NCBI GenBank assembly: GCA_002310235.1
Contig: DBYO01000036.1
Location: 54,226-118,225, forward strand
From: Bacteroidales bacterium UBA1184
Lineage (GTDB): Bacteria > Bacteroidota > Bacteroidia > Bacteroidales > ML635J-15
Direction: 5' to 3'
DNA length: 64,000 nt
In this document: piece after piece, positions 1 to 64,000 of the stretch
Numbering within the stretch: the stretch's first letter is position 1
How the letters are laid out: each line of letters starts with the position of its first letter
The notes under the pieces: model-generated
Seen by the model: only the letters and a program-made list of their open reading frames with translations
Told to the model about the DNA's origin: nothing
The model's database searches: none
Position numbers and translations under genes: made by a program

Positions 1-2
1 TT

Positions 3-1457
3 GGAGACTGTTATGTTTCAAATTCAAACGAGACAATAACAATTTCCAATTGTATTAATAAAGGAACAATCTCTAATTCTTGTAGTAATACCTATGGTGC
101 TGGAGGTATAGTTGGAACTATCAATGGGGTTTATTCTAGTGGTGTGGTTATTATAGATCGCTGTTATAATGCTGGGTCAATTTCAAGTGGACGTAGTTCT
201 GGAGGTATAGTATCCGAACTTTTTCATGCAACCATAAGTAACTGCTACAATAGCGGTCCTGTAAGTACTTCTGGCACCTCGGAATACTATTACGGTGCTG
301 GTGGTATTGTAGGTCGTATGCAAGATTATGCCTATGTGTATAACTGTTACAATGTAGCTAATGTGACAGGAGGTGGCATGTCAAATAAAAATTGTGCTGG
401 TGGCATTTGTGGAACGAACTATAGTCAAGGAATGATTAAAAACTGCTATAATGGAGGAAATGTAAGTAATGCTCCAACTGATTATTTAGGCGGAGCCGTA
501 GGTTTTAATTATAATAATAATGGTAATAGTAGTGGCTATTATTGTATTGTAGAGAATTGCTACAGCAAGGGTTCGACTGTCATATGTGGAAAAAATGGTG
601 AATATACTGCCGGTACAATTACAAATTGCGCACAATTTACCCATAGTTCATATAATAACAATAAGTTGAGTCTGGCTGTTAGTGTGAATAGTACGAATTA
701 TCCTGCTACTACGACAGATGTTCTCATAGTTCTCAGAGATTGGGTAACAGCACAAAATACAGCCTTAGGTACCAACAAATATCTTACTTGGGACAATGCG
801 ACTTCCAACGGCGACAATGCAGATTCTCAAGGAAATAACGGAGGTATGCCAAAATTCTTTGCTTGTATCCCTATTACCATTAGTAATTTCGATGTTACTA
901 CAAGTAGCGGACAGAATGCACTCGAGTGGACGGCAAGCCCTTCTGGTGTAGCCTCTTCATATACAATATACTGGGGAACTCCTACAATATATTGGAGTTG
1001 TTCTAGCAATATTATAAGTCCAGTTTCGGGTAATTCATACTCGCATACTGGGCTTACTGCCGGTAACACCTACTGCTACGAGGTGATGGCGGTTGGCAGT
1101 GGCGACTATTGTGCCGAAAATGCCCACTCCACGCGTATTTGCCGTACGGTGCCGACATGCATCCCACCTGCTGTTGAGAATTTCTCGGTGACTCAGCCCG
1201 ACGCCAAGGGTAGGAAACTGCAGGTTTCGTGGACTCCCGAGACTAACATTACCTACAAGCTCTACTATGGAGTGAACAATCCTGCGTTGGGGCTTGGAGG
1301 ACTTTACGAGGTTCCTGGTACGGTAACCCCGGCATATACTGTAGAGCGGCTCACCAATGGGCAGCCATATTTTTTTGTCTTGAAACCTATAGGAGGCAAC
1401 TATTGCGACGGCACAGTGGTTTATCCATCGACAGTAACCCCGCAATGCAATGAATAA
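3..1457 (+). CDS. 5'-truncated large surface protein: GLUG/ZmpB-like repeats (CYNxGxV...GGIVG) followed by two fibronectin type III domains; no T9SS CTD at the C-terminus
   Basis: Frame of ORF 144..1457 is open from position 3 (GDCYVSNS...). Repeated 'NCYNxGxVS...GGIxG' units, then FN3-like 'LEWT...YTIYW...GLTAGNTYCYEV' and 'VSWT...LTNGQPYFFVLK'. Ends PQCNE*. Confidence 0.8.
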   Translation, partial: GDCYVSNSNETITISNCINKGTISNSCSNTYGAGGIVGTINGVYSSGVVIIDRCYNAGSISSGRSSGGIVSELFHATISNCYNSGPVSTSGTSEYYYGAGGIVGRMQDYAYVYNCYNVANVTGGGMSNKNCAGGICGTNYSQGMIKNCYNGGNVSNAPTDYLGGAVGFNYNNNGNSSGYYCIVENCYSKGSTVICGKNGEYTAGTITNCAQFTHSSYNNNKLSLAVSVNSTNYPATTTDVLIVLRDWVTAQNTALGTNKYLTWDNATSNGDNADSQGNNGGMPKFFACIPITISNFDVTTSSGQNALEWTASPSGVASSYTIYWGTPTIYWSCSSNIISPVSGNSYSHTGLTAGNTYCYEVMAVGSGDYCAENAHSTRICRTVPTCIPPAVENFSVTQPDAKGRKLQVSWTPETNITYKLYYGVNNPALGLGGLYEVPGTVTPAYTVERLTNGQPYFFVLKPIGGNYCDGTVVYPSTVTPQCNE

Positions 1458-4400
1458 TGAAAGGAATACAACAATGAAAAACGACATAAATATGAATATA
1501 GAGGGTATCACCAGTGGTGTAGAGGCTCGCTACAACCACCAATTGTCAATTGTAACAGCATTATTAATTGTATTCTGCTTGTTGGTAGGAGGTAAGGCGT
1601 GGGGACAAAGTACGGTAAATTGGGGAACCGCTTCAGATTATGATGGACAAACTAGTTCCGCGTATAACTCTCCTTATGGTCGTTACTATGGCTGGGAATA
1701 CAAAGTGTTTTGCTATCGCCCCAACACATTGCCTTTTAGTGGTAACATTTCTAAGATTGAGTTTTTGCCTTACACAACAAATTCGACAGCAGGCACAAGT
1801 ACATCTTCTAACATTACGATTAATGGCGTATCAGATAATCATGCGATGCAGATTTGGATGAAAGATGTTGAAGGTGATTATAGTTTAGTAGCAAACACAA
1901 CCTTCGAATCCTATGTCTCTGGTGCCACAAAAGTTTATAGCGGTAATATTCCCGCTACTACAAGCGGTTCTATGAATGCCATTACTCTATCAACGAACTT
2001 CTTGCATAATCAAGCGAATAGCCTTCTGATTTTGGTGAGGACAGTGGCCAATAGTAATACTGGTGATGGTGCTGTAAATTGTTATTATAAAACGCTTTCA
2101 GGCGGAGTTAACCTTTGTTGGTATAAGCAACAAGATAGGTCAGACCCTGGAATTAATACATCAGGAACTTGTATCACTAACAAGCTTCCTGTCCTCAAGG
2201 TTACTTATACCGCAAGTCCTGGCATCTCATTATCTCCTTCCTCTGCAACTATCCTTACCGGCTCTACCCAAACTCTTACGGCAACTAGACATAATGTCAC
2301 AGGCTCACCTACTATCACCTACACATCGAGCAACACCAGCGTAGCCACAGTAAGTGGTAGCGGCACTACAGCTACGGTGACTGGCGTTTCCGAAGGTTCT
2401 GCTACGATAACTGCCAGTATGACATACAGCGGACGAACTTACACTGCAACAAGCTCTATAACTGTATTAGATGCTTGCAAACCGACATGGAGTGGTTCTA
2501 GTAATTATTATATAAGTAATTTTACAGTAAGCAGTTCAGGAACAATCTTATTAAATAACTCATCTACTGGAACTGCCAAAACAACAACCAACTATTATTC
2601 TACGAAAAGCATAACTGCAGAGCCTGGCGATGAATTGTCGTGTACTATTACGATGAGTGGCAGTGGTACTTATGGTTTTGCTTTATGGGTTGATTTTGAT
2701 AAAGATGGTCTTGAAGCAGATGATTATAAGTTTAAAACTAGTGGTTACCAAAGTACACCATATACTGGGACATTCACTATTCCTGCTAATACACCAGCAG
2801 GTGAATATCGGTTGCGTATATTGGGTGATTATAATACTTCTGCACCATCTAATCCTTGTGGAACATATACTAATGGTGAAGCAGAAGATTACAAGTTGAT
2901 TGTAGTTGCCTCATCCTGTCCCAAGCCAACAAACCTTACCGTTTCTAACATTACCTCTTCAAGTGCAAGATTGGCCTGGGATGCTGGTGGAACTGAAACT
3001 AGCTGGCAATCTTTTTGTGCTCTTCATGGAGAGTCCCCGCAATGGAATAATCCATACTGGACAATAACCAACAATGTAAATTCCAATGTGCCGGCCAATA
3101 TTCCGAATCCTCAGCCCAATACCGAGTACGATTTCTATGTGCGTGCCAATTGCGGCGGTGGTGACTATAGTGAACCTATTATGATTACATTTAGGACGGC
3201 GTGTGGCGAAGAAAGCGTTCCGTGGTCGGAAGATTTCGAGGGGGAAGTTAATGCAAGTAACCTTCCATATTGTTGGGAGAAAGTAGGCTCGGGAACGGTG
3301 GCTGTTCAGGCAACTAATGTGCATGGAGGTTCAAAAAGCCTCAAATTTTCTGGAGCAAGTTCTAATTTAGTTTTGCTTCCTGAGTTTTCGCAGGAACTCA
3401 ATACCTTGCAGGTTTCATTATGGACAAGACCGGAAAGTACATTATCAAGTTGTGGCTCTTTCGATGTGGGCTATGTTACCGATGCTAGCGATGCAAGTAC
3501 TTTTGTCTCAGTAAAAACCTATTCGTATTCCGATTTTCCGTCTGCATCATACGCAGAGGAAATTGTTTATTTGGTTTCGGCTCCCAGTGGGGCAAGATTG
3601 GCATTCCGTCATAGGCCTTCAACAACTTCATATTATTGGTTTGTTGACGATATAAATATTAGTGCCATACCTGCTTGTGTAGCACCACAGGATCTTTCTG
3701 CTACAAACGTTGTTGCCAATTCAGCAACCTTGTCTTGGACAGATGTTCGTCCTGCAACATCCTGGCAGTATAAAATAGGTTCTGGAGGAACAGCAGTGAC
3801 AATCAATTCAAATCCACGCATAATTTCTGGGTTAACTGGAAGTAACGATTATACAGTATATGTTCGTGCCGCTTGTAGTGGCGGTGGCTGGAGTGATTGG
3901 AGCGATCCCGTAACGTTTAGAACTTTGTGTGATGCAACGCCAATACCATATACGGAAACGTTTGAAGATTATACAGGGCAGAGTTATAGTACTAATGGAG
4001 TAGTGCCGAATTGCTGGGACAGTTATAGTACGGGAAGTATAAGACCTCATGTTATTGGAAGTGGATCTTATTATTATGTACATGATGGTTCAAAATCATT
4101 GACATTTTACGGGTCGGGGTATTGTTATGCAACATTACCAATGTTTGAGGAGGCGATAAATACATTGCAGATAAAATTTTGGATGCAAACGGAAAATGCA
4201 TCAAATGGAACTCTCACGTTGGGTTATATAACTGGAGATGACAATAATTTTAATACCTTTCAAGAAATAGCGACATATTCAAATAGTACAGTTATGGTGG
4301 AACGAACCACTTATTTGAATGCAGTTCCATCAACAGCAACACGGCTTGTCTTTCGCTGGTATTTTAATTCACAATATAGTTGCTGTATTGACGACATAAA

Positions 4401-7400
4401 TGTTGACGAGCTTCCGTCATGTGTTCCTCCGTCCAATCTTAATGCAGATCCTGTTGCCGCTACAAGTGCCACATTGGCGTGGGCTGGTACTAGCAGCAGC
4501 TATAATTTGAGGTATAGGTATTGGGTTCCCGACGAAGATTTTTCTACAACTATTTCTTCCGAGTGGGAAAATAAAACAGGAAAACTTAATAATGATGGAA
4601 CAGCAACGTTGTCAAGCGGTTCTAGATGGTCTATTGGTACTGGTAATGGAGTGTTTGATAGTCATGCCAGAACAGAAATTTGGAGTACATATAATGCTTG
4701 GCTCATAACGCCTCAGTTTATGGTTGGAAGTGGCTATACTCTTAAATTCGATTTGGCATTAACATACTGGAGTGGCACATTGGTTGCTCCAGCAACAACA
4801 GGTACAGACGATAGGTTTGTTGTGCTTGTTTCAACCGATAATGAGGATACATGGACAACCTTGCGCGAGTGGAATAATAGCGGATCAACTTATGTATATA
4901 ATAATATCAACGCCACAGCTATTGGTGAGAACGTGTCTATTGACATTTCTGCATATAGTGGTCAGAAAATAAGAATTGCCTTCTATGGGGAATCTACTGT
5001 AAGTAATGCTGACAATTATTTGCATATTGACAATGTTCGCGTTGATGGTGTTACATGGCTGACCTCAAATGCAGTATCCGAACCTAATACAATTACTGGG
5101 CTAACCCCAGAAAATACTTACGAATGGCAGGTACAGGGAAGGTGCAGTGGTTCTACGAGCGACTGGAGCGATTTAAGTTCATTTACAACTATAGCATTGC
5201 CACCATGTGACCCTCCCTCTGTTTCAATCAACGGAGGTACTACTCCAACTTGTTCGGGTACAGAGCAAACTCTTTCTGCAAATGTAAGTGGCGGTACAAC
5301 TCCATACTCATATTCATGGGAATGGACTGCAACTGGAAGCGGATCTTCAACAATTTCGTCTAATGCCGCAACCGTTTCTGTAACGCCTTCAAACACAAGC
5401 GCAACTGCAAGCACAATAACCTATAAGGTAATTGTTAACGACAATGCAGGCTGCTCCAATTCGGCAACAAAAGAAATTGTTGTTAAGAAACAGCCTAATC
5501 CATCGTTCTCACCTGCGGCAACAACCCTTCTCGTTGGCGGAGCCGACTACAACGCTCTTGCAACCTTAAATGCCGATGGTTGCTCATCTCCAACTTGGAC
5601 ATCATCGCCATCGGGTATAGTTACTCAGGCAGGAGGTAGCATTCACGCAGTGGCACAAGGAAATACCACTGTCACGGCATCGTATGCTGCTACTGCTAAC
5701 TATTGTGCTGCTTCGGCAAATCTGGCAGTTGTGGTCAATATTCCACATTCTGTCACCATTTCTTCTGCAAGCGCAGCCTGTACAGGAAGTGGTACAAGTA
5801 TTACGGCTTCCGCAACAGGCTTCACCAATCCACAGTATTCGTGGAGCGCAACACCAAGCACTGTTACATGGTCGGCTACCGATTCGGAAACAGTAACAGT
5901 AACGCCAATGGCAGCTGGTAATTATACGTTTACCTGCGAGGTGACGGAAAGTGGAGGAGGTGCATCGTACTCAATAGGGGATGTTTTATATACCGATTCA
6001 AATGGAGATTTGGCTCCAAGTGGAACAGCATGTTATGTTATGTCAGTTTCTGGCAACAAATTTACAGTATTGAATTCTATCACTTGTGGCGGACCTCATT
6101 ACGCAGATGGCTATGTAGCAACTACAGGTATGACAGGGAAAGCAGCAACAGAAGCACTTATTCCGTTAAGCCCAACATCTTCGATGGTAAAACTTCTGGT
6201 AGATAATGGACATTATGCTAAAGGATGGTATATACCTTCTGCTGATGAAATAAATGCATTTGCTTCTTCGTCAGATGGTAGGTCTGTATTTCTTTCTGTG
6301 GGTAATTTCAATACTCCAGCACCGCATTACACGAGTACTGTGTCATCTGAAGGTAAGGTTACAACTTTTGGTGTTACTAGACCAGGCGGAACTCCTACTG
6401 AAATTTATTCAGAAACTACTTATTCTTATAATGGTAGTGGTCCAGGTGCTTTTTTGGCAAAGGATTTTTCTATAGGTGTTTCCGCTTCAACTTCCATAAC
6501 TGTAGGTCAGTCGCCCGTAATCGGTGGATTCCCAATCGACCCCTCAGTAGAAGAGTGTGGCAGCTACACGATAACCCCTACGGTTTCTACAGCTAGCTGT
6601 GTCGCAACAACATGGCAGTGGTCGGATGGTGACGTGAGCACAGGAACTCCTTCGCTTCGTGATATAGATGCCGACGGCGATTATACATTTTATGCAACAT
6701 ACAGCAGTATGCAGCAGTACGACATGATAACTCAGAATGGCATAAGGGCCATTGTGGTCAAGGTGCCTACAGCAACAACTGATGGTATAGCAGTACCAAT
6801 CAGCAACAACACCATAGCACCCAATAGTCCATCTACACCTGCAAACATTAGCGATAGTTACATCGCTAATCTTCAGGAAGCCATAAAGGTTAACGGCGGT
6901 AATACATATAGTGGTAGCCGTCCAGGATTTGTAATTCCCGCAGGAGCGGCAGGCGGCGTATGCCGGAGCGAGGCAACCATAAACGTGACCATAAACAATC
7001 CGAATATTCAAAATGCATCAAACTACAATTATATTTGGAAAGGCGGTACTGCAGGCAACGCAACCGATTGGAACACGGCTTCCAACTGGTATGTGTATAG
7101 CGGAGGAACATATTCTATAGCAGATGTGGTGCCACCAAGTTCACCGCTCAAGAATATTTATATAGGTAATCATAATTGCAAGTCGAATCTGACTCCGAAT
7201 GTCAATTGCGACAATGCATACGCCAACAACATAACAATCGCTTCGGACGCAAGCCTTACAATTTCAGCGAATAAGACGCTAAATATCAAAGGAAACCTTA
7301 TCAACGAAGGAACATTTTCAGCAGCCGACAGTAGCCTTGTTGTTTTCGTTGGTGCTTCCGACCAGAGCATAGGTAGTGCGGTGACATTTAGCAAGGTAAA

Positions 7401-8667
7401 ATTTGAACAGACAAACAGTGGCACGAAGATAAACGCACCGTATGGAATAACAGTAACAGGTACGGCAACATTCAACAAGGGTATTGTCAATGGCAATATG
7501 ACGTTCAACGCAAAGGCAAAGGCTCTGAATGTTACCAATTATGAAAGTTTCGTTGCTGGGACGGTAACAAAAAAGACTGGGTCGTCATCCGAAACGAATT
7601 TTGTATTCCCTACTGGTAGTGCAGCCAGCGGACAGCCAAAAGTTCTCGGCAGTGTGCAGGTTGCTACGCTCGCAGGAAGTAAGACCACGACTGTGACTTT
7701 CCATCAGAAATCCAATGATAACGGTGATGGTTCACACGGATTTACTCTTTCCGATTATCCTCGTTGGTGGAATATAAACGATATGTGCAGCAACGACGGC
7801 GACAATCGTTTCGACCACGTGAGCAACTACGAGTACTGGGATATTAGTGCAGCATTGAGCGGTGTTACCCTTAAGGTCGATGCCTCCAGTGCTACAGCTC
7901 ATTTTAGCGGCACAGCACCAGGCAATGGAGCCAACTCAAACATCTGTGCTGCAGCCCACTACGATTGTTGGAAGAATCTCGGTGGTACTGCGACAGTCAG
8001 CGGAGGTACAATTATGGTTAGTGGTGTAAATATTCCTTCGTCGATAACGCGTGGAGAAGTGGCTTTTGATGGTATATTAACCCTCGGATCCAAGAGCGAA
8101 GCAATCGTATTACCAATCGAACTCACTTCCTTCACCGCAACCTGCGATGGCAAGTCGGCTCTCGTAGAGTGGACAACCGCCACCGAGCGCAACAACGATT
8201 ATTTCATACTCGAACGTTCCGACAATGCAATCGAATTCACCGAGATAACCCGTGTAGCGGGAGCAGGCAATAGCATTGAACAGCTAAACTACAGTTATAC
8301 CGATTATGGTGTGCATGGTGGTGATAATTATTATCGTCTCATCCAAGTAGACTATGACGGCACACGTACTATGACGGACATAGTAGTCGCAAACTGCGTT
8401 GAAATGGCTACTGAAGATCCCGATGTTCTGGCTTACCCGAACCCATTCAACGACGACATAACAGTTGTGTTGGACAACTTCGGCAACCGTCCTGCTCGCA
8501 TCGAGGTTTACGATGTACTTGGTAAGCTGATTTATATCCAGAAGGCAGATGCACCACAGAATAGCTATCAAACAGTGCTGTATCTCAACAACCTGCCTCC
8601 TGCAACATATAATGTCAGGGTAAGTACAGCAGACTTTGTAATAAACAAGAAGGTGATAAAGCAATAG
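1450..8667 (+). CDS. 2405-aa T9SS type A cargo adhesin-like protein: Ig-like (Big_2-like), GEVED-like, several FN3 and cleaved-adhesin-like domains, DUF1566-like segment, type A CTD
   Basis: Signal peptide ending GGKAWGQ; 'WVDFDKDG...GEYRLRI...GEAEDY' (GEVED-like); FN3 starts 'CPKPTNLTV', 'CVAPQDLSA', 'CVPPSNLNA'; CTD region 'PIELTSFTA...EWTTATERNNDYFILERS...YPNPFND...KKVIKQ'. Alternative starts at 1474 or 1492. Confidence 0.85.
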   Translation: MNNERNTTMKNDINMNIEGITSGVEARYNHQLSIVTALLIVFCLLVGGKAWGQSTVNWGTASDYDGQTSSAYNSPYGRYYGWEYKVFCYRPNTLPFSGNISKIEFLPYTTNSTAGTSTSSNITINGVSDNHAMQIWMKDVEGDYSLVANTTFESYVSGATKVYSGNIPATTSGSMNAITLSTNFLHNQANSLLILVRTVANSNTGDGAVNCYYKTLSGGVNLCWYKQQDRSDPGINTSGTCITNKLPVLKVTYTASPGISLSPSSATILTGSTQTLTATRHNVTGSPTITYTSSNTSVATVSGSGTTATVTGVSEGSATITASMTYSGRTYTATSSITVLDACKPTWSGSSNYYISNFTVSSSGTILLNNSSTGTAKTTTNYYSTKSITAEPGDELSCTITMSGSGTYGFALWVDFDKDGLEADDYKFKTSGYQSTPYTGTFTIPANTPAGEYRLRILGDYNTSAPSNPCGTYTNGEAEDYKLIVVASSCPKPTNLTVSNITSSSARLAWDAGGTETSWQSFCALHGESPQWNNPYWTITNNVNSNVPANIPNPQPNTEYDFYVRANCGGGDYSEPIMITFRTACGEESVPWSEDFEGEVNASNLPYCWEKVGSGTVAVQATNVHGGSKSLKFSGASSNLVLLPEFSQELNTLQVSLWTRPESTLSSCGSFDVGYVTDASDASTFVSVKTYSYSDFPSASYAEEIVYLVSAPSGARLAFRHRPSTTSYYWFVDDINISAIPACVAPQDLSATNVVANSATLSWTDVRPATSWQYKIGSGGTAVTINSNPRIISGLTGSNDYTVYVRAACSGGGWSDWSDPVTFRTLCDATPIPYTETFEDYTGQSYSTNGVVPNCWDSYSTGSIRPHVIGSGSYYYVHDGSKSLTFYGSGYCYATLPMFEEAINTLQIKFWMQTENASNGTLTLGYITGDDNNFNTFQEIATYSNSTVMVERTTYLNAVPSTATRLVFRWYFNSQYSCCIDDINVDELPSCVPPSNLNADPVAATSATLAWAGTSSSYNLRYRYWVPDEDFSTTISSEWENKTGKLNNDGTATLSSGSRWSIGTGNGVFDSHARTEIWSTYNAWLITPQFMVGSGYTLKFDLALTYWSGTLVAPATTGTDDRFVVLVSTDNEDTWTTLREWNNSGSTYVYNNINATAIGENVSIDISAYSGQKIRIAFYGESTVSNADNYLHIDNVRVDGVTWLTSNAVSEPNTITGLTPENTYEWQVQGRCSGSTSDWSDLSSFTTIALPPCDPPSVSINGGTTPTCSGTEQTLSANVSGGTTPYSYSWEWTATGSGSSTISSNAATVSVTPSNTSATASTITYKVIVNDNAGCSNSATKEIVVKKQPNPSFSPAATTLLVGGADYNALATLNADGCSSPTWTSSPSGIVTQAGGSIHAVAQGNTTVTASYAATANYCAASANLAVVVNIPHSVTISSASAACTGSGTSITASATGFTNPQYSWSATPSTVTWSATDSETVTVTPMAAGNYTFTCEVTESGGGASYSIGDVLYTDSNGDLAPSGTACYVMSVSGNKFTVLNSITCGGPHYADGYVATTGMTGKAATEALIPLSPTSSMVKLLVDNGHYAKGWYIPSADEINAFASSSDGRSVFLSVGNFNTPAPHYTSTVSSEGKVTTFGVTRPGGTPTEIYSETTYSYNGSGPGAFLAKDFSIGVSASTSITVGQSPVIGGFPIDPSVEECGSYTITPTVSTASCVATTWQWSDGDVSTGTPSLRDIDADGDYTFYATYSSMQQYDMITQNGIRAIVVKVPTATTDGIAVPISNNTIAPNSPSTPANISDSYIANLQEAIKVNGGNTYSGSRPGFVIPAGAAGGVCRSEATINVTINNPNIQNASNYNYIWKGGTAGNATDWNTASNWYVYSGGTYSIADVVPPSSPLKNIYIGNHNCKSNLTPNVNCDNAYANNITIASDASLTISANKTLNIKGNLINEGTFSAADSSLVVFVGASDQSIGSAVTFSKVKFEQTNSGTKINAPYGITVTGTATFNKGIVNGNMTFNAKAKALNVTNYESFVAGTVTKKTGSSSETNFVFPTGSAASGQPKVLGSVQVATLAGSKTTTVTFHQKSNDNGDGSHGFTLSDYPRWWNINDMCSNDGDNRFDHVSNYEYWDISAALSGVTLKVDASSATAHFSGTAPGNGANSNICAAAHYDCWKNLGGTATVSGGTIMVSGVNIPSSITRGEVAFDGILTLGSKSEAIVLPIELTSFTATCDGKSALVEWTTATERNNDYFILERSDNAIEFTEITRVAGAGNSIEQLNYSYTDYGVHGGDNYYRLIQVDYDGTRTMTDIVVANCVEMATEDPDVLAYPNPFNDDITVVLDNFGNRPARIEVYDVLGKLIYIQKADAPQNSYQTVLYLNNLPPATYNVRVSTADFVINKKVIKQ

Positions 8668-8698
8668 CACACTAATATCACATAGAATAAAACAACTG

Positions 8699-8734
8699 AA
8701 AATCCTCGTGGTTCCCAGCCATGAGGATTTTTTT
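8699..8734 (+). terminator. Rho-independent terminator of the 1450..8667 gene
   Basis: aaaatcctcgtgg-ttcccag-ccatgaggatttt followed by a T-run. Confidence 0.8.
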
Positions 8735-8735
8735 A

Positions 8736-8878
8736 GTTGAAAGTTAAAGAGTTAAAAGTTAATAGTCTGTCCATCAAATCCTCAATCTTTAGCTCGGCGT
8801 AAGCCAAATCATCGAACCTTGAACGTTAAACGTTAAACCAGAACGGCGAAGCCCTCAACGAAGTTAAACGTGAAACAG
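8736..8878. repeat. Intergenic 7/8-mer tandem-repeat element with CTTTAGCTC-hairpin core
   Basis: gttaaa arrays, ctttagctcggcgtaagcc at 8787-8805, ggcgaagcc at 8845-8853. Core recurs at 32691, 38624(-), 49819, 61571, 62178, 62312(-), 62333(-). Confidence 0.7.
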
Positions 8879-8948
8879 TCGTCTGCCATTCACATCTCTT
8901 TGTTGGTACTTTTTTTGCAGAACGCCAAAAACGACGGAATAAATTACA

Positions 8949-8956
8949 TATTTTTG
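8949..8956 (+). promoter_or_regulatory. Bacteroidota -7 promoter element (TAnnTTTG) upstream of the GH3 gene
   Basis: TATTTTTG 28 nt before the ATG at 8985. Confidence 0.55.
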
Positions 8957-8984
8957 GCGGTTAAAATAGGCAAAGAATAAGAAA

Positions 8985-11954
8985 ATGAGAAAGATAGTAG
9001 CCATATTGATATTTATTGCCGCATTTTCGTGCATAGGAATGACGGTTGCCATGAGCGAGGTCGAGCGAACCGATTTTGTTCCAACCGAAGAGCCATGGTT
9101 TTGGAATATGGACATTTCGTGGGTTGATTCCACTTTGCAGAAAATGACTCTAGATGAGAAGATTGCTCAGCTGATAATGATACCGGTATATTCCAATAAA
9201 TCGGCATCGTACAATTCCGAAGTTGTAAAACTTGTCGAGGAATACCAACTTGGCGGCGTTATATTCATGCAGGGAGGTCCTGGTCGTCAGATAAATCTTG
9301 TAAACCGTCTGCAAAAAGTTAGCAAGGTCCCGCTGCTTGTTGGTATGGATGCCGAGTGGTCGTTAAGCATGCGTCTCGACAGCGTGGTGATGTATCCGCG
9401 ACAGATGCTTGTGGGTGCAATTACCAACAATGCGCTGGTATATGACATGGGCGCCGAATATGCACGTCAGCTAAAGCGAGTAGGAGCCAACGTAAACTTT
9501 GCACCGGTTTTAGATGTAAACGTAAATCCTGCAAATCCGGTTATAAACGACCGTTCATTTGGCGAAAACAAGTACAATGTTGCCGAAAAAGGCTGGATGT
9601 ATGCCAAGGGAATGCAAGATAATGGTGTGTTGGCTGTTGGTAAGCATTTCCCAGGTCACGGCGATACCAATGTCGATTCACACAAGGCTATGCCTGTTAT
9701 CACGCACGACCGCGACAGGCTCGATTCTATAGAATTATATCCTTTCCGCTATTTGTCGGAGAAAGGTGTTGGCGGTATGATGGTTTCTCACCTTTTCATA
9801 CCTTCAATCGATCCCACCGAAAATCTTCCTGCAACGCTATCGCCAAAGGCAATAAAAGAGGTGTTGCGAAAAGATGTAAACTTCCACGGAATGGTGTTCT
9901 CCGATGCAATGAACATGGGTGGTATAGTGAACTATTTTAAGGGTAACGAAGCCGACGTGATGGCTTTGCTAGCTGGCAACGACATGATTATGTTCCCAAC
10001 CGATGTGAAGGATGTTATTGAAAAGTTGAAGTCGGCAATCGACGAGGGCAAAATTTCGGAACGCGATATTGATGAAGCTTGTAACCGCGTGTTGCTTACC
10101 AAGTTGCGCCTTGGGCTTAACAAAGGTTATGAGCCTATTTCTTCGAAAAATGTGCATTCTGACCTTAACGATGTACAAGCTCGCCTTATGCAGCAGCATC
10201 TGATTGAAAATGCTCTGACTCTTGCAAAAAATCAGGATTCGCTGGTACCTTTGCAAAGGCTTGATTCTGTTAAAATAGCTTCAATATCTTTCGAGAGCAC
10301 CGAGCCGACCTTTTTCCAGAAAAGATTGCGTTATTATGCTGATGTAAAGAACTTTGTGTTTTCCAAGGATTTTAAAGGATTGACAGCAGAGCAGCGTAAG
10401 AAAAAACTGGCGGCATACGATATCGTCATAGTGAGTGTACATAGCAATAATCAGCGCTCGGTAGCTAAGAAATTCGGAATTTCGCAGGCGACAATGGATG
10501 CTGTTGACGAAATTCTTGCAAATTGCGAAAATGTGGTCTTCGACCTATTTGCTAACCCCTACGGACTAGCATATTTTAAGAACATCGACAAGGCAAAATC
10601 AATAATTGTTTCGTACAACGATTGGGAGATAACAAACGATTTTTCGGCTCAGCTTGTATTTGGTGGAATCCCTGCATGCGGAGTGTTGCCTGTTTCACCT
10701 ACCGAGAATATAAAAGAGGGCATGGGCGAGCAGACACAGAAAATACGTCTTAAATATTCAAAAATTCCTGAGGATGCAGGTGTAAGTTCCGAAGTAATCC
10801 ATAAGGTTGATTCAATTTTCAAGAGCGGTATTCATACCAAGGCATATCCGGGCGGACAAGTTGTACTTGTGCGAAATGGAATCGTAATATACCAAAAATC
10901 AATGGGATACCACACTTACGATGAAGATATAAAGGTTGATGACTTCGATGTTTACGACCTTGCTTCTCTCACCAAGGTAATTGCCACAACTTCCGACATC
11001 ATAATGCTTTACGATGAAGGTAAGTTCAAGATTACTGATAAGGTTTCCGACTATTACGATGTGTGGAAAAATTCCAACAAGTCGCACCTTACATTTTGGC
11101 AGGTGCTTACGCACAGGGCTGGATTAAGGTCGTGGATTCCGTTCTACAAGAAGACCATGGACGAGGAAATGTATCCTAAGATTTACAGCGATACCAAGTC
11201 GGATAAATATTCCATTCAAGTTGCCGACGACCTCTATATGGCAAAGTCGTACAAGGACGAAATGTTCCGTCTCATACGCGAGTCGGCGTTGGAAAACAAG
11301 GGCAAGTACGTTTATTCCGACCTCGGCTTCATTGTTATGCCATACGTCATCAAGGAAATTTCAGGAGAAGATTATGTTGATTATACATATAGAAATGTTT
11401 TCAAACCATTAGGAGCATACTCGCTGTGTTTCAATCCGTTGGACAGATACAAGCTGGAACAGATAGTTCCTACAGAGGATGACAATTATTTCCGTATGCA
11501 ACAGCTTCACGGCCATGTTCACGACCAGGCGGCGGCAATGCTTGGCGGAGTGTCGGGACATGCTGGTCTGTTTGGCAATGCCAACGACCTTGCCAAGATA
11601 ATGGAAATCTATCTCGAAAATGGTAAGTACGGTGGCGTTCAATATTTTTCAGATACAGCCGTACAACGTTTTACCGAATATTATTATGAACCGACATTCT
11701 GCCGTCGTGCCTTGTGCTGGGACAAGCCTGTGCCCGATCGCTCGAAGGGAAACGGGAGCAAAAGTTCGTCGGACAAGTCGTTTGGTCATACAGGATACAC
11801 AGGCACCTTGGTATGGGCCGATCCCGAATACAATATGGCTGTAGTTGTTCTTACAAATCGTGTTTATACAAGTTCCGAAAACACGAAAATTATGAAGCAG
11901 AACATACGTACCAATATCGAGGAGGCTTTATATAATTCAATAATAAAGAATTAG
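8985..11954 (+). CDS. nagZ: GH3 beta-N-acetylglucosaminidase (NagZ-type) fused to a beta-lactamase-like serine hydrolase
   Basis: KHFPGHGDT..DSH (NagZ His/Asp dyad), FSDAMNM nucleophile region; C-terminal SxxK (ASLTK), YSD and GHTG motifs. Confidence 0.88.
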   Translation: MRKIVAILIFIAAFSCIGMTVAMSEVERTDFVPTEEPWFWNMDISWVDSTLQKMTLDEKIAQLIMIPVYSNKSASYNSEVVKLVEEYQLGGVIFMQGGPGRQINLVNRLQKVSKVPLLVGMDAEWSLSMRLDSVVMYPRQMLVGAITNNALVYDMGAEYARQLKRVGANVNFAPVLDVNVNPANPVINDRSFGENKYNVAEKGWMYAKGMQDNGVLAVGKHFPGHGDTNVDSHKAMPVITHDRDRLDSIELYPFRYLSEKGVGGMMVSHLFIPSIDPTENLPATLSPKAIKEVLRKDVNFHGMVFSDAMNMGGIVNYFKGNEADVMALLAGNDMIMFPTDVKDVIEKLKSAIDEGKISERDIDEACNRVLLTKLRLGLNKGYEPISSKNVHSDLNDVQARLMQQHLIENALTLAKNQDSLVPLQRLDSVKIASISFESTEPTFFQKRLRYYADVKNFVFSKDFKGLTAEQRKKKLAAYDIVIVSVHSNNQRSVAKKFGISQATMDAVDEILANCENVVFDLFANPYGLAYFKNIDKAKSIIVSYNDWEITNDFSAQLVFGGIPACGVLPVSPTENIKEGMGEQTQKIRLKYSKIPEDAGVSSEVIHKVDSIFKSGIHTKAYPGGQVVLVRNGIVIYQKSMGYHTYDEDIKVDDFDVYDLASLTKVIATTSDIIMLYDEGKFKITDKVSDYYDVWKNSNKSHLTFWQVLTHRAGLRSWIPFYKKTMDEEMYPKIYSDTKSDKYSIQVADDLYMAKSYKDEMFRLIRESALENKGKYVYSDLGFIVMPYVIKEISGEDYVDYTYRNVFKPLGAYSLCFNPLDRYKLEQIVPTEDDNYFRMQQLHGHVHDQAAAMLGGVSGHAGLFGNANDLAKIMEIYLENGKYGGVQYFSDTAVQRFTEYYYEPTFCRRALCWDKPVPDRSKGNGSKSSSDKSFGHTGYTGTLVWADPEYNMAVVVLTNRVYTSSENTKIMKQNIRTNIEEALYNSIIKN

Positions 11955-11956
11955 TA

Positions 11957-12517
11957 ATGAAGAAGATACTGCTGTCCATATTGCTATCGTTGTTTACAAT
12001 GGTACTTAGTGCGCAGTATCTCGAGAAGGAGCCACCGCCATCGCCGGTGCAACGTATATTTTGGGGTGGTAACCTCGACATGGGTTTCGGTACGGTGACA
12101 CAGATTTCGCTAAGCCCCGAGGTCGGTTATAGGATAACAAACAGGCTTTCGGCAGGCGTTGGCATCGACTATATGTTTGTCTATTCTGAGTATTACAATT
12201 TTAAGGGAAGTATTTTTGGTGGCTCGGTGTTTGCCAGTTTCACAGTGATAAAAAGCCTTGGAGAACTTATACCGTTTATTGGTACTGACATGGGCATACT
12301 CATTTACGGGCAATTTTCATACACCAACATGGGCAAGTTCTATACGGCGCTTTCGGGCGAAGAACCTATGTGGATTGCCTCGCCAATGCTCGGACTGGGC
12401 TTTCAGGTCCCCATAGGACAGCGGTCGTACATGGTGCTGTCGGTGATGTACAATTTCGATGAGTCGATGTACTCAATCTATTCCAATCCGGTTGTAAAAG
12501 TAAGCTATCAGTTCTAA
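11957..12517 (+). CDS. Hypothetical outer-membrane beta-barrel protein
   Basis: Signal peptide, alternating hydrophobic strands (FWGGNLDMGFG, LSPEVGYR), C-terminal SYQF. Confidence 0.7.
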   Translation: MKKILLSILLSLFTMVLSAQYLEKEPPPSPVQRIFWGGNLDMGFGTVTQISLSPEVGYRITNRLSAGVGIDYMFVYSEYYNFKGSIFGGSVFASFTVIKSLGELIPFIGTDMGILIYGQFSYTNMGKFYTALSGEEPMWIASPMLGLGFQVPIGQRSYMVLSVMYNFDESMYSIYSNPVVKVSYQF

Positions 12518-12542
12518 AAAGGTTTTGCCTTTTTAGAACTGA

Positions 12543-12734
12543 GTTTCAATGCCTTCGGCGTTTCTAAGTTTCATGTTTTAATGGCTGCCGCCATTTCATG
12601 TTTCACGTTTCTGTGAGTAATGTTTCGCAGTTTGATGTTTTTTATTATTAAGTTTATGATGTTTTGGAAATTGGAACAATTTCAAACCACCTAGAAACTT
12701 GAAACTAGAAACCAGAAATTTTGAAACCAGAAAC
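12543..12734. repeat. Gene-less inverted heptamer-array element (GTTTC arrays facing GAAAC arrays)
   Basis: Left gtttcaa/gtttcta/gtttcat/gtttcac units with gccttcggc and ggctgccgcc spacers; right tagaaac/ttgaaac/tagaaac/cagaaac units. Confidence 0.65.
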
Positions 12735-12773
12735 ATATCAATTTTATCCATTGCCAGTTCTCGGAGAAAATAT

Positions 12774-12781
12774 TAATTTTG
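12774..12781 (+). promoter_or_regulatory. -7 promoter element of the ruvA-sprA operon
   Basis: TAATTTTG with TTG at 12751-12753, 20 nt upstream (-33/-7 spacing). Confidence 0.65.
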
Positions 12782-12806
12782 CGCCTTAATTTATTTTAGG
12801 ATAACT

Positions 12807-13394
12807 ATGTACGAATACGTAAAAGGTCTTGTCGTAGAACTTAATCCAGCTTACGCAGTGGTTGAAGTTGGCGGCATAGGCTATTTTGTGAATATAAGCC
12901 TCACTTCCTATTCTTCCATGATACAGGGAGAGCAGACACAATTATATCTACATCAAGTTGTTAGAGAAGACGCTCATTTGCTATTCGGGTTTGTTACAAA
13001 AGTGGAGCGCGAGCTTTTCCGTCAATTGATTACAGTTAACGGAGTGGGTCCGAATACAGCTCGTCTGATATTGTCGTCGCTCACGCCTCAGGAGTTGACA
13101 AATGCAATACTTAGCGAAAATCTTGTCAAGCTGAAGAGCGTAAAAGGTATAGGTGCAAAGACAGCCCAGCGTATCATTATAGACTTAAAGGATAAGATAA
13201 ATTTGTCGGGAGAGTACGATACAGCAGAAATTTTTGCTGCTTCGGACAATACAATCAAAAAAGATGCGTTATTAACATTGAATACCCTTGGCTTCTCGAA
13301 GGCTGCGGTGGAAAGAGTGCTTGATAAAGTGTTGAAAGAAAAGCCGGATGCTTCTCTCGAAACAGTTATCAAGTTGGCGTTGAATTATTTGTAG
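12807..13394 (+). CDS. ruvA: Holliday junction branch migration protein RuvA
   Basis: VREDAHLLFGF, LITVNGVGPNTA, VKGIGAKTAQRII helix-hairpin-helix motifs. Confidence 0.97.
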   Translation: MYEYVKGLVVELNPAYAVVEVGGIGYFVNISLTSYSSMIQGEQTQLYLHQVVREDAHLLFGFVTKVERELFRQLITVNGVGPNTARLILSSLTPQELTNAILSENLVKLKSVKGIGAKTAQRIIIDLKDKINLSGEYDTAEIFAASDNTIKKDALLTLNTLGFSKAAVERVLDKVLKEKPDASLETVIKLALNYL

Positions 13395-13403
13395 AAAAGA
13401 ACA

Positions 13404-16400
13404 TTGTTCGGTAGAATATTAAAATATACTTTGGTGGGTGGACTTATGGCTGCGATGTTAATCGTGGCCTTTGTGCCGTCTAATGCAAGAAACGGTGGCG
13501 GTCGCTATCGTTCGTTGCAGGCATTGTCCGAAGTGCCTGGTCCCGACGACGATACCACCAAGACCGAAGGTAGCAATGCAAAGTTCCCTTTGCCTAAAGA
13601 AAATGTCAACCCATCAGACAACACCGACAACAGCCCTCTTTATGGTTCCGATCCGGCAAGCGTAAGCACATCGGTCGAATATGATCCCGAAACCGACAGT
13701 TACAACTTCCAGAAAAATGTCGATGGTATGCCAATAGGTACGCCATACAATATGCCGTTCGACGACTATGTAAACTACAACTTCGAAAAGGCTATGAACT
13801 CATACTGGCAACAGCGCGCTAGAAAAAATCGCGAGTTGAATCAGGAGATGAACAGCAACCTTATTCCAAAGCTCGAAGTAGGTGGAGAAATTTTCGACCG
13901 TATATTCGGCGGCAATGTCATTGACATAAAGCCGCAAGGTTCGGCAGAACTTACACTCGGACTCGAATACAGCAGAACCGATAATCCGGCACTCGACGCC
14001 AAGCAACAACGCCAGATAAATCTCGATTTCGACGAGAAGATCCAGATGAACGTTGTAGGTCAGGTAGGAACGAAGATGAAAGTTAATATTTCATACGATA
14101 CCGAAGCCTCGTTCGATTTCGAAAACAATGTGAAAATAGAATATACTGGCGACGATGATGAGATTATACAGAAGATAGAAGCTGGTAATGTGTCGTTGCC
14201 ACTAACTGGTACCCTCATTCAGGGAAGCCAGAGCCTTTTTGGTGTTAAGACAGAACTGAAGTTCGGAAAGCTTACCCTTACTGGTTTGCTATCGCAAAAG
14301 AAAAGTGAAACATCAACCATAAATGTTGAAGGTGGAAGCACAACCAAAGATTTTGAAATAAAGGCCGACAACTACGAAGAGAACAAGCACTTCTTCTTGT
14401 CGCACTACTTCAAAGAGAATTACGACCGCTCTATGGCCAACCTGCCTGTAATTACGAGCGGAGTCACAATAAACCGTGTGGAAGTTTGGGTTACCAACAA
14501 GACAGGAAACTATACCGATGCCCGTAATATTATCGCACTTGTTGACCTTGGCGAATCAAACAGCAACGACATACAGTCGATGTATGTAGGCAATTCGTTT
14601 ACTAACTTTACCACTTACCCACCAGCCAACAATATCAATATTCTTGGAAATTTAGCCGAGGATTATCCCGATATCAGGGACATAAACATGGTTAGCAGTG
14701 TATTGCAAAATCTTCAAATGTCGGGTGGTACCGATTTTGAAAAGATAGAGTCGGCGCGCTTGTTGAGTTCTTCTGAATATACCTTGAACTCGCAGTTGGG
14801 TTACATATCGCTCAACAATAAGCTTAATGCCGATCAGGTGCTGGCAGTAGCCTACGAATATACTGTTGGCGGTGAGGTTTATACTGTCGGTGAATTCTCC
14901 AATTCGGCAATAGCAGCTCCGCAGACTTTGGTGGTAAAACTTCTGAAGAGTTCGTCGTTTACGCCGAGTAAGAAGAACTGGGACCTCATGATGAAAAACA
15001 TGTATAACATCGGAGCATACCAGCTTACGAGAGACGATTTTAAACTCGACATTCTTTTCACCAACGATAAGACGGGTACCGATCTCACATACATTCCGGC
15101 AGGAGAAATCGATAGTGTGCAATTGCTGCAAGTATTGGGCCTTGATAACCTGAATAGTCAGAACGACCCTTATCCAGATGGAATGTTCGACTACGTTGAG
15201 AATTTTACAATAAGCTCGTCTGGTGGACGAATTATTTTCCCTGTGCGTGAGCCTTTCGGTTCGTATTTGTATGATAAGATTACGGGAGGAAATAGTGCCC
15301 TTGCCAATGTAGCCAACGACTATGTTTTCACTGAGCTATACGATAGTACCAAGAGCAAAGCCCAGCAACTTGCAGAAAAGAACAAATTTAAGTTGAAGGG
15401 AAAATACAAATCGACAAGCAGCAGCGAAATTTCACTGAACGCAATCAATGTGCCGCAGGGTAGTGTATCTGTTACTGCCGGTTCTACATTGTTGGTTGAA
15501 AATGTCGATTATACTGTGGATTATAACCTCGGTAGGGTTAAGATATTGAATCAAGGCATCTTGGAAGCGGGAACACCAATCTCAATCAACCTTGAGAGCA
15601 ATTCGGTGGGAACCATGCAGACAAAAGTGCTTACTGGTTTGCATGCAAACTACGACTTTTCCAATAACTTCAATATAGGAGCAACAATATTGCATCTGAA
15701 GGAAAAGCCGATGACACCAAAGGTTAATATCGGAGAAGAACCTTTGTCGAACACTATTTGGGGAGCAAATCTTTCGTATAGAACAGATTTTCCTTTCCTT
15801 ACCAAGGCTATCGATTTTCTGCCGTTGATTCAGACAAAGGAAATGTCAACTATAACCTTCAATGCTGAGTTTGCACAGCTCATACCAGGTCACTCAAAGG
15901 CAATTGGCAAGGAAGGTGCTGCATACATTGACGATTTCGAAAGTTCGAAGATAACGAACGATGTGAAAAGCTATGTAAGTTGGTCACTTGCAAGTACTCC
16001 TACCGATTCGTTGTTGTTCCCCGAAAGTTCGCTGATAAACAATCTGAACTATGGTAAGAACAGAGGTTTGCTGTCATGGTTTGTGGTTGACCAGACTCTT
16101 CATGAGAGTAGTTCTCCGATAAGCATTGAAGACAGGTCGAGTCATTATACACGACTTGTTTACGAAAAGGAACTTTTCCCCAATCGCGACAGCGAGACCT
16201 CGAATATCCCAAAGAACTTGGCACCACTCAATGTGGTGTTCTATCCTAACGAAAAAGGTCCTTATAACTACGATGTAGAGGGTATGAATGCGTTGGGACA
16301 TCTCGAGAATCCGCGCAAGCGTTGGGCTGGTATCCAGCGACAGCTTACAACAACTGACTTTGAGGATGCAAACATCGAGTACATTGAGTTTTGGATGATG

Positions 16401-19400
16401 GATCCGTTTGTGGAGGATTCAGCAAATCCTGGCGGTGATTTGTATTTCAACCTTGGTGATGTAAGTGAAGATATTCTTAAGGATGGTCGTAAGTCGTTTG
16501 AGCAAGGATTGCCTGCTCCATCGCTTACCAATCCGGTAGATACCACCGTTTGGGGTATTGTTCCAAGCACACAGGCTCTCGTAAGCGCATTCGACAACTC
16601 AGCCGAGATACGTTTTGCTCAAGATGTCGGTTTCGATGGTTTGAATTCCGAAAACGAGCAGACTTTCTTCAGCGAATACCTTGAGCAGGTGAAAACTATG
16701 TTTGGTGAAAATTCGGAGGCATACCAGATGGCTCTTGCCGACCCGTCTTCCGATAATTTCCACCATTACAAGGGTACCGACTACGACCAGCTCGGACTAA
16801 ATATACTTCAGAGATATAAGCATTTCAACGGACTCGAAGGAAACTCAATTCCTCGCGAATACCAGACAGAATCTTACATAACAAACTCGACGACTGTTCC
16901 CGATGTGGAGGATATAAATCGAGACAATACCTTGAGCGAGTCGGAGAACTTCTTCCAATACCGTGTAAGTATTCGTCCGCAGGATCTCGTTGTTGGTCAG
17001 AACTATATTGCCGACAAGACTACTGTTTCAGTAACTCTTGCCAACGATGAAGTTTCGAAGGTTACTTGGTATCAGTTCAAAATTCCTATTTCCGAATATA
17101 CAAGGAAAATAGGTTCAATATCCGATTTCAAGTCGATACGTTTCATGAGAATGTTCATGACAAACTTCGACACAACAACATGTCTTCGTTTTGGAACATT
17201 AGACCTTGTTCGTGGTGAATGGCGCAAATACGACGATTCTTTCATGCAGCCAGGCGAATATATAGTCGAAGAACTTGAAAATACATCGTTCGATGTGTCG
17301 GCGGTGAACATAGAGGAAAATGCAAGTCGTACTCCTGTAAACTATGTGTTGCCTCCAGGTGTCACTCGCGAGCAGAATACCATGAATCCACAGTTCCAGC
17401 AGCTCAACGAGCAGGCAATGACTATTAAAGTCATCGACTTAGCCGACGGAGATGCAAGGGCAGTTTACAAGAATGTGTATCTTGATGTAAGGAAATACTT
17501 GAAAATGCAGATGTTTGTCCATGTGGAATCGCTTGTGGACAAGCCCGAAATAAAGGACGGTGATGTAAGCATTTTCGTAAGGCTTGGAACCGACTACAAG
17601 AACAACTATTACGAGTACGAAGTACCGCTGAAGGTAACGCCTCCAGGCTATTATTCTGGCGACAACGAAGAATCTCCCGACAGGTATATTGTTTGGCCGG
17701 AGGAGAACGATATCAACATATTGTTTGAAGACCTTACTAAGGTCAAGGAAAACCGTAACGAGTTGATTCGTCTTGGTGATCAAAACGTTGGTCTTACCAA
17801 ATTGTATTATGAGATGAATGAGCGCGGTCGCATAAGCATTATGGGTAATCCAAACCTGTCGAACGTACAGACGATTATGATAGGAGTACGCAATCCGAAG
17901 CAGGTAACGCTAAATGGAGCCGACGACGGACAACCAAAGAGTGCCGAAGTTTGGGTAAACGAACTCAGGCTTACCAATTTCAACGAAAAGGGAGGTTGGG
18001 CAGCTACAGCAAGAGCAACGGCTAAACTTGCCGACTTTGGTACAGTTACTCTTTCGGGAACGACCAAGAAACCTGGATTTGGAGCTTTGAACTCAACAAT
18101 AAAGGAACGTCTTACCGAGGAGATAAACCAGTACGACTTCTCATCGAGTTTCGAATTTGGAAAATTCTTCCCAGAGAGATTCAATGTAAGGATTCCTTTG
18201 TATGTCGCTGTTTCGGAGAATGTGTCGAATCCAGAGTACGACCCGTTGAGCCCCGATGTGCTTATGAAGAACACGCTTAAGAATCCCGATATTTCCAAGG
18301 AATACAAGGATAGCATTAAGCATTTGTCGCAGGATTATGTAAAGCGTACTAGCGTTAACCTTACCAATGTGAAAGTGGGAGGTAAGCAGGGACAGAAACC
18401 GCATATTTATAATTTGTCGAACTGGTCGTTGAGTTATGGTTACAACAATGTTTTCCAACGCGATCCAAATACAGTTTTCCGTACTACGGTTACACATTCG
18501 GCTTCTATATTCTACAACTACAATGCAACGCCAAAGATTGTGGAGCCGTTTAAGAACGTGAAGCTGTTCAAGAAAAAGGCTTTCAAGATATTGCACGATG
18601 CCAATTTCTACTATCTGCCGTCGCAGTTGTCGTTCCGTACAAACCTAAACCGTCAGTACGGTGAAACACAGATACGAAATGTTTACGACCCGTCGTACGC
18701 TCTGCCTATAAGCGTTATCAAGGACTTCACTTTGATTCGCCAGTACGACTTCAAGTACAATATCACAAAAGCTCTCAAGTTCGAATACACAGCAACCAAC
18801 AATGCCCGTATCGACGAGCCCGAAGGCCGACTTTACAAGGGCGATGCCGACTATGAACAAAAGATGGATTCTATCTGGAAGAATTTCAAGAAACTGGGTA
18901 GAAATACAAGTTTCTATCAACAGTGGAGCTTGTCATATACATTGCCAATCAACAAAATACCTATTTTCGACTGGATTTCGGCAAGCGTAAGGTATCAGGG
19001 TTCGTACAACTGGACTGCAGGAGCCATAACCGCCGACACGCTTAACATTGGTAATACCGTACAGAATGCAAACACCATGTCGGCAAGTACTCAGTTCAAT
19101 CTTTTGAACTTGTACAATAAAGTAAAGTACCTGAAGGAAGTAAATAACAAATACCGTGGACGTGCTTCGAACAAGAAAAAAGAAGTCGAAACTGTTACTT
19201 TCGAAGAAAATGTCGGAAAACTTACAGCAGGAAAGAAAAAGACTATAAACCACAAGCTTAAGACAAAGACCGTATCGATAAAAGTTACCGACGACAGGGG
19301 ACGTCCCGTGAAATCGGAAATAGAGGTAATAGACGAAAACAAGCTTTCGTTTACAGTGGAAAAGGATGTAGAGGGAGCAAAGGTTGTTGTAACAGGCAAA

Positions 19401-20870
19401 CGCGACAAGAAGGATTCGGTATTCAAGAAAATTGTCGATAATATGCTTGTGGTTCTCATGAGTGTAAAGACGGTTTCGGCCAATTTGAGTGAGACAAACG
19501 GAACGTTGTTGCCAGGATATATGGGCAAAACCAAACTTATAGGTATGTCGAAATACACTCCCGATGTGGCTATGTTTGGCGAGCAGCCCTCGGTTATCGC
19601 GCCTACATTCCCGTTTGTAATAGGCTGGCAGGTGAAAGATTTTGGCGAATGGGCCTGCGAACACAACCTTGTAACAAAGGACACATCGGTGGTTCAGGCA
19701 TATACTCAGAATCATTCGCGCAACTGGAATTTCAGAGCTTCTCTTGAGCCGGTTCGCGACCTTAAGATCGACCTAACCATGTTGCATAACTATTCGGAGA
19801 ATAGCACTAAATATTATAGGTATGGCATAGATCCTGAAACAGGAGTTGGAACGTTCCGTGGTCTTAATCCATCATCGAGTGGTAGTTTCTCAATGTCAAC
19901 AATAACAATAAAGTCGGCATTCGAGAAATTTAAATCTGAGAACTATGTGTCGGAAACATTCACCAAGTTCTCCGAGAATAGGATAATAATAGCAGAACGT
20001 CTTGCTAAGCAGCGTCCTGGCTATTCTGCATCGGATGTTGATGCCGACGGTTTCCCGAGCGGTTTCGGCAAAACCTCTCAGGATGTCCTTATTCCGGCAT
20101 TCTTTGCAGCATATACAGGTGCCGATCCCAAAAAGGTAACTCTGAACACCATACCAGGCTTGTGGTCGGCACTTCCGCAGTGGCAAATTGTATATGACGG
20201 ACTTGGAAAGATTCCGAAGCTAAAGAAGATTTTCCGTTCGGTAAGTGTAAAGCATTCGTATAGGTCAACCTACAACATCGGTTCGTTCCAGACCCGTCTG
20301 TCCAACGAGTACGATCCCGATGAAAGCGGTCTTAACCAGATTCGCGATGCTCTCGACAATTTCTATTCACGTTACGTTGTAAATGGCATAAGCATAAGCG
20401 AGCAACTTAGCCCATTGATTTCGTTCGACATGATGCTCGTGAACAGCCTTACCGCAAAGGTTGAAATAAAAAAGACCCGTAATCTTACAATGAGTTTCTC
20501 CAACAACCAGCTTACCGAGGTCAAGAACAACGAGCTTGTAATAGGTGCGGGATATAGGTTCAAGGATGTTGAACTAGTACTTAATGTGGCAGGCAGAAAG
20601 CGGAATTTAAAGAGCGACCTCAATTTGCGTCTCGATTTTTCGACTCGTAAGCAGATAACTATGATTAGAAAACTCGAGGAATCGCAGGATCAACCTACCT
20701 CAGGTGCTATCATGTACACATTGAAACTATCTGTAGATTATGTACTTAGCAATAGATTTAATGTAAGTTTGTTCTACGATCATAGCTTAAACAATCCTAT
20801 TGTCGGAACAGCATTCAAGACAACAAATGCAAAAGTTGGAATTACTCTCAGATTTACTCTTGCTACATGA
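13404..20870 (+). CDS. sprA: T9SS outer-membrane translocon SprA (Sov)
   Basis: 2488 aa; 'IDIKPQGSAEL', 'DFDEKIQMNV.G.VG', 'KIEAGNVSLP', 'EVWVNELR' motifs; C-terminal RFTLAT; conserved position between ruvA and gcvH; TTG start. Confidence 0.95.
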   Translation: MFGRILKYTLVGGLMAAMLIVAFVPSNARNGGGRYRSLQALSEVPGPDDDTTKTEGSNAKFPLPKENVNPSDNTDNSPLYGSDPASVSTSVEYDPETDSYNFQKNVDGMPIGTPYNMPFDDYVNYNFEKAMNSYWQQRARKNRELNQEMNSNLIPKLEVGGEIFDRIFGGNVIDIKPQGSAELTLGLEYSRTDNPALDAKQQRQINLDFDEKIQMNVVGQVGTKMKVNISYDTEASFDFENNVKIEYTGDDDEIIQKIEAGNVSLPLTGTLIQGSQSLFGVKTELKFGKLTLTGLLSQKKSETSTINVEGGSTTKDFEIKADNYEENKHFFLSHYFKENYDRSMANLPVITSGVTINRVEVWVTNKTGNYTDARNIIALVDLGESNSNDIQSMYVGNSFTNFTTYPPANNINILGNLAEDYPDIRDINMVSSVLQNLQMSGGTDFEKIESARLLSSSEYTLNSQLGYISLNNKLNADQVLAVAYEYTVGGEVYTVGEFSNSAIAAPQTLVVKLLKSSSFTPSKKNWDLMMKNMYNIGAYQLTRDDFKLDILFTNDKTGTDLTYIPAGEIDSVQLLQVLGLDNLNSQNDPYPDGMFDYVENFTISSSGGRIIFPVREPFGSYLYDKITGGNSALANVANDYVFTELYDSTKSKAQQLAEKNKFKLKGKYKSTSSSEISLNAINVPQGSVSVTAGSTLLVENVDYTVDYNLGRVKILNQGILEAGTPISINLESNSVGTMQTKVLTGLHANYDFSNNFNIGATILHLKEKPMTPKVNIGEEPLSNTIWGANLSYRTDFPFLTKAIDFLPLIQTKEMSTITFNAEFAQLIPGHSKAIGKEGAAYIDDFESSKITNDVKSYVSWSLASTPTDSLLFPESSLINNLNYGKNRGLLSWFVVDQTLHESSSPISIEDRSSHYTRLVYEKELFPNRDSETSNIPKNLAPLNVVFYPNEKGPYNYDVEGMNALGHLENPRKRWAGIQRQLTTTDFEDANIEYIEFWMMDPFVEDSANPGGDLYFNLGDVSEDILKDGRKSFEQGLPAPSLTNPVDTTVWGIVPSTQALVSAFDNSAEIRFAQDVGFDGLNSENEQTFFSEYLEQVKTMFGENSEAYQMALADPSSDNFHHYKGTDYDQLGLNILQRYKHFNGLEGNSIPREYQTESYITNSTTVPDVEDINRDNTLSESENFFQYRVSIRPQDLVVGQNYIADKTTVSVTLANDEVSKVTWYQFKIPISEYTRKIGSISDFKSIRFMRMFMTNFDTTTCLRFGTLDLVRGEWRKYDDSFMQPGEYIVEELENTSFDVSAVNIEENASRTPVNYVLPPGVTREQNTMNPQFQQLNEQAMTIKVIDLADGDARAVYKNVYLDVRKYLKMQMFVHVESLVDKPEIKDGDVSIFVRLGTDYKNNYYEYEVPLKVTPPGYYSGDNEESPDRYIVWPEENDINILFEDLTKVKENRNELIRLGDQNVGLTKLYYEMNERGRISIMGNPNLSNVQTIMIGVRNPKQVTLNGADDGQPKSAEVWVNELRLTNFNEKGGWAATARATAKLADFGTVTLSGTTKKPGFGALNSTIKERLTEEINQYDFSSSFEFGKFFPERFNVRIPLYVAVSENVSNPEYDPLSPDVLMKNTLKNPDISKEYKDSIKHLSQDYVKRTSVNLTNVKVGGKQGQKPHIYNLSNWSLSYGYNNVFQRDPNTVFRTTVTHSASIFYNYNATPKIVEPFKNVKLFKKKAFKILHDANFYYLPSQLSFRTNLNRQYGETQIRNVYDPSYALPISVIKDFTLIRQYDFKYNITKALKFEYTATNNARIDEPEGRLYKGDADYEQKMDSIWKNFKKLGRNTSFYQQWSLSYTLPINKIPIFDWISASVRYQGSYNWTAGAITADTLNIGNTVQNANTMSASTQFNLLNLYNKVKYLKEVNNKYRGRASNKKKEVETVTFEENVGKLTAGKKKTINHKLKTKTVSIKVTDDRGRPVKSEIEVIDENKLSFTVEKDVEGAKVVVTGKRDKKDSVFKKIVDNMLVVLMSVKTVSANLSETNGTLLPGYMGKTKLIGMSKYTPDVAMFGEQPSVIAPTFPFVIGWQVKDFGEWACEHNLVTKDTSVVQAYTQNHSRNWNFRASLEPVRDLKIDLTMLHNYSENSTKYYRYGIDPETGVGTFRGLNPSSSGSFSMSTITIKSAFEKFKSENYVSETFTKFSENRIIIAERLAKQRPGYSASDVDADGFPSGFGKTSQDVLIPAFFAAYTGADPKKVTLNTIPGLWSALPQWQIVYDGLGKIPKLKKIFRSVSVKHSYRSTYNIGSFQTRLSNEYDPDESGLNQIRDALDNFYSRYVVNGISISEQLSPLISFDMMLVNSLTAKVEIKKTRNLTMSFSNNQLTEVKNNELVIGAGYRFKDVELVLNVAGRKRNLKSDLNLRLDFSTRKQITMIRKLEESQDQPTSGAIMYTLKLSVDYVLSNRFNVSLFYDHSLNNPIVGTAFKTTNAKVGITLRFTLAT

Positions 20871-20881
20871 TAAAATAGTGT

Positions 20882-20889
20882 TATTTTTG
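20882..20889 (+). promoter_or_regulatory. -7 promoter element upstream of gcvH
   Basis: TATTTTTG 38 nt before the ATG. Confidence 0.5.
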
Positions 20890-20927
20890 GCGAACGAATT
20901 TTGTATTAACATTAAAAATAAATAAAG

Positions 20928-21308
20928 ATGGCATTTCCAAAAGAATTAAAGTACGCAGAATCACACGAATGGTTGCGCGTTAATGGCGAAGAGGCTTATA
21001 TTGGTATTACCGATTTCGCAGTATCAGAATTGAACGACCTTATTTATATTGAAATTGAGGTTGAAGGTGAAACTCTTGAAAAGGGTGAAGAATTTGGTGT
21101 AATTGAAGCATCAAAGGTAGCATCGAAAGTTTATATGCCTGTATCGGGCGAAGTTCTCGAAGTTAATCAGGACGCTCTCGACAATCCTGAAATGTTGAAG
21201 GACGATGCATACGAAAACGGCTGGTTGATTAAGATCAGAATGACCGATCCTTCACAGGCAAACGGTCTTCTCGATGCAGCTGCTTACGAAGCATTGACAA
21301 AGAAATAA
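20928..21308 (+). CDS. gcvH: Glycine cleavage system H protein (lipoyl carrier)
   Basis: LKYAESHEW, IGITDFA, lipoyl-lysine region IEASKVAS, PVSGEV, AYENGWLIKI. Confidence 0.93.
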   Translation: MAFPKELKYAESHEWLRVNGEEAYIGITDFAVSELNDLIYIEIEVEGETLEKGEEFGVIEASKVASKVYMPVSGEVLEVNQDALDNPEMLKDDAYENGWLIKIRMTDPSQANGLLDAAAYEALTKK

Positions 21309-21329
21309 TAATTCTTTCCAGAATTAGTG

Positions 21330-21362
21330 AAAGCCGTATCCTGATGATGCGGCTTTTTTTTG
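21330..21362 (+). terminator. Rho-independent terminator after gcvH
   Basis: aaagccgtatc-ctgat-gatgcggcttt plus T-run. Confidence 0.8.
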
Positions 21363-21435
21363 TAATAAAAATGTTTCGTGAGAATGATTATTTTTATTAA
21401 GTTTGTGGGATAACAAAAACAATAAAATATACTAT

Positions 21436-23352
21436 ATGGATAAACATAATAATTTGAAAGTGATGCTTCAGAATGCTGAGCATCCGATTACTGTTTTGCT
21501 TGGTGGCGACAAGATAAAAGAGCAGATGGAAGCTATTGAATGCATAGCTTCTGATGTTGACAATATTCTTGTAGGAGGTGCGTTGGTTGCTCCGTTTGCA
21601 AAGGCAAAAGGATACAATGTAGGCAATTCCTCTGTGTGCGACGGTTGCGTAGCTAGTGCAAAGGAAATTCTTGCTAAGTATGCTGGCAAAATCTGTTTGC
21701 CTGTTGACTGCTATGTTGCCGATAAGGAGGCTAACGACTCCAATATCGAGCATGTAAAAATTGATGAAATTCCCGATGCTCGTCTCATCATGGATATTGG
21801 TGTAAAAACTGTTGACATTTTTGCCGAGAAGATAGAAGGAGCAAAGACTTTCATCTGGAACGGAACTTTGGGGCATACGGAAATGCCACATTTTGCATAC
21901 GGAACTTACAAGACAGCTCTTGCTGCTGCACGTGGTACCGCTAACGGACTTAGAACAGTAGTTGATGGCAATGACACTAAGGCTGCAATATTGCGTTATG
22001 GGCTCGAAGGTGGAATGTTCTTCCTCGAAGACGGAAAACTCGTCGAGAAGGCCGAAAGAAAGGTCGTACATACCGATGAGGCACCAAAGGACGGTTATAC
22101 CATCGATAAGTACAATTTCAACGGAAAGAAAGTTTTGTTGCGTGTTGATTTCAATGTTCCGCTGGACGAGAATTTCAACATTACCGACGACACTCGTATA
22201 GTTTGCGAAGTTCCGACAATTAAGAAGATTTTGAAGGATGGTGGCGCCGTAATTATGATGTCGCACTTAGGTCGTCCGAAGAAAGTTGACAATAAGTTCT
22301 CGCTCAAGCACATTGTTAAGCATGTAAGCGAATGCCTAGGTGTTCCCGTACAGTTTGCCGATGACTGCCAGAAGGCTCAGGCACAGGCTGCAGCATTGAA
22401 GCCAGGCGAAGCTTTGTTGCTCGAAAATCTGCGTTTCTATGCCGAGGAGGAAGGCAAGCCACGTGGATTGGCTGATGATGCTTCTGACGAAGAAAAGAAG
22501 GCTGCAAAGGCCGCTGTAAAGGAATCGCAGAAGGAGTTTGTAAAGACTCTTGCTTCGTATGGCGACTGCTACGTAAACGATGCTTTTGGTACTGCTCATC
22601 GTGCACATGCATCTACATACTATGTTGCAAAATACTTCCCGAAGGACAAGATGCTCGGATACTTGGTTGAAAACGAAGTGAACAACATCAACAAGGTGCT
22701 TACAACTGGAGAAAAGCCCGTTACGGCAATCGTTGGCGGTTCAAAGATTTCGACCAAGATTGATATTATCAAGTCGTTGATTACCAAAGTTGACAATCTT
22801 ATAGTAGGTGGCGGTATTTCCTATACTTTCATCAAGGCTATGGGAGGAAACATTGGACGTTCGCTGGCAGAAGACGATTGCATTCCTATTGCAAACGAAA
22901 TCCTCGATATGGCAAAGAAGTTGAATGTAAACCTTTATTTGCCGGTTGACTGCATGATAGGCGACAAGTTCGACAACGAAGCCAATATTCACATGGCAGA
23001 TGTTCGTAATGTTCCCGACGGTTGGGAAGGCATGGATATGGGTGTGAAGACCATACAGCGTTACACCGAGGTTATCGAAAACTCAAAGACCATCCTTTGG
23101 AACGGACCTATGGGCGTGTTCGAGATGGAACACTTCAGCAACGGAACCATGAAGGTTGCCTTGGCAGTTTGCCGTGCTACCGAACTTGGCGCATTTACCC
23201 TTGTAGGAGGTGGCGATAGTATTGCAGCACTCAACAAGTTTAACTTAAGCGAAAAGATTAGCTACGCATCAACTGCTGGTGGCGCTTTGCTCGAGTACAT
23301 TGAGGGCAAGGAATTGCCAGGATTGAAGGCAATATCTTCCGAAGAGATTTAA
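21436..23352 (+). CDS. pgk: Phosphoglycerate kinase with an extra ~200-aa N-terminal degenerate copy of the PGK C-terminal domain
   Basis: Full PGK from ~22096 ([61 protein letters not shown]). ATG at 21436 preferred over GTG at 21403. Confidence 0.93.
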
Positions 23353-23375
23353 TATATTGAAGAAAAAATAATTTG

Positions 23376-23404
23376 GAGGTTTCCGTATGGAAACCTCTTT
23401 TTTT
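23376..23404 (+). terminator. pgk terminator
   Basis: gaggtttcc-gtat-ggaaacctc plus T-run. Confidence 0.85.
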
Positions 23405-23417
23405 GTCAATTGGACAC

Positions 23418-23447
23418 AAAAAAAGAGGCTCGAAAATCGAGCCTCTT
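23418..23447 (-). terminator. Terminator of the convergent lipoprotein gene
   Basis: A-run then aagaggctcga-aaa-tcgagcctctt. Confidence 0.8.
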
Positions 23448-23471
23448 ATGTTTTTAATTTAGATGTTCAAA

Positions 23472-24359
23472 TTACTTTGCTGCTGGAGCAGGAGTTTCAG
23501 CCTTCTTGTATTGGAAACCGAAAACTTGTCCCTGGCTTCCATTATGGTTGCTTGCATAAACGAAGCCTTTAGAGTATTTTACCAATACATAGGTGTTGTC
23601 AACCTTAGAAATGAAGTTCATTACGGTATAAGCCTTATCCAAGTAGTCAAAGTCTAACATCAAAGTTTCAGTAACTGTACCTGCTTCGTAAGCAGCAGCC
23701 AAAGCTTCTACGTTTGCGAATTCATCGGTGTCAACAATTACAAAACCTGCGCAGTTTTCTGTTTTTTCTGCTTTAGCAGCTGTACCAGTTTGAGTGTTTG
23801 TCATTTTAACACCAAAAGTAGTATTTTCAGATTCTCTGATAATAGTACCATCGATTGCGGACATCTGGCTAGTTACTGAACTTGGACGGGTCAAGTAAAT
23901 AACTTCGCTCCAGTTAGCTGAGATAGGAGTAGCAGTTTCTGTAATAGTGATAGTCCAAGTTTTGCTTCCTGGGTTGTCCTTCTTGTCGGTAGCGTTTACA
24001 GTGTAAACAACAGTGTAGTCTTTTGCAAGATCAGCCTTCAACAAAGTGTCAGGAATTTCGAATTTGAAGCTTGGTTCGCCTACGTAAGAATTAACAAATT
24101 CTTCTTCGAATTCGTAATTAACAGTCTTAACAACTGAGTCACCGTTCATAATCTCTCTCTTAACGTCGATAGTCTTGATACCAAGGTCAGCAGTTACTGT
24201 GCAGGTGATTGAGATAGGCAAAGATGCTGCAGAAGAAAGGTCGTAAGTAAGGGTTTCGTTCTTTTCAGTCATTGTGACATCAACAGTCTTTTCTTTACCG
24301 CAGCTGCAGAATAATGCAACAGCAGCAACCAAAATCATAGCAATTTTTAAGTTTTTCAT
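23472..24359 (-). CDS. Hypothetical lipoprotein, probably surface-exposed and beta-rich
   Basis: Lipobox-type signal MKNLKIAMILVAAVALFCSC followed by GKEK; own -7 element (TATCTTTG, 24417-24424, minus) and terminator. Confidence 0.75.
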   Translation of the reverse strand: MKNLKIAMILVAAVALFCSCGKEKTVDVTMTEKNETLTYDLSSAASLPISITCTVTADLGIKTIDVKREIMNGDSVVKTVNYEFEEEFVNSYVGEPSFKFEIPDTLLKADLAKDYTVVYTVNATDKKDNPGSKTWTITITETATPISANWSEVIYLTRPSSVTSQMSAIDGTIIRESENTTFGVKMTNTQTGTAAKAEKTENCAGFVIVDTDEFANVEALAAAYEAGTVTETLMLDFDYLDKAYTVMNFISKVDNTYVLVKYSKGFVYASNHNGSQGQVFGFQYKKAETPAPAAK

Positions 24360-24502
24360 GTTCTAAAATTTTAAGTTATACAATAATTAATTAAATTTTC
24401 ACATCTTTTCTAGCTGCAAAGATAGACTTATTTTTTAACATTGGCATTTTTATTAACTTTTTTTTTTGAAAATAGCATCCAACTTGGTTTTACTTATAAA
24501 AC

Positions 24503-24535
24503 AAAAGAAGGCGTTGTTATGCAACGCCTTCTTTT
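24503..24535. terminator. Bidirectional-type terminator downstream of the M16 peptidase gene
   Basis: aaaagaaggcgttg...caacgccttctttt. Confidence 0.8.
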
Positions 24536-24590
24536 ATGTATAAAAATCAATGATATTAGTGAAATAGTATTTTTCTTTAAAAATATACTA

Positions 24591-27524
24591 TTAGTAGTTG
24601 AAAACTTCGTCAACTGTTAGTTCCTTAACGTCACCGTAAGTCTTGAGTAGGTTGAAATCAACCTTTTCCTTCGGACCAACAATCATGATATCGAAGGTCT
24701 TGCCGGTGATGTGTTCGTTGAAGAACTTGGTTGCATCTTCGAGAGTGAAGTTCTTTACTGCATCGTAAACTTCCTTGCGGTAGTCGTTTTCGATTCCGAG
24801 TTCCTTATTTGCAAGATAGTTCCAGAAGATACCGCTCTTTATGATTCTTTCGGTGTTAATCTGGCTGATAATTGCCTGACGGCTGATTTCGAACGATTCG
24901 GGCGACTGCTTGAGTTCGTTCATGAGTTCGCCAAGAGCTTCGAGAGCTTCCTTCATCTTGTCGGGCTGGGTGCTGAGGTAGCCGATTACGTAGTTGGATT
25001 CATCAATCTTAGATGCTTCGTTGTAGCCTGCGTAGCAGCCGTATGCCAAGCTCTTTGCTTCGCGGATTTCCTGGAATACTATGCTCGACATCGAACCACC
25101 GTAGTATTCGTTGAACATTGTCGAAATTGGCATCAACGACTTGTCGAACTTAACATCCTTCGAAACCAATTCGATGAATACCTGTGTCATCGGGTAGTTT
25201 ACAAAGAGAACCTGTGGCTTGTCGTAGTCGCGTTCTACATACTTCTTTGCTTCTGGATAATCCTTGTATTCGCCAGAAACGTTGTGGTTTTCCTTTATAA
25301 CTTTAACAACATCGTCCATCTTGCGCGGACCATAGTAGAAGATTTGGTGCTTGTAGTTGAGCATACCTTTTATAATATTGGTAAGTTCTTCGGGGTCGAT
25401 TGCTTTAAGTTCTTCCTCGCTGAGGTTGTTTGTGAAGCGTGATTCCTCGCCATACTTCGAACGTGAAACAAGACCGCCAAGGATAGCATTCTTGTTAAGC
25501 TTATTGTTGGCACGTCCCTTAAGGATGCTGTTTACATATTCGTCGTAAACTTCCTTGTCGGGCTTAACGTTTGCAAGGATTTCTTCCATAAGCTTCATTG
25601 CAGTTTCAAGGTTCTCGTCGAGACCGCTGATGTAAACATAGCATCTGTCTGAACCGCTGCTTACATAGAAGTTGCAACCGAGACGATACCATTCTTTTGC
25701 CAAATCGTCAACAGTTTTTTCTGTAGTGCCGAGGTAGTCGAGATAATCGACTGCGAGAGCCAATTTCTTGTCGTTGTCCTTACCCATATCGAGAATGTAG
25801 TACAATGAGAACAATTCATTTGTTTCGTTCTTAATGTAGCTCATTGGCAAATCCTTTGCAATGTCGGTAGTTTGGATTTTTGCCTTGTAGTCAACAAATT
25901 CGGGGCTGATAGCAGCAGGTTCCTGCTTCTTGAGTTCGGTTACGAATGCCGATTCGCTTCCGCGGTCGATGTTGAGCTGAGTGATGGCTGGCTTGTCAAC
26001 GTGCATTACGTTGTCGGGTTCGCCCATGCGCTTGTAGGCAACAAGGTAGTTGTCCTTGAAGAATTCGTTTGCAAACTTTACAAGTTCGTCCTTTGTCATC
26101 TTTTCGTAGTTCTCGATGTCGAAGATTTCTTCTTCCCAAGGAGTCTGAGAGATGAATGAGTTTACAAACGAATAAGCTATTCTATTGCCTTCAATCTGCT
26201 TAATCTGATCGAGTTTCATTTCGTTTACAATAGCTTCGAGCAGCCATTCGTCGAATTCACCCTTCTTAATCTTTTCGAGTTCTGCCATAAGCAAGTCCTT
26301 AACTTCTTCGAGGCTCTGACCATCGCGTGGCATACCAACCATTTCGAACATTCCGTAGTCGTTGAGAGAATAGCCGTATGCGTATGCGCGCATTACCTTC
26401 TGAGCGGTGTTGAGGTCGAGGTCCATAAGGCCAGCCTTGCCATTGTAGAGTATCTGTCCAATCATAGATAAGTATTTCGATTCCTGTGACTTGTTACCCT
26501 GTGAACGCCATACAACGCATACATTTTCAGGTTCTGGTCCGTGGATTTCGAATTCTTCTACTGCAGTACGTTCCTCTTCGGGAGTGTAGGTAAATTCAGG
26601 AATGTTGTCGTTCTTCTGCATGTGTCCCCAGTACTTGTCGATAATCTTTACGGTTTCTTCGAAATCGAGGTCACCCGACATACATATTGCGATGTTGTTA
26701 GGAACATAGTAGTTTGCCTTGAACTTCATTACGTTTGCCATCGACGGGTTTTTCAAGTGTTCGCCCTTGCCGATGATAGCGGTTCCGTAAGGATGGTTCT
26801 TGAAGAGTTTTGCGAAAATGGTGTTGCTGAGTCTGCGGCCGTCGCGGTCCTGGTTCATGTTGAACTCTTCGAAAATTGTTTCGAGTTCGGTGTGGAAGAG
26901 ACGGAGAACAAGGTTTTCGAATCTTTCGCTCTCAACCTTTGCCCAACGGTCGATTTCGTTGGATGGAATTTCGTTTACATAAACGGTTTCTTCGTACGAT
27001 GTCCAAGCGTTTGTGCCTGTAGCGCCGAGAATCGAGCAGATCTTGTCGTACTCGTTAGCGATTGCGTACTGCGAAGCAACCTGCGAAAGGCTGTCGATCT
27101 GAGCATAGATAGCAGCTTTCTTTTCCGGGTCGGTTTCGGCAGCGTGTTCTTCAAACTTGTCGCTGATTGCCTGAATGAGAACGCTTTCTTTTTCCCAGTC
27201 CTTTGTTCCAATCTTATCGCTACCCTTGAACATCATGTGTTCGAAGTAGTGGGCAAGACCTGTTGTTTCGCGTGGGTCGTTCTTTGCACCGGCTCTTACT
27301 GCGATGTAGGTTTGTATTCTCGGTTCGTCCTTGTTTACGGCAAGGTATATTTTCAAACCGTTGTCCAATGTGTAGATTCTTGTTCCCGATGGGTCGTTTT
27401 CTACATATTCGTAGCTGTAACCGTTGGCGTCTTTGGCAGTCTTGGTTTCGTGTCCTGTTTTACCCTTTTTGCAGCCTACCATTACAAGTGCGAATACTGC
27501 TAAAATTAATACTAAATGTCTCAT
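24591..27524 (-). CDS. M16 (insulinase/pitrilysin family) zinc peptidase, lipoprotein
   Basis: Inverted zinc motif HxxEH (GLAHYFEHMMFKGS), NAWTS, lipobox MVGC. Confidence 0.92.
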   Translation of the reverse strand: MRHLVLILAVFALVMVGCKKGKTGHETKTAKDANGYSYEYVENDPSGTRIYTLDNGLKIYLAVNKDEPRIQTYIAVRAGAKNDPRETTGLAHYFEHMMFKGSDKIGTKDWEKESVLIQAISDKFEEHAAETDPEKKAAIYAQIDSLSQVASQYAIANEYDKICSILGATGTNAWTSYEETVYVNEIPSNEIDRWAKVESERFENLVLRLFHTELETIFEEFNMNQDRDGRRLSNTIFAKLFKNHPYGTAIIGKGEHLKNPSMANVMKFKANYYVPNNIAICMSGDLDFEETVKIIDKYWGHMQKNDNIPEFTYTPEEERTAVEEFEIHGPEPENVCVVWRSQGNKSQESKYLSMIGQILYNGKAGLMDLDLNTAQKVMRAYAYGYSLNDYGMFEMVGMPRDGQSLEEVKDLLMAELEKIKKGEFDEWLLEAIVNEMKLDQIKQIEGNRIAYSFVNSFISQTPWEEEIFDIENYEKMTKDELVKFANEFFKDNYLVAYKRMGEPDNVMHVDKPAITQLNIDRGSESAFVTELKKQEPAAISPEFVDYKAKIQTTDIAKDLPMSYIKNETNELFSLYYILDMGKDNDKKLALAVDYLDYLGTTEKTVDDLAKEWYRLGCNFYVSSGSDRCYVYISGLDENLETAMKLMEEILANVKPDKEVYDEYVNSILKGRANNKLNKNAILGGLVSRSKYGEESRFTNNLSEEELKAIDPEELTNIIKGMLNYKHQIFYYGPRKMDDVVKVIKENHNVSGEYKDYPEAKKYVERDYDKPQVLFVNYPMTQVFIELVSKDVKFDKSLMPISTMFNEYYGGSMSSIVFQEIREAKSLAYGCYAGYNEASKIDESNYVIGYLSTQPDKMKEALEALGELMNELKQSPESFEISRQAIISQINTERIIKSGIFWNYLANKELGIENDYRKEVYDAVKNFTLEDATKFFNEHITGKTFDIMIVGPKEKVDFNLLKTYGDVKELTVDEVFNY

Positions 27525-27563
27525 AATATATACTTCTTTTGAATTTGTTTGCTAATTATAAAG

Positions 27564-27588
27564 AAAAAGGCTGTTTTTACAGCCTTTT
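27564..27588 (-). terminator. secDF terminator
   Basis: aaaaaggctg-tttta-cagcctttt. Confidence 0.7.
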
Positions 27589-27603
27589 CTTTGAATATCT
27601 TTA

Positions 27604-30600
27604 TTATTTCGTTACTTCTCCTTTCTTCTTGCCAACGCCAAAGATGTAAGCCATTGGGGAGGCGATGAAGATTGACGAATATGTACCTACGATAACACCG
27701 ATGAGCAATGCGAAGCAGAAGCCTCTGATTGATTCACCGCCGAAGATGAATATTGCGAGCAATACCACCAAGGTTGTCATTGAGGTGTTGATTGTACGAC
27801 CAACCGTGCTGTTAACTGCCGAGTTGATAACCGACTTTCTGTCGCGGTTTGGATAGAGTCCTGTGTATTCCCTGATACGGTCGAAGATAACCACGGTATC
27901 GTTGATAGAGTAACCTACGATTGTCAAGATTGCTGCGATGAATGCCTGGTCGATTTCCATGTTGAACGGCATTACAGCGTAGAGCAACGAGAAAAGGCCG
28001 AGGGTTATCAAAACGTCGTGTACCAAAGCGATGGTTGCACCGAGAGAGTACTGCCACTTACGGAACCTGAGGAGGATGTAGAGGAACATTACCACAAGTC
28101 CGAGGAGAATAGCAACAGATGACTTTGTCTTGATGTCGTCGGCAACTGTAGGACCTACAACCTGCGATGTTTGACGGTATTGTTCGAAGAATGTCTGTTC
28201 GTCAACGCCTTCGGGCAAGAACTTGCCGTTCTTCAAGCCAGTGTAGAGGAGGTTGTCGGCTTCTTCGCCAGCAGCCTTGTCCTTTATCTGGTCAATCTTG
28301 TACTGGGTTGTAATCTTAACCTGGTTTGCATCACCGAAAGTCTTAACGATAGGACGGTCGCCATATACACCTTCAAGAGCATTGGCAACTTCTTCGGGAA
28401 CAACATTGTTTTCGAACTTAACAACATAGTTACGACCACCTGTGAAGTCGATACCCTGCTTCAATCCTAAAGTGCACAATGAGATGATACCAACTACTAT
28501 CAAAGTTCCAGAAATGATGAATGCAATCTTGCTACCCTTGAGGAAGTCGAAGTGCAAGTTGGTGAAAGCATTGTTTGTGAGCTTGTTGCCAACAGTAAAC
28601 TTTCTGTCCTTATCAAGCATCTTGGTGATGATGATACGGGTGATGAAGATAGCTGTGAACAATGATGTGAGGATACCTATAATAAGAGTAGTTGCGAAAC
28701 CTCTAACAGGACCAACACCAAAGTAAGCAAGAACTATACCTATAAGAATAGTAGTGATGTTGGAGTCGAGGATTGCCGAATATGCGTTCTTGTAACCATC
28801 AGCTACAGCAGACTTGATCATCTTGCCCGATCTCATTTCTTCGCGGATACGCTCGTAAATAAGAACGTTAGCATCGACCGACATACCTATTGTAAGTACC
28901 ATACCTGCGATACCCGGGAGAGTGAGAACAGCACCAAGCGATGCCATTACACCGAAAATGAGGAAGAGGTTGCAGATAAGAGCAACGTCGGCAACGAGAC
29001 CAGCCTTGTTGTAGTAGAAAATCATGTAGATAAGTACGAGGATGAAAGCGATGATGAACGAGTACATACCCGAATCGATAGCCTTCTGACCAAGTGAAGG
29101 ACCAACAACTTCCTTCGAAAGGATTACTGCCGGAGCTGTCATCTTACCAGCCTTGAGAACGTTTGCCAAGTCGGTAGCCTCTTCGAGAGTGAAGTTGCCG
29201 GTAATCTGTGAACGTCCACCCTTGATTTCTTCGTTTACTCTTGGGTAAGAATATACAGCGTTATCGAGAACGATAGCTACGCATCTTCCAACATTTTCCT
29301 TTGTGATTCTTGCCCACTGAGTAGAACCTGTGTTGTTCATCGACATCGAAACTTCAGCGGTTGCGCTGGTCTGACCGAATTCCTGACGAGCATCGGTAAC
29401 AACTTCACCGTTGAGAGCAGCCTTGCCGTCTTTCGAAGCCTTAAGAGCAATGAGTTCGTAGTATCCGGGAGCCTCTTTGAGTTCCTTGAACCCCCATGCA
29501 AATGAGAGGTCTTTCTTGAATATGCTCTTTACTTCCTTGCGGTTGAGGTCGGCCATGACTGATTCCATGTCGGCTTTCTTTGCGAAACCAACAACAGGAC
29601 CGCCAGCGGTATGTCCACCTGCCTGAGCTATAAGACGGTTGAATATTGAATATTCGCTGTCGGTGGTAGCTTCTGCAGTGTTTTCCTCGGTTGCAGTAGA
29701 ATCGGCAACAGCAGTTGTGTCGGCTTCGGCAACAACAGCGGTAGTGTCGGTTTCTGCAACAGGTTCGTTGGTGCTGGTTCTTGATGCTTCTGCCTTCTTC
29801 AATGCTACGATTGTTTGGTCTGCAGTGATGAGTGCACTACGGATTTCTTCGTAGTTGTAAGTTTCCCAGAATTCGAGAACAGCAGCCTGCTTCAAAAGTT
29901 TTTCAACACGTTCCGGATCCTTAATACCTGGAAGTTCGATGTGGAAAACACCCTTTACAGCAACGTCCTTCTGGATGTTGGGTTGAACAACGCCAAACTG
30001 GTCAATACGTTTGTTGATAACGTCGTAAGCATTACCGATTGCAGCATCGTATTCCTTTGTCAAGTAATCGATTACTTCGTCGTCGGTTGATGTTATCTGT
30101 ATCTTGTCCTGGTTTTGCGAAGTTGCGAAATGGAATGCCATAGCTGGCTTGTCTGCCATCTGCAGTTCCTTGTAAGCCTTGCCGAAAGTTTCGATGAAAC
30201 TGGTACCGGTCTGGTCAGAAGTCTGCTTTCTGGCGTTTTCGATTGCTGCCTGAAGTGCTGGTTCGTTGTTGTCTCTTGCAAGTGACAAAAGCACATCTTC
30301 TGCAGAAATTTCCATCGAAATATTCATACCGCCCTTAAGGTCCAAACCTAAGTTCAATTCTCTTTCCTTGCAATCCTTGTAGGTGTATTTTCTAATAAGT
30401 CTGTACACCACTTGGTTGTCAACTGAATCCAAGTATGCCTTCTTTTGCTTGTCGATCAAGCTGTTGCGCTCGGCATCTGTAAGATTGCCATAATTTCCGT
30501 TATCAACGTATGCTTGCGCGTATTCTTCTGCATCGCCTTCTACCTTGTTCACTACGAAAGTGAAGGAGAGGTAGTACAAGCTGATGATTGCAAGCAGTAC

Positions 30601-30633
30601 CGATAATAAAATAATCGCTCCTCTGTTACGCAT
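27604..30633 (-). CDS. secDF: Fused protein translocase subunit SecDF
   Basis: LGLDLKGG, RIDQFGV.QP, IELPG, LTLPGIAG, DANVLIYERIREE, GIDFTGG, GYSINDTVVIFDRIRE; -7 element TATATTTG at 30679-30686 (minus). Confidence 0.97.
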   Translation of the reverse strand: MRNRGAIILLSVLLAIISLYYLSFTFVVNKVEGDAEEYAQAYVDNGNYGNLTDAERNSLIDKQKKAYLDSVDNQVVYRLIRKYTYKDCKERELNLGLDLKGGMNISMEISAEDVLLSLARDNNEPALQAAIENARKQTSDQTGTSFIETFGKAYKELQMADKPAMAFHFATSQNQDKIQITSTDDEVIDYLTKEYDAAIGNAYDVINKRIDQFGVVQPNIQKDVAVKGVFHIELPGIKDPERVEKLLKQAAVLEFWETYNYEEIRSALITADQTIVALKKAEASRTSTNEPVAETDTTAVVAEADTTAVADSTATEENTAEATTDSEYSIFNRLIAQAGGHTAGGPVVGFAKKADMESVMADLNRKEVKSIFKKDLSFAWGFKELKEAPGYYELIALKASKDGKAALNGEVVTDARQEFGQTSATAEVSMSMNNTGSTQWARITKENVGRCVAIVLDNAVYSYPRVNEEIKGGRSQITGNFTLEEATDLANVLKAGKMTAPAVILSKEVVGPSLGQKAIDSGMYSFIIAFILVLIYMIFYYNKAGLVADVALICNLFLIFGVMASLGAVLTLPGIAGMVLTIGMSVDANVLIYERIREEMRSGKMIKSAVADGYKNAYSAILDSNITTILIGIVLAYFGVGPVRGFATTLIIGILTSLFTAIFITRIIITKMLDKDRKFTVGNKLTNNAFTNLHFDFLKGSKIAFIISGTLIVVGIISLCTLGLKQGIDFTGGRNYVVKFENNVVPEEVANALEGVYGDRPIVKTFGDANQVKITTQYKIDQIKDKAAGEEADNLLYTGLKNGKFLPEGVDEQTFFEQYRQTSQVVGPTVADDIKTKSSVAILLGLVVMFLYILLRFRKWQYSLGATIALVHDVLITLGLFSLLYAVMPFNMEIDQAFIAAILTIVGYSINDTVVIFDRIREYTGLYPNRDRKSVINSAVNSTVGRTINTSMTTLVVLLAIFIFGGESIRGFCFALLIGVIVGTYSSIFIASPMAYIFGVGKKKGEVTK

Positions 30634-30722
30634 TTTTACTAAATTTTTTACTAAGTTTACATAAAATTTTTAAGGTCGCAAATATAGTGTTTTTTTCAAA
30701 AAGAACGATGGTTAATTTTTTT

Positions 30723-31178
30723 TTATTTTTTCAATGTCAAATTCCCTGTTCCAAAGTCAATTACAGCCTTGTATTTTTTGAGGAAATCGCTGCCGAGAAT
30801 GCCTATTATCCGTTGGCCTAACATGCTTTCGTAGAGGGAGTTTATTTGATCGAGGCTGATGAACACGCCACGGGTTATGTTTACCGTGAATTTTCCAATT
30901 GCAAAATCCTTGATTTTCCCGACTTTCACATCGTCGATTGCGGCGTTGAGGCTGAAGTTTTTCCCGTTGTCCTTTATTTCGTGCAGACGAATGCCCGAAA
31001 ATATTTCGGCACTACTGTCGAAAACTGTGTTTGAGCAGCCGGTGTCAATCAGCATAAAATGCTTTTTTCCCGCAATTGTGCTTTTTACAAAAAGATGTTT
31101 TCCTCCTCCTTCGAGCGACTTAATTGTTATCCGGCTCGTGTAGCTGTTCGGGATTTGTCGGTTCTGTTGTGCTTTCAT
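30723..31178 (-). CDS. Retropepsin-like (clan AA) aspartyl protease
   Basis: LIDTGCSNTV catalytic motif and GILGSDFL. Start uncertain; overlaps the antiporter 3' end by 59 nt. Confidence 0.78.
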   Translation of the reverse strand: MKAQQNRQIPNSYTSRITIKSLEGGGKHLFVKSTIAGKKHFMLIDTGCSNTVFDSSAEIFSGIRLHEIKDNGKNFSLNAAIDDVKVGKIKDFAIGKFTVNITRGVFISLDQINSLYESMLGQRIIGILGSDFLKKYKAVIDFGTGNLTLKK

Positions 31179-32430
31179 TGGTGGTTTCTGTCTGAGTTTC
31201 TATTGGAAGTATTGTTGTTGTGTCCCCTTGTGCTTTGGCTTTCTTTTTCTTGCCGAGTATTATTATGAGCAGACTGCAAAGTATTATGCTTGTCAGTACT
31301 ACCGCATAACCTATTTCTGCGATTTCCTGTCCGTACGGAAGACCTTCCTGCAGCGGGATGGATGCCAAAATTGCGGGAACAAGTCCTTTGGGCATCATTA
31401 TCGACATCATAAGCTTGTCTTCGGGAGTGCAGTCCTTTCGCACAAGCAGGCGTACGGTCGGAATTCTTGTGAGAATTACCAGACATACAATCATTACGGA
31501 AATGAGATATATCAAAGGTGTGCCAAACTCGATTACAATTCCGATGTAAACGAAGAAATATGTCTGCAGTACGAATACTATTTCCGAAAAGAAGTTCTTT
31601 TCGTTGTCGTTGAGTTTGGCGGTTTCGATCTTGAAAATGCGTTTCCACAGCCTCATCTTGTCGAAATATTCCGAGTTGCCAAGCACTATGCCGAACGACA
31701 GTGCGGCAATTCCACCGTTGAGACCGAGTAGTTCGGCGCAACCGTATATTATGAATACCAAAGCCAAAGTGGTGAACATCGAATTTTTTATTCCACGGAT
31801 CCAGTTGAGCAGCAGGCTCCAGACAAAACCGCCGAACAATCCTAGCAGTATTGCCAGCAGGAACGACTTTGCCATGTCGCCAAGGATCACGGTAGCCTCG
31901 AGGTCGCCAGCTTTCATGCTTTCGAGTACTGCCAAGCCCACAACAAGGCAAAGTACGTCGGTAAATGCCGATTCGAGCAGCAAAACGGTGCCGGCTTTGT
32001 GTCCCATATTGAGTTGGCGAACCATAGGAATTACCACTGCCGACGAGGTGCCGCCGAGAATGGAGCCAAGGAAAAGCGCGGTTGTGAAATCAAAGTCGGC
32101 AAGCCACATGGTTATGCCAGTAACTATGCCTGCAGAAAATATAAAGTTGATGATGGTCACTAGCGTCGCTGATAGAATTGACGATTTTAGTTCCTGTAGT
32201 TTTAGTCCTACACCACTTTCAAATAGTATTATTATCAGGGTTATAGTTGTGAAAACACGGCCAACTTCTCCGAAAAAAATCTTGCTGTCGATGAAAAATC
32301 CTATTATTATACCAATAGTAATTAAAATTAATACATTTGGTATTTTTGTCTTGTCAAAAAGCTTGTTAAGTAGGTGGCTAAAGAAGATTAAACCGCCCAA
32401 AAACATGACAATTATAGTAATTTTTTCCAT
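31120..32430 (-). CDS. Cation:proton antiporter (CPA1/NhaP-like)
   Basis: About 12 hydrophobic segments; ILFESG, GSILGGTSSAVVIP, LESAFTDVLC, MPKGLVPAILA; -7 element TATTTTTG at 32491-32498 (minus). Confidence 0.88.
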   Translation of the reverse strand: MEKITIIVMFLGGLIFFSHLLNKLFDKTKIPNVLILITIGIIIGFFIDSKIFFGEVGRVFTTITLIIILFESGVGLKLQELKSSILSATLVTIINFIFSAGIVTGITMWLADFDFTTALFLGSILGGTSSAVVIPMVRQLNMGHKAGTVLLLESAFTDVLCLVVGLAVLESMKAGDLEATVILGDMAKSFLLAILLGLFGGFVWSLLLNWIRGIKNSMFTTLALVFIIYGCAELLGLNGGIAALSFGIVLGNSEYFDKMRLWKRIFKIETAKLNDNEKNFFSEIVFVLQTYFFVYIGIVIEFGTPLIYLISVMIVCLVILTRIPTVRLLVRKDCTPEDKLMMSIMMPKGLVPAILASIPLQEGLPYGQEIAEIGYAVVLTSIILCSLLIIILGKKKKAKAQGDTTTILPIETQTETTNESTTEPTNPEQLHEPDNN

Positions 32431-32575
32431 TTGTATTAAAAAAACAATTATCTTTGTAGCCGATTTTGATTTTATGATCAGCTAGATTTGCAAAAATAAA
32501 AAAAATTTCGATTGGAAATTGTTTTTCTGAAAGGGATATTAGATTTGGTTAGTAATTTGCTTTTTTCATAGGGTT

Positions 32576-32612
32576 CCGCCCGACGACTCTCAAATCGTTG
32601 GGCGGGTTTTTT
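32576..32612 (+). terminator. Orphan terminator-like hairpin in a divergent intergenic region
   Basis: ccgcccgacga-ctctcaaa-tcgttgggcgg-gtttttt, with no + strand gene upstream. Confidence 0.55.
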
Positions 32613-32629
32613 ATGGCTAGCGCATACGA

Positions 32630-32786
32630 GGATTTAATGATTTAAAAATTCAAAAATTCAATTATCTAATGATCAACTTTATTAAACAACCTTCAGCTCA
32701 GCGAAGCAAAATTTTCAAATCTTCAAATTATTGAATCCTTGAATCCTTGAATTTTTAAATCAGCAAAGCTAATCCTTGAAATTTTC
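32630..32786. repeat. Intergenic octamer-array element with GCGAAGC mini-hairpin core
   Basis: ttgaatcc-ttgaatcc-ttgaattt-ttaaatc array; cttcagctcagcgaagca at 32691-32708; similar to 49785-49878. Confidence 0.65.
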
Positions 32787-32799
32787 TTACCTTTGTGCC

Positions 32800-33597
32800 A
32801 TGAAGAATATCTTTGCATCGTTGATTGTTGTTGTGCTGTCGCTTGTGGCGGTAGCGCAGGATGCTGCCGTGTTCAGCACCGATGTTGATGCTTCATTTGT
32901 CGATATCGATAGGTTGGGCAACATCTACCTCGTGAAGGACAATGTTGTGGCGAAGTACGATGCCGACATGAATTTTCTTTGCGCTTACGACAATTATCCG
33001 GCGGGAAGCATGTCGTCGCTCGATGTTTCCAATCCGTTCAAGGTGATTGTGTTCTATTCCGAGTTCAACAAGCTGATTTATCTCGACAGCAAACTTGCCG
33101 AGTTGCTTAGTCCCTTGATGCTCGACGATGCAGGACTATATAATATAAAGGTGGTTTGTTCGTCGTCGTATGGAGGATTTTGGGTGTTCGATGGGCAGAA
33201 CTCATGCGTAAGGAGGGTAAATCCAAACTTGGAGGTGTCGCAGCAGGGAACCAACATATACGACAGGCTTGGCGATGCCGATGTGGTGGCTATGCGTGAA
33301 TCGATAAACTATATTTTTCTGCTTACCGACGACGGCAAAGTGCTTATTCTCGATAAATTCGGAAATTTCTACCGCGCAATCGAAACCGACGGCGAATGTG
33401 CCGACTTCTGCATCGACAACGACATCCTGTACTATAGTCGCAGCGGAGAAATCATGGCTTACGATGTTGCCGACGACAAGAAGGTTCCAATTCCAACAAA
33501 CGGACAAAAAGCCGACAAGTTCCGCATAAGACACGATCTGCTTTATTTACTTGTCGAAAATAAATTGGAATGCAGAAAAATTCAAGTCGAAAAATAG
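32800..33597 (+). CDS. Hypothetical secreted beta-rich (propeller-like) protein
   Basis: Signal peptide MKNIFASLIVVVLSLVAVA; TACCTTTG -7 element at 32788-32795 just before the ATG at 32800. Confidence 0.72.
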   Translation: MKNIFASLIVVVLSLVAVAQDAAVFSTDVDASFVDIDRLGNIYLVKDNVVAKYDADMNFLCAYDNYPAGSMSSLDVSNPFKVIVFYSEFNKLIYLDSKLAELLSPLMLDDAGLYNIKVVCSSSYGGFWVFDGQNSCVRRVNPNLEVSQQGTNIYDRLGDADVVAMRESINYIFLLTDDGKVLILDKFGNFYRAIETDGECADFCIDNDILYYSRSGEIMAYDVADDKKVPIPTNGQKADKFRIRHDLLYLLVENKLECRKIQVEK

Positions 33598-33648
33598 CTG
33601 CCGATTGTAAAAAAATCTATAAATTAGCACCGCAAAAAAATTAGAGGT

Positions 33649-34263
33649 ATGCATATAGCAGTAGCAGGAAACATTGGTGCCGGCAAAACAACTCTTACCA
33701 AATTGCTGGCAAAGCATTACGGATGGACTCCGAATTTCGAGGATGTTGACTATAATCCTTATCTCAACGATTTCTACGAGGACATGCAGCGTTGGTCGTT
33801 CAATCTTCAGATTTATTTCTTGAACAGCCGCTTCAACCAGATTCTCGAGATTCGCAAATCTGACAAGACAATAATACAGGACAGAACCATATACGAGGAC
33901 GCTTATATTTTTGCTCCCAACTTGCATTCGATGGGGCTTATGTCGTCGCGCGACTTCGACAACTATTTCAGTTTGTTCAAGTTGATGACTTCGGTGGTTC
34001 AGGCTCCAGATTTGCTCATCTATCTGCGTGCCAGTGTTCCTACGCTTGTTCGCCAGATACAGCAACGCGGCCGCAAGTACGAATCGTCAATCCGTATCGA
34101 CTATCTTACTCGTCTCAACGAACGTTACGAGGCTTGGGCTTCGGAGTACGACAGTGGCAAGTTCCTAATTATCGATGTCGATAACCTCGACTTCGCCAAC
34201 AAGCCCGAGGACCTCAGCACAGTAATCGACAAGATTGATGCAGAATTGCACGGATTGTTTTAA
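33649..34263 (+). CDS. Deoxynucleoside kinase (dCK/dGK family)
   Basis: P-loop GNIGAGKTT, LQIYFLNSRF, QDRTIYED, RGRKYE. Confidence 0.93.
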   Translation: MHIAVAGNIGAGKTTLTKLLAKHYGWTPNFEDVDYNPYLNDFYEDMQRWSFNLQIYFLNSRFNQILEIRKSDKTIIQDRTIYEDAYIFAPNLHSMGLMSSRDFDNYFSLFKLMTSVVQAPDLLIYLRASVPTLVRQIQQRGRKYESSIRIDYLTRLNERYEAWASEYDSGKFLIIDVDNLDFANKPEDLSTVIDKIDAELHGLF

Positions 34264-34287
34264 CCGATATACCTAAATATTATATAT

Positions 34288-34313
34288 AAGACACCTGCGG
34301 GTGTCTTTTTTTT
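34288..34313 (+). terminator. Deoxynucleoside kinase terminator
   Basis: aagacacc-tgcg-ggtgtctt plus T-run. Confidence 0.8.
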
Positions 34314-34376
34314 GTGGATTATTTGACGGTAACTATATATGTGTTAAAACATAGTATTTTCGTTCGGGCTCTCTTC

Positions 34377-34585
34377 GTCATTCCGTAAAGTAGAACGAAC
34401 AGCATAAGGAACGTTGCTTGTGAGTTCACTTATACGGAATCTCCTATTAGTACACAGAAGGAGATTACTCACTGCGTTTCGTGAAGGAGTTCCGCATAGT
34501 TGAACAATATTACGCTCTTCGTTCCGTATCGCGTTATTGTTCTAACTTGTGGACCCTTTAGCGCACGAAGCTTGCGAGTAATGAC
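34377..34585. repeat. Expanded REP-like cruciform element (GTCATT...AATGAC ends)
   Basis: gtcattccg...cggaatctcc...ggagattactc...gagtaatgac nested inverted repeats. Confidence 0.6.
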
Positions 34586-34614
34586 AAATTAGGGGCTCAA
34601 AATGAGTTAATAGT

Positions 34615-36087
34615 TTACTTATTTGATGGAGTAGACTTTTCCTCCTTCTTGCTGAATATCAGTAATCCTATAAACGTCAACAGTCCGTTTACAATAAGGA
34701 TCTCGAAGCCGAACTTGTAGCCGAAGAACAGTTCCTCGGAATAGATGTTAAGGAGGTAGCTTATTATCGGAGAAAGGATTGCTATTACAGGAACGGCCTT
34801 GTCGTTTGGTTTGCGATGCTTTAGGAAAAGTCCGAAGCAGAAAAGTCCCAGCAACGGCCCGTATGTGTAGCCGGCGATGTCGAAAAGCGTCTTAATGAGC
34901 GAATCGGTGTGGAACGGCTTGAAGACTATTATGATAAGAAAATATATTGCCGCAAAGGCAATGTGAGTCATTTTGCGGATCTTGGTCTTTTTCTGCTCGT
35001 CGTAGTTGGGCTTTTTGTCGAATTGCAGTATGTCGAAGCAGAATGTCGTGGTGAGCGAGGTTAGCGTTCCGTCGGCACTAGAGTAGCCTGCGGCAACGAG
35101 ACCTATAATAAAAATAATCCAGGTAGCTGAGCCTAAATTCTGAGCTACAGCAGCGAATATGCTGTCGGATTTTTCTGGCAGTGCAAAGCCGGTTTGCGAT
35201 GAATAGGTCATCAATGCAACGCCAAGGGCAAGGAAAAGGAAGTTTACGATGACGATGCACACGCTGAACGAAATCATATTCTTCTGAGCTTCCTTGAGCG
35301 ACTTGCAGGTGAGGTTTTTCTGCATCATGTCCTGGTCGAGGCCAGTCATTGCAATGGTGATGAAGGCTCCGCTAAGAATCTGCTTCAGGAAGAAGTTGTT
35401 CGACCGCCAGTCGGTGTCGAACATGCGCGTGTAGCCTTCGTCGGCAGCCTGTGACATCATGTCGAAGAACGAAATGTCCATTTCTTTGAGCAGGAAAACT
35501 ATGGTCACAATTGTGGACAGCAGCATGAAGGTGGTTTGCAATGTGTCGGTCCAGATTATTGTTTTGATTCCGCCCTTGAATGTGTAAACCAGTATAAGCA
35601 CGATGAAGAACAACGCCAGAGCCCAGAAGGGGACACCGATTGCCTTGAACACAAATTCGTGCAGCACGAAAACCACAAGGTACATACGCAGAGCCGAACC
35701 CATCAGCCTCGACACGATAAAGAAAAACGAACCCGTTCGTTGCGAATTGCTGCCGAAACGTTTGTCTAGGTAGGTGTATATCGATGTGAGGTTAAGCTTG
35801 TAGTACAGCGGCAGTAGTACAAATGCAATTACAATGTAGCCTATAGTATATCCGAGCACAACTCCAAAGTATGTAAACTGGCTGCTTTGGACGTATCCTG
35901 GAACCGACATGAACGTCACGCCCGAGAGCGAAGCTCCAATCATTCCGTATGCCACCACAAACCATGGCGACCTGCGGTTGCCGGTGAAGAATGTGTCGTT
36001 GTTGGCTTTTCTTGATGTGATGTGCGATATAAGAATCAGCAGGGCAAAGTAGCCTACAACTATGGAAGCGATTACGTAAGGGCTCAT
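34615..36087 (-). CDS. Sodium:solute symporter (SSS family)
   Basis: GMIGASLSGVTFMSVPG, SIYTYLDKRFG, GGIKTIIWTDTLQT, GLDQDMMQKNL, YTYGPLLGLF. Confidence 0.92.
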   Translation of the reverse strand: MSPYVIASIVVGYFALLILISHITSRKANNDTFFTGNRRSPWFVVAYGMIGASLSGVTFMSVPGYVQSSQFTYFGVVLGYTIGYIVIAFVLLPLYYKLNLTSIYTYLDKRFGSNSQRTGSFFFIVSRLMGSALRMYLVVFVLHEFVFKAIGVPFWALALFFIVLILVYTFKGGIKTIIWTDTLQTTFMLLSTIVTIVFLLKEMDISFFDMMSQAADEGYTRMFDTDWRSNNFFLKQILSGAFITIAMTGLDQDMMQKNLTCKSLKEAQKNMISFSVCIVIVNFLFLALGVALMTYSSQTGFALPEKSDSIFAAVAQNLGSATWIIFIIGLVAAGYSSADGTLTSLTTTFCFDILQFDKKPNYDEQKKTKIRKMTHIAFAAIYFLIIIVFKPFHTDSLIKTLFDIAGYTYGPLLGLFCFGLFLKHRKPNDKAVPVIAILSPIISYLLNIYSEELFFGYKFGFEILIVNGLLTFIGLLIFSKKEEKSTPSNK

Positions 36088-36109
36088 GTCTCCGATGACG
36101 CTTTTTTGC

Positions 36110-38341
36110 TTACTTTATGTTCTTTGGCTGCAAGTTTTCGGGAAGGGTGATGATAAAGATATCGAGGTTGCCCTTCTTGCCCTTGCCAGCCGACGATTTC
36201 GAGAAGTAAGCCTTGGTTCCGTCGTTGCTGATCTTGTATCCCATATCGTCGGATGCGGAGTTAATTTCCTTTCCGAGGTTTACAGGTTCGCTCCAGCAGT
36301 CCCAGCAGTCGTCGCTAAGACGTGTAGAAACATACATGTCGAGTCCGCCAAGACCTCCGTGTCCGTCGGAAGCGAAGTAGAGGTGCTTGTTGTCGGAGCA
36401 AAGGAACGGTGTACGTTCGGTATATAAGGTGTTGATTGTTCCACCAAGGTTGATAGGTTTGCTCCATTCGCCGTCGACGTTGATGGTGCAAACGTACAAG
36501 TCGGTCTGGTGTTCGTCAACCTTTCCGTGATATACAAGTCCGTCGAAGTCGGCATCGTTGAACATGTTGAGCATGTCGCTGCGTTTTGCTGCGAAGAACA
36601 AGGCCTTTCCGTCGTGGCTAAGGAAAGCGTCGCCCTGCCAGTTGCAGGTATTTACGCTGTTCGACATTTTCTGCGGCTTTCCCCATGTTGCACCGGCTTT
36701 TTTCGAGAAGTACAATCTTCCGTTCTTGAAAATGTACATTGTGTTGCCCGATGTGTTGATGCACTGTGGATAGTCGTTTGCTTTAGTCGAAACTTCGTTA
36801 ATAATCTGAGCAGTGCTCCATCCGTCGTCGGTTTTTTCTGCAACAAAGATGTCTTCGCCGCTCTTGTTGTCGCTACGGCTTTCTCCGCAGAAATACATTG
36901 TGTTGCCATCGGCCGAAAGAATAGGATTATATTCGTTTCCTGTTGTATTTACCGATTCTGGCAAAGCTTCGGCTACAACAGATTGCGATTTCTCGTTGAG
37001 AATGCTAAGCAGGTTGTCGATTTTCTTTGTTTTGTCTTTCCAGTACTGACGGTATTTCTGTACTGTAGCTGCAGCGCCCGCCCAGTTCTTGTTTTCGATG
37101 TCTGATTCAATCATCTTCTGCAGTGCTACGAATGCCTTTTCTCTCGGAGCGGCCTGTTTGATGTATTCGTCGTATGATTCGGCTTTCTTGGGGTTGTATT
37201 TGCTTTGCAGCTTTAGCTTGTCGCCCATGGCTGCAATTGCAGAGTCGGCCACGTAGTTGTCGCGGATCAATGCGCGCTGGTTAGGCTCGAGTTCGTCGTA
37301 CAGAGCCTTTAGTGATATCATTTCACCGTCGGCGGCAATTATGTTGTAGTAAAGTTTAAGCGCTTGTTTTTTCTTGTCGCCGTCGATTTTGTAGAAGCAG
37401 TATTTTGCAACTTCAACATTGTCGCCTGCGCATTGCATTGCCGATGCAAGAGCCATGTTTACCCATTTGTTCTTGGGGTATCTCTTGGCAAAGCGTATGT
37501 AAGAGTTGCAGTCGCTGTCGTTGGTTTCTTCGGCGTATAGTTTTTCGTCGTACATCATCTCGGCCTTGTAGTACAATGAGCTTTTCGGATATTTTTCCAT
37601 GTATTCCTTGAGAGCTGCCGAAGTGTTTTCCTTTTCAGCATCGTTGAGGGCTATTACATAAATCTTTTCCTGTGCTTCGTTGGCAAGTGCCGAGTTTGGA
37701 TATTTCTTTAGGAATTCTTCGTATGCCGATACTGTATTTGCAGCGTTAGCCTTTTCAAGACCCTTTGTGTCGCGGCGCTTGGTAGCGTCGGGAATCTGTT
37801 GCGCTTCGGGGTAAGTGCGGATGAAAGAGTCGTACGATTCTTCGGTATCGGTTTTCAGCGCAAGTTTATATGCTTCGATGTCGCGGTACATGCGTGCTTC
37901 GGTCTTGTAGTCTTCCGGTGCCTTGCGGTAGAAGAACAGATAGTTTTGATAAGCCTCGAAGGTGTTTGCCACCGAAGCATCACGCAATGCGTAGCGGCAT
38001 ACTGTGTCGATGTACTTGTTGAATACCTCGGGATTGATCGGTACAGAGTTCAGTTTTTCCTTAGTCTTTTCGTCGAGTTGTGGATAGTATGTCTCGCAGT
38101 TGAGCAGGCATTTGTACGATTCTACCGGGTCGTATCCCTCGTATTCTCTTTGGAATAAAAGGTAGGCCTTGTAGAAATTGAATTCCACATCGTCCATATT
38201 CTTGCTGAGTCCTTTTTCTATTAGCTTGAGCGAATTCTCGTATTTGCCTTTCCAAATAAGTTCCAGAGCCTTAATCTGTTGCGAGAAGGCTGCTGTAGAA
38301 AGCATGACTGCCAATGAAATAAGTAAAATTTTCTTATTCAT
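36110..38341 (-). CDS. Secreted helical-repeat (TPR-like) plus PD40 beta-propeller protein, no OmpA domain
   Basis: Signal peptide; repeats 'YxxFxxxYPxS'; PD40 motifs 'PILSADGNTMYFCG', 'FLSHDGKALFFAA', 'HGGLGGLDMYVS'. Start at 38341 or 38347. Confidence 0.8.
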   Translation of the reverse strand: MNKKILLISLAVMLSTAAFSQQIKALELIWKGKYENSLKLIEKGLSKNMDDVEFNFYKAYLLFQREYEGYDPVESYKCLLNCETYYPQLDEKTKEKLNSVPINPEVFNKYIDTVCRYALRDASVANTFEAYQNYLFFYRKAPEDYKTEARMYRDIEAYKLALKTDTEESYDSFIRTYPEAQQIPDATKRRDTKGLEKANAANTVSAYEEFLKKYPNSALANEAQEKIYVIALNDAEKENTSAALKEYMEKYPKSSLYYKAEMMYDEKLYAEETNDSDCNSYIRFAKRYPKNKWVNMALASAMQCAGDNVEVAKYCFYKIDGDKKKQALKLYYNIIAADGEMISLKALYDELEPNQRALIRDNYVADSAIAAMGDKLKLQSKYNPKKAESYDEYIKQAAPREKAFVALQKMIESDIENKNWAGAAATVQKYRQYWKDKTKKIDNLLSILNEKSQSVVAEALPESVNTTGNEYNPILSADGNTMYFCGESRSDNKSGEDIFVAEKTDDGWSTAQIINEVSTKANDYPQCINTSGNTMYIFKNGRLYFSKKAGATWGKPQKMSNSVNTCNWQGDAFLSHDGKALFFAAKRSDMLNMFNDADFDGLVYHGKVDEHQTDLYVCTINVDGEWSKPINLGGTINTLYTERTPFLCSDNKHLYFASDGHGGLGGLDMYVSTRLSDDCWDCWSEPVNLGKEINSASDDMGYKISNDGTKAYFSKSSAGKGKKGNLDIFIITLPENLQPKNIK

Positions 38342-38439
38342 ACACATACTATTTTGAGGTCGTAAATTTAATTTAAATAATCGGATTACGGAAAATAATG
38401 TTAATTATTTTATTCAATGTTTAATGTTCAAATGCTTGC

Positions 38440-38815
38440 AGGCATACCGGCTCGCTGTCAAGCAGGCTCGAAGGCTAACAGACTTGCAGTCTTACGGTCT
38501 AACAGACTTGCTGTCCCACGGGTTTGCTGCCAGACTGCTCGACTAGCCTTTAGCTGGACTTTTTCTGTGTTTCTGTGGCTTCGCCGTTTCTATGTGCTGC
38601 GCACGTTTCTATGTTTCACGTTTGACTTCGTCGAGCTAAAGGTTCGTGAAATTCGTGGTAAAACATTTCGTTTTGGGCCTCGCGAAAAACCCCTGTTGTC
38701 TTATGCGGTGAGCTGAGCCTGTCGAAGCATTGTTCATATTGTCGTTTCTTTCTTTTACGACAGCTTGCAGTGATGAGATCGCGGATAGCTTGATTCTCAT
38801 CGCTTCCGCGATGAC
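38440..38815. repeat. Composite intergenic patchwork of several repeat families
   Basis: cagacttg units, gtttct arrays with mini-hairpins, GxxExxY-type right end (38624-38690), ctgagcctgtcgaag, gagatcgcgg...ccgcgatgac half-REP. Confidence 0.6.
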
Positions 38816-38940
38816 GTCAAAAAAAGGGGCATTGTGAGTTTCAATTATTCTCGCCTTTTCTCCCAATGTTTTGTTTTTCGGTTTGTGGTACGATTTTGTT
38901 AAGAATATTTTTTACATTTGCCCCGATACAATATTTTGAT

Positions 38941-39747
38941 ATGACAAAAGATTATGAATTAGTTGGTGGCAAGTACACCGTGAGGGATGTGGTTCCATGC
39001 TATGATGTGGATTCTACATTGAGAATCAGACCTGTGGCTTTTATGAATATAGCTCAGGAAATGGCAACCCGTGCAGCCGAGCCCTTTGGTTTCGGATATG
39101 ACGATTTGATTAAGAAGGACATGGCCTGGGTGCTTTCTCGCATGCACTTTAGGTTTGTAGATGTACCGCGATGGAAGGAAGAGCTGGTAATTTCGACATG
39201 GCACAAAGGCATTGTAGGTCCGTTTTTCATCCGAGACTTTTCTGTATGTGGTGCCGATGGTTCGACTAAGGTGCTTGGCACTAGTTCGTGGGTTGTGCTC
39301 GATATCAAAAAGCGTTCGATGGTACGTATTGCAGATTTTGTAGATATGATTCCCGAAGATTCGGCTTGCCACGAGGATGCTCTCGAAAAACCAGCAGCAA
39401 AAGTCATGATGCCGCGTACTGCCCAGCCTCGTTTGGCGCAGAGTGTGAAGTTGGGCTATTCCGACATCGACCTAAATGCCCACACCAACAATGCACGCTA
39501 CATTCATTATGCTACCGAATGTTTCACTTGCGACGAGATGTGCGAAATGTCGGTTGCCGATGTGATGATAACCTTCAATCATGAGACATATGCTGGCGAA
39601 ATTCTTGATATTTATATGGTTGACACAGAAACTGATGGCTTGGTTGATGCTTCTGGAAAGCCGATTGTACGCTCGTCTATAATCGAAGGCAAGGTTGGCG
39701 ACCAGCAGGTGTTCTGCGCAAAGTTGATGTTTGTGGAACGTCGCTAA
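38941..39747 (+). CDS. Acyl-[ACP] thioesterase (double hot-dog fold)
   Basis: DVDSTLRIRP, WVLSRMH, DIDLNAHTNNARY; TACATTTG -7 element at 38913-38920 supports the ATG at 38941 over 38866. Confidence 0.88.
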   Translation: MTKDYELVGGKYTVRDVVPCYDVDSTLRIRPVAFMNIAQEMATRAAEPFGFGYDDLIKKDMAWVLSRMHFRFVDVPRWKEELVISTWHKGIVGPFFIRDFSVCGADGSTKVLGTSSWVVLDIKKRSMVRIADFVDMIPEDSACHEDALEKPAAKVMMPRTAQPRLAQSVKLGYSDIDLNAHTNNARYIHYATECFTCDEMCEMSVADVMITFNHETYAGEILDIYMVDTETDGLVDASGKPIVRSSIIEGKVGDQQVFCAKLMFVERR

Positions 39748-39766
39748 CCGCTGAACCTTGATTGAC

Positions 39767-39899
39767 CTATAAACACAAAAAATCCCCCGCATCTTGCGAT
39801 ATGAGGGATTCGGTAGATTAGTTTTATGAGATTATTTTCTGATGTCTAATTCGTTGATGAGGTTCTTAGCTCCGTAGAGTTCATCGATTACCCAAAGTA
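39767..39899. repeat. Direct repeat copy 1: last ~22 codons of dpp7 plus its terminator
   Basis: 39803-39899 is identical (97 bp) to 49905-50001; the adjacent hairpin differs by 2 substitutions and a 2-bp indel. Confidence 0.95.
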
Positions 39900-39907
39900 T
39901 TGCGAGG

Positions 39908-41833
39908 CTACAGCACGATAATTTTCTTTGTTATCACCTTTCCGTCCGTCATCCTTACCCTAACGAAATAGCTACCTGCGCCCATTCCATCCGTGGAAAT
40001 TTCATTAGTGGTGTCGTGCCGTGGCGCGACACTACTAATTTTATATACCACTTCTCCGAGCAGATTGCAGATTTGTATTTCTGCAATATTCTCACCTGCG
40101 ATGTTTATGTATTCTGTGGCAGGATTCGGATATATCGACAGCATAATGTTGTCGTTCTCGTCCACGGCCAGGTCGTGGCAGGGATTTACATAGATGTCCT
40201 TGTATATGGTCTTGATATTGCCGTAATAGTCCGAGAGTGTTATTGCAAGCTGATGCTCGCCTGGGTCTCTTGGCGTGCGGATATTGTAGTGGCGTGCGAT
40301 GATATTCTCTATGGCAGTGTCTTTTATTGTAGCTTCGGTAACTGGTTCTGTATATTCGTACAGCAATTCACCACTCAATACAGTATCTATGCCAATTTCT
40401 TCTGGGACAAATATGTCTGGATAATAGATATTATCAATAACTTGCCCAGTACTGAACTCCATGGTGTACGGTGCCGATGGTCCGCTGATGTTTACAACAC
40501 AATCAATTGTATCCAAATTACAAACGGTATCGGGAATAAATACATCCAAATTAAGTTCTGGCAGTTCAGTGTAACACAATCCATCCAAACCGTTCATATC
40601 GGTCTTTACAAGCCAAGGCTGCTGGAAGTAATCACCAAACTCGGCTGCCGTATAGTAGCTGTCGTATGTATATCCTCCCATAATTAGTCCTCCATCGGGT
40701 GTTGGCTTTATACTATTGAGGTATAATTGCGGACCGTTTTGGCTCCCGTCTGGAGTGTAATATCTGCGGAACATTATGTCGCCGTCTGGAGTAAGTTTAG
40801 TTAGGAATCCTGCCATACCAGTAGAGAGATTTGTGCCTTGACCCGCTATATATATATATCCTTCATTGTCAACATATAGGTCATAGGAACAATCTAAATC
40901 AAATATTCCTGGTCCATTATAATAATCGGAATAGTAATTTTTTATTACTTTTTCCCACAACAGATTGCCATTGTCGTCAATCTTCCTTATGCATGCGGCA
41001 TCACTGGTCCTATCTTCGAAGCGGTCGGCATAGCATACGGGATATATGCCGTTCATGACATAACAGGAGTCTGGGGAGGGGGCGATGAATATTTGAAAAC
41101 CATTTTTCATATCACTTCGTCCATATGTCTTATGCCAGATGGTATTAAGGGAAGTATCCAATTTTTGTATAATCCAATCGTGGTTATTATAATTCCTAAG
41201 TCCAGAGACAATAATATTTCCGTCTTGTCCTCCAATTATCTTCCTTATGCCGATATGATCACGCCTTTCTGCTTCTGCAATAACATTACCATTTGCATCG
41301 TATTTTGTTAGGTATTCACAGAAATTTTCATATTGTCCTCCCATATATATATTGTCTTCGATATAAATGTTACATAACATTAGTGGTCTGTTTGTTGAAT
41401 CAGTATTTAATCTTGTGGCATCAAGAATACGAAGACTGTCATCGAATTCGTATGATTGCAATTTTATGTCGGGACCAATGTTAAATATAAACTTATACGT
41501 ACCAGTCTCTGTAGTATATACAGAACTAGCCGAAACTCCGCCTTCAAAAACATCGTATTGTGCATCACCGATAAACGCGCTATATAATTTATTGCCTTCG
41601 CTATCTGTCTTTACGACCATTGAGCAACGGTTGCCGTTATATAAGGGGTGTCTTGTTCCGATTATAATTATGTAGCCATCATCCAAAGGTGTTATGGAAT
41701 TAAAAACATTCATTTCGCGATATCCAAAATCGCTTACCATATTGAACCTTGTTTGTGCAGGACAATTTATTCGCAAGGAAGTCAATATTAGCAATAGAAT
41801 GATATATATTCCATATAACACCTTTTTCTTCAT
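39908..41833 (-). CDS. T9SS type A cargo protein with N-terminal beta-propeller-like repeats
   Basis: Signal peptide MKKKVL...; repeats 'VKTDSEGN', 'TKYDANGN', 'TKLTPDGD', 'PWLVKTDMNG'; CTD 'IYPNPATEYINI...GAGSYFVRV...KKIIVL'. Confidence 0.8.
   Translation of the reverse strand: MKKKVLYGIYIILLLILTSLRINCPAQTRFNMVSDFGYREMNVFNSITPLDDGYIIIIGTRHPLYNGNRCSMVVKTDSEGNKLYSAFIGDAQYDVFEGGVSASSVYTTETGTYKFIFNIGPDIKLQSYEFDDSLRILDATRLNTDSTNRPLMLCNIYIEDNIYMGGQYENFCEYLTKYDANGNVIAEAERRDHIGIRKIIGGQDGNIIVSGLRNYNNHDWIIQKLDTSLNTIWHKTYGRSDMKNGFQIFIAPSPDSCYVMNGIYPVCYADRFEDRTSDAACIRKIDDNGNLLWEKVIKNYYSDYYNGPGIFDLDCSYDLYVDNEGYIYIAGQGTNLSTGMAGFLTKLTPDGDIMFRRYYTPDGSQNGPQLYLNSIKPTPDGGLIMGGYTYDSYYTAAEFGDYFQQPWLVKTDMNGLDGLCYTELPELNLDVFIPDTVCNLDTIDCVVNISGPSAPYTMEFSTGQVIDNIYYPDIFVPEEIGIDTVLSGELLYEYTEPVTEATIKDTAIENIIARHYNIRTPRDPGEHQLAITLSDYYGNIKTIYKDIYVNPCHDLAVDENDNIMLSIYPNPATEYINIAGENIAEIQICNLLGEVVYKISSVAPRHDTTNEISTDGMGAGSYFVRVRMTDGKVITKKIIVL
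40004..40039. repeat. GTAG-type REP-like palindrome in frame inside the CTD coding region
   Basis: attagtggtgtcgtgcc-gt-ggcgcgacactactaat: 17-bp stem with two G.T pairs; encodes ISSVAPRHDTTN. Confidence 0.65.
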
Positions 41834-41843
41834 AATATAATCA

Positions 41844-44800
41844 TTACAATTTAACAATCTTAGTCTGCATTACATTGTCGTAACAGCTCTTTATCTCAAC
41901 AAGATATGTGCCAGAAGGATATTCACTGACATCAATGCTTATGAGAGTGTCGTAATTATACTTGTCAGTACTTACAAGCCGCGAATTTACATCAAAAATA
42001 TTAATTTGTATTGTTTCACAATCTTCGATATTATTTATTCCATAGTGTTTAAGGAATTCGATTATGTCATCGTCAAGAACATTGCTGGCAAGTTCAATAT
42101 TTATAAAGTCGCTTGTAGGATTTGGATATATTGCATACGGATAAATTTCAGCTGCTGTTTCCGTCTTTGTCGACTTTGTAGTAAATTCTTCCTCGTATAT
42201 GGGTGTATATTCGGGAATTAGAGTATCGAAGGCGTATTCGTACAATGCAGTTGCTATACCAGAATACAGATAATTGTTATCGGCAATATAATTCTCCAGT
42301 TGGGCGCTATGTTCCATAAGCATTTCCTTGCTCATAGTAGTGTCCATAGAGTTTACATACATTTCATATACATCTGCACAGTTGGCAGCCTCTAAGGTTC
42401 CAAGCGAACGGATAGCAGAGATTTGCTGACGAGCATCGTCGTAGTTATCAGCCGATACGAGTATATTGCATGCCATTGCTTTGCTGTCGACATCGGTCTT
42501 TGTGCTGAAGTAATCGAGTATAATAGCATAGTCTGTATCGGAAAGGCTGTCATTCAGAGCCTTGTCGTAAAGCAGGTTTTCGTTCAATGAAATTTCCTGT
42601 TTTATGTCTCCTATAGCCTTTTCGTCGGCAACCCTCTTATTCTCGCCCGTCTGGTAGTAAGAGAGAACCGTTTTTAGTATGTTAGAAATTTCGGCATCCT
42701 GAACATCCTCGTATGTTGCAGCAGGAAGAGGCGAATTTTCGACAAATACAGAAGTTACATATACTGGGTTTTCCTCTACCTTTGCCACAAGTGCATTGCA
42801 TACGGTATCGCTAAGGTACCCGTCCTGAGGTAAGTCTTCTATTGACGGTGCCGTACCCTGCGAAATAGCAGAAACTTTCATAAGGGCATTTGCCGTATTT
42901 CCTCCATCGAGTTTTGTCTCGTACTTGTTTATGGCACTGTCGAGAGTGATGCCGAGCTGCTGGATGTGCGATTTGGTTCTGTCGACACCTGGAAATGGTA
43001 TTGGATTGAATGGATTGGGATTGACTACCGGTCCGTTTCCGTCGTTACATTGGCAATACGATTCGTCATATGGCAGATCGCTATTATTATCCGGACTTAC
43101 TCTTGTGCTATGATGATTGCGTTTTAGCTGGTGAGTAACTTCATAAGTATCATTTTGAGCGTTGTGCTGATAATATTCGTATCCATATACATTGTAACTA
43201 TTGTTTGTGGCTAGATCAAACTGGGTTTGGAACTGGTAATGACTCCTATTAAATGTATTGGGGTTGTCATAGTAGAATGAATTGCCAGTAGGAGCAGTGT
43301 TACTTCCTTGTTCTCGGCGCATATAGCCGTCCTTGACAAATATGTCGCGGGTATTTCTTCTGAAATTATTGCACAATACTTCCAAACCAACACGACCTGT
43401 ATTATTGTTGCCAGATACATAGTTTGAGTTTTTACCAACCACAACAATTGCATTGTATTGAGGTTTTGTTGCTAATGGCAATCCAAGTTGCAATGTTCTC
43501 TCGGCGGGTCGTCCTTCGAAAGTATTATACCTAACTCGGTTGCCAAGGTTGCCCGAATTGTAAACGTACAGGCCGGTAGTAGCATTGGAAATGGTATTTT
43601 GCTCGAAAGTAAATGTGTGGCAGGTGCCGATATATACGCTGTAGTCGACTTCGCGGTCTTCGCGAGCTGTACTCATTATTTCATATTGTTCGCCAGGTTC
43701 TCCGCGTGAGACAATATTGTTGTTCAGCACCTTGCAGCCATCGTTAGCGTTTATGTAGATTGCTCGGTGGTTGCCAGTAAACGAAGAGTTCTCTACTACC
43801 ACGGCATTCGACCTAAAGCCGCTCGCGTGTATTCCGTGGAAAAGTTTCTTGAAACTGCATGACGCAGATACGTCGAAGTGGCCGGAGTTTGCCTGTATGC
43901 CCGAACCGCGGTTGTATCCGGTATTGGTGGCGCCATTTATTGTTGATGGAAATGGCAGGGTGTTCTCGAAAGTACATCCTCTGATGTATATGCCACTAAC
44001 TTTCTCCATAAGTATATGAGCTTTGGGATATATACGGCTGTTGTTCAACTGTCTGGTTGTGGAGAATGTACAGTCGGTTATTGTCGGAGAGTTTGCGTTT
44101 CCCTGTGCCCTGGAATGTTCATTATAGTACAAGTCGTACTGGTTGTTGTTGAAATGGCTTCCGCTGGCTATAATCTTACCGCCGTCTTTCGATTCTACGG
44201 CTTTTATTGCATCTTCGATAGTGGTGCCGTCCTGGCATATCACTTTGCCGTAATTTCTTGCCTCTATAATTGCGATGTTTGGATTTGTAATGTTGATAAT
44301 GCCAGATTTCGTCCTGTCTTCTTCAAAAGCGTTTAGTGATAATGGAGCGCTAATAACCTTAATTCCCTGCCACATCTTGTCGGGGCAGCCTGCCATAATT
44401 GTACAATGGTTGAATGTTACGGTCTTGCCGCCATTTACAGTCCATTGTGTGCTGGCAATGTCGTCGTAGTCGGTGTAGGCACAGTAAATTGTGCAATCGG
44501 TGAATGTAACGTCGTGGTTGAAGGTTAAACCGGAAGGAACAATATATGTTCCGCCGTTGTATGTTGTGCCCAGACTTGAAGTTTCCAATACAGCATAATT
44601 GGGAATCAGGTCAATAGTTCCCAGATTAATATTGTAGGTCTGTCCGTCGGCTGATACAATGTTAAGCCTATTGGCAACGCCTTGTGTTATTTCGACATAC
44701 ATGTCTGTTTGTCCGCTGTTGATGTATGTCTGGGTTGTTGTAAAATCACCACTTGTAAAAGTAGCTACGTAGGGGGCAAGTCCGCCCGAGATGGTAAAAC

Positions 44801-47800
44801 TTATGTGGGATTCGCTTTTTATGCAGGTCTCGGACTCCATCTCTATAGGCGACACGTCAAGTATTCTAAAATCAAGAGGAATGGTGTCGCATGGTGTTAT
44901 AATCATAATAGAGTCGCGAGGGTTAGCTACAAAATTGTACGTATATCCGTTAATTGTATCTTCCACATGTCCTGCGACGGATACTATATAGTTATTTGCA
45001 GGAGGTGTAAAATTCAAGTGGATTGCGACACTGTTTTCCGAAACATAATCGTAGCTTATATTAATGTTGCTAACATCAATAGAAATGGAAGTCAATTGAG
45101 TAGAGCAATAACTAGAATAATATACATCAGCGGAGTATGATCCACGACCGACATTGTTTAGCGTTGTAGTATAAATCGAGTTCGAGCCTTCCTGCAATAC
45201 AAAATATGTTTGTTCTCCATTATTCCAATATGCGTATGGGGTAAATCCGTCGTCAGTATAGGCAAGTTCCATCTCAACGGTTATGGAGGCGGAGTCGTGC
45301 ACATTGCATATATCGGTGTGCGAAATGTTGAAATGCGGGTGATTCAAGCTTTGAATACTAGAATATAAAGTTTCGGCACAAGAACTTGTGTAAAATACGG
45401 TAGCTGAGTAATTGCCAGGTGCACCTGCATCCAATGTTGTTGTGTATCTGGTCGAGTCGGGTGATAATTCAAATTCCGACGTGTAGGTGCCGCCATTCCA
45501 TATAACGTACGGTTCAAAACCTTCTTCTACTCCTGAAAGGATTTCTATGGTTATGGTTCCGTTATTCCTATCGCTGCATGCATAAGTTGTCAAGACTTCG
45601 ATTTCAGGTTCCTGAACTTCAGGCGACATAACTGTAATAGTTATCGGATCCAATGTGTCGCGACAATTTGTTGAATAATTTACAATAGGAATGTAGGTTC
45701 CCGAACCAATATTTACATGAGCACTATTATTGTTTAGCACTGTTGTATATGTAGAAACATCTGTGAGTTCGAAATAGGTTTGTCCTTCCCAAGCGCCTTG
45801 CCATTCTGCTAACATGTTAGAGCCATATTCTATTCTTGGAAGATCCATCTCAACGGCAATAGTACCGCTTCCACCTTCGTGGCATATGTCGGAATGGGAA
45901 ATGTGGAATGTGGGTTTGATGCGTTGGTATGGAAGTTTTATCGGGACTTTTTCGCATAAAACGCCATTGTTATTAATAAAAACAGAGCAATCTCTGACAG
46001 AATCTCTTATTGCGATATAATAAACCCTATCTCCGTAAGGAAGTGTGTTGGTCATATAATATATACACATGTTATTATCATCGCATATATTATCATTACT
46101 AATAACGTAATAATAATTATTATTATATCTAATGTGTGATAATTCACCTCCGCTAACTGTTACAGAAACGTAGCATAGATCATGCTCGCATAATGCAGGA
46201 ATGACAACACCATCAACATTAATGTTTGTATAAGTGCGAGGAATCACTACATCTGTTTCCGCCACTATATTATCTGTACTATCTGTTACAATTATTGTTG
46301 TATTAATATCGTTAAGATGTATTTGTGGAAGCGTATCTACGCCGGGTTCATGACCATATAGGTTTATATAACTATATATAAATTCATTGCTTGTGTTTTC
46401 CATAGGTCTTGATTCACCGTCAATTATAATGTTTGCCGTATAATTAGACATATCTACGTCACATGCATTATTTTTAAGCGTTACCGTTCCTTTATTGCAT
46501 TCTTGTATAGTATTTGCCACAAAACTACAATCGGCCTTGGCTTTTATACTGAGTTCTGCTGTATCGAGGCATCCAAATTTGTCCATTATGCTGCATGAAA
46601 TAGAGAATTCGCAGTCGTAGGCATTCGGTCGGATCATTAAGTCGGAATACCTATTATCTAGATTGTGATAGAACTCACCATTAAAGTTGTTACTTAAATC
46701 CCATGTAGTGCTATTAATTTGATTTCTAGGCTCTAATGAGATGCTATATATGGGGGATGACCCATCAATACAAATACTATCAGGACCTACTATTTGCATT
46801 TGTGCATCGAAAGACACTGTGTCGATCATATAGTGGTCTTCACATGCCGTAGATTGTTTTATAATAAAGGCATTGCGATTATGTAGTTGTGTAATACTTG
46901 ACAAGTCTGGTACAGTATCCGTGTTCGTTGCTATCAGGTTGCCCGATAAGTCGTAGAACGACCATGTAAGCGTTGGCGATAGAGAAAAGTTATGCAAGGT
47001 CAGTGATTCTAAATTACAGTCACTTGAGCATATTGTGAACGAAGCTGCGCAGGTGTCGATATCCTTAGCATCTACCAAATTTGGAAGATTCATCCAGTTC
47101 CGTAATATTGACCCGGGTTCGTAATCTATTAAGTCTTCAACAACATGGCAGTCTTCGTATCCATTGAATGTTGACGCTAGGTTGTCAGGCTCCATAATGA
47201 CGCCAATCCTTCTTGAACTGCCGAAGAAATCTCCAACTCTTGAAATGTATATCCTTCCGTCGGGACCTTCTTGTAAATATAGACCAGTTTTAAAATATTC
47301 TCCACGATTATCCGCAGTAAACACATCGTTGCCACGGATTTCCTGGCAATTACATGAATAATCATTATTTAAGTCGTATTGCGTAATTTTCAGTTTGCCT
47401 GTCCTATGATCTAGGTAAGATAGGTACAAAAATCTTCCATTGGGACTAAACGCCGGCATCGATACTTTAGATGCAAAATTTATTTCACAATCAATAAGAC
47501 TAAAAGTACCATGTGTTGCATTAAAATATGCAAGTCTTAAACAATTATCAGATGCGTATGCAATATATTTGCCATTGGGAGACGCTTTTAGTGTTATTAG
47601 AGGGTGTGTCGCGTATATTTGAACACTTAAATTCAATTCGCTACCAGTTTCATAAACCAGAGATGTCCCGTTATATCTCAATTTTATCGAAACAATATTA
47701 GAGTTTGAGCCTATTGTGCTTATCAGCCAATATCCGCCGGTAGGGCAGGGGACTGCTGTCAACCCATTTAGAAGATAAGGGCCTTCATATATATACGTGC

Positions 47801-49718
47801 TAATATTAAATGATTGACCGTGTTCGATTAGGCGTGAAACGAGTTGGCCATTTTCACAAATCGACACTACTGCGCAATGAGTTTCGTCAAACTTTAGTAC
47901 AATTGTTCCTTTATATGAAATATATTGGTTCAATGAATCGATAAGTTCGTGGTTCCCGTTCCATATCCTGTTGCCGTCGGTGTAGAAAAGAATATTGCCC
48001 GATTCGTCGCATATTCCCGATTCTGATTCACGGGCATCCATTGCTGAAAACTCGCCAGGTTGCGCTATTCCGCTCCTGAAATCAAGAGTAACATAGCTGT
48101 CGAAATACCATTGTGCTTGCGTAGAGTCGATGCCGTTATTGCATTCGATAATCTCGTATTGCCTCGAAATTGAAGTACAGGCATCCACACCTGTAAACGC
48201 TGTAAAATCATAATTGCCAGCTGGCAAAGGCTGAGTTAAATGTACATGTTTTACATAATCGTCTCCCTCTTGTACAAAATCGGAACTATTAAAAGTTAAT
48301 GGTATGAAATCATCTCCTCTTGTTATCTCAAACCTTTGAAGAATACTAATATCTGATGCAGATATTTTTATGTCAAAATCACTATTGCCGCATATATAAT
48401 TTGACCCTGGGGAAACTATTCTTATGTCTAATAAATCGGAAAGAACGGCTACAGAAGCAACCGAATCGCTATAATTAGAGAAAATTTCATCAATATTCTC
48501 CCTCATAAAAGTGGCCTGATCTTTTGTGAATCTGTATCTGCATCCGTCGGGGCTATAACTCATGATATTATCATACGCTATACTATCGAGAGCGGAATAG
48601 TCGCAACCGTAAAACTGTCCAGGATAGTCGGGAGTGTCTTCAATTCCATCATGTATGCCAACTGTATCAAGTTCTACATGTCCATTTATTATTGTAGGAG
48701 CTATTGCGTACTCTATAAATGCATGCAGAAGTCCGAAGTAATGTCCCATTTCGTGAGCGACAGTATATCCCAGCTGGCGGGTAGCCAGATTTGCATTTTC
48801 TCCTATTACGTCTTTTATTATTCCAATTATGGGCAATGACCTTATATTCAGGCACGGGCTTGATGTGATTCCATATACTTTTTCATCAAGGGCACCATAT
48901 ATAATGTCGTCAAATATCCAGACATTTATGTATTTATCGTAAGGGAAATCTGTATAGTAGTCGGTTATAGGTTGATAAGGATCTGTTGCTGGATAATAAA
49001 CGTTGCCAGGATGTCTAACGTTGCTATCGAGGTTAATATTTTCACCATTAAATACATTATATGTAATGCCATAATAATCCTGTTCGCAATAATTTATCGG
49101 ATCGGTCAATGCGGGACGGAATCTTATTTTTGTATCATAAGCAAGTTCTCCTGTTCGTCCTGCAAAAACATCGTTTAAAATACGCATACTTTGATTTATT
49201 TTGGCAGGAGAGATATAATCTGTGGGATCTCCATCAAACCAAGTAGGGACAACAACATGATAAACAATGGGGATGTTAATAATGGGAGCTGAATTTATAT
49301 CAAAATTAGGAATCTCTCTTGGACTACGGGGCAACTGCCCTGCCTTTATCATATCGTGAATCATGTGGTCGGTACCACTGTCTGTAACAAGCATTACATG
49401 TTTGCTTTCTTCGGAAACATGCCACTCTTCATTCTTGTAGTACCGCATTGTAACGTCATATGTTTCAAATACGAGTAGCTGTCCTTCGTATTCCGAAATC
49501 GAGACATACGGAGTCGTAGTCTGGATGGTATCAACTGTTTCATATAAAGTAAATACGAACTCGTACATCTCCGCGCCTTCAATAGAATTGAATCGAATTG
49601 GCTCACCAAACTTGATGTGAATACTTGATTCTGGCAGTGAATCAAAACCTCTTTGTCCGTACGCTAAATGTTGTCCGCACAAAATAACGATAATAAGCAG
49701 TAAGAAAAATTTCCTCAT
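41844..49718 (-). CDS. ~2,620-aa T9SS-secreted M43 (pappalysin/ulilysin-like) zinc metalloprotease with propeller, repeat and beta-helix-like domains
   Basis: IPIVYHVV, YINVWI, HEMGHYFGLLH (48723-48755), DTP, Met-turn NIMSYS.D.C..RFT; CTD YPNPTSD...YPSGTYLVEI...KIVKL. TATCTTTG at 49744-49751 favours the ATG at 49718. Confidence 0.87.
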   Translation of the reverse strand: MRKFFLLLIIVILCGQHLAYGQRGFDSLPESSIHIKFGEPIRFNSIEGAEMYEFVFTLYETVDTIQTTTPYVSISEYEGQLLVFETYDVTMRYYKNEEWHVSEESKHVMLVTDSGTDHMIHDMIKAGQLPRSPREIPNFDINSAPIINIPIVYHVVVPTWFDGDPTDYISPAKINQSMRILNDVFAGRTGELAYDTKIRFRPALTDPINYCEQDYYGITYNVFNGENINLDSNVRHPGNVYYPATDPYQPITDYYTDFPYDKYINVWIFDDIIYGALDEKVYGITSSPCLNIRSLPIIGIIKDVIGENANLATRQLGYTVAHEMGHYFGLLHAFIEYAIAPTIINGHVELDTVGIHDGIEDTPDYPGQFYGCDYSALDSIAYDNIMSYSPDGCRYRFTKDQATFMRENIDEIFSNYSDSVASVAVLSDLLDIRIVSPGSNYICGNSDFDIKISASDISILQRFEITRGDDFIPLTFNSSDFVQEGDDYVKHVHLTQPLPAGNYDFTAFTGVDACTSISRQYEIIECNNGIDSTQAQWYFDSYVTLDFRSGIAQPGEFSAMDARESESGICDESGNILFYTDGNRIWNGNHELIDSLNQYISYKGTIVLKFDETHCAVVSICENGQLVSRLIEHGQSFNISTYIYEGPYLLNGLTAVPCPTGGYWLISTIGSNSNIVSIKLRYNGTSLVYETGSELNLSVQIYATHPLITLKASPNGKYIAYASDNCLRLAYFNATHGTFSLIDCEINFASKVSMPAFSPNGRFLYLSYLDHRTGKLKITQYDLNNDYSCNCQEIRGNDVFTADNRGEYFKTGLYLQEGPDGRIYISRVGDFFGSSRRIGVIMEPDNLASTFNGYEDCHVVEDLIDYEPGSILRNWMNLPNLVDAKDIDTCAASFTICSSDCNLESLTLHNFSLSPTLTWSFYDLSGNLIATNTDTVPDLSSITQLHNRNAFIIKQSTACEDHYMIDTVSFDAQMQIVGPDSICIDGSSPIYSISLEPRNQINSTTWDLSNNFNGEFYHNLDNRYSDLMIRPNAYDCEFSISCSIMDKFGCLDTAELSIKAKADCSFVANTIQECNKGTVTLKNNACDVDMSNYTANIIIDGESRPMENTSNEFIYSYINLYGHEPGVDTLPQIHLNDINTTIIVTDSTDNIVAETDVVIPRTYTNINVDGVVIPALCEHDLCYVSVTVSGGELSHIRYNNNYYYVISNDNICDDNNMCIYYMTNTLPYGDRVYYIAIRDSVRDCSVFINNNGVLCEKVPIKLPYQRIKPTFHISHSDICHEGGSGTIAVEMDLPRIEYGSNMLAEWQGAWEGQTYFELTDVSTYTTVLNNNSAHVNIGSGTYIPIVNYSTNCRDTLDPITITVMSPEVQEPEIEVLTTYACSDRNNGTITIEILSGVEEGFEPYVIWNGGTYTSEFELSPDSTRYTTTLDAGAPGNYSATVFYTSSCAETLYSSIQSLNHPHFNISHTDICNVHDSASITVEMELAYTDDGFTPYAYWNNGEQTYFVLQEGSNSIYTTTLNNVGRGSYSADVYYSSYCSTQLTSISIDVSNINISYDYVSENSVAIHLNFTPPANNYIVSVAGHVEDTINGYTYNFVANPRDSIMIITPCDTIPLDFRILDVSPIEMESETCIKSESHISFTISGGLAPYVATFTSGDFTTTQTYINSGQTDMYVEITQGVANRLNIVSADGQTYNINLGTIDLIPNYAVLETSSLGTTYNGGTYIVPSGLTFNHDVTFTDCTIYCAYTDYDDIASTQWTVNGGKTVTFNHCTIMAGCPDKMWQGIKVISAPLSLNAFEEDRTKSGIINITNPNIAIIEARNYGKVICQDGTTIEDAIKAVESKDGGKIIASGSHFNNNQYDLYYNEHSRAQGNANSPTITDCTFSTTRQLNNSRIYPKAHILMEKVSGIYIRGCTFENTLPFPSTINGATNTGYNRGSGIQANSGHFDVSASCSFKKLFHGIHASGFRSNAVVVENSSFTGNHRAIYINANDGCKVLNNNIVSRGEPGEQYEIMSTAREDREVDYSVYIGTCHTFTFEQNTISNATTGLYVYNSGNLGNRVRYNTFEGRPAERTLQLGLPLATKPQYNAIVVVGKNSNYVSGNNNTGRVGLEVLCNNFRRNTRDIFVKDGYMRREQGSNTAPTGNSFYYDNPNTFNRSHYQFQTQFDLATNNSYNVYGYEYYQHNAQNDTYEVTHQLKRNHHSTRVSPDNNSDLPYDESYCQCNDGNGPVVNPNPFNPIPFPGVDRTKSHIQQLGITLDSAINKYETKLDGGNTANALMKVSAISQGTAPSIEDLPQDGYLSDTVCNALVAKVEENPVYVTSVFVENSPLPAATYEDVQDAEISNILKTVLSYYQTGENKRVADEKAIGDIKQEISLNENLLYDKALNDSLSDTDYAIILDYFSTKTDVDSKAMACNILVSADNYDDARQQISAIRSLGTLEAANCADVYEMYVNSMDTTMSKEMLMEHSAQLENYIADNNYLYSGIATALYEYAFDTLIPEYTPIYEEEFTTKSTKTETAAEIYPYAIYPNPTSDFINIELASNVLDDDIIEFLKHYGINNIEDCETIQINIFDVNSRLVSTDKYNYDTLISIDVSEYPSGTYLVEIKSCYDNVMQTKIVKL

Positions 49719-49784
49719 AACATTGAACTTTAAATAAACATCCCAAAGATAAAACAAATTCGTTTTAAACTGCAAATGATTTAT

Positions 49785-49878
49785 TAAATTTTTGAATTTT
49801 TAAATCAGCGAAGCTAACCTTTAGCTCGGCGTAAGCAATTCTTGAACCCTTGAACCTTTAAACTTTTTAACTATAAAC
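49785..49878. repeat. Octamer-array/mini-hairpin repeat at the island boundary
   Basis: agcgaagct, ctttagctcggcgtaagca (49819-49837), ttgaaccc-ttgaacct-ttaaactt-tttaact. Confidence 0.7.
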
Positions 49879-50001
49879 AAAAAATCCCCCGCATCTTACG
49901 ATACGAGGGATTCGGTAGATTAGTTTTATGAGATTATTTTCTGATGTCTAATTCGTTGATGAGGTTCTTAGCTCCGTAGAGTTCATCGATTACCCAAAGT
50001 A
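49871..50001. repeat. Direct repeat copy 2 (functional dpp7 3' end plus terminator)
   Basis: See copy 1; minus-strand hairpin aatccctcgtatc-GTAA-gatgcgggggatt followed by a T-run. Confidence 0.95.
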
Positions 50002-52135
50002 CATAGCGAGCATCAACATTGATCGTCCTCTGCATTTCGGGGCTGAAGATGAGGTTCGAGCAGAGCCATTCCCAGTTGCCGTCGAAAGCAAGACCAATGA
50101 GTTCGCCGTTGCCGTTGATGATTGGTGAACCTGAGTTACCACCAGTAATGTCGTTGTCGCTGAGGAAGCAAACTGGAAGATTACCTGTTTCGTCGGCATA
50201 GCGGCCATACTGCTTCTTGTTGTAGAGTTCCTTCAGTTCCTTCGGAACAACAAATTCTGGATCGTTCGGATTTTCCTTTTCGATGATACCGTCGATGTAA
50301 GTCAAATATTTGTACTTAACACCATCACGTGGCAAGTAGCTCTGTACTGTTCCGTAAGTGAGACGGAGTGTCGAGTTTGCATCCGGATAGAAAACTCTGT
50401 CCTTTTCAAATTCGCGAAGTCCCTGAGTGTAAACTCTTTCGAGAGTTTCAATCTTATTCATTGGGCCTACAAATGCTCCTTGCAACGGCATGATTCCGCT
50501 GTAAACGCTCTTTGCAAAACCGAACATCGGGTCGGCATCGAGAGCCTTCTTGCTTGGCTTGTCGAGGAATGCGTTGAGACGGTCCTTGTCGGTGAAGATA
50601 GACTTTGAGTAAACAGCATTTATGAATTTAGAAATCGATTCAGCTTCGGTTTTGCCCTTGTAGTTCTTGAACAGATAATCGCTGAATGCAGCTACTCTTC
50701 TTTCTGCAGGGATGGTGTTTACATAGTGGTTGAGCATTCTTTCGAACGACTTTTTGTCGGTGTTTACAAAGTAGTTCTTGAACATGTCGTCAACGCCACC
50801 CTTGAAATCGGTGCAGAAATCCTTAATCTGCTCTGCGTTACCCTTTTCGTCTTCGAGAAGTCTCGACAGCATGAACATCTGCAATGAGTTCATTGTCATA
50901 TCGCTACCCTGGCTGAGAAGCAATGAGATAAGAAGCATGTCCTGAGTTGCCTGTCCGTACGATTCGTAAGTGCTCTTAAGTTCGTCGAGTACGTTTCCGT
51001 AGAGTTTCTTACGGCTGTCGTTTTCGTTAGCCCATTTCTGGAATGCAGCTTCTTCCTCTTCTTTGAGCTGTATTGCGTTGGTGGTCTTCAAGGTTTCTAT
51101 TTCACCGCCCCAGAGTTTGTATCCGTTTGCGAGCGATGCGTAAGTGTCAGCCATAGCAAGACGTATATTGTCGTCAACATCCATGTCTTCCTTCATTGCA
51201 CCAAGCTTAACACCGAGAGCGTCAACAGCACTTGGATTGTACCAGTCGCGTTTGTATTTCATACCGTATGAGCAGAGGAAACGTTCGGTGCTTCCAGGAT
51301 AACCCATAATCATTGTGAAGTCGCCTTCCTTTACACCCTTTATTGAAACAGGGAGGTAGTGGAGAGGTTTGTAAGGAACATTGTTCTTGTCGTATTCTTT
51401 GGTTGGCTTACCGTCTGCCGACATATATACGCGGAATACCGAGAAGTCGCCAGTGTGACGAGGCCACATCCAGTTGTCGGTATCGCCGCCGAACTTACCT
51501 ATCGATGAAGGAGGTGCACCTACAAAACGAACATCGCCGAAAATTTCATATACGAAAAGGTAGTATTCGCCACCCTTGTACATTTCTTCAACCGATGCTT
51601 CGTATTCGTTGTCCTTTGTTGCTTCAGCAACGATTTCCTTCATAGCTTCGCCGACTTTCTTCGAACGTTCTGCTTCTGGAGTCTCGTTGGTTACGCCTTT
51701 CAGTACGCGTTCGGTAACATCTTCGATGCGAACAACGCGGCTTACTCTAAGCCATGGGCATGAAAGTTCTTCTTCCTTGCTCTTTGCCCAGTAACCGTTG
51801 TCGAGGTAGTTGTGCTCGGTGGTGCTGAGCTTTGTTATCGATTCGTATCCGCAGTGGTGGTTGGTGAAAAGCAAACCTTCCTTGCTTACTATTTCGCCGG
51901 TGCAGAAACCACCGCCATCTGCCGATTGTAATTGGAATATAGCGTCCTTGAGGCTCGAATGGTTGATGCTGTAGATTTCTTCTGCGGTAAGTTTGCAGCC
52001 GAGTTTCTGCATCTGTCCATAGTTCAACTGTGCAATCTTGTTAGGCAACCACATGCCCTCGTCGGGTTCTGGTGTTGCGTTCAGCCATATTGCGCCTGCA
52101 AATAGGGCTACTAATAATGTACTGATTCTCTTCAT
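49934..52135 (-). CDS. dpp7: S46 family dipeptidyl peptidase, DPP7-type
   Basis: DEGMWLP, TNHHCG, GGDTDNWMWPRHTGDF, DITGGNSGSP; FDGNWE (Gly, not the Arg of DPP11); -7 element TATCTTTG at 52170-52177 (minus). Confidence 0.92.
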   Translation of the reverse strand: MKRISTLLVALFAGAIWLNATPEPDEGMWLPNKIAQLNYGQMQKLGCKLTAEEIYSINHSSLKDAIFQLQSADGGGFCTGEIVSKEGLLFTNHHCGYESITKLSTTEHNYLDNGYWAKSKEEELSCPWLRVSRVVRIEDVTERVLKGVTNETPEAERSKKVGEAMKEIVAEATKDNEYEASVEEMYKGGEYYLFVYEIFGDVRFVGAPPSSIGKFGGDTDNWMWPRHTGDFSVFRVYMSADGKPTKEYDKNNVPYKPLHYLPVSIKGVKEGDFTMIMGYPGSTERFLCSYGMKYKRDWYNPSAVDALGVKLGAMKEDMDVDDNIRLAMADTYASLANGYKLWGGEIETLKTTNAIQLKEEEEAAFQKWANENDSRKKLYGNVLDELKSTYESYGQATQDMLLISLLLSQGSDMTMNSLQMFMLSRLLEDEKGNAEQIKDFCTDFKGGVDDMFKNYFVNTDKKSFERMLNHYVNTIPAERRVAAFSDYLFKNYKGKTEAESISKFINAVYSKSIFTDKDRLNAFLDKPSKKALDADPMFGFAKSVYSGIMPLQGAFVGPMNKIETLERVYTQGLREFEKDRVFYPDANSTLRLTYGTVQSYLPRDGVKYKYLTYIDGIIEKENPNDPEFVVPKELKELYNKKQYGRYADETGNLPVCFLSDNDITGGNSGSPIINGNGELIGLAFDGNWEWLCSNLIFSPEMQRTINVDARYVLWVIDELYGAKNLINELDIRK

Positions 52136-52211
52136 AGTTTATGCTTTTATTTATTTGTTATTTTTTTTGCAAAGATATTTCCTGAAGTCAGAATGTTGAA
52201 TTAATAAAAAA

Positions 52212-54200
52212 TTAAAGTTTTATAAAATTAGTTTTAAAGGTTGATTCCTCCGATGTTATAGTTATTGTATAATGTCCAGGAGCAAGCGACGATACATCAA
52301 TGCTCGAAACTTCTCTTACAGAACGACTTACAAACATTACTTTGCCGTTTTCGCTTATGATTTCAATGTCGTAGGTGCCATTCTCGGGAAGGTTGATGTT
52401 AAGCATGCTGGAAGTAGGATTCGGGTATATGCTTATGAAATCGTTATCGAATTCGTTGACTCCTTGGTCTGTTGTTATTGTCATGTAGTTGTTTACTCGC
52501 TTGAAGTCGCTACAGATAGAATCTTCCGAATATGCAGTAAGTTTTACTGGGAAGGTACCTGCATTGTAGTATGTTACCTGCGGATTCTGTTCGCTTGATG
52601 TTGCTGGTATTGCACCTTCGAATTCCCAGCTCCAGTAGAACGAATTTTCGCTAAGGTCGTTGAACTGAACTATCTGGCCTCTGGCTGCTGTGGTATTTGC
52701 AGCTTCGAAATTTGCAATTACAAGACCTACCACCTTTATATATTCGTCCTTTGTGATTCTGTCGCTATCGACTTCATTGTATGCAGTGAGTTTTACCGAG
52801 TACATGCCTTCGGTGTTGTATGTAACCACTGGGTTTGGATCGGTCGAAAACTCAGGAGTTCCACCGAAGAACTGCCACTGGATGCTTGTTGTGTTTGTAG
52901 CTGCGGAGTGGAAAGTTACGGTTTGACCTTCGCATATTGCGGTAATGTCGGCGGTGAAGTCAGCGGTAACTGTTCCGTGAACAATAATCATTTCGTTTAT
53001 TGTTTTGGTAATTTCGCAGTTGTCGTTCGATACGGTGAGGGTTACGCTATATGTTCCTGGCGTGTTGTACCTTATCGTCGGATTCTGCTCGTTCGATGTC
53101 GATGGCGTTCCGCCCGGGAACGACCACGACCATGTTGTCGGATCTTGTGTCGAGAGGTCGGTGAAGTGTACCTGTTCTCCTTCGATGATTTCTGTAGCGT
53201 CGGCTGTGAAGTCGGGGACAATCGGTGCCGGCTCTTCGGGAAAGGAGGGCATTTCGTCGTCGTTTACAGTAATTGGATTATCAATTGTGAGCTGACGTAG
53301 TTTTGCTTTCAGCGTTATTCCGCTTCTAGTGTATTTTTCGTTTGTGATCCAGAGTCTGCTGCTGTCGCGGAATGCGATTCCTTCGGTTTGATTATATCTG
53401 ATGATGTCGGTCAGACCTACCGACGACAATTCGGTAGTCTCTACTGTTCCCGAGAAGAATTTGTTGCCTTCGAAGTTACGCAGTAGGGTGAGGTATGGCC
53501 TCGATTCGGGGATTAATCCCGACACATCGTAGGTATAACCGAGGAGTGACACTGTGTTTGTGCGGTAGTCGTAGTCGGCAGCGCATACAAGATAGTCGAG
53601 ATGTAATGTGTCGATAGGCGTAATTGTGTGGAAATAATTCGCCTTGTTTGGTATAGCGTACAGATACACATCGTGGTCAACCCAGTTCTTAGAGAAGAGG
53701 AACAAGGTGTCGTCCTTGGCAATGAAGGCTTCGCAGTCGAAGCGAGTGTTTGTCACCGAGTAATCGGGTTCCGGATAGTCGGGGTTGCCATAGGTGAAAT
53801 TAATAATACGCGGTTCGATAGTGCTGAGTTCCGAATTTTCAAGATCTTCGATCTTTATTCGGATGATACGCGGATTAGTATTCATTGCACCAAAGTCGCC
53901 TATGTAAATGTTGGTTGCATCCTTGGCAAGGTCTTCCCAGTCGATGTTTGTTACGCCCGAGATAGTCTTGCGTTCCAATATTTCACCTGTAGCGGTATCG
54001 ATGCTGTAGAGGACAGGTTCGCCTTCCGAGTCGTTGTGCGTCCATAGCTTTCCATTGTGGAAGATAAGACCTGATGTTTCTTCTATTTCGTTGGGCAGTT
54101 CGCCTACCAGTATTGTTGCTGAACTTACCTGTGCAAACGATGCGCCTATGCTTACCAATAGAATTGCTGCTGCTGCGATCAGTTTCTTTATTGCTGTCAT
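52212..54200 (-). CDS. T9SS cargo: N-terminal beta-propeller-like domain, 3 PKD domains, type A CTD
   Basis: ETSG..HNGKLWTHNDS, DWED, YIGDFG; PKD 'WSWSFPGGTP..NP...YNTPGTYSVTL'; CTD IYPNPTS...FIKL. Confidence 0.85.
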   Translation of the reverse strand: MTAIKKLIAAAAILLVSIGASFAQVSSATILVGELPNEIEETSGLIFHNGKLWTHNDSEGEPVLYSIDTATGEILERKTISGVTNIDWEDLAKDATNIYIGDFGAMNTNPRIIRIKIEDLENSELSTIEPRIINFTYGNPDYPEPDYSVTNTRFDCEAFIAKDDTLFLFSKNWVDHDVYLYAIPNKANYFHTITPIDTLHLDYLVCAADYDYRTNTVSLLGYTYDVSGLIPESRPYLTLLRNFEGNKFFSGTVETTELSSVGLTDIIRYNQTEGIAFRDSSRLWITNEKYTRSGITLKAKLRQLTIDNPITVNDDEMPSFPEEPAPIVPDFTADATEIIEGEQVHFTDLSTQDPTTWSWSFPGGTPSTSNEQNPTIRYNTPGTYSVTLTVSNDNCEITKTINEMIIVHGTVTADFTADITAICEGQTVTFHSAATNTTSIQWQFFGGTPEFSTDPNPVVTYNTEGMYSVKLTAYNEVDSDRITKDEYIKVVGLVIANFEAANTTAARGQIVQFNDLSENSFYWSWEFEGAIPATSSEQNPQVTYYNAGTFPVKLTAYSEDSICSDFKRVNNYMTITTDQGVNEFDNDFISIYPNPTSSMLNINLPENGTYDIEIISENGKVMFVSRSVREVSSIDVSSLAPGHYTITITSEESTFKTNFIKL

Positions 54201-54211
54201 ATTGTTGTGGT

Positions 54212-57200
54212 TTATAATTTTATGAATTTAAATGTTTTCGTTCCGTTTTCGGTGTTAATGATGAGATTGTAGTTGCCGGCAGGCAAAGCCGATACGTCGA
54301 TAGTTGAAATATTTTCAATATGTTCGTCCGACTCTAGCAACAATGCTCCTGTCTGTGCGCATATTGTATATGAATACGGTATTCCGCTGTTGTCGATATT
54401 CAAAGTTCCTGATGTTGGGTTGGGGAATACCGAGAAGTGGCTTGATATTTCGTCAATGCCTTGGCTGGCGCTGTCGGTTACCTCGATGAGGTTTTCAACG
54501 ATTATCCTGTCGCTGCAGTGTTCATTCCATGCTTCGAGCGATACCCAGAATGTGCCGATGGTATTGTATTGGATTGTTGGGTTAAGTTCGGTTGATACGC
54601 TTGGGTTTCCGCCTGCAAATACCCATTCAATTCTGTCGGCATTGGAGCACTGGCTTGTGAATGTCACTTGTCCGCCTACTGCGATTGTGGAGTCGGAGAT
54701 TGCAAAGTCGGCAATAGCTGCAGGATAAACTGTTATCATGCTGTCTATTGCCATGTACTTGCTGGTTGCAGGATTCATAACTTGGAGGCTTACTCTATAT
54801 GTTCCCGGTTCGTTGTATGTAATAGTTGGGTTTTGCTCGTCTGATATTTCGGGTGTTCCCCCTTCGAATTCCCAGTGACGATAAGTTACAGCTCCCAGAT
54901 TGTTGGTGCTTCTGAATCTAATCTCTCCGCCTGCGCATGCTTTTGTGGTGTCGGCAGTGAAGCTGAATTCTATCTGTGGATAAACGGTTATGCTGTATTC
55001 AACTTGTTCGCCAACACAGAATTCATTGCTAGCAACAAGAGTTAAGCCGTATTCGCCTGGACGGTTGTATGTTATGCTTGGGTTCTCCTCGATTGAAGTG
55101 CTAGGATTTCCTCCTTCGAATGTCCACATCCATGAAGTTGCGTTTACGCTTGCGTTATTGAAAGTTACGGTATCGCCAACTGTTGCAAATTCATCTTCGG
55201 GAAGCATTATTAATTCAGTACGAACTCGTGGTACAACTTCGATATAGTTCTCCATTACGACAATTGTGGTATCGACTGGATTAGTTGCAATTAGCACTAC
55301 ATTGTAAGTTCCTGGAGTGTTGTAGGTTACTGTTGGGTTTTGTTCGGTTGATGATTCGGGTGTGCCGCCTACAAACATCCAGTTGTATGCAGTTACGCCT
55401 TCGCCTGTGCCTTCGAAATGTACTTCATAGCCTGCGCATAGTGTGTCGATGTCGGCAGTAAAGCTTGCGCTAATTGGCGGATAAACAGTTACAGCCTGTT
55501 CGAGCAGAGTGGTTTGTTCGCAGGTTCCGTTGTCGGTTGTGAGCGATATGGAGTATGTTCCTGGTTCTTCGTAAGTTACCATAGGGAATTGCTCTTCAGA
55601 AGTTGCAGGTGTGCCGCCTTCGAATTCCCAGTGCCACCATACTTCGTTGCCTTCGCCAGGTTCTGTTGCAAACATAAGAGATTCTCCTTGAGCTACGTCC
55701 ATTCCTTGTAGGGCTATAATGTTTGCTTCTGAGTGGGGCACTACCTGTATGTAGTTTTCGATTGTGATTGTGTCGGTGCTAAGCGGATTATTTACGACCA
55801 TCGTAACTCCGTACAGACCAGGGTTTTCATACATTACTATTGGGTTGGCTTCTGTTGATGTTTCGGGATTTCCTCCTTCGAAGTACCATTCTATTTCGTA
55901 TGCGCCCAAGCTATTGTCGTAATATTCAACAGGTTCGTTTACACATGCTGCCATGACGTTGGATGTGAAAGCTGCAGTGGCGGTATCAAGTACGTGTATG
56001 TATTTCGATTTTGTCTTTGTGAGCTGGCAGTTGTCGTTGGTTGCCCTTAACGAAACATTAAACTGTCCAGCAGTGTTGTATCTTATGGCAGGTGGTGTCT
56101 GCACGGTCGACGACGATGGTGTTCCACTCGTGAATGTCCATCGGTAGGCTGTTGGGTTTTGTGTGCAACTTTCGGTGAAATTCACACTTTGTCCTCTGAG
56201 AATCAAGGTGTCGCTGGCTTCGAAGTTGATTACGATGGCTGGCGGTTCTTCGGGGTACGACGGCTCTTCGTCGGTATTCACTATTGGAAGTCCGCTAAGT
56301 GGAATTTCCCTGAGATGTGCCGGAATTGTTAGCGCTTGTATCCCCTGTATGCTTCTTGTATATCGTTCGTTTGTAATCCATAGGCGACCGCTGTCGCGGA
56401 ATGTAACGCCTTCAATCTGGTTGTAGGTGATTCCTGTCGATTGGAATATTATCGATGTGGGGCTTGTGTATTCTTTTGTTTCAACCTGTCCCGACTGGAA
56501 ATCATGTCCTGTGAATCCGTAGAATATTGTTATATACGGATTTGAAGTTGGGATTGTGCCGTCGTCGTAGGTGTATCCGCAGAGGGCAACCGAGTTGGTC
56601 GCATAGTCGTAGTCGGCACCGGTGACCATGTATTCGAGCTGTATGGTATCGATAGGATACAGCGTAGTATATGTGTAGTTAGCCTTGTTGGGAATTGCGT
56701 AAACGTAGCAATCCTGGTCTCTCCAGTTTTTGGTGAAGATGTATATTGTGTCGTTCATTACCATCATGGCTTCGCAGTCGAATTTGGTGTCGTTCTTGGC
56801 TGCGTCCGATTCGGGATAGTATGCCGAATTGAACCTGAACGATATGCTTCTTGCGTCAATAGTATCAAGGTCGGGGTTTTCAATGTCTTCCCATTTTACC
56901 CTGTGTATCTTCATGTTAGTCCTTTTTCCGCTGATATTGTTTCCAAAATCGCCTATGAAAAGGTGTGTCGGGCTTTTGGCTACGTCTTCCCAGTCGGAGT
57001 AGCTAACTCCTCTTATCACTTTACTTTCGAGTATTTCTCCTGTTGCTGTGTCGACAGAGTAGATTTTGGCTTCGGTTCCCGAGTCGTTGTGAGTCCACAA
57101 TTTTCCGTTGTGGTAAATAATTCCTGATGTTTCCCAAATGCTTTCATCAAGATCCTGCACAAGCATTTGCGGAGTGCCAATTACTTGTGCCTTAAGGCTT

Positions 57201-57247
57201 AATGCATAGGCCGTAATTGCCAAAAGCAGTATAAGTCTGTGCTTCAT
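54212..57247 (-). CDS. T9SS cargo paralog: same N-terminal domain, 7 PKD domains, type A CTD
   Basis: Same N-terminal motifs; seven 'W.FEGG.P..S.E.NP...Y..PG.Y' units; CTD VFPNPTS...FIKL. Confidence 0.85.
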   Translation of the reverse strand: MKHRLILLLAITAYALSLKAQVIGTPQMLVQDLDESIWETSGIIYHNGKLWTHNDSGTEAKIYSVDTATGEILESKVIRGVSYSDWEDVAKSPTHLFIGDFGNNISGKRTNMKIHRVKWEDIENPDLDTIDARSISFRFNSAYYPESDAAKNDTKFDCEAMMVMNDTIYIFTKNWRDQDCYVYAIPNKANYTYTTLYPIDTIQLEYMVTGADYDYATNSVALCGYTYDDGTIPTSNPYITIFYGFTGHDFQSGQVETKEYTSPTSIIFQSTGITYNQIEGVTFRDSGRLWITNERYTRSIQGIQALTIPAHLREIPLSGLPIVNTDEEPSYPEEPPAIVINFEASDTLILRGQSVNFTESCTQNPTAYRWTFTSGTPSSSTVQTPPAIRYNTAGQFNVSLRATNDNCQLTKTKSKYIHVLDTATAAFTSNVMAACVNEPVEYYDNSLGAYEIEWYFEGGNPETSTEANPIVMYENPGLYGVTMVVNNPLSTDTITIENYIQVVPHSEANIIALQGMDVAQGESLMFATEPGEGNEVWWHWEFEGGTPATSEEQFPMVTYEEPGTYSISLTTDNGTCEQTTLLEQAVTVYPPISASFTADIDTLCAGYEVHFEGTGEGVTAYNWMFVGGTPESSTEQNPTVTYNTPGTYNVVLIATNPVDTTIVVMENYIEVVPRVRTELIMLPEDEFATVGDTVTFNNASVNATSWMWTFEGGNPSTSIEENPSITYNRPGEYGLTLVASNEFCVGEQVEYSITVYPQIEFSFTADTTKACAGGEIRFRSTNNLGAVTYRHWEFEGGTPEISDEQNPTITYNEPGTYRVSLQVMNPATSKYMAIDSMITVYPAAIADFAISDSTIAVGGQVTFTSQCSNADRIEWVFAGGNPSVSTELNPTIQYNTIGTFWVSLEAWNEHCSDRIIVENLIEVTDSASQGIDEISSHFSVFPNPTSGTLNIDNSGIPYSYTICAQTGALLLESDEHIENISTIDVSALPAGNYNLIINTENGTKTFKFIKL

Positions 57248-57298
57248 GATAGTCTTTTTTTAATTCTTTTTTCCCTTATATTCAAATTTATAAAACGC

Positions 57299-57333
57299 AA
57301 AAAGCAACTGCAAACATTGTTGCAGTTGCTTTT
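57299..57333 (-). terminator. fbp terminator (bidirectional shape)
   Basis: aaaagcaactgcaa...ttgcagttgctttt. Confidence 0.8.
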
Positions 57334-57353
57334 GTCCGTTATTGTATTTGGTC

Positions 57354-58376
57354 TTAGTCACCATATTCTGACATAAATTCTTCTACTTTCTCAACCATTT
57401 CCTTAGAGCCGACAACGAATGGTGTACGCTGGTGTATTTCGGTAGGAACGATGTCGAGGATGCGGTGTCCATATCCGTCGGTTGCCTTGCCGCCAGCTTG
57501 TTCGGCGAGGAAAGCAATCGGGTTGCATTCGTAGAGCAGACGGATTTTTCCGTTTGGCGACGATGCGGTGCGCGGATAGATATATACACCACCCTTGAGC
57601 AGATTTCTGTGGAAGTCGGCAACCAAAGAACCGATGTAGCGCGAAGTGTAAGGACGGCTTGTCGGCTTGTCGATTTCCTGAACATATTTCAAGTACCTCT
57701 TGATTCCTTCGGGGAATTTGAGGTAGTTACCTTCGTTAATCGAGTAAATCTTGCCCTTTTCTGGAGTTACCATCAGTTCGTTCGACATGCAGAACTCGCC
57801 GATTGACGGTTCGTAGGTGAAACCTGTGGTTCCGAGACCAGTTGTGTAAACGAGCATTGTTGACGAACCGTAGATTATGTAACCTGCTGCCACCTGCTTG
57901 TTGCCGGGCTGTAGGAAGTCTTCCTTTACAACTCTGGTGCCTGGCTTCGAAATACGGCGGTAGATTGAGAATATTGTACCAACCGATACGTTAACGTCGA
58001 TGTTTGAGCTTCCGTCGAGAGGGTCCATGCAGATGACGTAGTTGCTGTTGAGCGAAAGCTCATCGTCGAAGATGATGATGTCGTCTTCTTCTTCGGAAGC
58101 GATACCAGCCACCATACCTGAAGCTTGCAAAGCCTTGGTGAACATTTCTTCGGCGAACACATCGAGTTTTTGCTGGGTTTCGCCCTGCACGTTGATGTTG
58201 TCGGTAGCGCCGAGGATGTTGGTCTCGAGGCCGGCACGGTTGATACTGTTGTTTACGATTTTAGCAGCAAGACCAATGTTGCTTAAAAGTCTCGACAATT
58301 CGCCCTTTGCATATTTGAAAGCCGATTGTCTCTGAATTATAACCTCGTCAAGGGTTATGAATCTGTTTGTAGCCAT
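57354..58376 (-). CDS. fbp: Class 1 fructose-1,6-bisphosphatase
   Basis: [55 protein letters not shown]; ATG at 58376 (MATNRF). Confidence 0.96.
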
Positions 58377-58462
58377 GATAATTTTATTGTTTTTTTGTTC
58401 GTTTTTCGTCTTTAAATAAAACACGAAAGTACGTCTTTTCTTTTACATGGGCAAAACAATTC

Positions 58463-60478
58463 TTATTTTTCTATCTCCACAGCTATTATCTCTATCCGTC
58501 GTTCGCGGGCGGCGGCAGGATTATAGACCGAATTACGCTGGTCGTTGCGGTCGTCGCTCACGTTGGCGGCTGCCATTGTCTTGCCGAATGCTACGAATTT
58601 GTATTCAATCTGACCGCTTTCGATGTACTGGCGCAAGACGCCGTCTTCGTACTCGTCGAAAAAGTTCACAAGCGACGAAATCCTTCGTTTGGCAAGGTTG
58701 TTGTTGTATTCCACTGTGTTGAGAGGACTGGTGAAGCCCTTTATCGTTATTGCCACCTTTTGTCCGCTTTCGAGCAGTTCCTTCATCATCTTGGTGAATT
58801 CGATGAGGCGGTTGTAGTTTTCCTCGACCATGTCCGAGAAAAAGACATCGATGCTGTCGACCGCCTGTTCGCGGCGGGTGCGGTCGAGTCCTTTCGAGAA
58901 CTCGCGGCGGTATTTTTCCTGCATCTGCATATAGCTGAAGTAGGTGTCGCTGTAGTTCTGGTTAGTAACTGTGTCCCAGGAGTTTGGATTAGGTATGTCG
59001 TTGTGGAAATACAAGCTTATTGGAACAAGCAATCTTGTGCGCTGTGTGAGTGTGGCTATTCTTATTTCGGTTTCCATGGCAATGCGTTCCTCGTCGCTCA
59101 CGAACTTTTCGATATTATAGTAAAAAATGTCGTTGCAGCAGCTCTGGTGGGTTTGTGCCAATGCCCCTTTGCGGTTGCTGGTGAGGAATGCTATGCCTTC
59201 TTCGGGATAAGTCTTGTAGTAGATGTCGTTTTGGGCCGAATTTATCGGGTAGCCCAAGTTTTTCACTGTGTCCCAGACTCTGAAATTTCCCTTAACCGAA
59301 AAAATGTCGAAAGCGCCGATTGTCTGGTAATGGTTTGAACTGAAGTATAGGGTCGAGTCGAGGGTGTTGTAGAATGGCGTTATCTCGTCGCCGGGAGTGT
59401 TTATCAGCGATGTGGTATCGACAAATTGTGCGAAGCGCTCGTCTTCGATAATAGGTCGACCTATGTTCTTTACTGTGCCGAAACTTCCGTCGGGCAGTAT
59501 TTCGCACGAGTAGATGTCGTATCCGCCTTCGCCTCCGGGGCGGTTGCTCGACCAGAGCAGCATGTCGGGACGATAGCCGAACTCTATGAGGTGGGGTTGC
59601 GTCGAATTGTAACCTTGCTGGTTTATTTTTTCAGGGAGTTTCTCTGGTTCCGACCAGCCATTGTCGGTGCGTGTACACAGATATATGTATGTGTTTCCGT
59701 TGGCGAAGTCGTCGGTGAGCGAAAAGTAGATTCGGTTGCCGTCGTTGCTCATGCAGGGGTTAGAAATGTCGGCTGGCGAAAGTGCGTCGAGACCTAGTTC
59801 GGAAACAGAGGCAAAATTGTCGGCCTCAGTGCTGTATATTCTTGAAATATAGGTTTTTGATGAGTCGTTTTCGGGACGAATCGACGAGAAAAGCACCTTA
59901 CCGTCTGACAACGAAGCTCCAAAGTCGCTGTAAACAGTGTTCATCCCTTCGTCGGTATGCTTTATTTCGACAGCTTGCGGACGATTCTGCTGTTTCCAAG
60001 CATATTCGCAGTTCAGGATTTCCTGTTTGGCCTGCTCTGCTTTTGTCTTGTCTCCCTTGAAATTGTCTTCCTTTGCTGCCGTCATGAACCGTTTGAAGAA
60101 ATATTGCGCTCTCATGAAATCCTCGTTCGACTTCAGCATCTGGGCGTAGTAGTAGGTTGCATCGGGATATTTGCTTTCGGTCTTATCAACAAGCGTTTTG
60201 TAGTGGGTAAGTGCGTTGGCGTAGTCGTTGTCCATACGATAGGCTTCGGCGGTTTTCCACACTATGTCGTACATTTTTGGGTCTTGTTTCAGGGCTTCTT
60301 CGTATAGTTTTGCCGCACCATAGAAGTTTTTTTGCTTCATGGCATTGTCGCCACTGAAAATCAAACTGTTGACATCACGTTCCTGAGCCATTGCCATGCC
60401 CGTGGCAACTACAAGCAGACACAATGCGATAGTTTTTCGCAGCGTGATATTACAGTTTGTTACATGAATTCCGGGCAT
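58463..60478 (-). CDS. PorE-like TPR + PD40 + OmpA-like peptidoglycan-binding protein
   Basis: TPR helices, 'SSNRPGGEGGYDIY', 'NLGYPINSAQND', OmpA-like 'IKGFTSP...YNNNLAKRR...RERRIEI'; overlaps porP. Start uncertain; not obviously a lipoprotein. Confidence 0.8.
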   Translation of the reverse strand: MPGIHVTNCNITLRKTIALCLLVVATGMAMAQERDVNSLIFSGDNAMKQKNFYGAAKLYEEALKQDPKMYDIVWKTAEAYRMDNDYANALTHYKTLVDKTESKYPDATYYYAQMLKSNEDFMRAQYFFKRFMTAAKEDNFKGDKTKAEQAKQEILNCEYAWKQQNRPQAVEIKHTDEGMNTVYSDFGASLSDGKVLFSSIRPENDSSKTYISRIYSTEADNFASVSELGLDALSPADISNPCMSNDGNRIYFSLTDDFANGNTYIYLCTRTDNGWSEPEKLPEKINQQGYNSTQPHLIEFGYRPDMLLWSSNRPGGEGGYDIYSCEILPDGSFGTVKNIGRPIIEDERFAQFVDTTSLINTPGDEITPFYNTLDSTLYFSSNHYQTIGAFDIFSVKGNFRVWDTVKNLGYPINSAQNDIYYKTYPEEGIAFLTSNRKGALAQTHQSCCNDIFYYNIEKFVSDEERIAMETEIRIATLTQRTRLLVPISLYFHNDIPNPNSWDTVTNQNYSDTYFSYMQMQEKYRREFSKGLDRTRREQAVDSIDVFFSDMVEENYNRLIEFTKMMKELLESGQKVAITIKGFTSPLNTVEYNNNLAKRRISSLVNFFDEYEDGVLRQYIESGQIEYKFVAFGKTMAAANVSDDRNDQRNSVYNPAAARERRIEIIAVEIEK

Positions 60479-61476
60479 TTCCTGTAGTAAGGTGTTTCTA
60501 ATGGTTTAGGTTTTGAGTAGATGTAGATTAGCGAAAATTCCACGCCGCCGTTTCCTCGGCTTATGTTGGTAAGTTTCGACAGGTTAATGTCGTAGTTGAC
60601 GAGAAATCTCACGTTGTAGTATTGTATTCCAGCGCATAGAATTCCAGCGTCGCTGGTGCGGGCGAATATACCGAAATATACAGCTTGCAGTCCTATTGGG
60701 TTGACTTCCATGCGACCCAGTGCGCCTATGTCGAATTCAAGATATTTCTGCTGTACCATGCTGTAGAACATTGGGGCAATCCAGAATTCGTCCTTTACAT
60801 TTATATCGCCTGTGGCGTGGACAATCCATTTTGCAGGCAGGCGCGAGTCGTCGCCACCTAGGAAAGCCTTGTGGGGCTGGTTGGGGTGTGCTACCGAGAA
60901 ACCCGCTTCGGCCGACCAGTTGTCTTTTAGTTTGAGTTTTACATTGGTGCCTATTGCGCAGTCGAAGTACCCGAAAGAAGTTTTCTGCCATTGTTCGCCC
61001 GATTCGCGGGTGGGGTCGTATCCGTCGGTTACGTATTGGTTGCCGAAGTTCAGTTTGTCGGGCTGTATTCCGTGGTGGGCGTATCCTGCCGATAGTCCAA
61101 GTCCTGCCATTATTTTACCAGCCATGAATGGGTAATAGTAAGCAGCGCCGAGCGATATTTGTGTGGTGCCGAATTTGCCGTCGCCAGCCACGTCGCGGTT
61201 GATTACTATTCCGAGACCCGATAGGTCTTTGTCGGTTATGAGCGACGAGTGCGAATAATCGACACTGCCGGCAAAAGTGCGGTATGCTTTTGTAAAACTG
61301 TTCCACTGGTTCTTGTTGTTGAGCACAGCGCGCCAGTCTCCGTCGAAGTTGCCTATGTTGGCGGGCGATGTCTGCAAGGGGGTTGAGTAAAACTGCGAGA
61401 AATGGATATCCTGTGCGAAGGTTGTAGCCACCGCAAGGAACATTAAAATCGCAGATATGTAAAAATATTTACTCAT
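60460..61476 (-). CDS. porP: PorP/SprF family T9SS outer-membrane protein
   Basis: QDIHFSQFY..PL..SPA, NKNQW, D.AGDG, HPNQP, YDINLSKL, GGVEFSLIY; -7 element TATCTTTG at 61485-61492 just before the ATG at 61476. Confidence 0.88.
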   Translation of the reverse strand: MSKYFYISAILMFLAVATTFAQDIHFSQFYSTPLQTSPANIGNFDGDWRAVLNNKNQWNSFTKAYRTFAGSVDYSHSSLITDKDLSGLGIVINRDVAGDGKFGTTQISLGAAYYYPFMAGKIMAGLGLSAGYAHHGIQPDKLNFGNQYVTDGYDPTRESGEQWQKTSFGYFDCAIGTNVKLKLKDNWSAEAGFSVAHPNQPHKAFLGGDDSRLPAKWIVHATGDINVKDEFWIAPMFYSMVQQKYLEFDIGALGRMEVNPIGLQAVYFGIFARTSDAGILCAGIQYYNVRFLVNYDINLSKLTNISRGNGGVEFSLIYIYSKPKPLETPYYRKCPEFM

Positions 61477-61702
61477 ATGAAACACAAAGATAATGAATTT
61501 TTTGTTCCTCGCGGTGCTCGGAATGATTTTTTACCACGAATCATTAGAACGGTGTTTTTTTACCACGAATCTTTAGCTCGGTGTAGCCAATCGCACAAAT
61601 AGACACGAATGGTTTTTTTCGGCAAGCCGGTTATCCTCTATTCGTGCAAATTCGTGTAATTCGTGGTCATTGTTTATTTTTTGAGCGCAGCGAAAAACTT
61701 TA
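61477..61702. repeat. Left palindromic direct repeat of the GxxExxY cassette
   Basis: aacacaaagata, ttcctcgcggtgctcggaa, accacgaat, ctttagctcggtgtagcc, cggcaagccg, attcgtgcaaattcgtgtaattcgtggt, ttgagcgcagcgaaaaacttta. Confidence 0.85.
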
Positions 61703-62077
61703 TAGTACAATTCGTTTTATTACAACCCCATCCCTTTCCCCAAAATTCACAAGCATGCCTAATTTTATTCCACTTGCTTTTAAGTAATTCATAATTTGAG
61801 CAATATGAGCATCCATTAATTGAGATACGGATTTAAGTTCAAGAATTATTTTGTCGTAACATACAATATCTGGAATAAAAGTGTGTTGCAGTATGATGTC
61901 ACGATAATGTATCTTTATTTCTGGTTTTGAAACGAACGGGATGCCACGCCTATTAAGTTCGTGTTCTAAAGCTTCGTGATAAACACTTTCCAGGAATCCG
62001 TTTCCTAAGATGTTATACACGTCATATATAGAACGTGTTATTTCGTATGATTCTTTTTTGTATATAATTTCTGCCAT
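61700..62077 (-). CDS. GxxExxY protein (PD-(D/E)XK nuclease fold)
   Basis: GFLESVY motif, PD..(10)..ELK catalytic pattern, QIMNYLKAS, GMLVNFG. Confidence 0.93.
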   Translation of the reverse strand: MAEIIYKKESYEITRSIYDVYNILGNGFLESVYHEALEHELNRRGIPFVSKPEIKIHYRDIILQHTFIPDIVCYDKIILELKSVSQLMDAHIAQIMNYLKASGIKLGMLVNFGERDGVVIKRIVL

Positions 62078-62090
62078 ATTTTTTTATGTT

Positions 62091-62301
62091 TATGAACACA
62101 AATATATACTTATTTTTTATTCCTCGCGGTGCTCGGAACGATTTTTTTTACCACGAATCTCACGAATCCTCACGAATCTTTAGATCGGCGTAGCCAATAT
62201 TTTTTTCGGCTTGCCGAAAAATTGCAAGCTATTCTTCATTCGTGCAAATTCGTGTTATTCGTGGTCGTATTTTATTCGTTTTGAGCTTGCAAAAAACTTT
62301 A
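62091..62301. repeat. Right palindromic direct repeat of the GxxExxY cassette
   Basis: Same ordered blocks as 61477-61702, offset 615 bp at the ttcctcgcgg block; contains the gene's -7 element (TATATTTG, 62099-62106, minus). Confidence 0.85.
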
Positions 62302-62311
62302 TTTGTGTTAT

Positions 62312-62399
62312 TGCTTACGCGAGCTAAAGGTTGGTTACGCCGAGCTAACGGTTCGTGGTTGTGTTATTCCTTCTAGTTTTGAGCATAGCGAAAAAACTT
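62312..62399. repeat. Partial third repeat: two inverted cores plus right end
   Basis: tgcttacgcgagctaaag, ggttacgccgagctaacg, ttcgtggt...ttttgagcatagcgaaaaaactt. Confidence 0.7.
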
Positions 62400-62500
62400 G
62401 TTAAATTATCTTATTTTATCATTTGTGTAACCTTTCTTATTTGTGTTTTACTTATAAATATAATATGCATTTTTGTTTGTGTTTTGTGGTGTATATTTCT

Positions 62501-62508
62501 TAACTTTG
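62501..62508 (+). promoter_or_regulatory. -7 promoter element of the 62545 gene
   Basis: TAACTTTG with TTTG at 62476-62479 (21-nt spacer). Confidence 0.65.
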
Positions 62509-62544
62509 TCGGCTTGAATTTTTTAGTTTTGTAAAAGGTTTTTT

Positions 62545-64000
62545 ATGAAGATAAAAAGCTCTGTAGCAGCTAGTTCCTATTTGTTAGATGCTGTTACGAA
62601 TAACATAGACCAAGGCATTTCTGTGCGCACTTTTTCCTTGCATTCCGTAAGGTCCATTATCATGAAATTGATGCTGGTGATGATGATTGTTGGAGGATGG
62701 AATGTGGTGTGGGGACAATGTCCATCAATCACATTTTCTACGCAGGGATATTCCAATGGAGAGACTATTACATCTGCAACAATAAGTACTAGTATAAGCG
62801 TAACTTTTAATAAAGGATCGAATAGCAATGCCCCCAAATATTATACAACAGGTAGTGCAGTGCGTGTATATGGGGGTAATTATTTTACTATAACATCAAC
62901 ATCTAACAATATATCATCTATAAATATCACTTTTAGTTCTGGAGGTGATAATAACGACATAACCACTAGCACTGGCACTTATAATAATGGTTCTTGGACA
63001 GGTTCTGCTGCATCGGTAAAATTTACTGTTAGTGGGTCTTCTGGACATCGGAGAATAGCTAGTATTGAGGTATGTGTAGCTCCTTCATACACCATTACCG
63101 CCCAGTCAAATAACGATTCATATGGAACAGTTTCTTTGTCTGGTACAACAATCACAGCTACACCTGCCGATTGCTATAGAATTGCATCTCCAGCCTATAC
63201 GGTTGCACCTGTAAATGCCGCAACTGTGTCGCAAAGCGGCAATACTTTTAATGTGACGCCCTCAAGCAATTGTACGGTAACGATAAACTTTGCACCAAAA
63301 CCGGCATATAATGTCAACTGGATTGTGGGTGGTTCTACTATTCGCACACGTTCATATTGCCAAGGTTCTACCATTCCCGCAGGCGATGTTCCAGACGACC
63401 CGACGTCGGGCGATTGCAATGGCAAGACATTCATAGGTTGGTCGGCTACCGAAGTCGCCGAAACCGACGATGAACCAACCTTGGTTACCGCTGCTGGGGC
63501 AACAGTTAATGGGGAAATGAATTTTTATGCGGTATTTGCGGAAGCAAGTGGAAGTGGTCATAATGAATACTGTTTGTATAGTGGAGCATTAACAGAAGGT
63601 GATTACGTTATATATTATAGCGGAAAAGCTATGGATACAACAGTCTCTTCCGATAGGTTGCAATATGAAGAAGTTACTCCAATCAGCAATACTATTACAA
63701 CTACAGATGCATCAATTGTTTGGCATATTGCTCCAAGTGGAAATTACTGGACGATATATAATGCTGCTGCAGGTAAATATGCCGCTTCAACAGGAGTTAA
63801 AAATAAAGCACAAATGCTAGACGATGGGACTGACGATAAATCTCTATGGTCAAATTCTGGAACTTCTACTTATGAATTCGTTAATAAAAAGAATTCTGCA
63901 AGTGCTATCAATTCCAATTTGAGAAATAATGGAACATTTGGTTTTGCTTGTTATGCATCAGGCACTGGGGGCGCATTGTCATTATACAAAAGGACAATTT
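62545..64000 (+). CDS. 3'-truncated large secreted surface protein (Ser/Thr-rich beta domains, InlB-like repeat); missing from the supplied ORF track
   Basis: Open frame from ATG 62545 to the window end: MKIKSSVAAS...IMKLMLVMMIVGGWNVVWGQ, 'KTFIGWS...NFYAVFA', ends GTGGALSLYKRTI. Confidence 0.8.
   Translation, partial: MKIKSSVAASSYLLDAVTNNIDQGISVRTFSLHSVRSIIMKLMLVMMIVGGWNVVWGQCPSITFSTQGYSNGETITSATISTSISVTFNKGSNSNAPKYYTTGSAVRVYGGNYFTITSTSNNISSINITFSSGGDNNDITTSTGTYNNGSWTGSAASVKFTVSGSSGHRRIASIEVCVAPSYTITAQSNNDSYGTVSLSGTTITATPADCYRIASPAYTVAPVNAATVSQSGNTFNVTPSSNCTVTINFAPKPAYNVNWIVGGSTIRTRSYCQGSTIPAGDVPDDPTSGDCNGKTFIGWSATEVAETDDEPTLVTAAGATVNGEMNFYAVFAEASGSGHNEYCLYSGALTEGDYVIYYSGKAMDTTVSSDRLQYEEVTPISNTITTTDASIVWHIAPSGNYWTIYNAAAGKYAASTGVKNKAQMLDDGTDDKSLWSNSGTSTYEFVNKKNSASAINSNLRNNGTFGFACYASGTGGALSLYKRTI

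Follow-up and report, generated by a model that had tools for sequence, protein, structure and literature searches.

Introduction

Very small GC-rich hairpins form the GC clusters of yeast mitochondria, which invite the same comparison as the hairpin elements of sponge mitochondria, and short tandem heptamer arrays, also comparable to the repeats described here, are known from cyanobacteria as STRR. REPINs, on which Bertels and Rainey reportedly wrote in 2011, are said to be close to REP/BIME elements. Like REP/BIME elements with their RAYT (Nunvar et al. 2010, PMC2817692), the present repeats are short hairpins outside genes that number about 100 or more, are specific to a species or clade, have conserved sequence on their 5' side, cluster in mosaics and turn over rapidly, and a RAYT-family gene is present in the subclade to which the box-rich species belong. 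However, the units are far smaller (3-bp stems, 21-27 nt) and lie head-to-tail, whereas REPs form alternating or inverted doublets; there is no unit-flanked RAYT, none at all in the genome, and within the clade abundance does not depend on the gene.

Like the hairpin-forming elements of sponge mitochondria (PMC2800124), the repeats are tiny GC-rich hairpins that spread into AT-rich intergenic DNA, differ between close relatives and encode no mobility gene, but those elements are organellar and have neither a conserved 10-nt head nor 17-nt periodic arrays. Intergenic tandem arrays of 7-8-nt words, of unexplained origin, are shared with the TAACTGA repeats (PMC4679880), and BrickBuilt, a minisatellite-in-MITE of Porphyromonas gingivalis (PMC4596501), places intergenic tandem word arrays in Bacteroidota as well. 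Compared with STRR, TAACTGA and BrickBuilt, the words here are different (AGAAAC, TCAAAT, CGTAAAT and CACGAAT), and covarying mini-hairpins are interspersed in the arrays, which frequently take the shape of long imperfect palindromes.

The loop and closing-pair rules of the d(GCGNAGC)/d(GCGNNAGC) mini-hairpin (Hirao and colleagues; PMC13037366) are common to the repeats. These rules allow only GNA triloops, GTAA, GCAA and GTTA tetraloops, and GC..GC or CC..GG inner pairs, and the motifs have been noted at phage ssDNA replication origins and hairpin promoters (PMC13037366). Whereas those are single functional sites, the motif is here a high-copy genomic repeat with predicted folding.

A dispersed intergenic repeat unit

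An insertion unit of 21-27 bases, consisting of a fixed 10-base head and a tiny DNA hairpin, was found in about 70 copies genome-wide. AACCTTTAGCTC occurs 66 times in the 2.8-Mb genome, 64 times in intergenic DNA, and at most two other non-trivial 12-mers are more frequent. Exact CTTTAGCTC cores number 80, where base composition predicts about 22, and 45 of the 80 lead directly into a perfectly paired 3-bp stem and a loop of 3-4 nt, compared with 3.5% of random genome positions. The unit is laid out as AA/C-CTTTAGCTC-hairpin-AA/, directly after AA, and its hairpin has a stem of 2-6 bp and a G..A loop. AAC precedes 65 of 74 intergenic boxes and AAT three more, and the hairpin is directly followed by AA in 54 of 56 cases.

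In the window, which is the whole stretch of 64,000 nucleotides that was analysed, five exact copies of CTTTAGCTC were identified (8787+, 38633-, 49819+, 61571+ and 62321-) where 0.35 were expected, and five were reached in 0 of 100 shuffles. When one mismatch was allowed, 19 matches were found against 12.5 expected; as 5 of 100 shuffles also gave 19, the one-mismatch matches alone are not significant. Three of them, CTTCAGCTC at 32691, CTTTAGATC at 62178 and CGTTAGCTC at 62342 (minus strand), were validated by their context, with AAC or AAT before, then a mini-hairpin and then AA. All eight copies listed in the first-pass annotation were recovered in place with their stems as given, together with its four extra mini-hairpins, GGC-GAA-GCC at 8845, GCC-GAA-GGC at 12551 (minus), GTGC-GCA-GCAC at 38594 (minus) and AGC-GAA-GCT at 49807. 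The dispersed family that it had proposed is real, and the genome-wide motif scan extends it beyond the window.

Stem covariation and loop types

Stems had been claimed to change in a compensatory way around a kept loop, and among the genome copies the G-C to A-T covariation was significant at both pairs, pair 1 (GC31/GT3/AC1/AT18, Fisher p=3.6e-10) and pair 2 (GC41/GT0/AC1/AT7, Fisher p=9e-8), with independent compensatory events being fewer than the copy number because many copies are near-identical. In G009, three tandem units carry the stems AGC/GCT, GGC/GCC and GAC/GTC.

Among GCNNNGC words, intergenic enrichment was limited to GCGAAGC, GCGTAGC and GCGCAGC, at 3.0-3.4 times their genic density compared with about 1 time for the others; the 272 kb of intergenic DNA contain 148, 71 and 59 copies, respectively. 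After GAAAC, the loops GAA (43), GTA (31), GCA (27), GTCA (15), GTTA (13) and TTTA (18) were counted, and every recurrent GC-rich loop type was closed by a C-G pair. Word enrichment and loop counts both identify the predicted loops as the d(GCGNAGC)/d(GCGNNAGC) ssDNA type, in agreement with the earlier assignment, and these loops (C-GNA-G, GNNA) clearly obey the published rules for exceptionally stable ssDNA mini-hairpins (PMC13037366).

Gain or loss of exact-length units

In-silico excision of the unit yielded a 28-mer that is present elsewhere, with up to two mismatches, for 20-25 of 54 units, compared with 0-1 cases for control excisions 1-4 nt longer or shorter. CTCAACGAAGTTAA/AC exists in 32-37 empty copies and also in a filled form, and the CGGATTTATAATCCG palindrome occurs empty and with its loop taken up by two different units. 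In G000, the CACGAAT arm reads ACCACGAA[TCTTTAGCTCGGTGTAGCCAA]TCGCAC; in G023 and G007 it lacks the unit. The orthologous site 8786..8807 holds a unit in G000 and none in G008. These filled and empty forms show that gain or loss of the unit, as a block of exact length, has occurred in at least six distinct sequence contexts. AA is the sole feature common to the contexts, which include GAAAC, TCAAAT and CGTAAAT arrays, the loop of another palindrome, the CACGAAT arm and single-copy spacers. The pairs would fit insertion and precise hairpin-stimulated deletion between flanking AA(C) repeats alike. Between genome pairs with 96-99% identity over about 50 kb, no array indel was observed in any pair, so that no individual event was captured.

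The CTTTAGCTC-plus-hairpin copies may represent a previously undescribed, lineage-specific, non-autonomous, REP-like ssDNA hairpin repeat, a reading for which we hold belief and doubt in equal measure. The unit would be copied as single-stranded DNA, its constant 10-nt head being the sequence that a trans-acting enzyme reads or cuts. The hairpin would act as a structural handle, and multiplication limited to stem-keeping copies would produce the compensatory pattern, while insertion beside AA-ending units, together with replication slippage, might build head-to-tail mosaics. To our knowledge, a mobile unit of 21-27 nt has no demonstrated precedent, which counts against this reading.

Organization and turnover of the arrays

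Arrays are composed of head-to-tail 17-nt "xxAGAAAC + hairpin" modules and 7-8-nt A-rich words, with interspersed box units that share the polarity of the surrounding array. Between 341 and 462 intergenic arrays were counted, occupying 24% of the spacers of at least 30 bp and 34% of those of at least 150 bp.

The mosaic array at 8734..8877 (plus strand) contains the words GTTAAA and TTGAAC, a box unit and GAAC-GGCGAAGCC-CTC-AACGAAGTT-AAAC-GTGAAAC, and includes the hairpin at 8845. Its box unit (8786..8807, plus strand) reads T-CTTTAGCTC, GGC-GTAA-GCC (8796) and AA, with AA(T) before; in G008 the box unit and one 8-nt word are missing, and the homologous array has about 110 nt more of hairpin units. 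At 12550..12734, a word/hairpin palindrome has a left arm of GTTTC words with GCCTTCGGC and GGCTGCCGCC and a right arm of AGAAAC/TGAAAC words; G011, G022 and G026 lack an array at the orthologous spacer, where G008 has a small one and G027 about 20 hairpins. An imperfect palindrome of TCAAAT/TTGAAT words (32633..32767) bears near its apex the box unit AAC-CTTCAGCTC-A-GC-GAA-GC-AAAA (32688-32712; hairpin GC-GAA-GC at 32701). On the minus strand, the array at 38569..38690 combines a CACGAAT half-element (TTTTACCACGAATTTCACGAAC), the box unit CTTTAGCTC-GAC-GAA-GTC-AA (38622-38642, minus; hairpin at 38624, minus) and then GAAAC with GTGC-GCA-GCAC and GGC-GAA-GCC units; G008, G027 and G011 lack arrays in their orthologous spacers. 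The TTGAAT/TTAAAT word array at 49777..49890 (plus) carries the AGC-GAA-GCT hairpin and the box unit CTTTAGCTC-G-GC-GTAA-GC-AA (49818-49838, plus; hairpin G(GC-GTAA-GC) at 49828). Turnover between species was rapid, as seen at three orthologous sites, and by this comparison the arrays evolve demonstrably faster than species diverge.

The tandem head-to-tail layout with periods of 8 and 17 nt, in which 260 neighbouring hairpin pairs have the same and 10 the opposite orientation, would also be expected of hairpin-prone minisatellites that need no dedicated enzyme, arising by slippage and unequal recombination, with modules spread by ectopic gene conversion and pairing of the stems preserved because a stable hairpin favors slippage and thereby its own multiplication. 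Great length differences between orthologous spacers, the lack of an enzyme co-varying with the repeats and the lack of an array orientation preference, whether relative to transcription (17 against 12) or GC skew, agree with such an origin. It is nevertheless unlikely: gene conversion between homologous arrays poorly explains box units in unrelated contexts that share only AA, and a 50-nt composite was found at more than 40 loci.

That the arrays are host-selected cis elements instead of selfish DNA, serving as 3'-exonuclease barriers, RNA stabilisers, transcription insulators or arrays for a GAAAC-reading protein, seems highly improbable. They do lie between terminators and promoters, a metatranscriptome contig (12466-12812) spans the whole 12550..12734 array, so that at least one array lies wholly within such a contig, and secondary roles of this kind are known for REP/BIME elements (PMC2817692). 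However, spacers of housekeeping genes differ between orthologues in whether they carry an array, the arrays take either orientation relative to transcription, no Rfam family matches them, and both the GNA triloop and the GTCA/GTTA loops are motifs of DNA and not stable motifs of RNA (PMC13037366).

The GxxExxY locus

The GxxExxY gene (61700..62077, minus strand; 125 aa; PD-(D/E)XK family PDDEXK_3/TIGR04256) is present as a single copy in the genome and lies between two palindromic elements (locus 61497-62300) with arms of three ACCACGAAT/ATTCGTG words. CACGAAT element copy 1 (61497..61700) consists, in order, of an TTCCTCGCGGTGCTCGGAA hairpin, ACCACGAAT words, an inserted box unit (T-CTTTAGCTC-GGT-GTA-GCC-AA, 61570-61590; hairpin at 61580), the apex CGGCAAGCCG, three ATTCGTG words and GAGC-GCA-GCGA. 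Copy 2 (62112..62300), a direct repeat of copy 1 with 76-94% identity over blocks, carries the box unit T-CTTTAGATC-GGC-GTA-GCC-AA (62177-62197; hairpin GGC-GTA-GCC at 62187), an arrangement kept in the G027 orthologue. Also kept in G027 are two tandem box units at 62310..62351 (minus), C-CTTTAGCTC-GC-GTAA-GC-AA (62310-62330, minus; hairpin at 62313, minus) and the degenerate CGTTAGCTC-GGCGTAACC-AA (62331-62351, minus; hairpin GGC-GTAA-CC at 62333, minus). Four window copies cluster at the gene because box units were inserted into and beside the CACGAAT element.

In other genera, too, palindromic word repeats consistently surround the GxxExxY genes, the words being CACAGAG, CACGAAG, CCGCAGAG or CACAGTG instead; some of these repeats carry GC-GNA-GC mini-hairpins such as TCGC-GTA-GCGA. 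Paralogues with 68% identity in G023, G024 and G007 have their own 3' CACGAAT module and no box, and the copy-1 arms occur in these genomes without the box unit. On this evidence it is the CACGAAT element, not the box unit, that travels with GxxExxY genes. Compared with the GxxExxY/CAC-word cassette, the CTTTAGCTC unit is an optional insert in one arm and is abundant in GxxExxY-less genomes. A literature search gave no publication on GxxExxY (PDDEXK_3) mini-cassettes with inverted CAC-word arrays.

The first-pass annotation had proposed that the GxxExxY nuclease recognizes and mobilizes the CTTTAGCTC mini-hairpin units as RAYT does REPs. The gene is indeed the only clear one between an inverted box-unit pair less than 1 kb apart, and the palindromes in other genera, some with mini-hairpins, point the same way. 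Co-occurrence, the absence of which had been named beforehand as refuting, was however lacking across genomes: a PF13366 match is missing in 6 of the 14 repeat-rich species, including G009, G026 and G029 (99-100% complete), the gene is broken in one further repeat-rich genome, and genomes carrying 7-15 PF13366 genes contain no box or a single one. The paralogues retain the CACGAAT module and lack the box, and 56 other genes in this genome also have arrays on both sides. The nuclease was rejected as mover of the box units, since the repeats do not depend on the gene, and we consider this partnership scarcely credible. The dispersed family, the compensatory stems and the mini-hairpin loops of the earlier interpretation stand without it.

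RAYT-family genes and host range

The sole Y1 transposase of the genome is an IS200-like gene with end hairpins that differ from the units, and no trans-acting enzyme could be tied to the box units. Structural work on REP-RAYT systems pictures RAYTs as acting on ssDNA hairpins with a conserved 5' flank. The same description (PMC2817692) was counted in favor of the units being REPs of a RAYT-family Y1 (HUH) transposase that was gained at the base of the subclade and lost here, leaving the repeats as relics. Of the 14 box-rich species, 8 have such a gene, and none of the 25 further species of the genus does; the 240-aa protein of G024 (L059:4723-5445) has HVHVL and Y motifs and matches NCBIfam NF047646 'REP-associated tyrosine transposase' with 95.8 bits (cut-off 80). 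This clade-level association is, however, effectively one evolutionary event, and box counts are equal whether the gene is intact, broken or absent. It is split over two frames in G007, G011, G022 and G026, absent from the 99-100% complete G009 and G029, and replaced in G000 by a DUF1016 gene in that slot. By the published description, every RAYT lies between two inverted REPs (PMC2817692); here, the slot is constant and tight (Endonuclease_NS gene, RAYT, 205-aa gene) without flanking repeats, and no box lies within 1.5 kb of the gene in six relatives. As the hairpins also run head-to-tail and not in the inverted doublets expected of RAYT, we regard this origin as doubtful.

High box counts (30-83 per genome) are essentially limited to a subclade of 14 species, with one outlier. 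The hosts of the repeat mosaics are one group of rumen bacteria.

A conserved nine-mer and its mini-hairpin recur between genes

The nine-mer CTTTAGCTC, hereafter the box, occurs five times exactly in the window versus 0.35 expected, a number reached in 0 of 100 shuffles. With one mismatch allowed, 19 copies were counted versus 12.5 expected, which alone is not significant. The three one-mismatch copies listed in the first-pass annotation are genuine, each being preceded by AAC or AAT and followed by a mini-hairpin and then AA, and the stems and four additional hairpins described there were all found where it had placed them.

The source genome (G000), in which the window occupies C13:54226-118225, is an assembly of 2.82 Mb in 53 contigs; all assemblies used are draft MAGs and gene calls are crude ORF calls. 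The window sequence was found in public runs that are bovine gut metagenomes. Genome-wide, AACCTTTAGCTC is present 66 times, 64 of them intergenic, and belongs to the most frequent genomic 12-mers together with AACGGCGAAGCC (82), AAACTTAGAAAC (68) and CTCAACGAAGTTAA (51). These are parts of one mosaic, a typical stretch of which reads ...GCCGCAGGC-ATAGAAC-GGCGAAGCC-CTC-AACGAAGTT-AAC-CTTTAGCTC-GGCGTAAGCC-AAAC-CCAGAAAC-GGGCTTTAGCCC.... When high-frequency 12-mers were marked, 341-462 intergenic arrays of such words and hairpins were obtained, totaling ∼25 kb and located in 24% of the spacers of at least 30 bp and 34% of those of at least 150 bp. At least three mini-hairpins were present in 59 spacers and at least eight in 12. 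Other arrays are built of 7-8-nt words (TCAAATC, CGTAAAT, CAACTTT, AAGGCT, CACGAAT), and word arrays are frequently arranged as long imperfect palindromes, in which the left side has GTTTC-type and the right side GAAAC-type words.

Searches of the window against Rfam 15 gave no match at gathering thresholds, and 10 further repeat loci yielded nothing beyond a tRNA and one chance match below threshold. A resemblance to the tRNA D-arm (CTTTAGCTCAGC) was judged to be coincidence, the sole such match being one real tRNA. A third box context of ∼6 copies, GTCATTCCRCAAC-CTTTAGCTC-ACGCAGCGAAGCAAGTAAA, adjoins a long hairpin (GAACGAACAGCAnAAGGAACGnTGCTTGTGAGTTCGCTT) without Rfam match and was observed in the source genome at C13:22490, C15:70364, C32:55883, C34:14250 and C46:75980 (L066-L070).

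A discrete unit of exact length

Among the intergenic exact boxes, AAC precedes the box in 65 of 74 and AAT in 3 of 74 cases; a hairpin follows directly in 56 of 74, and AA follows 54 of these 56 hairpins. Therefore, the unit is AA/C-CTTTAGCTC-stem-loop-stem-AA/ (slashes mark its borders), with a length of 21-27 nt. When units were excised at exactly this length and the flanks were joined, the resulting 28-mer recurred elsewhere in intergenic DNA, at no more than 2 mismatches, for 20-25 of 54 units, compared to 0-1 recurring 28-mers when the excision was 1-4 nt too long or too short.

Filled and empty versions of single sites were also identified. The sequence CTCAACGAAGTTAA/AC is known both with and without the box unit, and an unrelated palindrome has the empty loop CGGATTTATAATCCG in one copy and CGGATTTATAA[CCTTTAGCTCGTTGCTTAAGCAACAA][CCTTTAGCTCACTGCCAAAGGCAGTAA]TCCG in another. 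An arm of the CACGAAT element, a palindromic word repeat on both sides of the GxxExxY gene, reads ACCACGAA[TCTTTAGCTCGGTGTAGCCAA]TCGCACAAAT in the window, compared to an uninterrupted three-word arm in the relatives G023 and G007. In G008, the spacer orthologous to that upstream of the 8985 gene is devoid of the unit and of one 8-nt word. The position of the junction within AA(C) is ambiguous, and it may represent a 2-nt duplication or a precise deletion between short repeats.

MITEs have terminal inverted repeats, a target-site duplication, a length of 100-400 bp and a related IS with transposase. The box unit, in contrast, is 21-27 nt long and has no terminal inverted repeats beyond its own hairpin, the AA..AA at its flanks is only possibly a 2-nt duplication, and no related IS was found for it. 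The idea that the left flank and the right hairpin arm are related in the manner of a target-site duplication was dropped, being valid in one sub-family only. At C5:102600-104400 (L065:1100-2900), a cluster of a palindromic repeat, TCCTTTCGGATT...AATCCGAAAGG then TTGAATATAAGGATTTnTAATCC, brackets a 291-aa gene, and some loops of this repeat have box units nested in them.

Stems covary and loops follow the rules of ssDNA mini-hairpins

A perfect 3-bp stem follows 45 of 80 cores genome-wide, versus 3.5% at random positions. The stem types are GGC/GCC, AGC/GCT, AAC/GTT and GAC/GTC, with the longer GTTGC(C) and ACTGCC also present. Since MAFFT aligned tri- and tetraloop units gap-free, by which the pair-count tool would have lost register, covariation was assessed from our own register-aware counts and Fisher tests. 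The compensatory stem changes read from the window by the first-pass annotation are borne out: stem pair 1 is GC in 31, GT in 3, AC in 1 and AT in 18 cases (p = 3.6e-10) and stem pair 2 is GC in 41, GT in 0, AC in 1 and AT in 7 (p = 9e-8), counts that overstate the independent compensatory events because the copies are related. In G009, a related genome, three tandem units each carry a different compensatory stem.

The loops after GAAAC are GAA (43), GTA (31), GCA (27), TTTA (18), GTCA (15) and GTTA (13), with a C-G closing pair in every recurrent GC-rich type. GCGAAGC, GCGTAGC and GCGCAGC are the sole GC-NNN-GC words with an enrichment between genes, at 3.0-3.4 times their genic density. The rules compiled for mini-hairpins admit GNA as the only triloops, the tetraloops GTAA, GCAA and GTTA, and GC..GC or CC..GG stems (PMC13037366). 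The repeats follow the loop, closing-pair and stem rules of the d(GCGNAGC)/d(GCGNNAGC) ssDNA mini-hairpin and are predicted from their sequence to fold accordingly. Unlike RNA GNRA loops, they include GTCA and GTTA.

Arrays are polar and turn over fast

Neighboring hairpins have the same orientation in 260 pairs versus opposite orientation in 10. An apparent strand logic, a lagging-strand excess of 171 versus 101 in counts of single tokens, vanished when each array was counted once, and no GC-skew bias was found in these counts (22 versus 26). It has been considered whether the arrays are cis elements selected by the host. The array at 12466-12812 is covered by one metatranscriptome contig; again with one count per array, array orientation showed no bias relative to the tandem genes on the flanks (17 sense versus 12 antisense).

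Array turnover is fast. The spacer upstream of ruvA is array-free in G011, G022 and G026; its array is small in G008, of medium size in G000 and comprises ∼20 hairpins in G027. Among the orthologous spacers compared, that at 38348-38865 has arrays in G000 only, and the array upstream of the 8985 gene (∼8734-8877) has ∼110 nt of extra units in G008. In G027 (L050), the spacer orthologous to window 8668-8984 contains four tandem palindromic elements with GACAAC/GTTGTC arms around a TTCCGAGCnnnGCGAGGAAC hairpin. This is the architecture of the CACGAAT element with other words, so that whole-word arms appear to covary.

Enzyme-free slippage combined with gene conversion could also produce such arrays; on its side are the polarity of the arrays and their rapid change, and on the other the discrete unit with its filled and empty sites in unrelated sequences. 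Single unit events were not found in the comparisons G022/G026 and G009/G024 over ∼50 kb each, where the large indels are an unrelated 260-280-nt MITE only. This MITE, with TIRs ACTATTGTTGTCCGCTAAA, shows several presence/absence differences between the close species G009 and G024 (L046/L048 and neighbors; for example G024 C7, region 27227-27492 of the concatenate), and contains an AACCTC-NNNN-GAGGTT hairpin like one beside an IS200-like gene of the source genome.

The repeat is largely restricted to one subclade

Fifteen genomes of the genus have 30-83 boxes, and 14 of them coincide exactly with a tight subclade of 87-93% RuvA identity to G000. The fifteenth, G012 (35 boxes), has a RuvA identity of 57% and 8% contamination. 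The sister genome G030 (RuvA 84%) has 5 boxes, and other genomes of the family have 0-12. Of the 298 remaining genomes of the order, nearly all have AACGGCGAAGCC at background level or close to it (0-3); one genome has 17 copies and a few have 6-10. In one clade, roughly 9% of the intergenic DNA consists of the arrays. They also break rumen Bacteroidales metagenome assemblies: contigs end inside arrays, as do Logan contigs from public runs.

The repeat is independent of the GxxExxY nuclease

The source genome contains a single PF13366 gene, the GxxExxY gene of the PD-(D/E)XK family at 61700-62077 on the minus strand, and the first-pass annotation had proposed that it forms a REP/RAYT-like partnership with the box hairpins. 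Four box units do cluster around it, and it is the sole clear gene between an inverted box pair less than 1 kb apart; 56 genes of G000 have arrays on both flanks. The clustering arises because units were inserted into or beside the CACGAAT element, of which there is one copy on either side of the gene, and does not speak for a nuclease partnership.

The predicted co-occurrence was not found: 6 of 14 repeat-rich genomes lack PF13366, and 32 of 42 repeat-poor ones have it. Matches within the subclade were obtained in 8 of 14 genomes, one of them broken, and some of the six with none are 99-100% complete; outside it, 7-15 PF13366 copies go with 0-1 boxes, and the 15-copy genome has none. Nor is the box a constant flank of the gene. 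The G027 orthologue (89.6% identity), adjoining porP, has the same arrangement including the box, which is missing at the paralogues (68% identity) at other loci in G023, G024 (a pseudogene) and G007. In these paralogues, the same CACGAAT module follows directly after the stop codon as GTTTTTCGC-NNN-GCTCAAAA...ACCACGAAT-nn-CACGAAT-nnn-CACGAAT. The CACGAAT element itself has only ∼6-10 copies in G000; more distant GxxExxY homologues have different repeats, and in other genera ∼10 of 10 loci examined lie within palindromic units of species-specific CAC-words. No published function for GxxExxY/PDDEXK_3 was found in a literature search. In two of the few box-bounded intervals (C13:49411-50766 and C3:48235-49527), genes for ATPase-like proteins of 430-451 aa were noted; these have the nucleotide-binding motif GKSY and presumably resemble the AAA_14/DUF4143 family.

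Candidate movers

The PF01797 profile is nearly universal in the family (50 of 57 genomes) and not discriminating. The only Y1 gene of G000, IS200-like (C13:5139-5601), was rejected as partner, its end hairpins GAAACCCCTAYGGGGTT and AACCTCTAACGAGGTT being present at only two loci. They flank the gene region (C13:4960-5700), and a gene-less 220-bp copy of the element lies at C15:107120-107340.

In relatives, a 240-aa protein scored 95.8 bits (cut-off 80) for the NCBIfam equivalog of REP-associated tyrosine transposase, RAYT (NF047646), with the gene in 8 of 14 box-rich species versus 0 of 25 others. This distribution is consistent with a classical RAYT system whose gene was lost in G000, in which the syntenic slot (C37:3431-4714) holds a DUF1016/YhcG-like (PD-(D/E)XK) gene and RAYT is absent. 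Within the clade, mean box numbers are 60, 56 and 59 in genomes with intact, broken and absent RAYT, and the gene is frame-split in four genomes. The slot is constant and tight, Endonuclease_NS gene - RAYT - 205-aa gene (L059:4723-5445, L096-L101), without flanking repeats; RAYT abuts its neighbors, and no box was found within 1.5 kb of it in relatives.

As in REP/BIME-RAYT systems, the repeats are high-copy short extragenic palindromes. REPs alternate in BIMEs (PMC2817692) and are inverted in REPIN doublets, whereas neighboring hairpins here mostly share one orientation, and the arrangement of rayt between two cognate inverted REPs was found neither in G000 nor in relatives. The repeat words were not found in a relevant context in the papers searched, and the family is best classed as new and REP-like.

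Interpretation

The repeat is a discrete hairpin unit of exact length with covarying stems and ssDNA-type loops, organized in polar arrays, clade-restricted, fast-evolving and GxxExxY-independent. The unit may spread as single-stranded DNA, its 10-nt head serving as putative recognition or cleavage site, and arrays would grow by insertion at AA and slippage. This reading is preferred to a classical RAYT system with loss of the gene in G000 and to enzyme-free slippage with gene conversion, and strongly so to the nuclease partnership and to host-selected cis elements. It is conceivable, if rather unlikely, that the 21-27-nt units are the smallest insertion modules yet in a bacterial chromosome: ssDNA mini-hairpins pasted at AA sites, building intergenic mosaics and nesting in selfish elements (GxxExxY cassettes, palindromes), and moved either by a domesticated, trans-acting RAYT that has no repeats at its flanks or solely by host replication enzymes.

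If this reading holds, the repeats are a natural case in which the stability of the d(C-GNA-G) mini-hairpin shapes a bacterial genome, an exceptional stability that has so far been seen chiefly in chemical work and at a few phage origins. A ∼22-nt unit could then be synthesized for direct folding, binding and cleavage tests. Mini-hairpin units and GxxExxY-linked CAC-word palindromes, easily confused in the window, would also be told apart, a separation which sharpens the question of the role of the very large uncharacterized GxxExxY nuclease family.

Other repeats in the window

A 130-nt direct repeat (39770-39899 and 49872-50001, 10.1 kb apart) has 97% identity. Two large adjacent minus-strand genes (52212-54200 and 54212-57247) have common blocks of 72-74% identity (53322-53741 versus 56351-56782) and contain an 86-nt segment nine times between 52545 and 55890, its spacing of ∼249 nt indicating tandem domains of ∼83 aa.

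Follow-up and report, generated by a model that had tools for sequence, protein, structure and literature searches.

A duplicated dpp7 3′ end around a two-gene T9SS cassette in an uncultured rumen Bacteroidales: probable trace of an ancient recombination in a slot of variable gene content

Campbell-type, RecA-dependent integration of circular DNA, for example of suicide plasmids, places direct repeats around the insert and leaves the target intact; the CIMEs of streptococcal ICEs and the IMEX elements, which XerC/XerD recombinases mobilise at dif sites, carry no integrase and are mobilised in trans. Homology-facilitated illegitimate recombination (HFIR) leaves orphaned 3′ regions in the T6SS effector-immunity arrays of Vibrio cholerae and in Rhs/CDI loci (Kirchberger et al. 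2017, PMC5361080). In Neisseria, minimal mobile elements lie between conserved flanking genes (Saunders & Snyder 2002 and Snyder et al. 2007, both cited in PMC3787668). Here we compare with these systems a locus in a 64,000-nucleotide stretch of Bacteroidales bacterium UBA1184 (contig DBYO01000036.1; "the window"), in which the 3′ end of an S46 dipeptidyl-peptidase gene (dpp7) is found on both sides of a two-gene island (Table 1). An earlier note on the window had proposed that a recombinase acting in trans moves the island; the insertion/duplication polymorphism is genuine, but that mode of mobilisation is not supported. We conclude that the duplication probably records one ancient recombination in a slot of variable content rather than an island that moves by itself.

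The direct repeat is 130 nt long, with copies at 39770-39899 and 49872-50001 (offset 10,102 bp, 97% identity) that are the only two in the whole genome, and 39803-39899 equals 49905-50001 over a 97-nt core without any mismatch; the 130-bp duplication with identical core and diverged hairpin described earlier was thus recovered, together with the reported spacing of 8 nt between the stop of the last island gene and the orphan copy. In BLAST comparisons, gapped and degenerate similarity reaches ~157 nt (39746-39899 against 49845-50001, 91%) and runs up to the stop codon of the thioesterase gene. The 130 nt consist of the final 22 codons of the S46 peptidase gene and its intrinsic terminator, a 13-bp perfect stem plus U-run in the right copy (-20.3 kcal/mol, z = -6.2) and a hairpin with one mismatch in the left copy of this strain (-14.9 kcal/mol); the left copies in the strains of runs X7, X8, and X13 have the right-copy hairpin letters. 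The copies differ at four places (two substitutions, one 2-nt indel beside a T-run, and one further change), all in the terminator hairpin part, which makes up the last 33 of the 130 nt (p = 0.004 under uniformity). The orphan copy is now a bidirectional terminator between the small island gene and the thioesterase gene. Judged by its letters, the 8-nt filler next to it is presumed to be an illegitimate joint; it equals the dpp7 sequence directly upstream of the repeat (gctcgcta) at 6/8 bases, with 2 nt missing, a resemblance that could be imperfect microhomology or chance.

Table 1. Features of the dpp7-thioesterase slot and its borders, in window coordinates
Feature	Position	Strand	Remarks
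PD40 beta-propeller repeat protein, 745 aa	36110..38347	-	Pfam PF07676; conserved flanking gene
Acyl-ACP thioesterase, 293 aa, left slot border	38866..39747	+	PF01643 + PF20791
Left (orphan) copy	39746..39899	-	68 nt of dpp7 end (untranslated here), 3′ UTR, terminator hairpin, degenerate distal part
Identical core	39803..39899	-	separate Logan unitig in X9
8-nt filler (cctcgcaa, minus strand)	39900..39907	-	from small gene stop codon to orphan copy
Island gene 2 (small), 641 aa from ATG 41833	39908..41833	-	predicted signal peptide, SBBP/beta-propeller-like repeats, sorting domain
Diverged-allele segment (small gene and C-terminal third of big gene)	39923..44000	-	Logan X7, X8, X10, X13
Island gene 1 (big), 2624 aa from ATG 49718	41844..49718	-	predicted signal peptide, M43/metzincin-like domain, sorting domain
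Putative Bacteroidota -7 promoter box TATCTTTG	49744..49751	-	26 nt upstream of big gene ATG
REP-like hairpin element	49805..49836	.	core AACCTTTAGCTC at 49816-49827
Right copy	49845..50001	-	functional dpp7 3′ end (49934-50001), terminator hairpin, distal part merging into REP-like composite
Intact S46 (Dpp7-like) dipeptidyl-peptidase, 733 aa, right slot border	49934..52135	-	PF10459
T9SS cargo protein with PKD domain, 662 aa; conserved gene on the upstream side of dpp7	52212..54200	-	PF00801 + PF18962

Each of the two island genes encodes a T9SS C-terminal sorting domain. The big protein matches PF05572 (the M43/metzincin-like domain, residues about 280-430), PF18962, and weakly TIGR03952; the small protein matches PF18962, TIGR04183, and weakly SBBP/delta-60; and PF18962 lies at the extreme C-terminus of both (E = 2e-11 and 2e-12). 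With a predicted signal peptide (a hydrophobic N-terminus judged by eye) and a Por_Secre_tail/TIGR04183 domain in each, both are predicted T9SS type A cargo, in a genome with about 93 candidate T9SS cargo genes. ATG 49718 (big) and ATG 41833 (small) are probably the true starts, rather than the TTG starts of the open reading frame list; the TATCTTTG box fits the Bacteroidota consensus TAnnTTTG and is a putative promoter element as read from the letters. The promoter, 5′ UTR, and N-terminus of the big gene also occur in paralogous cassettes of relatives, and the exact small protein is present on independent Logan contigs. A profile search of the island's genes found no integrase, relaxase, or transposase domain, in agreement with the earlier description of two T9SS substrates with none of the three aboard.

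The S46 peptidase that borders the island on the right is full length (PF10459 2-697/698, E = 2e-230) and strongly expressed in rumen metatranscriptomes; because it scores 672 bits against the nearest NCBIfam model, the Dpp7 equivalog, whose cut-off is 1200, "dpp7" should be taken as a family-level name only. The genome has three S46 paralogs (n=3), dpp7 orthologs in sister species share 91-97% aa, and the PKD-domain gene is syntenic in relatives. The thioesterase gene is convergent on island and dpp7, and the PD40 ortholog adjoins it in four relatives (G002, G008, G011, and G019; 75-88% aa).

Since the source is a metagenome-assembled genome, the duplication or the island linkage might be a chimera of co-assembled strains, a reading to which we give almost no credence. 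The thioesterase-orphan-small gene junction is also present in an independent k127 assembly (L016) and in Logan contigs of X7, X8, X10, and X13, four more runs that come from as many other studies; those of X7, X10, and X13 cross the left junction and that of X8 reaches the edge of the repeat, so that misassembly, named in advance as the finding that would overturn the island, is contradicted. Moreover, the copies differ at fixed positions; the 97-nt core unitig in X9, from a fifth study, has a depth of 18.2 versus 8.8 and 10.7 in its flanks, i.e. twofold; and the whole island forms one 10,065-nt Logan contig, core to core. In favor of a chimera, the only contigs besides that of the genome itself to cross the core from the dpp7 side, L018 and L021, both lead to the thioesterase gene. 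The runs that contain the locus are represented by Logan contigs built with k=31; these end within the 97-nt core and leave the junctions unphased, and no PacBio or Nanopore run with the locus was found. An apparent X1 joint from 39857 to 50069 was set aside as cross-species noise, being out of register with the repeat and having 27 nt on one side.

The same contigs date the junction. The segment from 39923 to 44000 is 85-92% identical in X7, X8, X10, and X13, with flanks at >95-99%, and the entire island of the X9 strain is about 99% identical. Strains of several studies share an identical left junction beside a diverged cargo allele, from which we conclude that the junction had a single origin and is old and widespread in the species.

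In this genus of uncultured rumen Bacteroidales, the region between dpp7 and the thioesterase gene is a slot whose gene content varies. The thioesterase gene is directly convergent on dpp7 in four sister species (G003, G002, G021, and Red_deer_4_mag_224; gaps 118-489 nt), and other species have different cargo at the same place, T9SS substrates included, so both kinds of relative that the earlier note had proposed to look for, with an empty site or with other cargo, do exist. Specifically, i) the slot of RUG12182 holds 5.7 kb of other cargo, including a 786-aa T9SS protein and a Fib_succ_major protein; ii) that of G011 has different cargo; iii) in G008 a homolog of the small gene (86% aa) adjoins the thioesterase gene and the orphan copy is absent; and iv) the slot is rearranged in further relatives. 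The 130-nt duplication was found in none of the other slot occupants (RUG12182, G008, G011, G010, G012, and G019), nor were there flanking repeats at nine paralogous cassette loci of relatives. The closest cargo homologs are 86% identical for the small gene (G008) and 73% for the C-terminal half of the big gene (G002), and a donor search in the genus yielded no genome with the right-copy distal sequence beside dpp7.

Differing content between conserved flanking genes, with no mobility genes, is the hallmark of a minimal mobile element, and the slot shows it. The likeness includes differing whole-gene cassettes between the same conserved flanking pair in close relatives and exchange presumed to proceed by homologous recombination in the flanks. 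Minimal mobile elements lack flanking target duplications; the occupant here has one, which implies that one or more of the steps departed from a clean double crossover.

Could the repeat instead be the attL and attR of an integrase-less, CIME/IMEX-type island, inserted site-specifically at the dpp7 3′ end by a recombinase encoded elsewhere? Several features fit: the direct repeat restores its target gene, empty sites were found, no integrase is aboard, and the genome has XerC/XerD-type recombinases. We nevertheless regard this as very unlikely. A genome-wide PF00589 search of the 91%-complete assembly returned only XerD and an XerC-like protein, and phage-type, conjugative-transposon-type, and integron integrases were all missing from the assembled genome; no recombinase or helper is thus in evidence, although metagenome-assembled genomes often lose mobile elements, which makes a missing integrase weak evidence, and 91% completeness leaves this absence short of proof. 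Outside its two copies the core is absent from the genome, so that no helper element offers a matching att site, and the insertion site is not a dif site. At 130-157 nt the repeat is long, its distal end is degenerate and ill-defined, and it lacks a sharp core; it is missing at the other slot cargo and at the nine paralogous cassettes, i.e. no att core is reused by independent insertions; and it shares no common core or motif with the genome's other repeat-bounded stretches. The likeness to CIMEs and IMEX elements consists of direct repeats around an element with no recombinase aboard, and the circle driven by a trans-acting recombinase that had been proposed for this island finds only XerD and the XerC-like protein in the genome and no integrase in the island. 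An integron origin, considered for AAC...GTT cores, was rejected as well: there is no integron integrase, and XerD and the XerC-like protein score below IntI cut-offs.

The genome contains a second orphan fragment. At locus C12, 164 nt from the 5′ part of a transglutaminase-like gene are duplicated, the orphan adjoins a T9SS BspA-LRR gene in a variable slot, and the three genes between the C12 copies are conserved residents in G002, G011, and G003 (87-99% aa), save that one of the trio, AAA384, was not seen in the 3.5-kb locus of G003. Because the C12 copies enclose residents, not cargo, orphan fragments mark recombination joints rather than mobile units.

A REP-like element (49805-49836) separates the right repeat copy from the promoter that belongs to the cassette; its mini-hairpin CTTTAGCTC, which had been pointed out beside the right copy, is real (49816-49827) and belongs to a dispersed family. 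The 12-mer GAGCTAAAGGTT has 66 copies in the genome versus 0.4 expected, a 150-fold excess, and its element loci are intergenic in 56/58 cases; the element is multicopy in sister species and also occurs in the empty-site spacer of G021. The C12 locus has an element pair at the inner side of its orphan copy, and the same elements bound the variable slot in G002; hairpins mark, in this genome, the inner limit of each of the two orphan-fragment junction regions and, in sister species, the borders of the same variable slots. These placements and the 150-fold, almost always intergenic over-representation are what would be expected if the hairpins initiated or targeted recombination and guided cassette capture, with the duplication as a by-product, an idea that we consider most improbable. 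The version in which they are signals for a trans-acting enzyme that exchanges cassettes (T9SS cargo, defence genes), the dpp7-tail duplication being its footprint, deserves equally little weight. A T9SS gene adjoins just 12/58 element loci, compared with 10.8% of all intergenic gaps (about two-fold, p = 0.02), and most elements adjoin ordinary genes; insertion at an element would not alone account for a second dpp7 tail; the link seen at two loci is a post hoc observation; and the only Y1 transposase of the genome, of the IS200/IS605 family, is flanked by unrelated hairpins. Repeat-guided capture as first suggested is further weakened by the lack of the repeat in the other slot occupants and at the nine paralogous loci, and by the old, single junction. 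The CTTTAGCTC/GAGCTAAAGGTT elements are intergenic repeats of a generic kind. Two ideas on the family were set aside: REP-transposases (RAYT), as the lone Y1 transposase is flanked by hairpins of another type (ACCCC...GGGGT) and does not reach the REP-transposase cut-off; and DNA uptake sequences, as 66 copies of the 12-mer fall far short of known uptake-sequence densities. One observation counts against a purely generic mechanism, namely that a REP-like element abuts one repeat copy on its inner side both here and at C12.

We therefore return to a scar left by ordinary recombination. In this species the slot holds one member of a paralogous two-gene T9SS module (giant M43-like plus beta-propeller protein), probably acquired or enclosed in one event that would need no dedicated recombinase: a homologous exchange in dpp7 or in its tail and terminator, combined with one illegitimate joint at which the DNA 8 nt beyond the stop of the small gene was fused to dpp7 position -68. 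Three routes may be envisaged: a) a linear fragment [dpp7...tail-terminator-REP-big-small] could have entered an empty site by homology-facilitated illegitimate recombination, displacing the tail of the resident dpp7, which became the downstream orphan; b) an empty-site-type fragment [dpp7 tail-terminator-thioesterase] could have been joined behind a resident cassette; or c) a circle with one tail copy could have integrated by a RecA-dependent single crossover. The three give an identical product and are indistinguishable from sequence. The structure of the locus, the empty and alternatively filled slots, the missing integrase, and how old and widespread the junction is are observations; because no donor arrangement was found, the route is what we infer. 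The event would be older than the strain diversity sampled in several rumen studies, and the cargo part from 39923 to about 44000 would have been exchanged later by ordinary homologous recombination. The clustering of the inter-copy differences requires an extra assumption for this reading, either gene conversion of the core or allele differences between donor and recipient.

As in HFIR-type displacement, an intact gene is followed by imported DNA and then by an orphan copy of its 3′ end. The locus further resembles the T6SS/Rhs orphans in that the module is anchored by homology in the conserved upstream gene, that the resident 3′ end was moved downstream with no integrase involved, and that secretion-system cargo is concerned at a locus that varies among close relatives; it differs in that the anchor gene dpp7 is not itself cargo or toxin, that the orphan has just 68 nt of coding sequence plus a terminator, and that there is a single displacement, with no array, for a secretion system that is T9SS, in a lineage not known to be naturally transformable. 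Equally, as in Campbell-type integration, direct copies of a segment of RecA length enclose the complete insert and leave the target gene intact; a perfect core of 97 nt suffices for RecA, and the repeat far exceeds typical att cores. Unlike the Campbell-type case, no replicon or circle was detected, k=31 contigs being unable to show a circle junction, and a circle would have needed a prior illegitimate joint to gain the dpp7 tail. The single crossover of a circle postulated earlier is hence compatible with the structure and possible as an origin, but it would be homology-driven and is not evidence for a dedicated system.

If such a crossover were reversible, RecA could still be excising a 10.1-kb circle with one repeat copy and re-integrating it into empty-site strains, which would require no dedicated enzyme and would make the element effectively mobile within the species. 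This we think unlikely, although beyond the Campbell-type structure it can draw on two JGI contigs with an empty site and flanks 99-100% identical to this strain. In L018 (5,953 nt), PKD-dpp7 is joined straight to the thioesterase gene, with flanks 100% identical and a left-type hairpin, the exact product of a crossover within the 97-nt core, and L021 has the same empty join in a slightly different strain. If real, they point to gain or loss in recent times in addition to an old scar; however, they could be assembly artefacts. The sequences of two other JGI contigs, L019 and L020, end 80 nt inside the core, suggesting that the assembler used a k near 81, below the core's 97 nt; and dpp7 RNA in the rumen is about ten-fold above that of the island, so that tip-clipping in a low-k or transcript assembly could yield L018. 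The depths of thioesterase and island contigs in the source sample are equal (44.7 versus 44.2 in X2; 51.1 versus 54.4 in X3), which means that empty chromosomes are rare there, and the junction is old and shared by strains with a diverged cargo allele. An exact 42-mer scan for the core, intended to sort junction contexts and to reveal a circle junction, gave 0 matches in the JGI metagenome contigs scanned, a set that may lack records close to the window, and the JGI samples behind L018-L021 are named in no paper that we found.

We wish to stress that a target-restoring repeat alone does not identify a mobile element, and that a new mechanism would be at hand only if the REP-like elements or the empty-site contigs prove meaningful. 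The locus is a dated, well-bounded case of T9SS cargo gain or swap in uncultured rumen Bacteroidales, useful as a marker of strain history, and it illustrates cargo turnover in a slot of variable content, flanked by conserved genes, through ordinary recombination with an orphan gene fragment left behind.

Three further observations bear indirectly on homologous exchange mediated by the flanks. Sliding-window identity along dpp7 against nine relatives is mosaic and has no clear breakpoint from which a donor could be named; the thioesterase genes of the genus fall into two deeply diverged allele classes (85-89% versus 61-69% aa) that are discordant; and the cargo segment from 39923 to ~44000 shows an internal allele swap among strains.

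The duplication of about 130 bp that an earlier note placed at the 3′ end of the dpp7 peptidase gene proves genuine. Its two copies, 130 nt each and 10,102 bp apart, share an identical core of 97 nt, with all four differences confined to the terminator hairpin, and gapped similarity extends to about 157 nt at 91%; there is no third copy in the genome, a 2.8 Mb MAG (53 contigs, 91% complete) from a bovine rumen metagenome in which the window is C13:54226-118225, and whose relatives, without exception, are MAGs of uncultured Bacteroidales from ruminants. The right copy, at the functional dpp7 3′ end, folds with a perfect 13-bp terminator stem (-20.3 kcal/mol), and the orphan copy beside the thioesterase gene folds slightly less well in this strain (-14.9 kcal/mol). 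Misassembly is rejected on three grounds: i) junction contigs recur independently, both in a k127 assembly (L016) that covers the thioesterase gene, orphan copy, and small gene in one span, and in Logan contigs of four other studies (X7, X8, X10, and X13) that have the same left junction, three of them (X7, X10, and X13) continuing into the small gene; ii) in run X9, from a fifth study, the 97-nt core forms its own unitig at twice the depth of its flanks; and iii) the entire island, core to core, is one 10,065-nt contig in another run. We conclude that a T9SS cargo pair was gained here, in a real and well-bounded event at a variable slot, and that the orphan 3′ fragment is most likely the recombination scar of this gain. 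The locus adds an example of known processes and does not represent a novel type of mobile element.

Layout of the dpp7-thioesterase locus, with copies of the dispersed 12-mer in the window
Feature	Position	Strand	Context
PKD-domain T9SS protein	54200-52212	minus	
S46/Dpp7-like peptidase (dpp7)	52135-49934	minus	full-length
Right repeat copy		minus (reading)	directly after dpp7
REP-like hairpin element	49836-49805		between right repeat copy and promoter region
Promoter region			between REP-like element and big gene
Big gene, 2624 aa	49718-41844	minus	M43-like metzincin domain and T9SS sorting domain
Small gene, 641 aa	41833-39908	minus	beta-propeller-like T9SS protein; 10-nt gap after big gene
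Filler, 8 nt			between small gene and orphan repeat copy
Orphan repeat copy	39899-39770		degenerate to 39746; reaches thioesterase stop codon
Acyl-ACP thioesterase gene	38866-39747	plus	convergent
12-mer GAGCTAAAGGTT examples	38622-38644; 49816-49827; 62319-62330		

PD40, thioesterase, dpp7, and PKD genes are syntenic in the genus sub-clade whose dpp7 is 91-97% identical. Relatives include the empty sites that the earlier note proposed to look for, where thioesterase is directly convergent on dpp7 (G003, spacer 133 nt; G002, 268 nt; Red_deer_4_mag_224, 118 nt; and G021, 489 nt, taken up by small repeats), as well as a site with different cargo, RUG12182, where 5.7 kb comprise a 786-aa T9SS protein, a Fib_succ_major protein, and DUF805, with no flanking repeat around them. 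Another relative (G011) has a different signal-peptide gene after dpp7; in G008 a small-gene homolog (86% aa) adjoins the thioesterase gene across a 90-nt spacer, with no orphan dpp7 copy at that locus; and in G010, G012, G019, and RGIG9689 the slot is differently occupied or rearranged. Because content varies in this way between fixed flanking genes, the slot acts like a minimal mobile element site of Neisseria, which is defined by just such an arrangement (PMC3787668). The cargo belongs to a paralogous family of two-gene modules, big protein then small, with members at several further loci in relatives; flanking direct repeats were seen at none of nine such paralogous loci.

Two JGI contigs could place an empty site within the same species: L018 fuses PKD-dpp7 to the thioesterase gene with flanks 100% identical to the MAG and a left-type hairpin, and L021 repeats this join in a strain that is nearly identical. 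If genuine, they would reflect recent loss or gain of the island. We treat them with caution, however, because island and thioesterase contigs are equal in depth in the source sample; because sister contigs L019 and L020 end 80 nt into the core, suggesting a k of about 81, shorter than the 97-nt core; and because dpp7 exceeds the island about ten-fold in rumen metatranscriptomes, where tip-clipping would then join dpp7 to the thioesterase branch.

The complete island is present in the X9 strain, about 1-2% diverged. Strains in X7, X8, X10, and X13 match the MAG at >95% over two-thirds of the big gene, from its 5′ end, and keep the identical left junction, and carry from 39923 to about 44000 an allele 85-92% diverged. 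The left junction thus had a single origin older than the sampled strain diversity, and the cargo has been partly swapped since by normal homologous recombination. Right-copy letters occur in the thioesterase-adjacent hairpin of X7, X8, and X13, so that the hairpin differences between the MAG's copies are ordinary polymorphism; copy-to-copy divergence (about 2-3%) is comparable in size to that between strains.

The earlier note envisaged an integrase-less island, with secreted-protein cassettes captured or exchanged by a recombinase acting in trans; the insertion and its duplication stand, but the trans-acting recombinase is not supported, for lack of a matching helper or any reuse of the repeat. 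The island has no recombinase. Two tyrosine recombinases are encoded in the assembled genome, one XerD above cut-off and the other XerC-like, both far under integron-integrase cut-offs, and the sole IS200/IS605 Y1 transposase (C13:5143-5634) is flanked by unrelated hairpins of its own. Since the repeat core is absent elsewhere, the assembly contains no helper element that would carry a matching site, nor is the repeat shared by other occupants of the slot. Together these observations argue against att-type site-specific recombination, with the caveat that MAGs often lose mobile elements. The Y1 transposase gene (153 aa), outside the window, is flanked within C13:4930-5700 by direct repeats of 110 nt as well as by these ACCCC...GGGGT hairpins. 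This layout resembles that of a REP-associated transposase, although the gene product scores below the REP-transposase model cut-off.

Whichever route was taken, one homologous exchange would have combined with a single illegitimate joint, linking the end of the small gene to dpp7 position -68. The cassette and a donor's dpp7 tail may have been imported into an empty site, an empty-site-type thioesterase fragment may have been imported behind a resident cassette, or a circle may have integrated by a RecA-dependent single crossover. Import of a thioesterase fragment would fit both G008 and the discordant thioesterase allele classes. No donor was found among the relatives searched, and dpp7 shows an identity mosaic with no clean breakpoint. 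We consider this homology-driven, recombinase-independent family of explanations the probable one.

The thioesterase gene itself (orthologs L035-L045) falls into two deeply diverged allele classes in the genus: aa identity to this copy is 85-89% in G003 and G010, versus 61-69% in the otherwise closest species. Because the classes are discordant with the relationships of the neighboring PD40 and dpp7 genes, they suggest allelic replacement by recombination.

Self-comparison of the genome yielded three more repeat pairs, 2.9-4.5 kb apart, of which two, on contigs C12 and C50, were examined. At the C12 repeat (164 nt, 91% identical; C12:61613-61776 and 66148-66311, or L022:2614-2777 and 7149-7312), a stretch of 5′ coding sequence from a transglutaminase-like gene is present twice. 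The three genes between the copies (unknown, zinc-ribbon, and AAA_14/DUF4143) were rejected as an island, being conserved residents in sister species (G002 and G011, with at least two of the three in G003; 87-99% aa). The C12 orphan fragment, a 101-aa ORF adjoining a T9SS BspA-LRR gene, was found in this genome alone; G002 and G011 have restriction-modification-like genes in its slot. In this genome, orphan gene fragments therefore mark recombination joints that border variable slots, and the intervening DNA need not be mobile. Orphan gene fragments are likewise the recombination traces in Rhs orphan arrays and Vibrio T6SS effector-immunity arrays, where the pattern is ascribed to homology-facilitated illegitimate recombination (PMC5361080). 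The C50 pair (C50:46445-46572 and 50568-50695; L024) is a 128-nt direct repeat, 94% identical and rich in ATTTGTAAT-type palindromes, enclosing 4.1 kb with genes for a WYL-WCX regulator, a REase-ARP PD-(D/E)XK nuclease, and a HAD_SAK_2 protein, which looks like a defence islet; a T9SS protein is adjacent.

Among the CTTTAGCTC/GAGCTAAAGGTT elements, the 12-mer GAGCTAAAGGTT occurs in 66 copies (0.4 expected) in varied hairpin contexts, is intergenic at 56 of 58 loci, and is abundant in sister species with dpp7 91-97% identical but no copy was found in the half of the genus that is more distant. One GAGCTAAAGGTT copy falls precisely between the right repeat copy and the promoter of the cassette itself, and an element pair sits at the corresponding place in the C12 junction and also delimits the C12 slot in G002; this placement at both junctions, noticed post hoc, is suggestive. 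Genome-wide, elements lie beside T9SS genes at 12 of 58 loci versus 10.8% of all intergenic gaps (p = 0.02), only a two-fold excess, and element-guided capture survives as a reading of very low probability.

No link was found between the dpp7 island and the GxxExxY cassette, where a gene for a 125-aa GxxExxY protein (61700-62077, minus; TIGR04256, E = 1e-39) is enclosed by two blocks (about 200 nt) of ATTCGTG/CACGAAT-type palindromic repeats in which the CTTTAG(C/A)TC motif occurs. Contigs of dpp7 that match the strain at 100% (window 50024-52528) attain a word depth of 25-88 in four rumen metatranscriptome runs, and the island and thioesterase gene 0-6. The T9SS cargo repertoire of the genome is very large, with 93 ORFs carrying a C-terminal sorting domain in 2.8 Mb (iterated HMM, local sorting domains).
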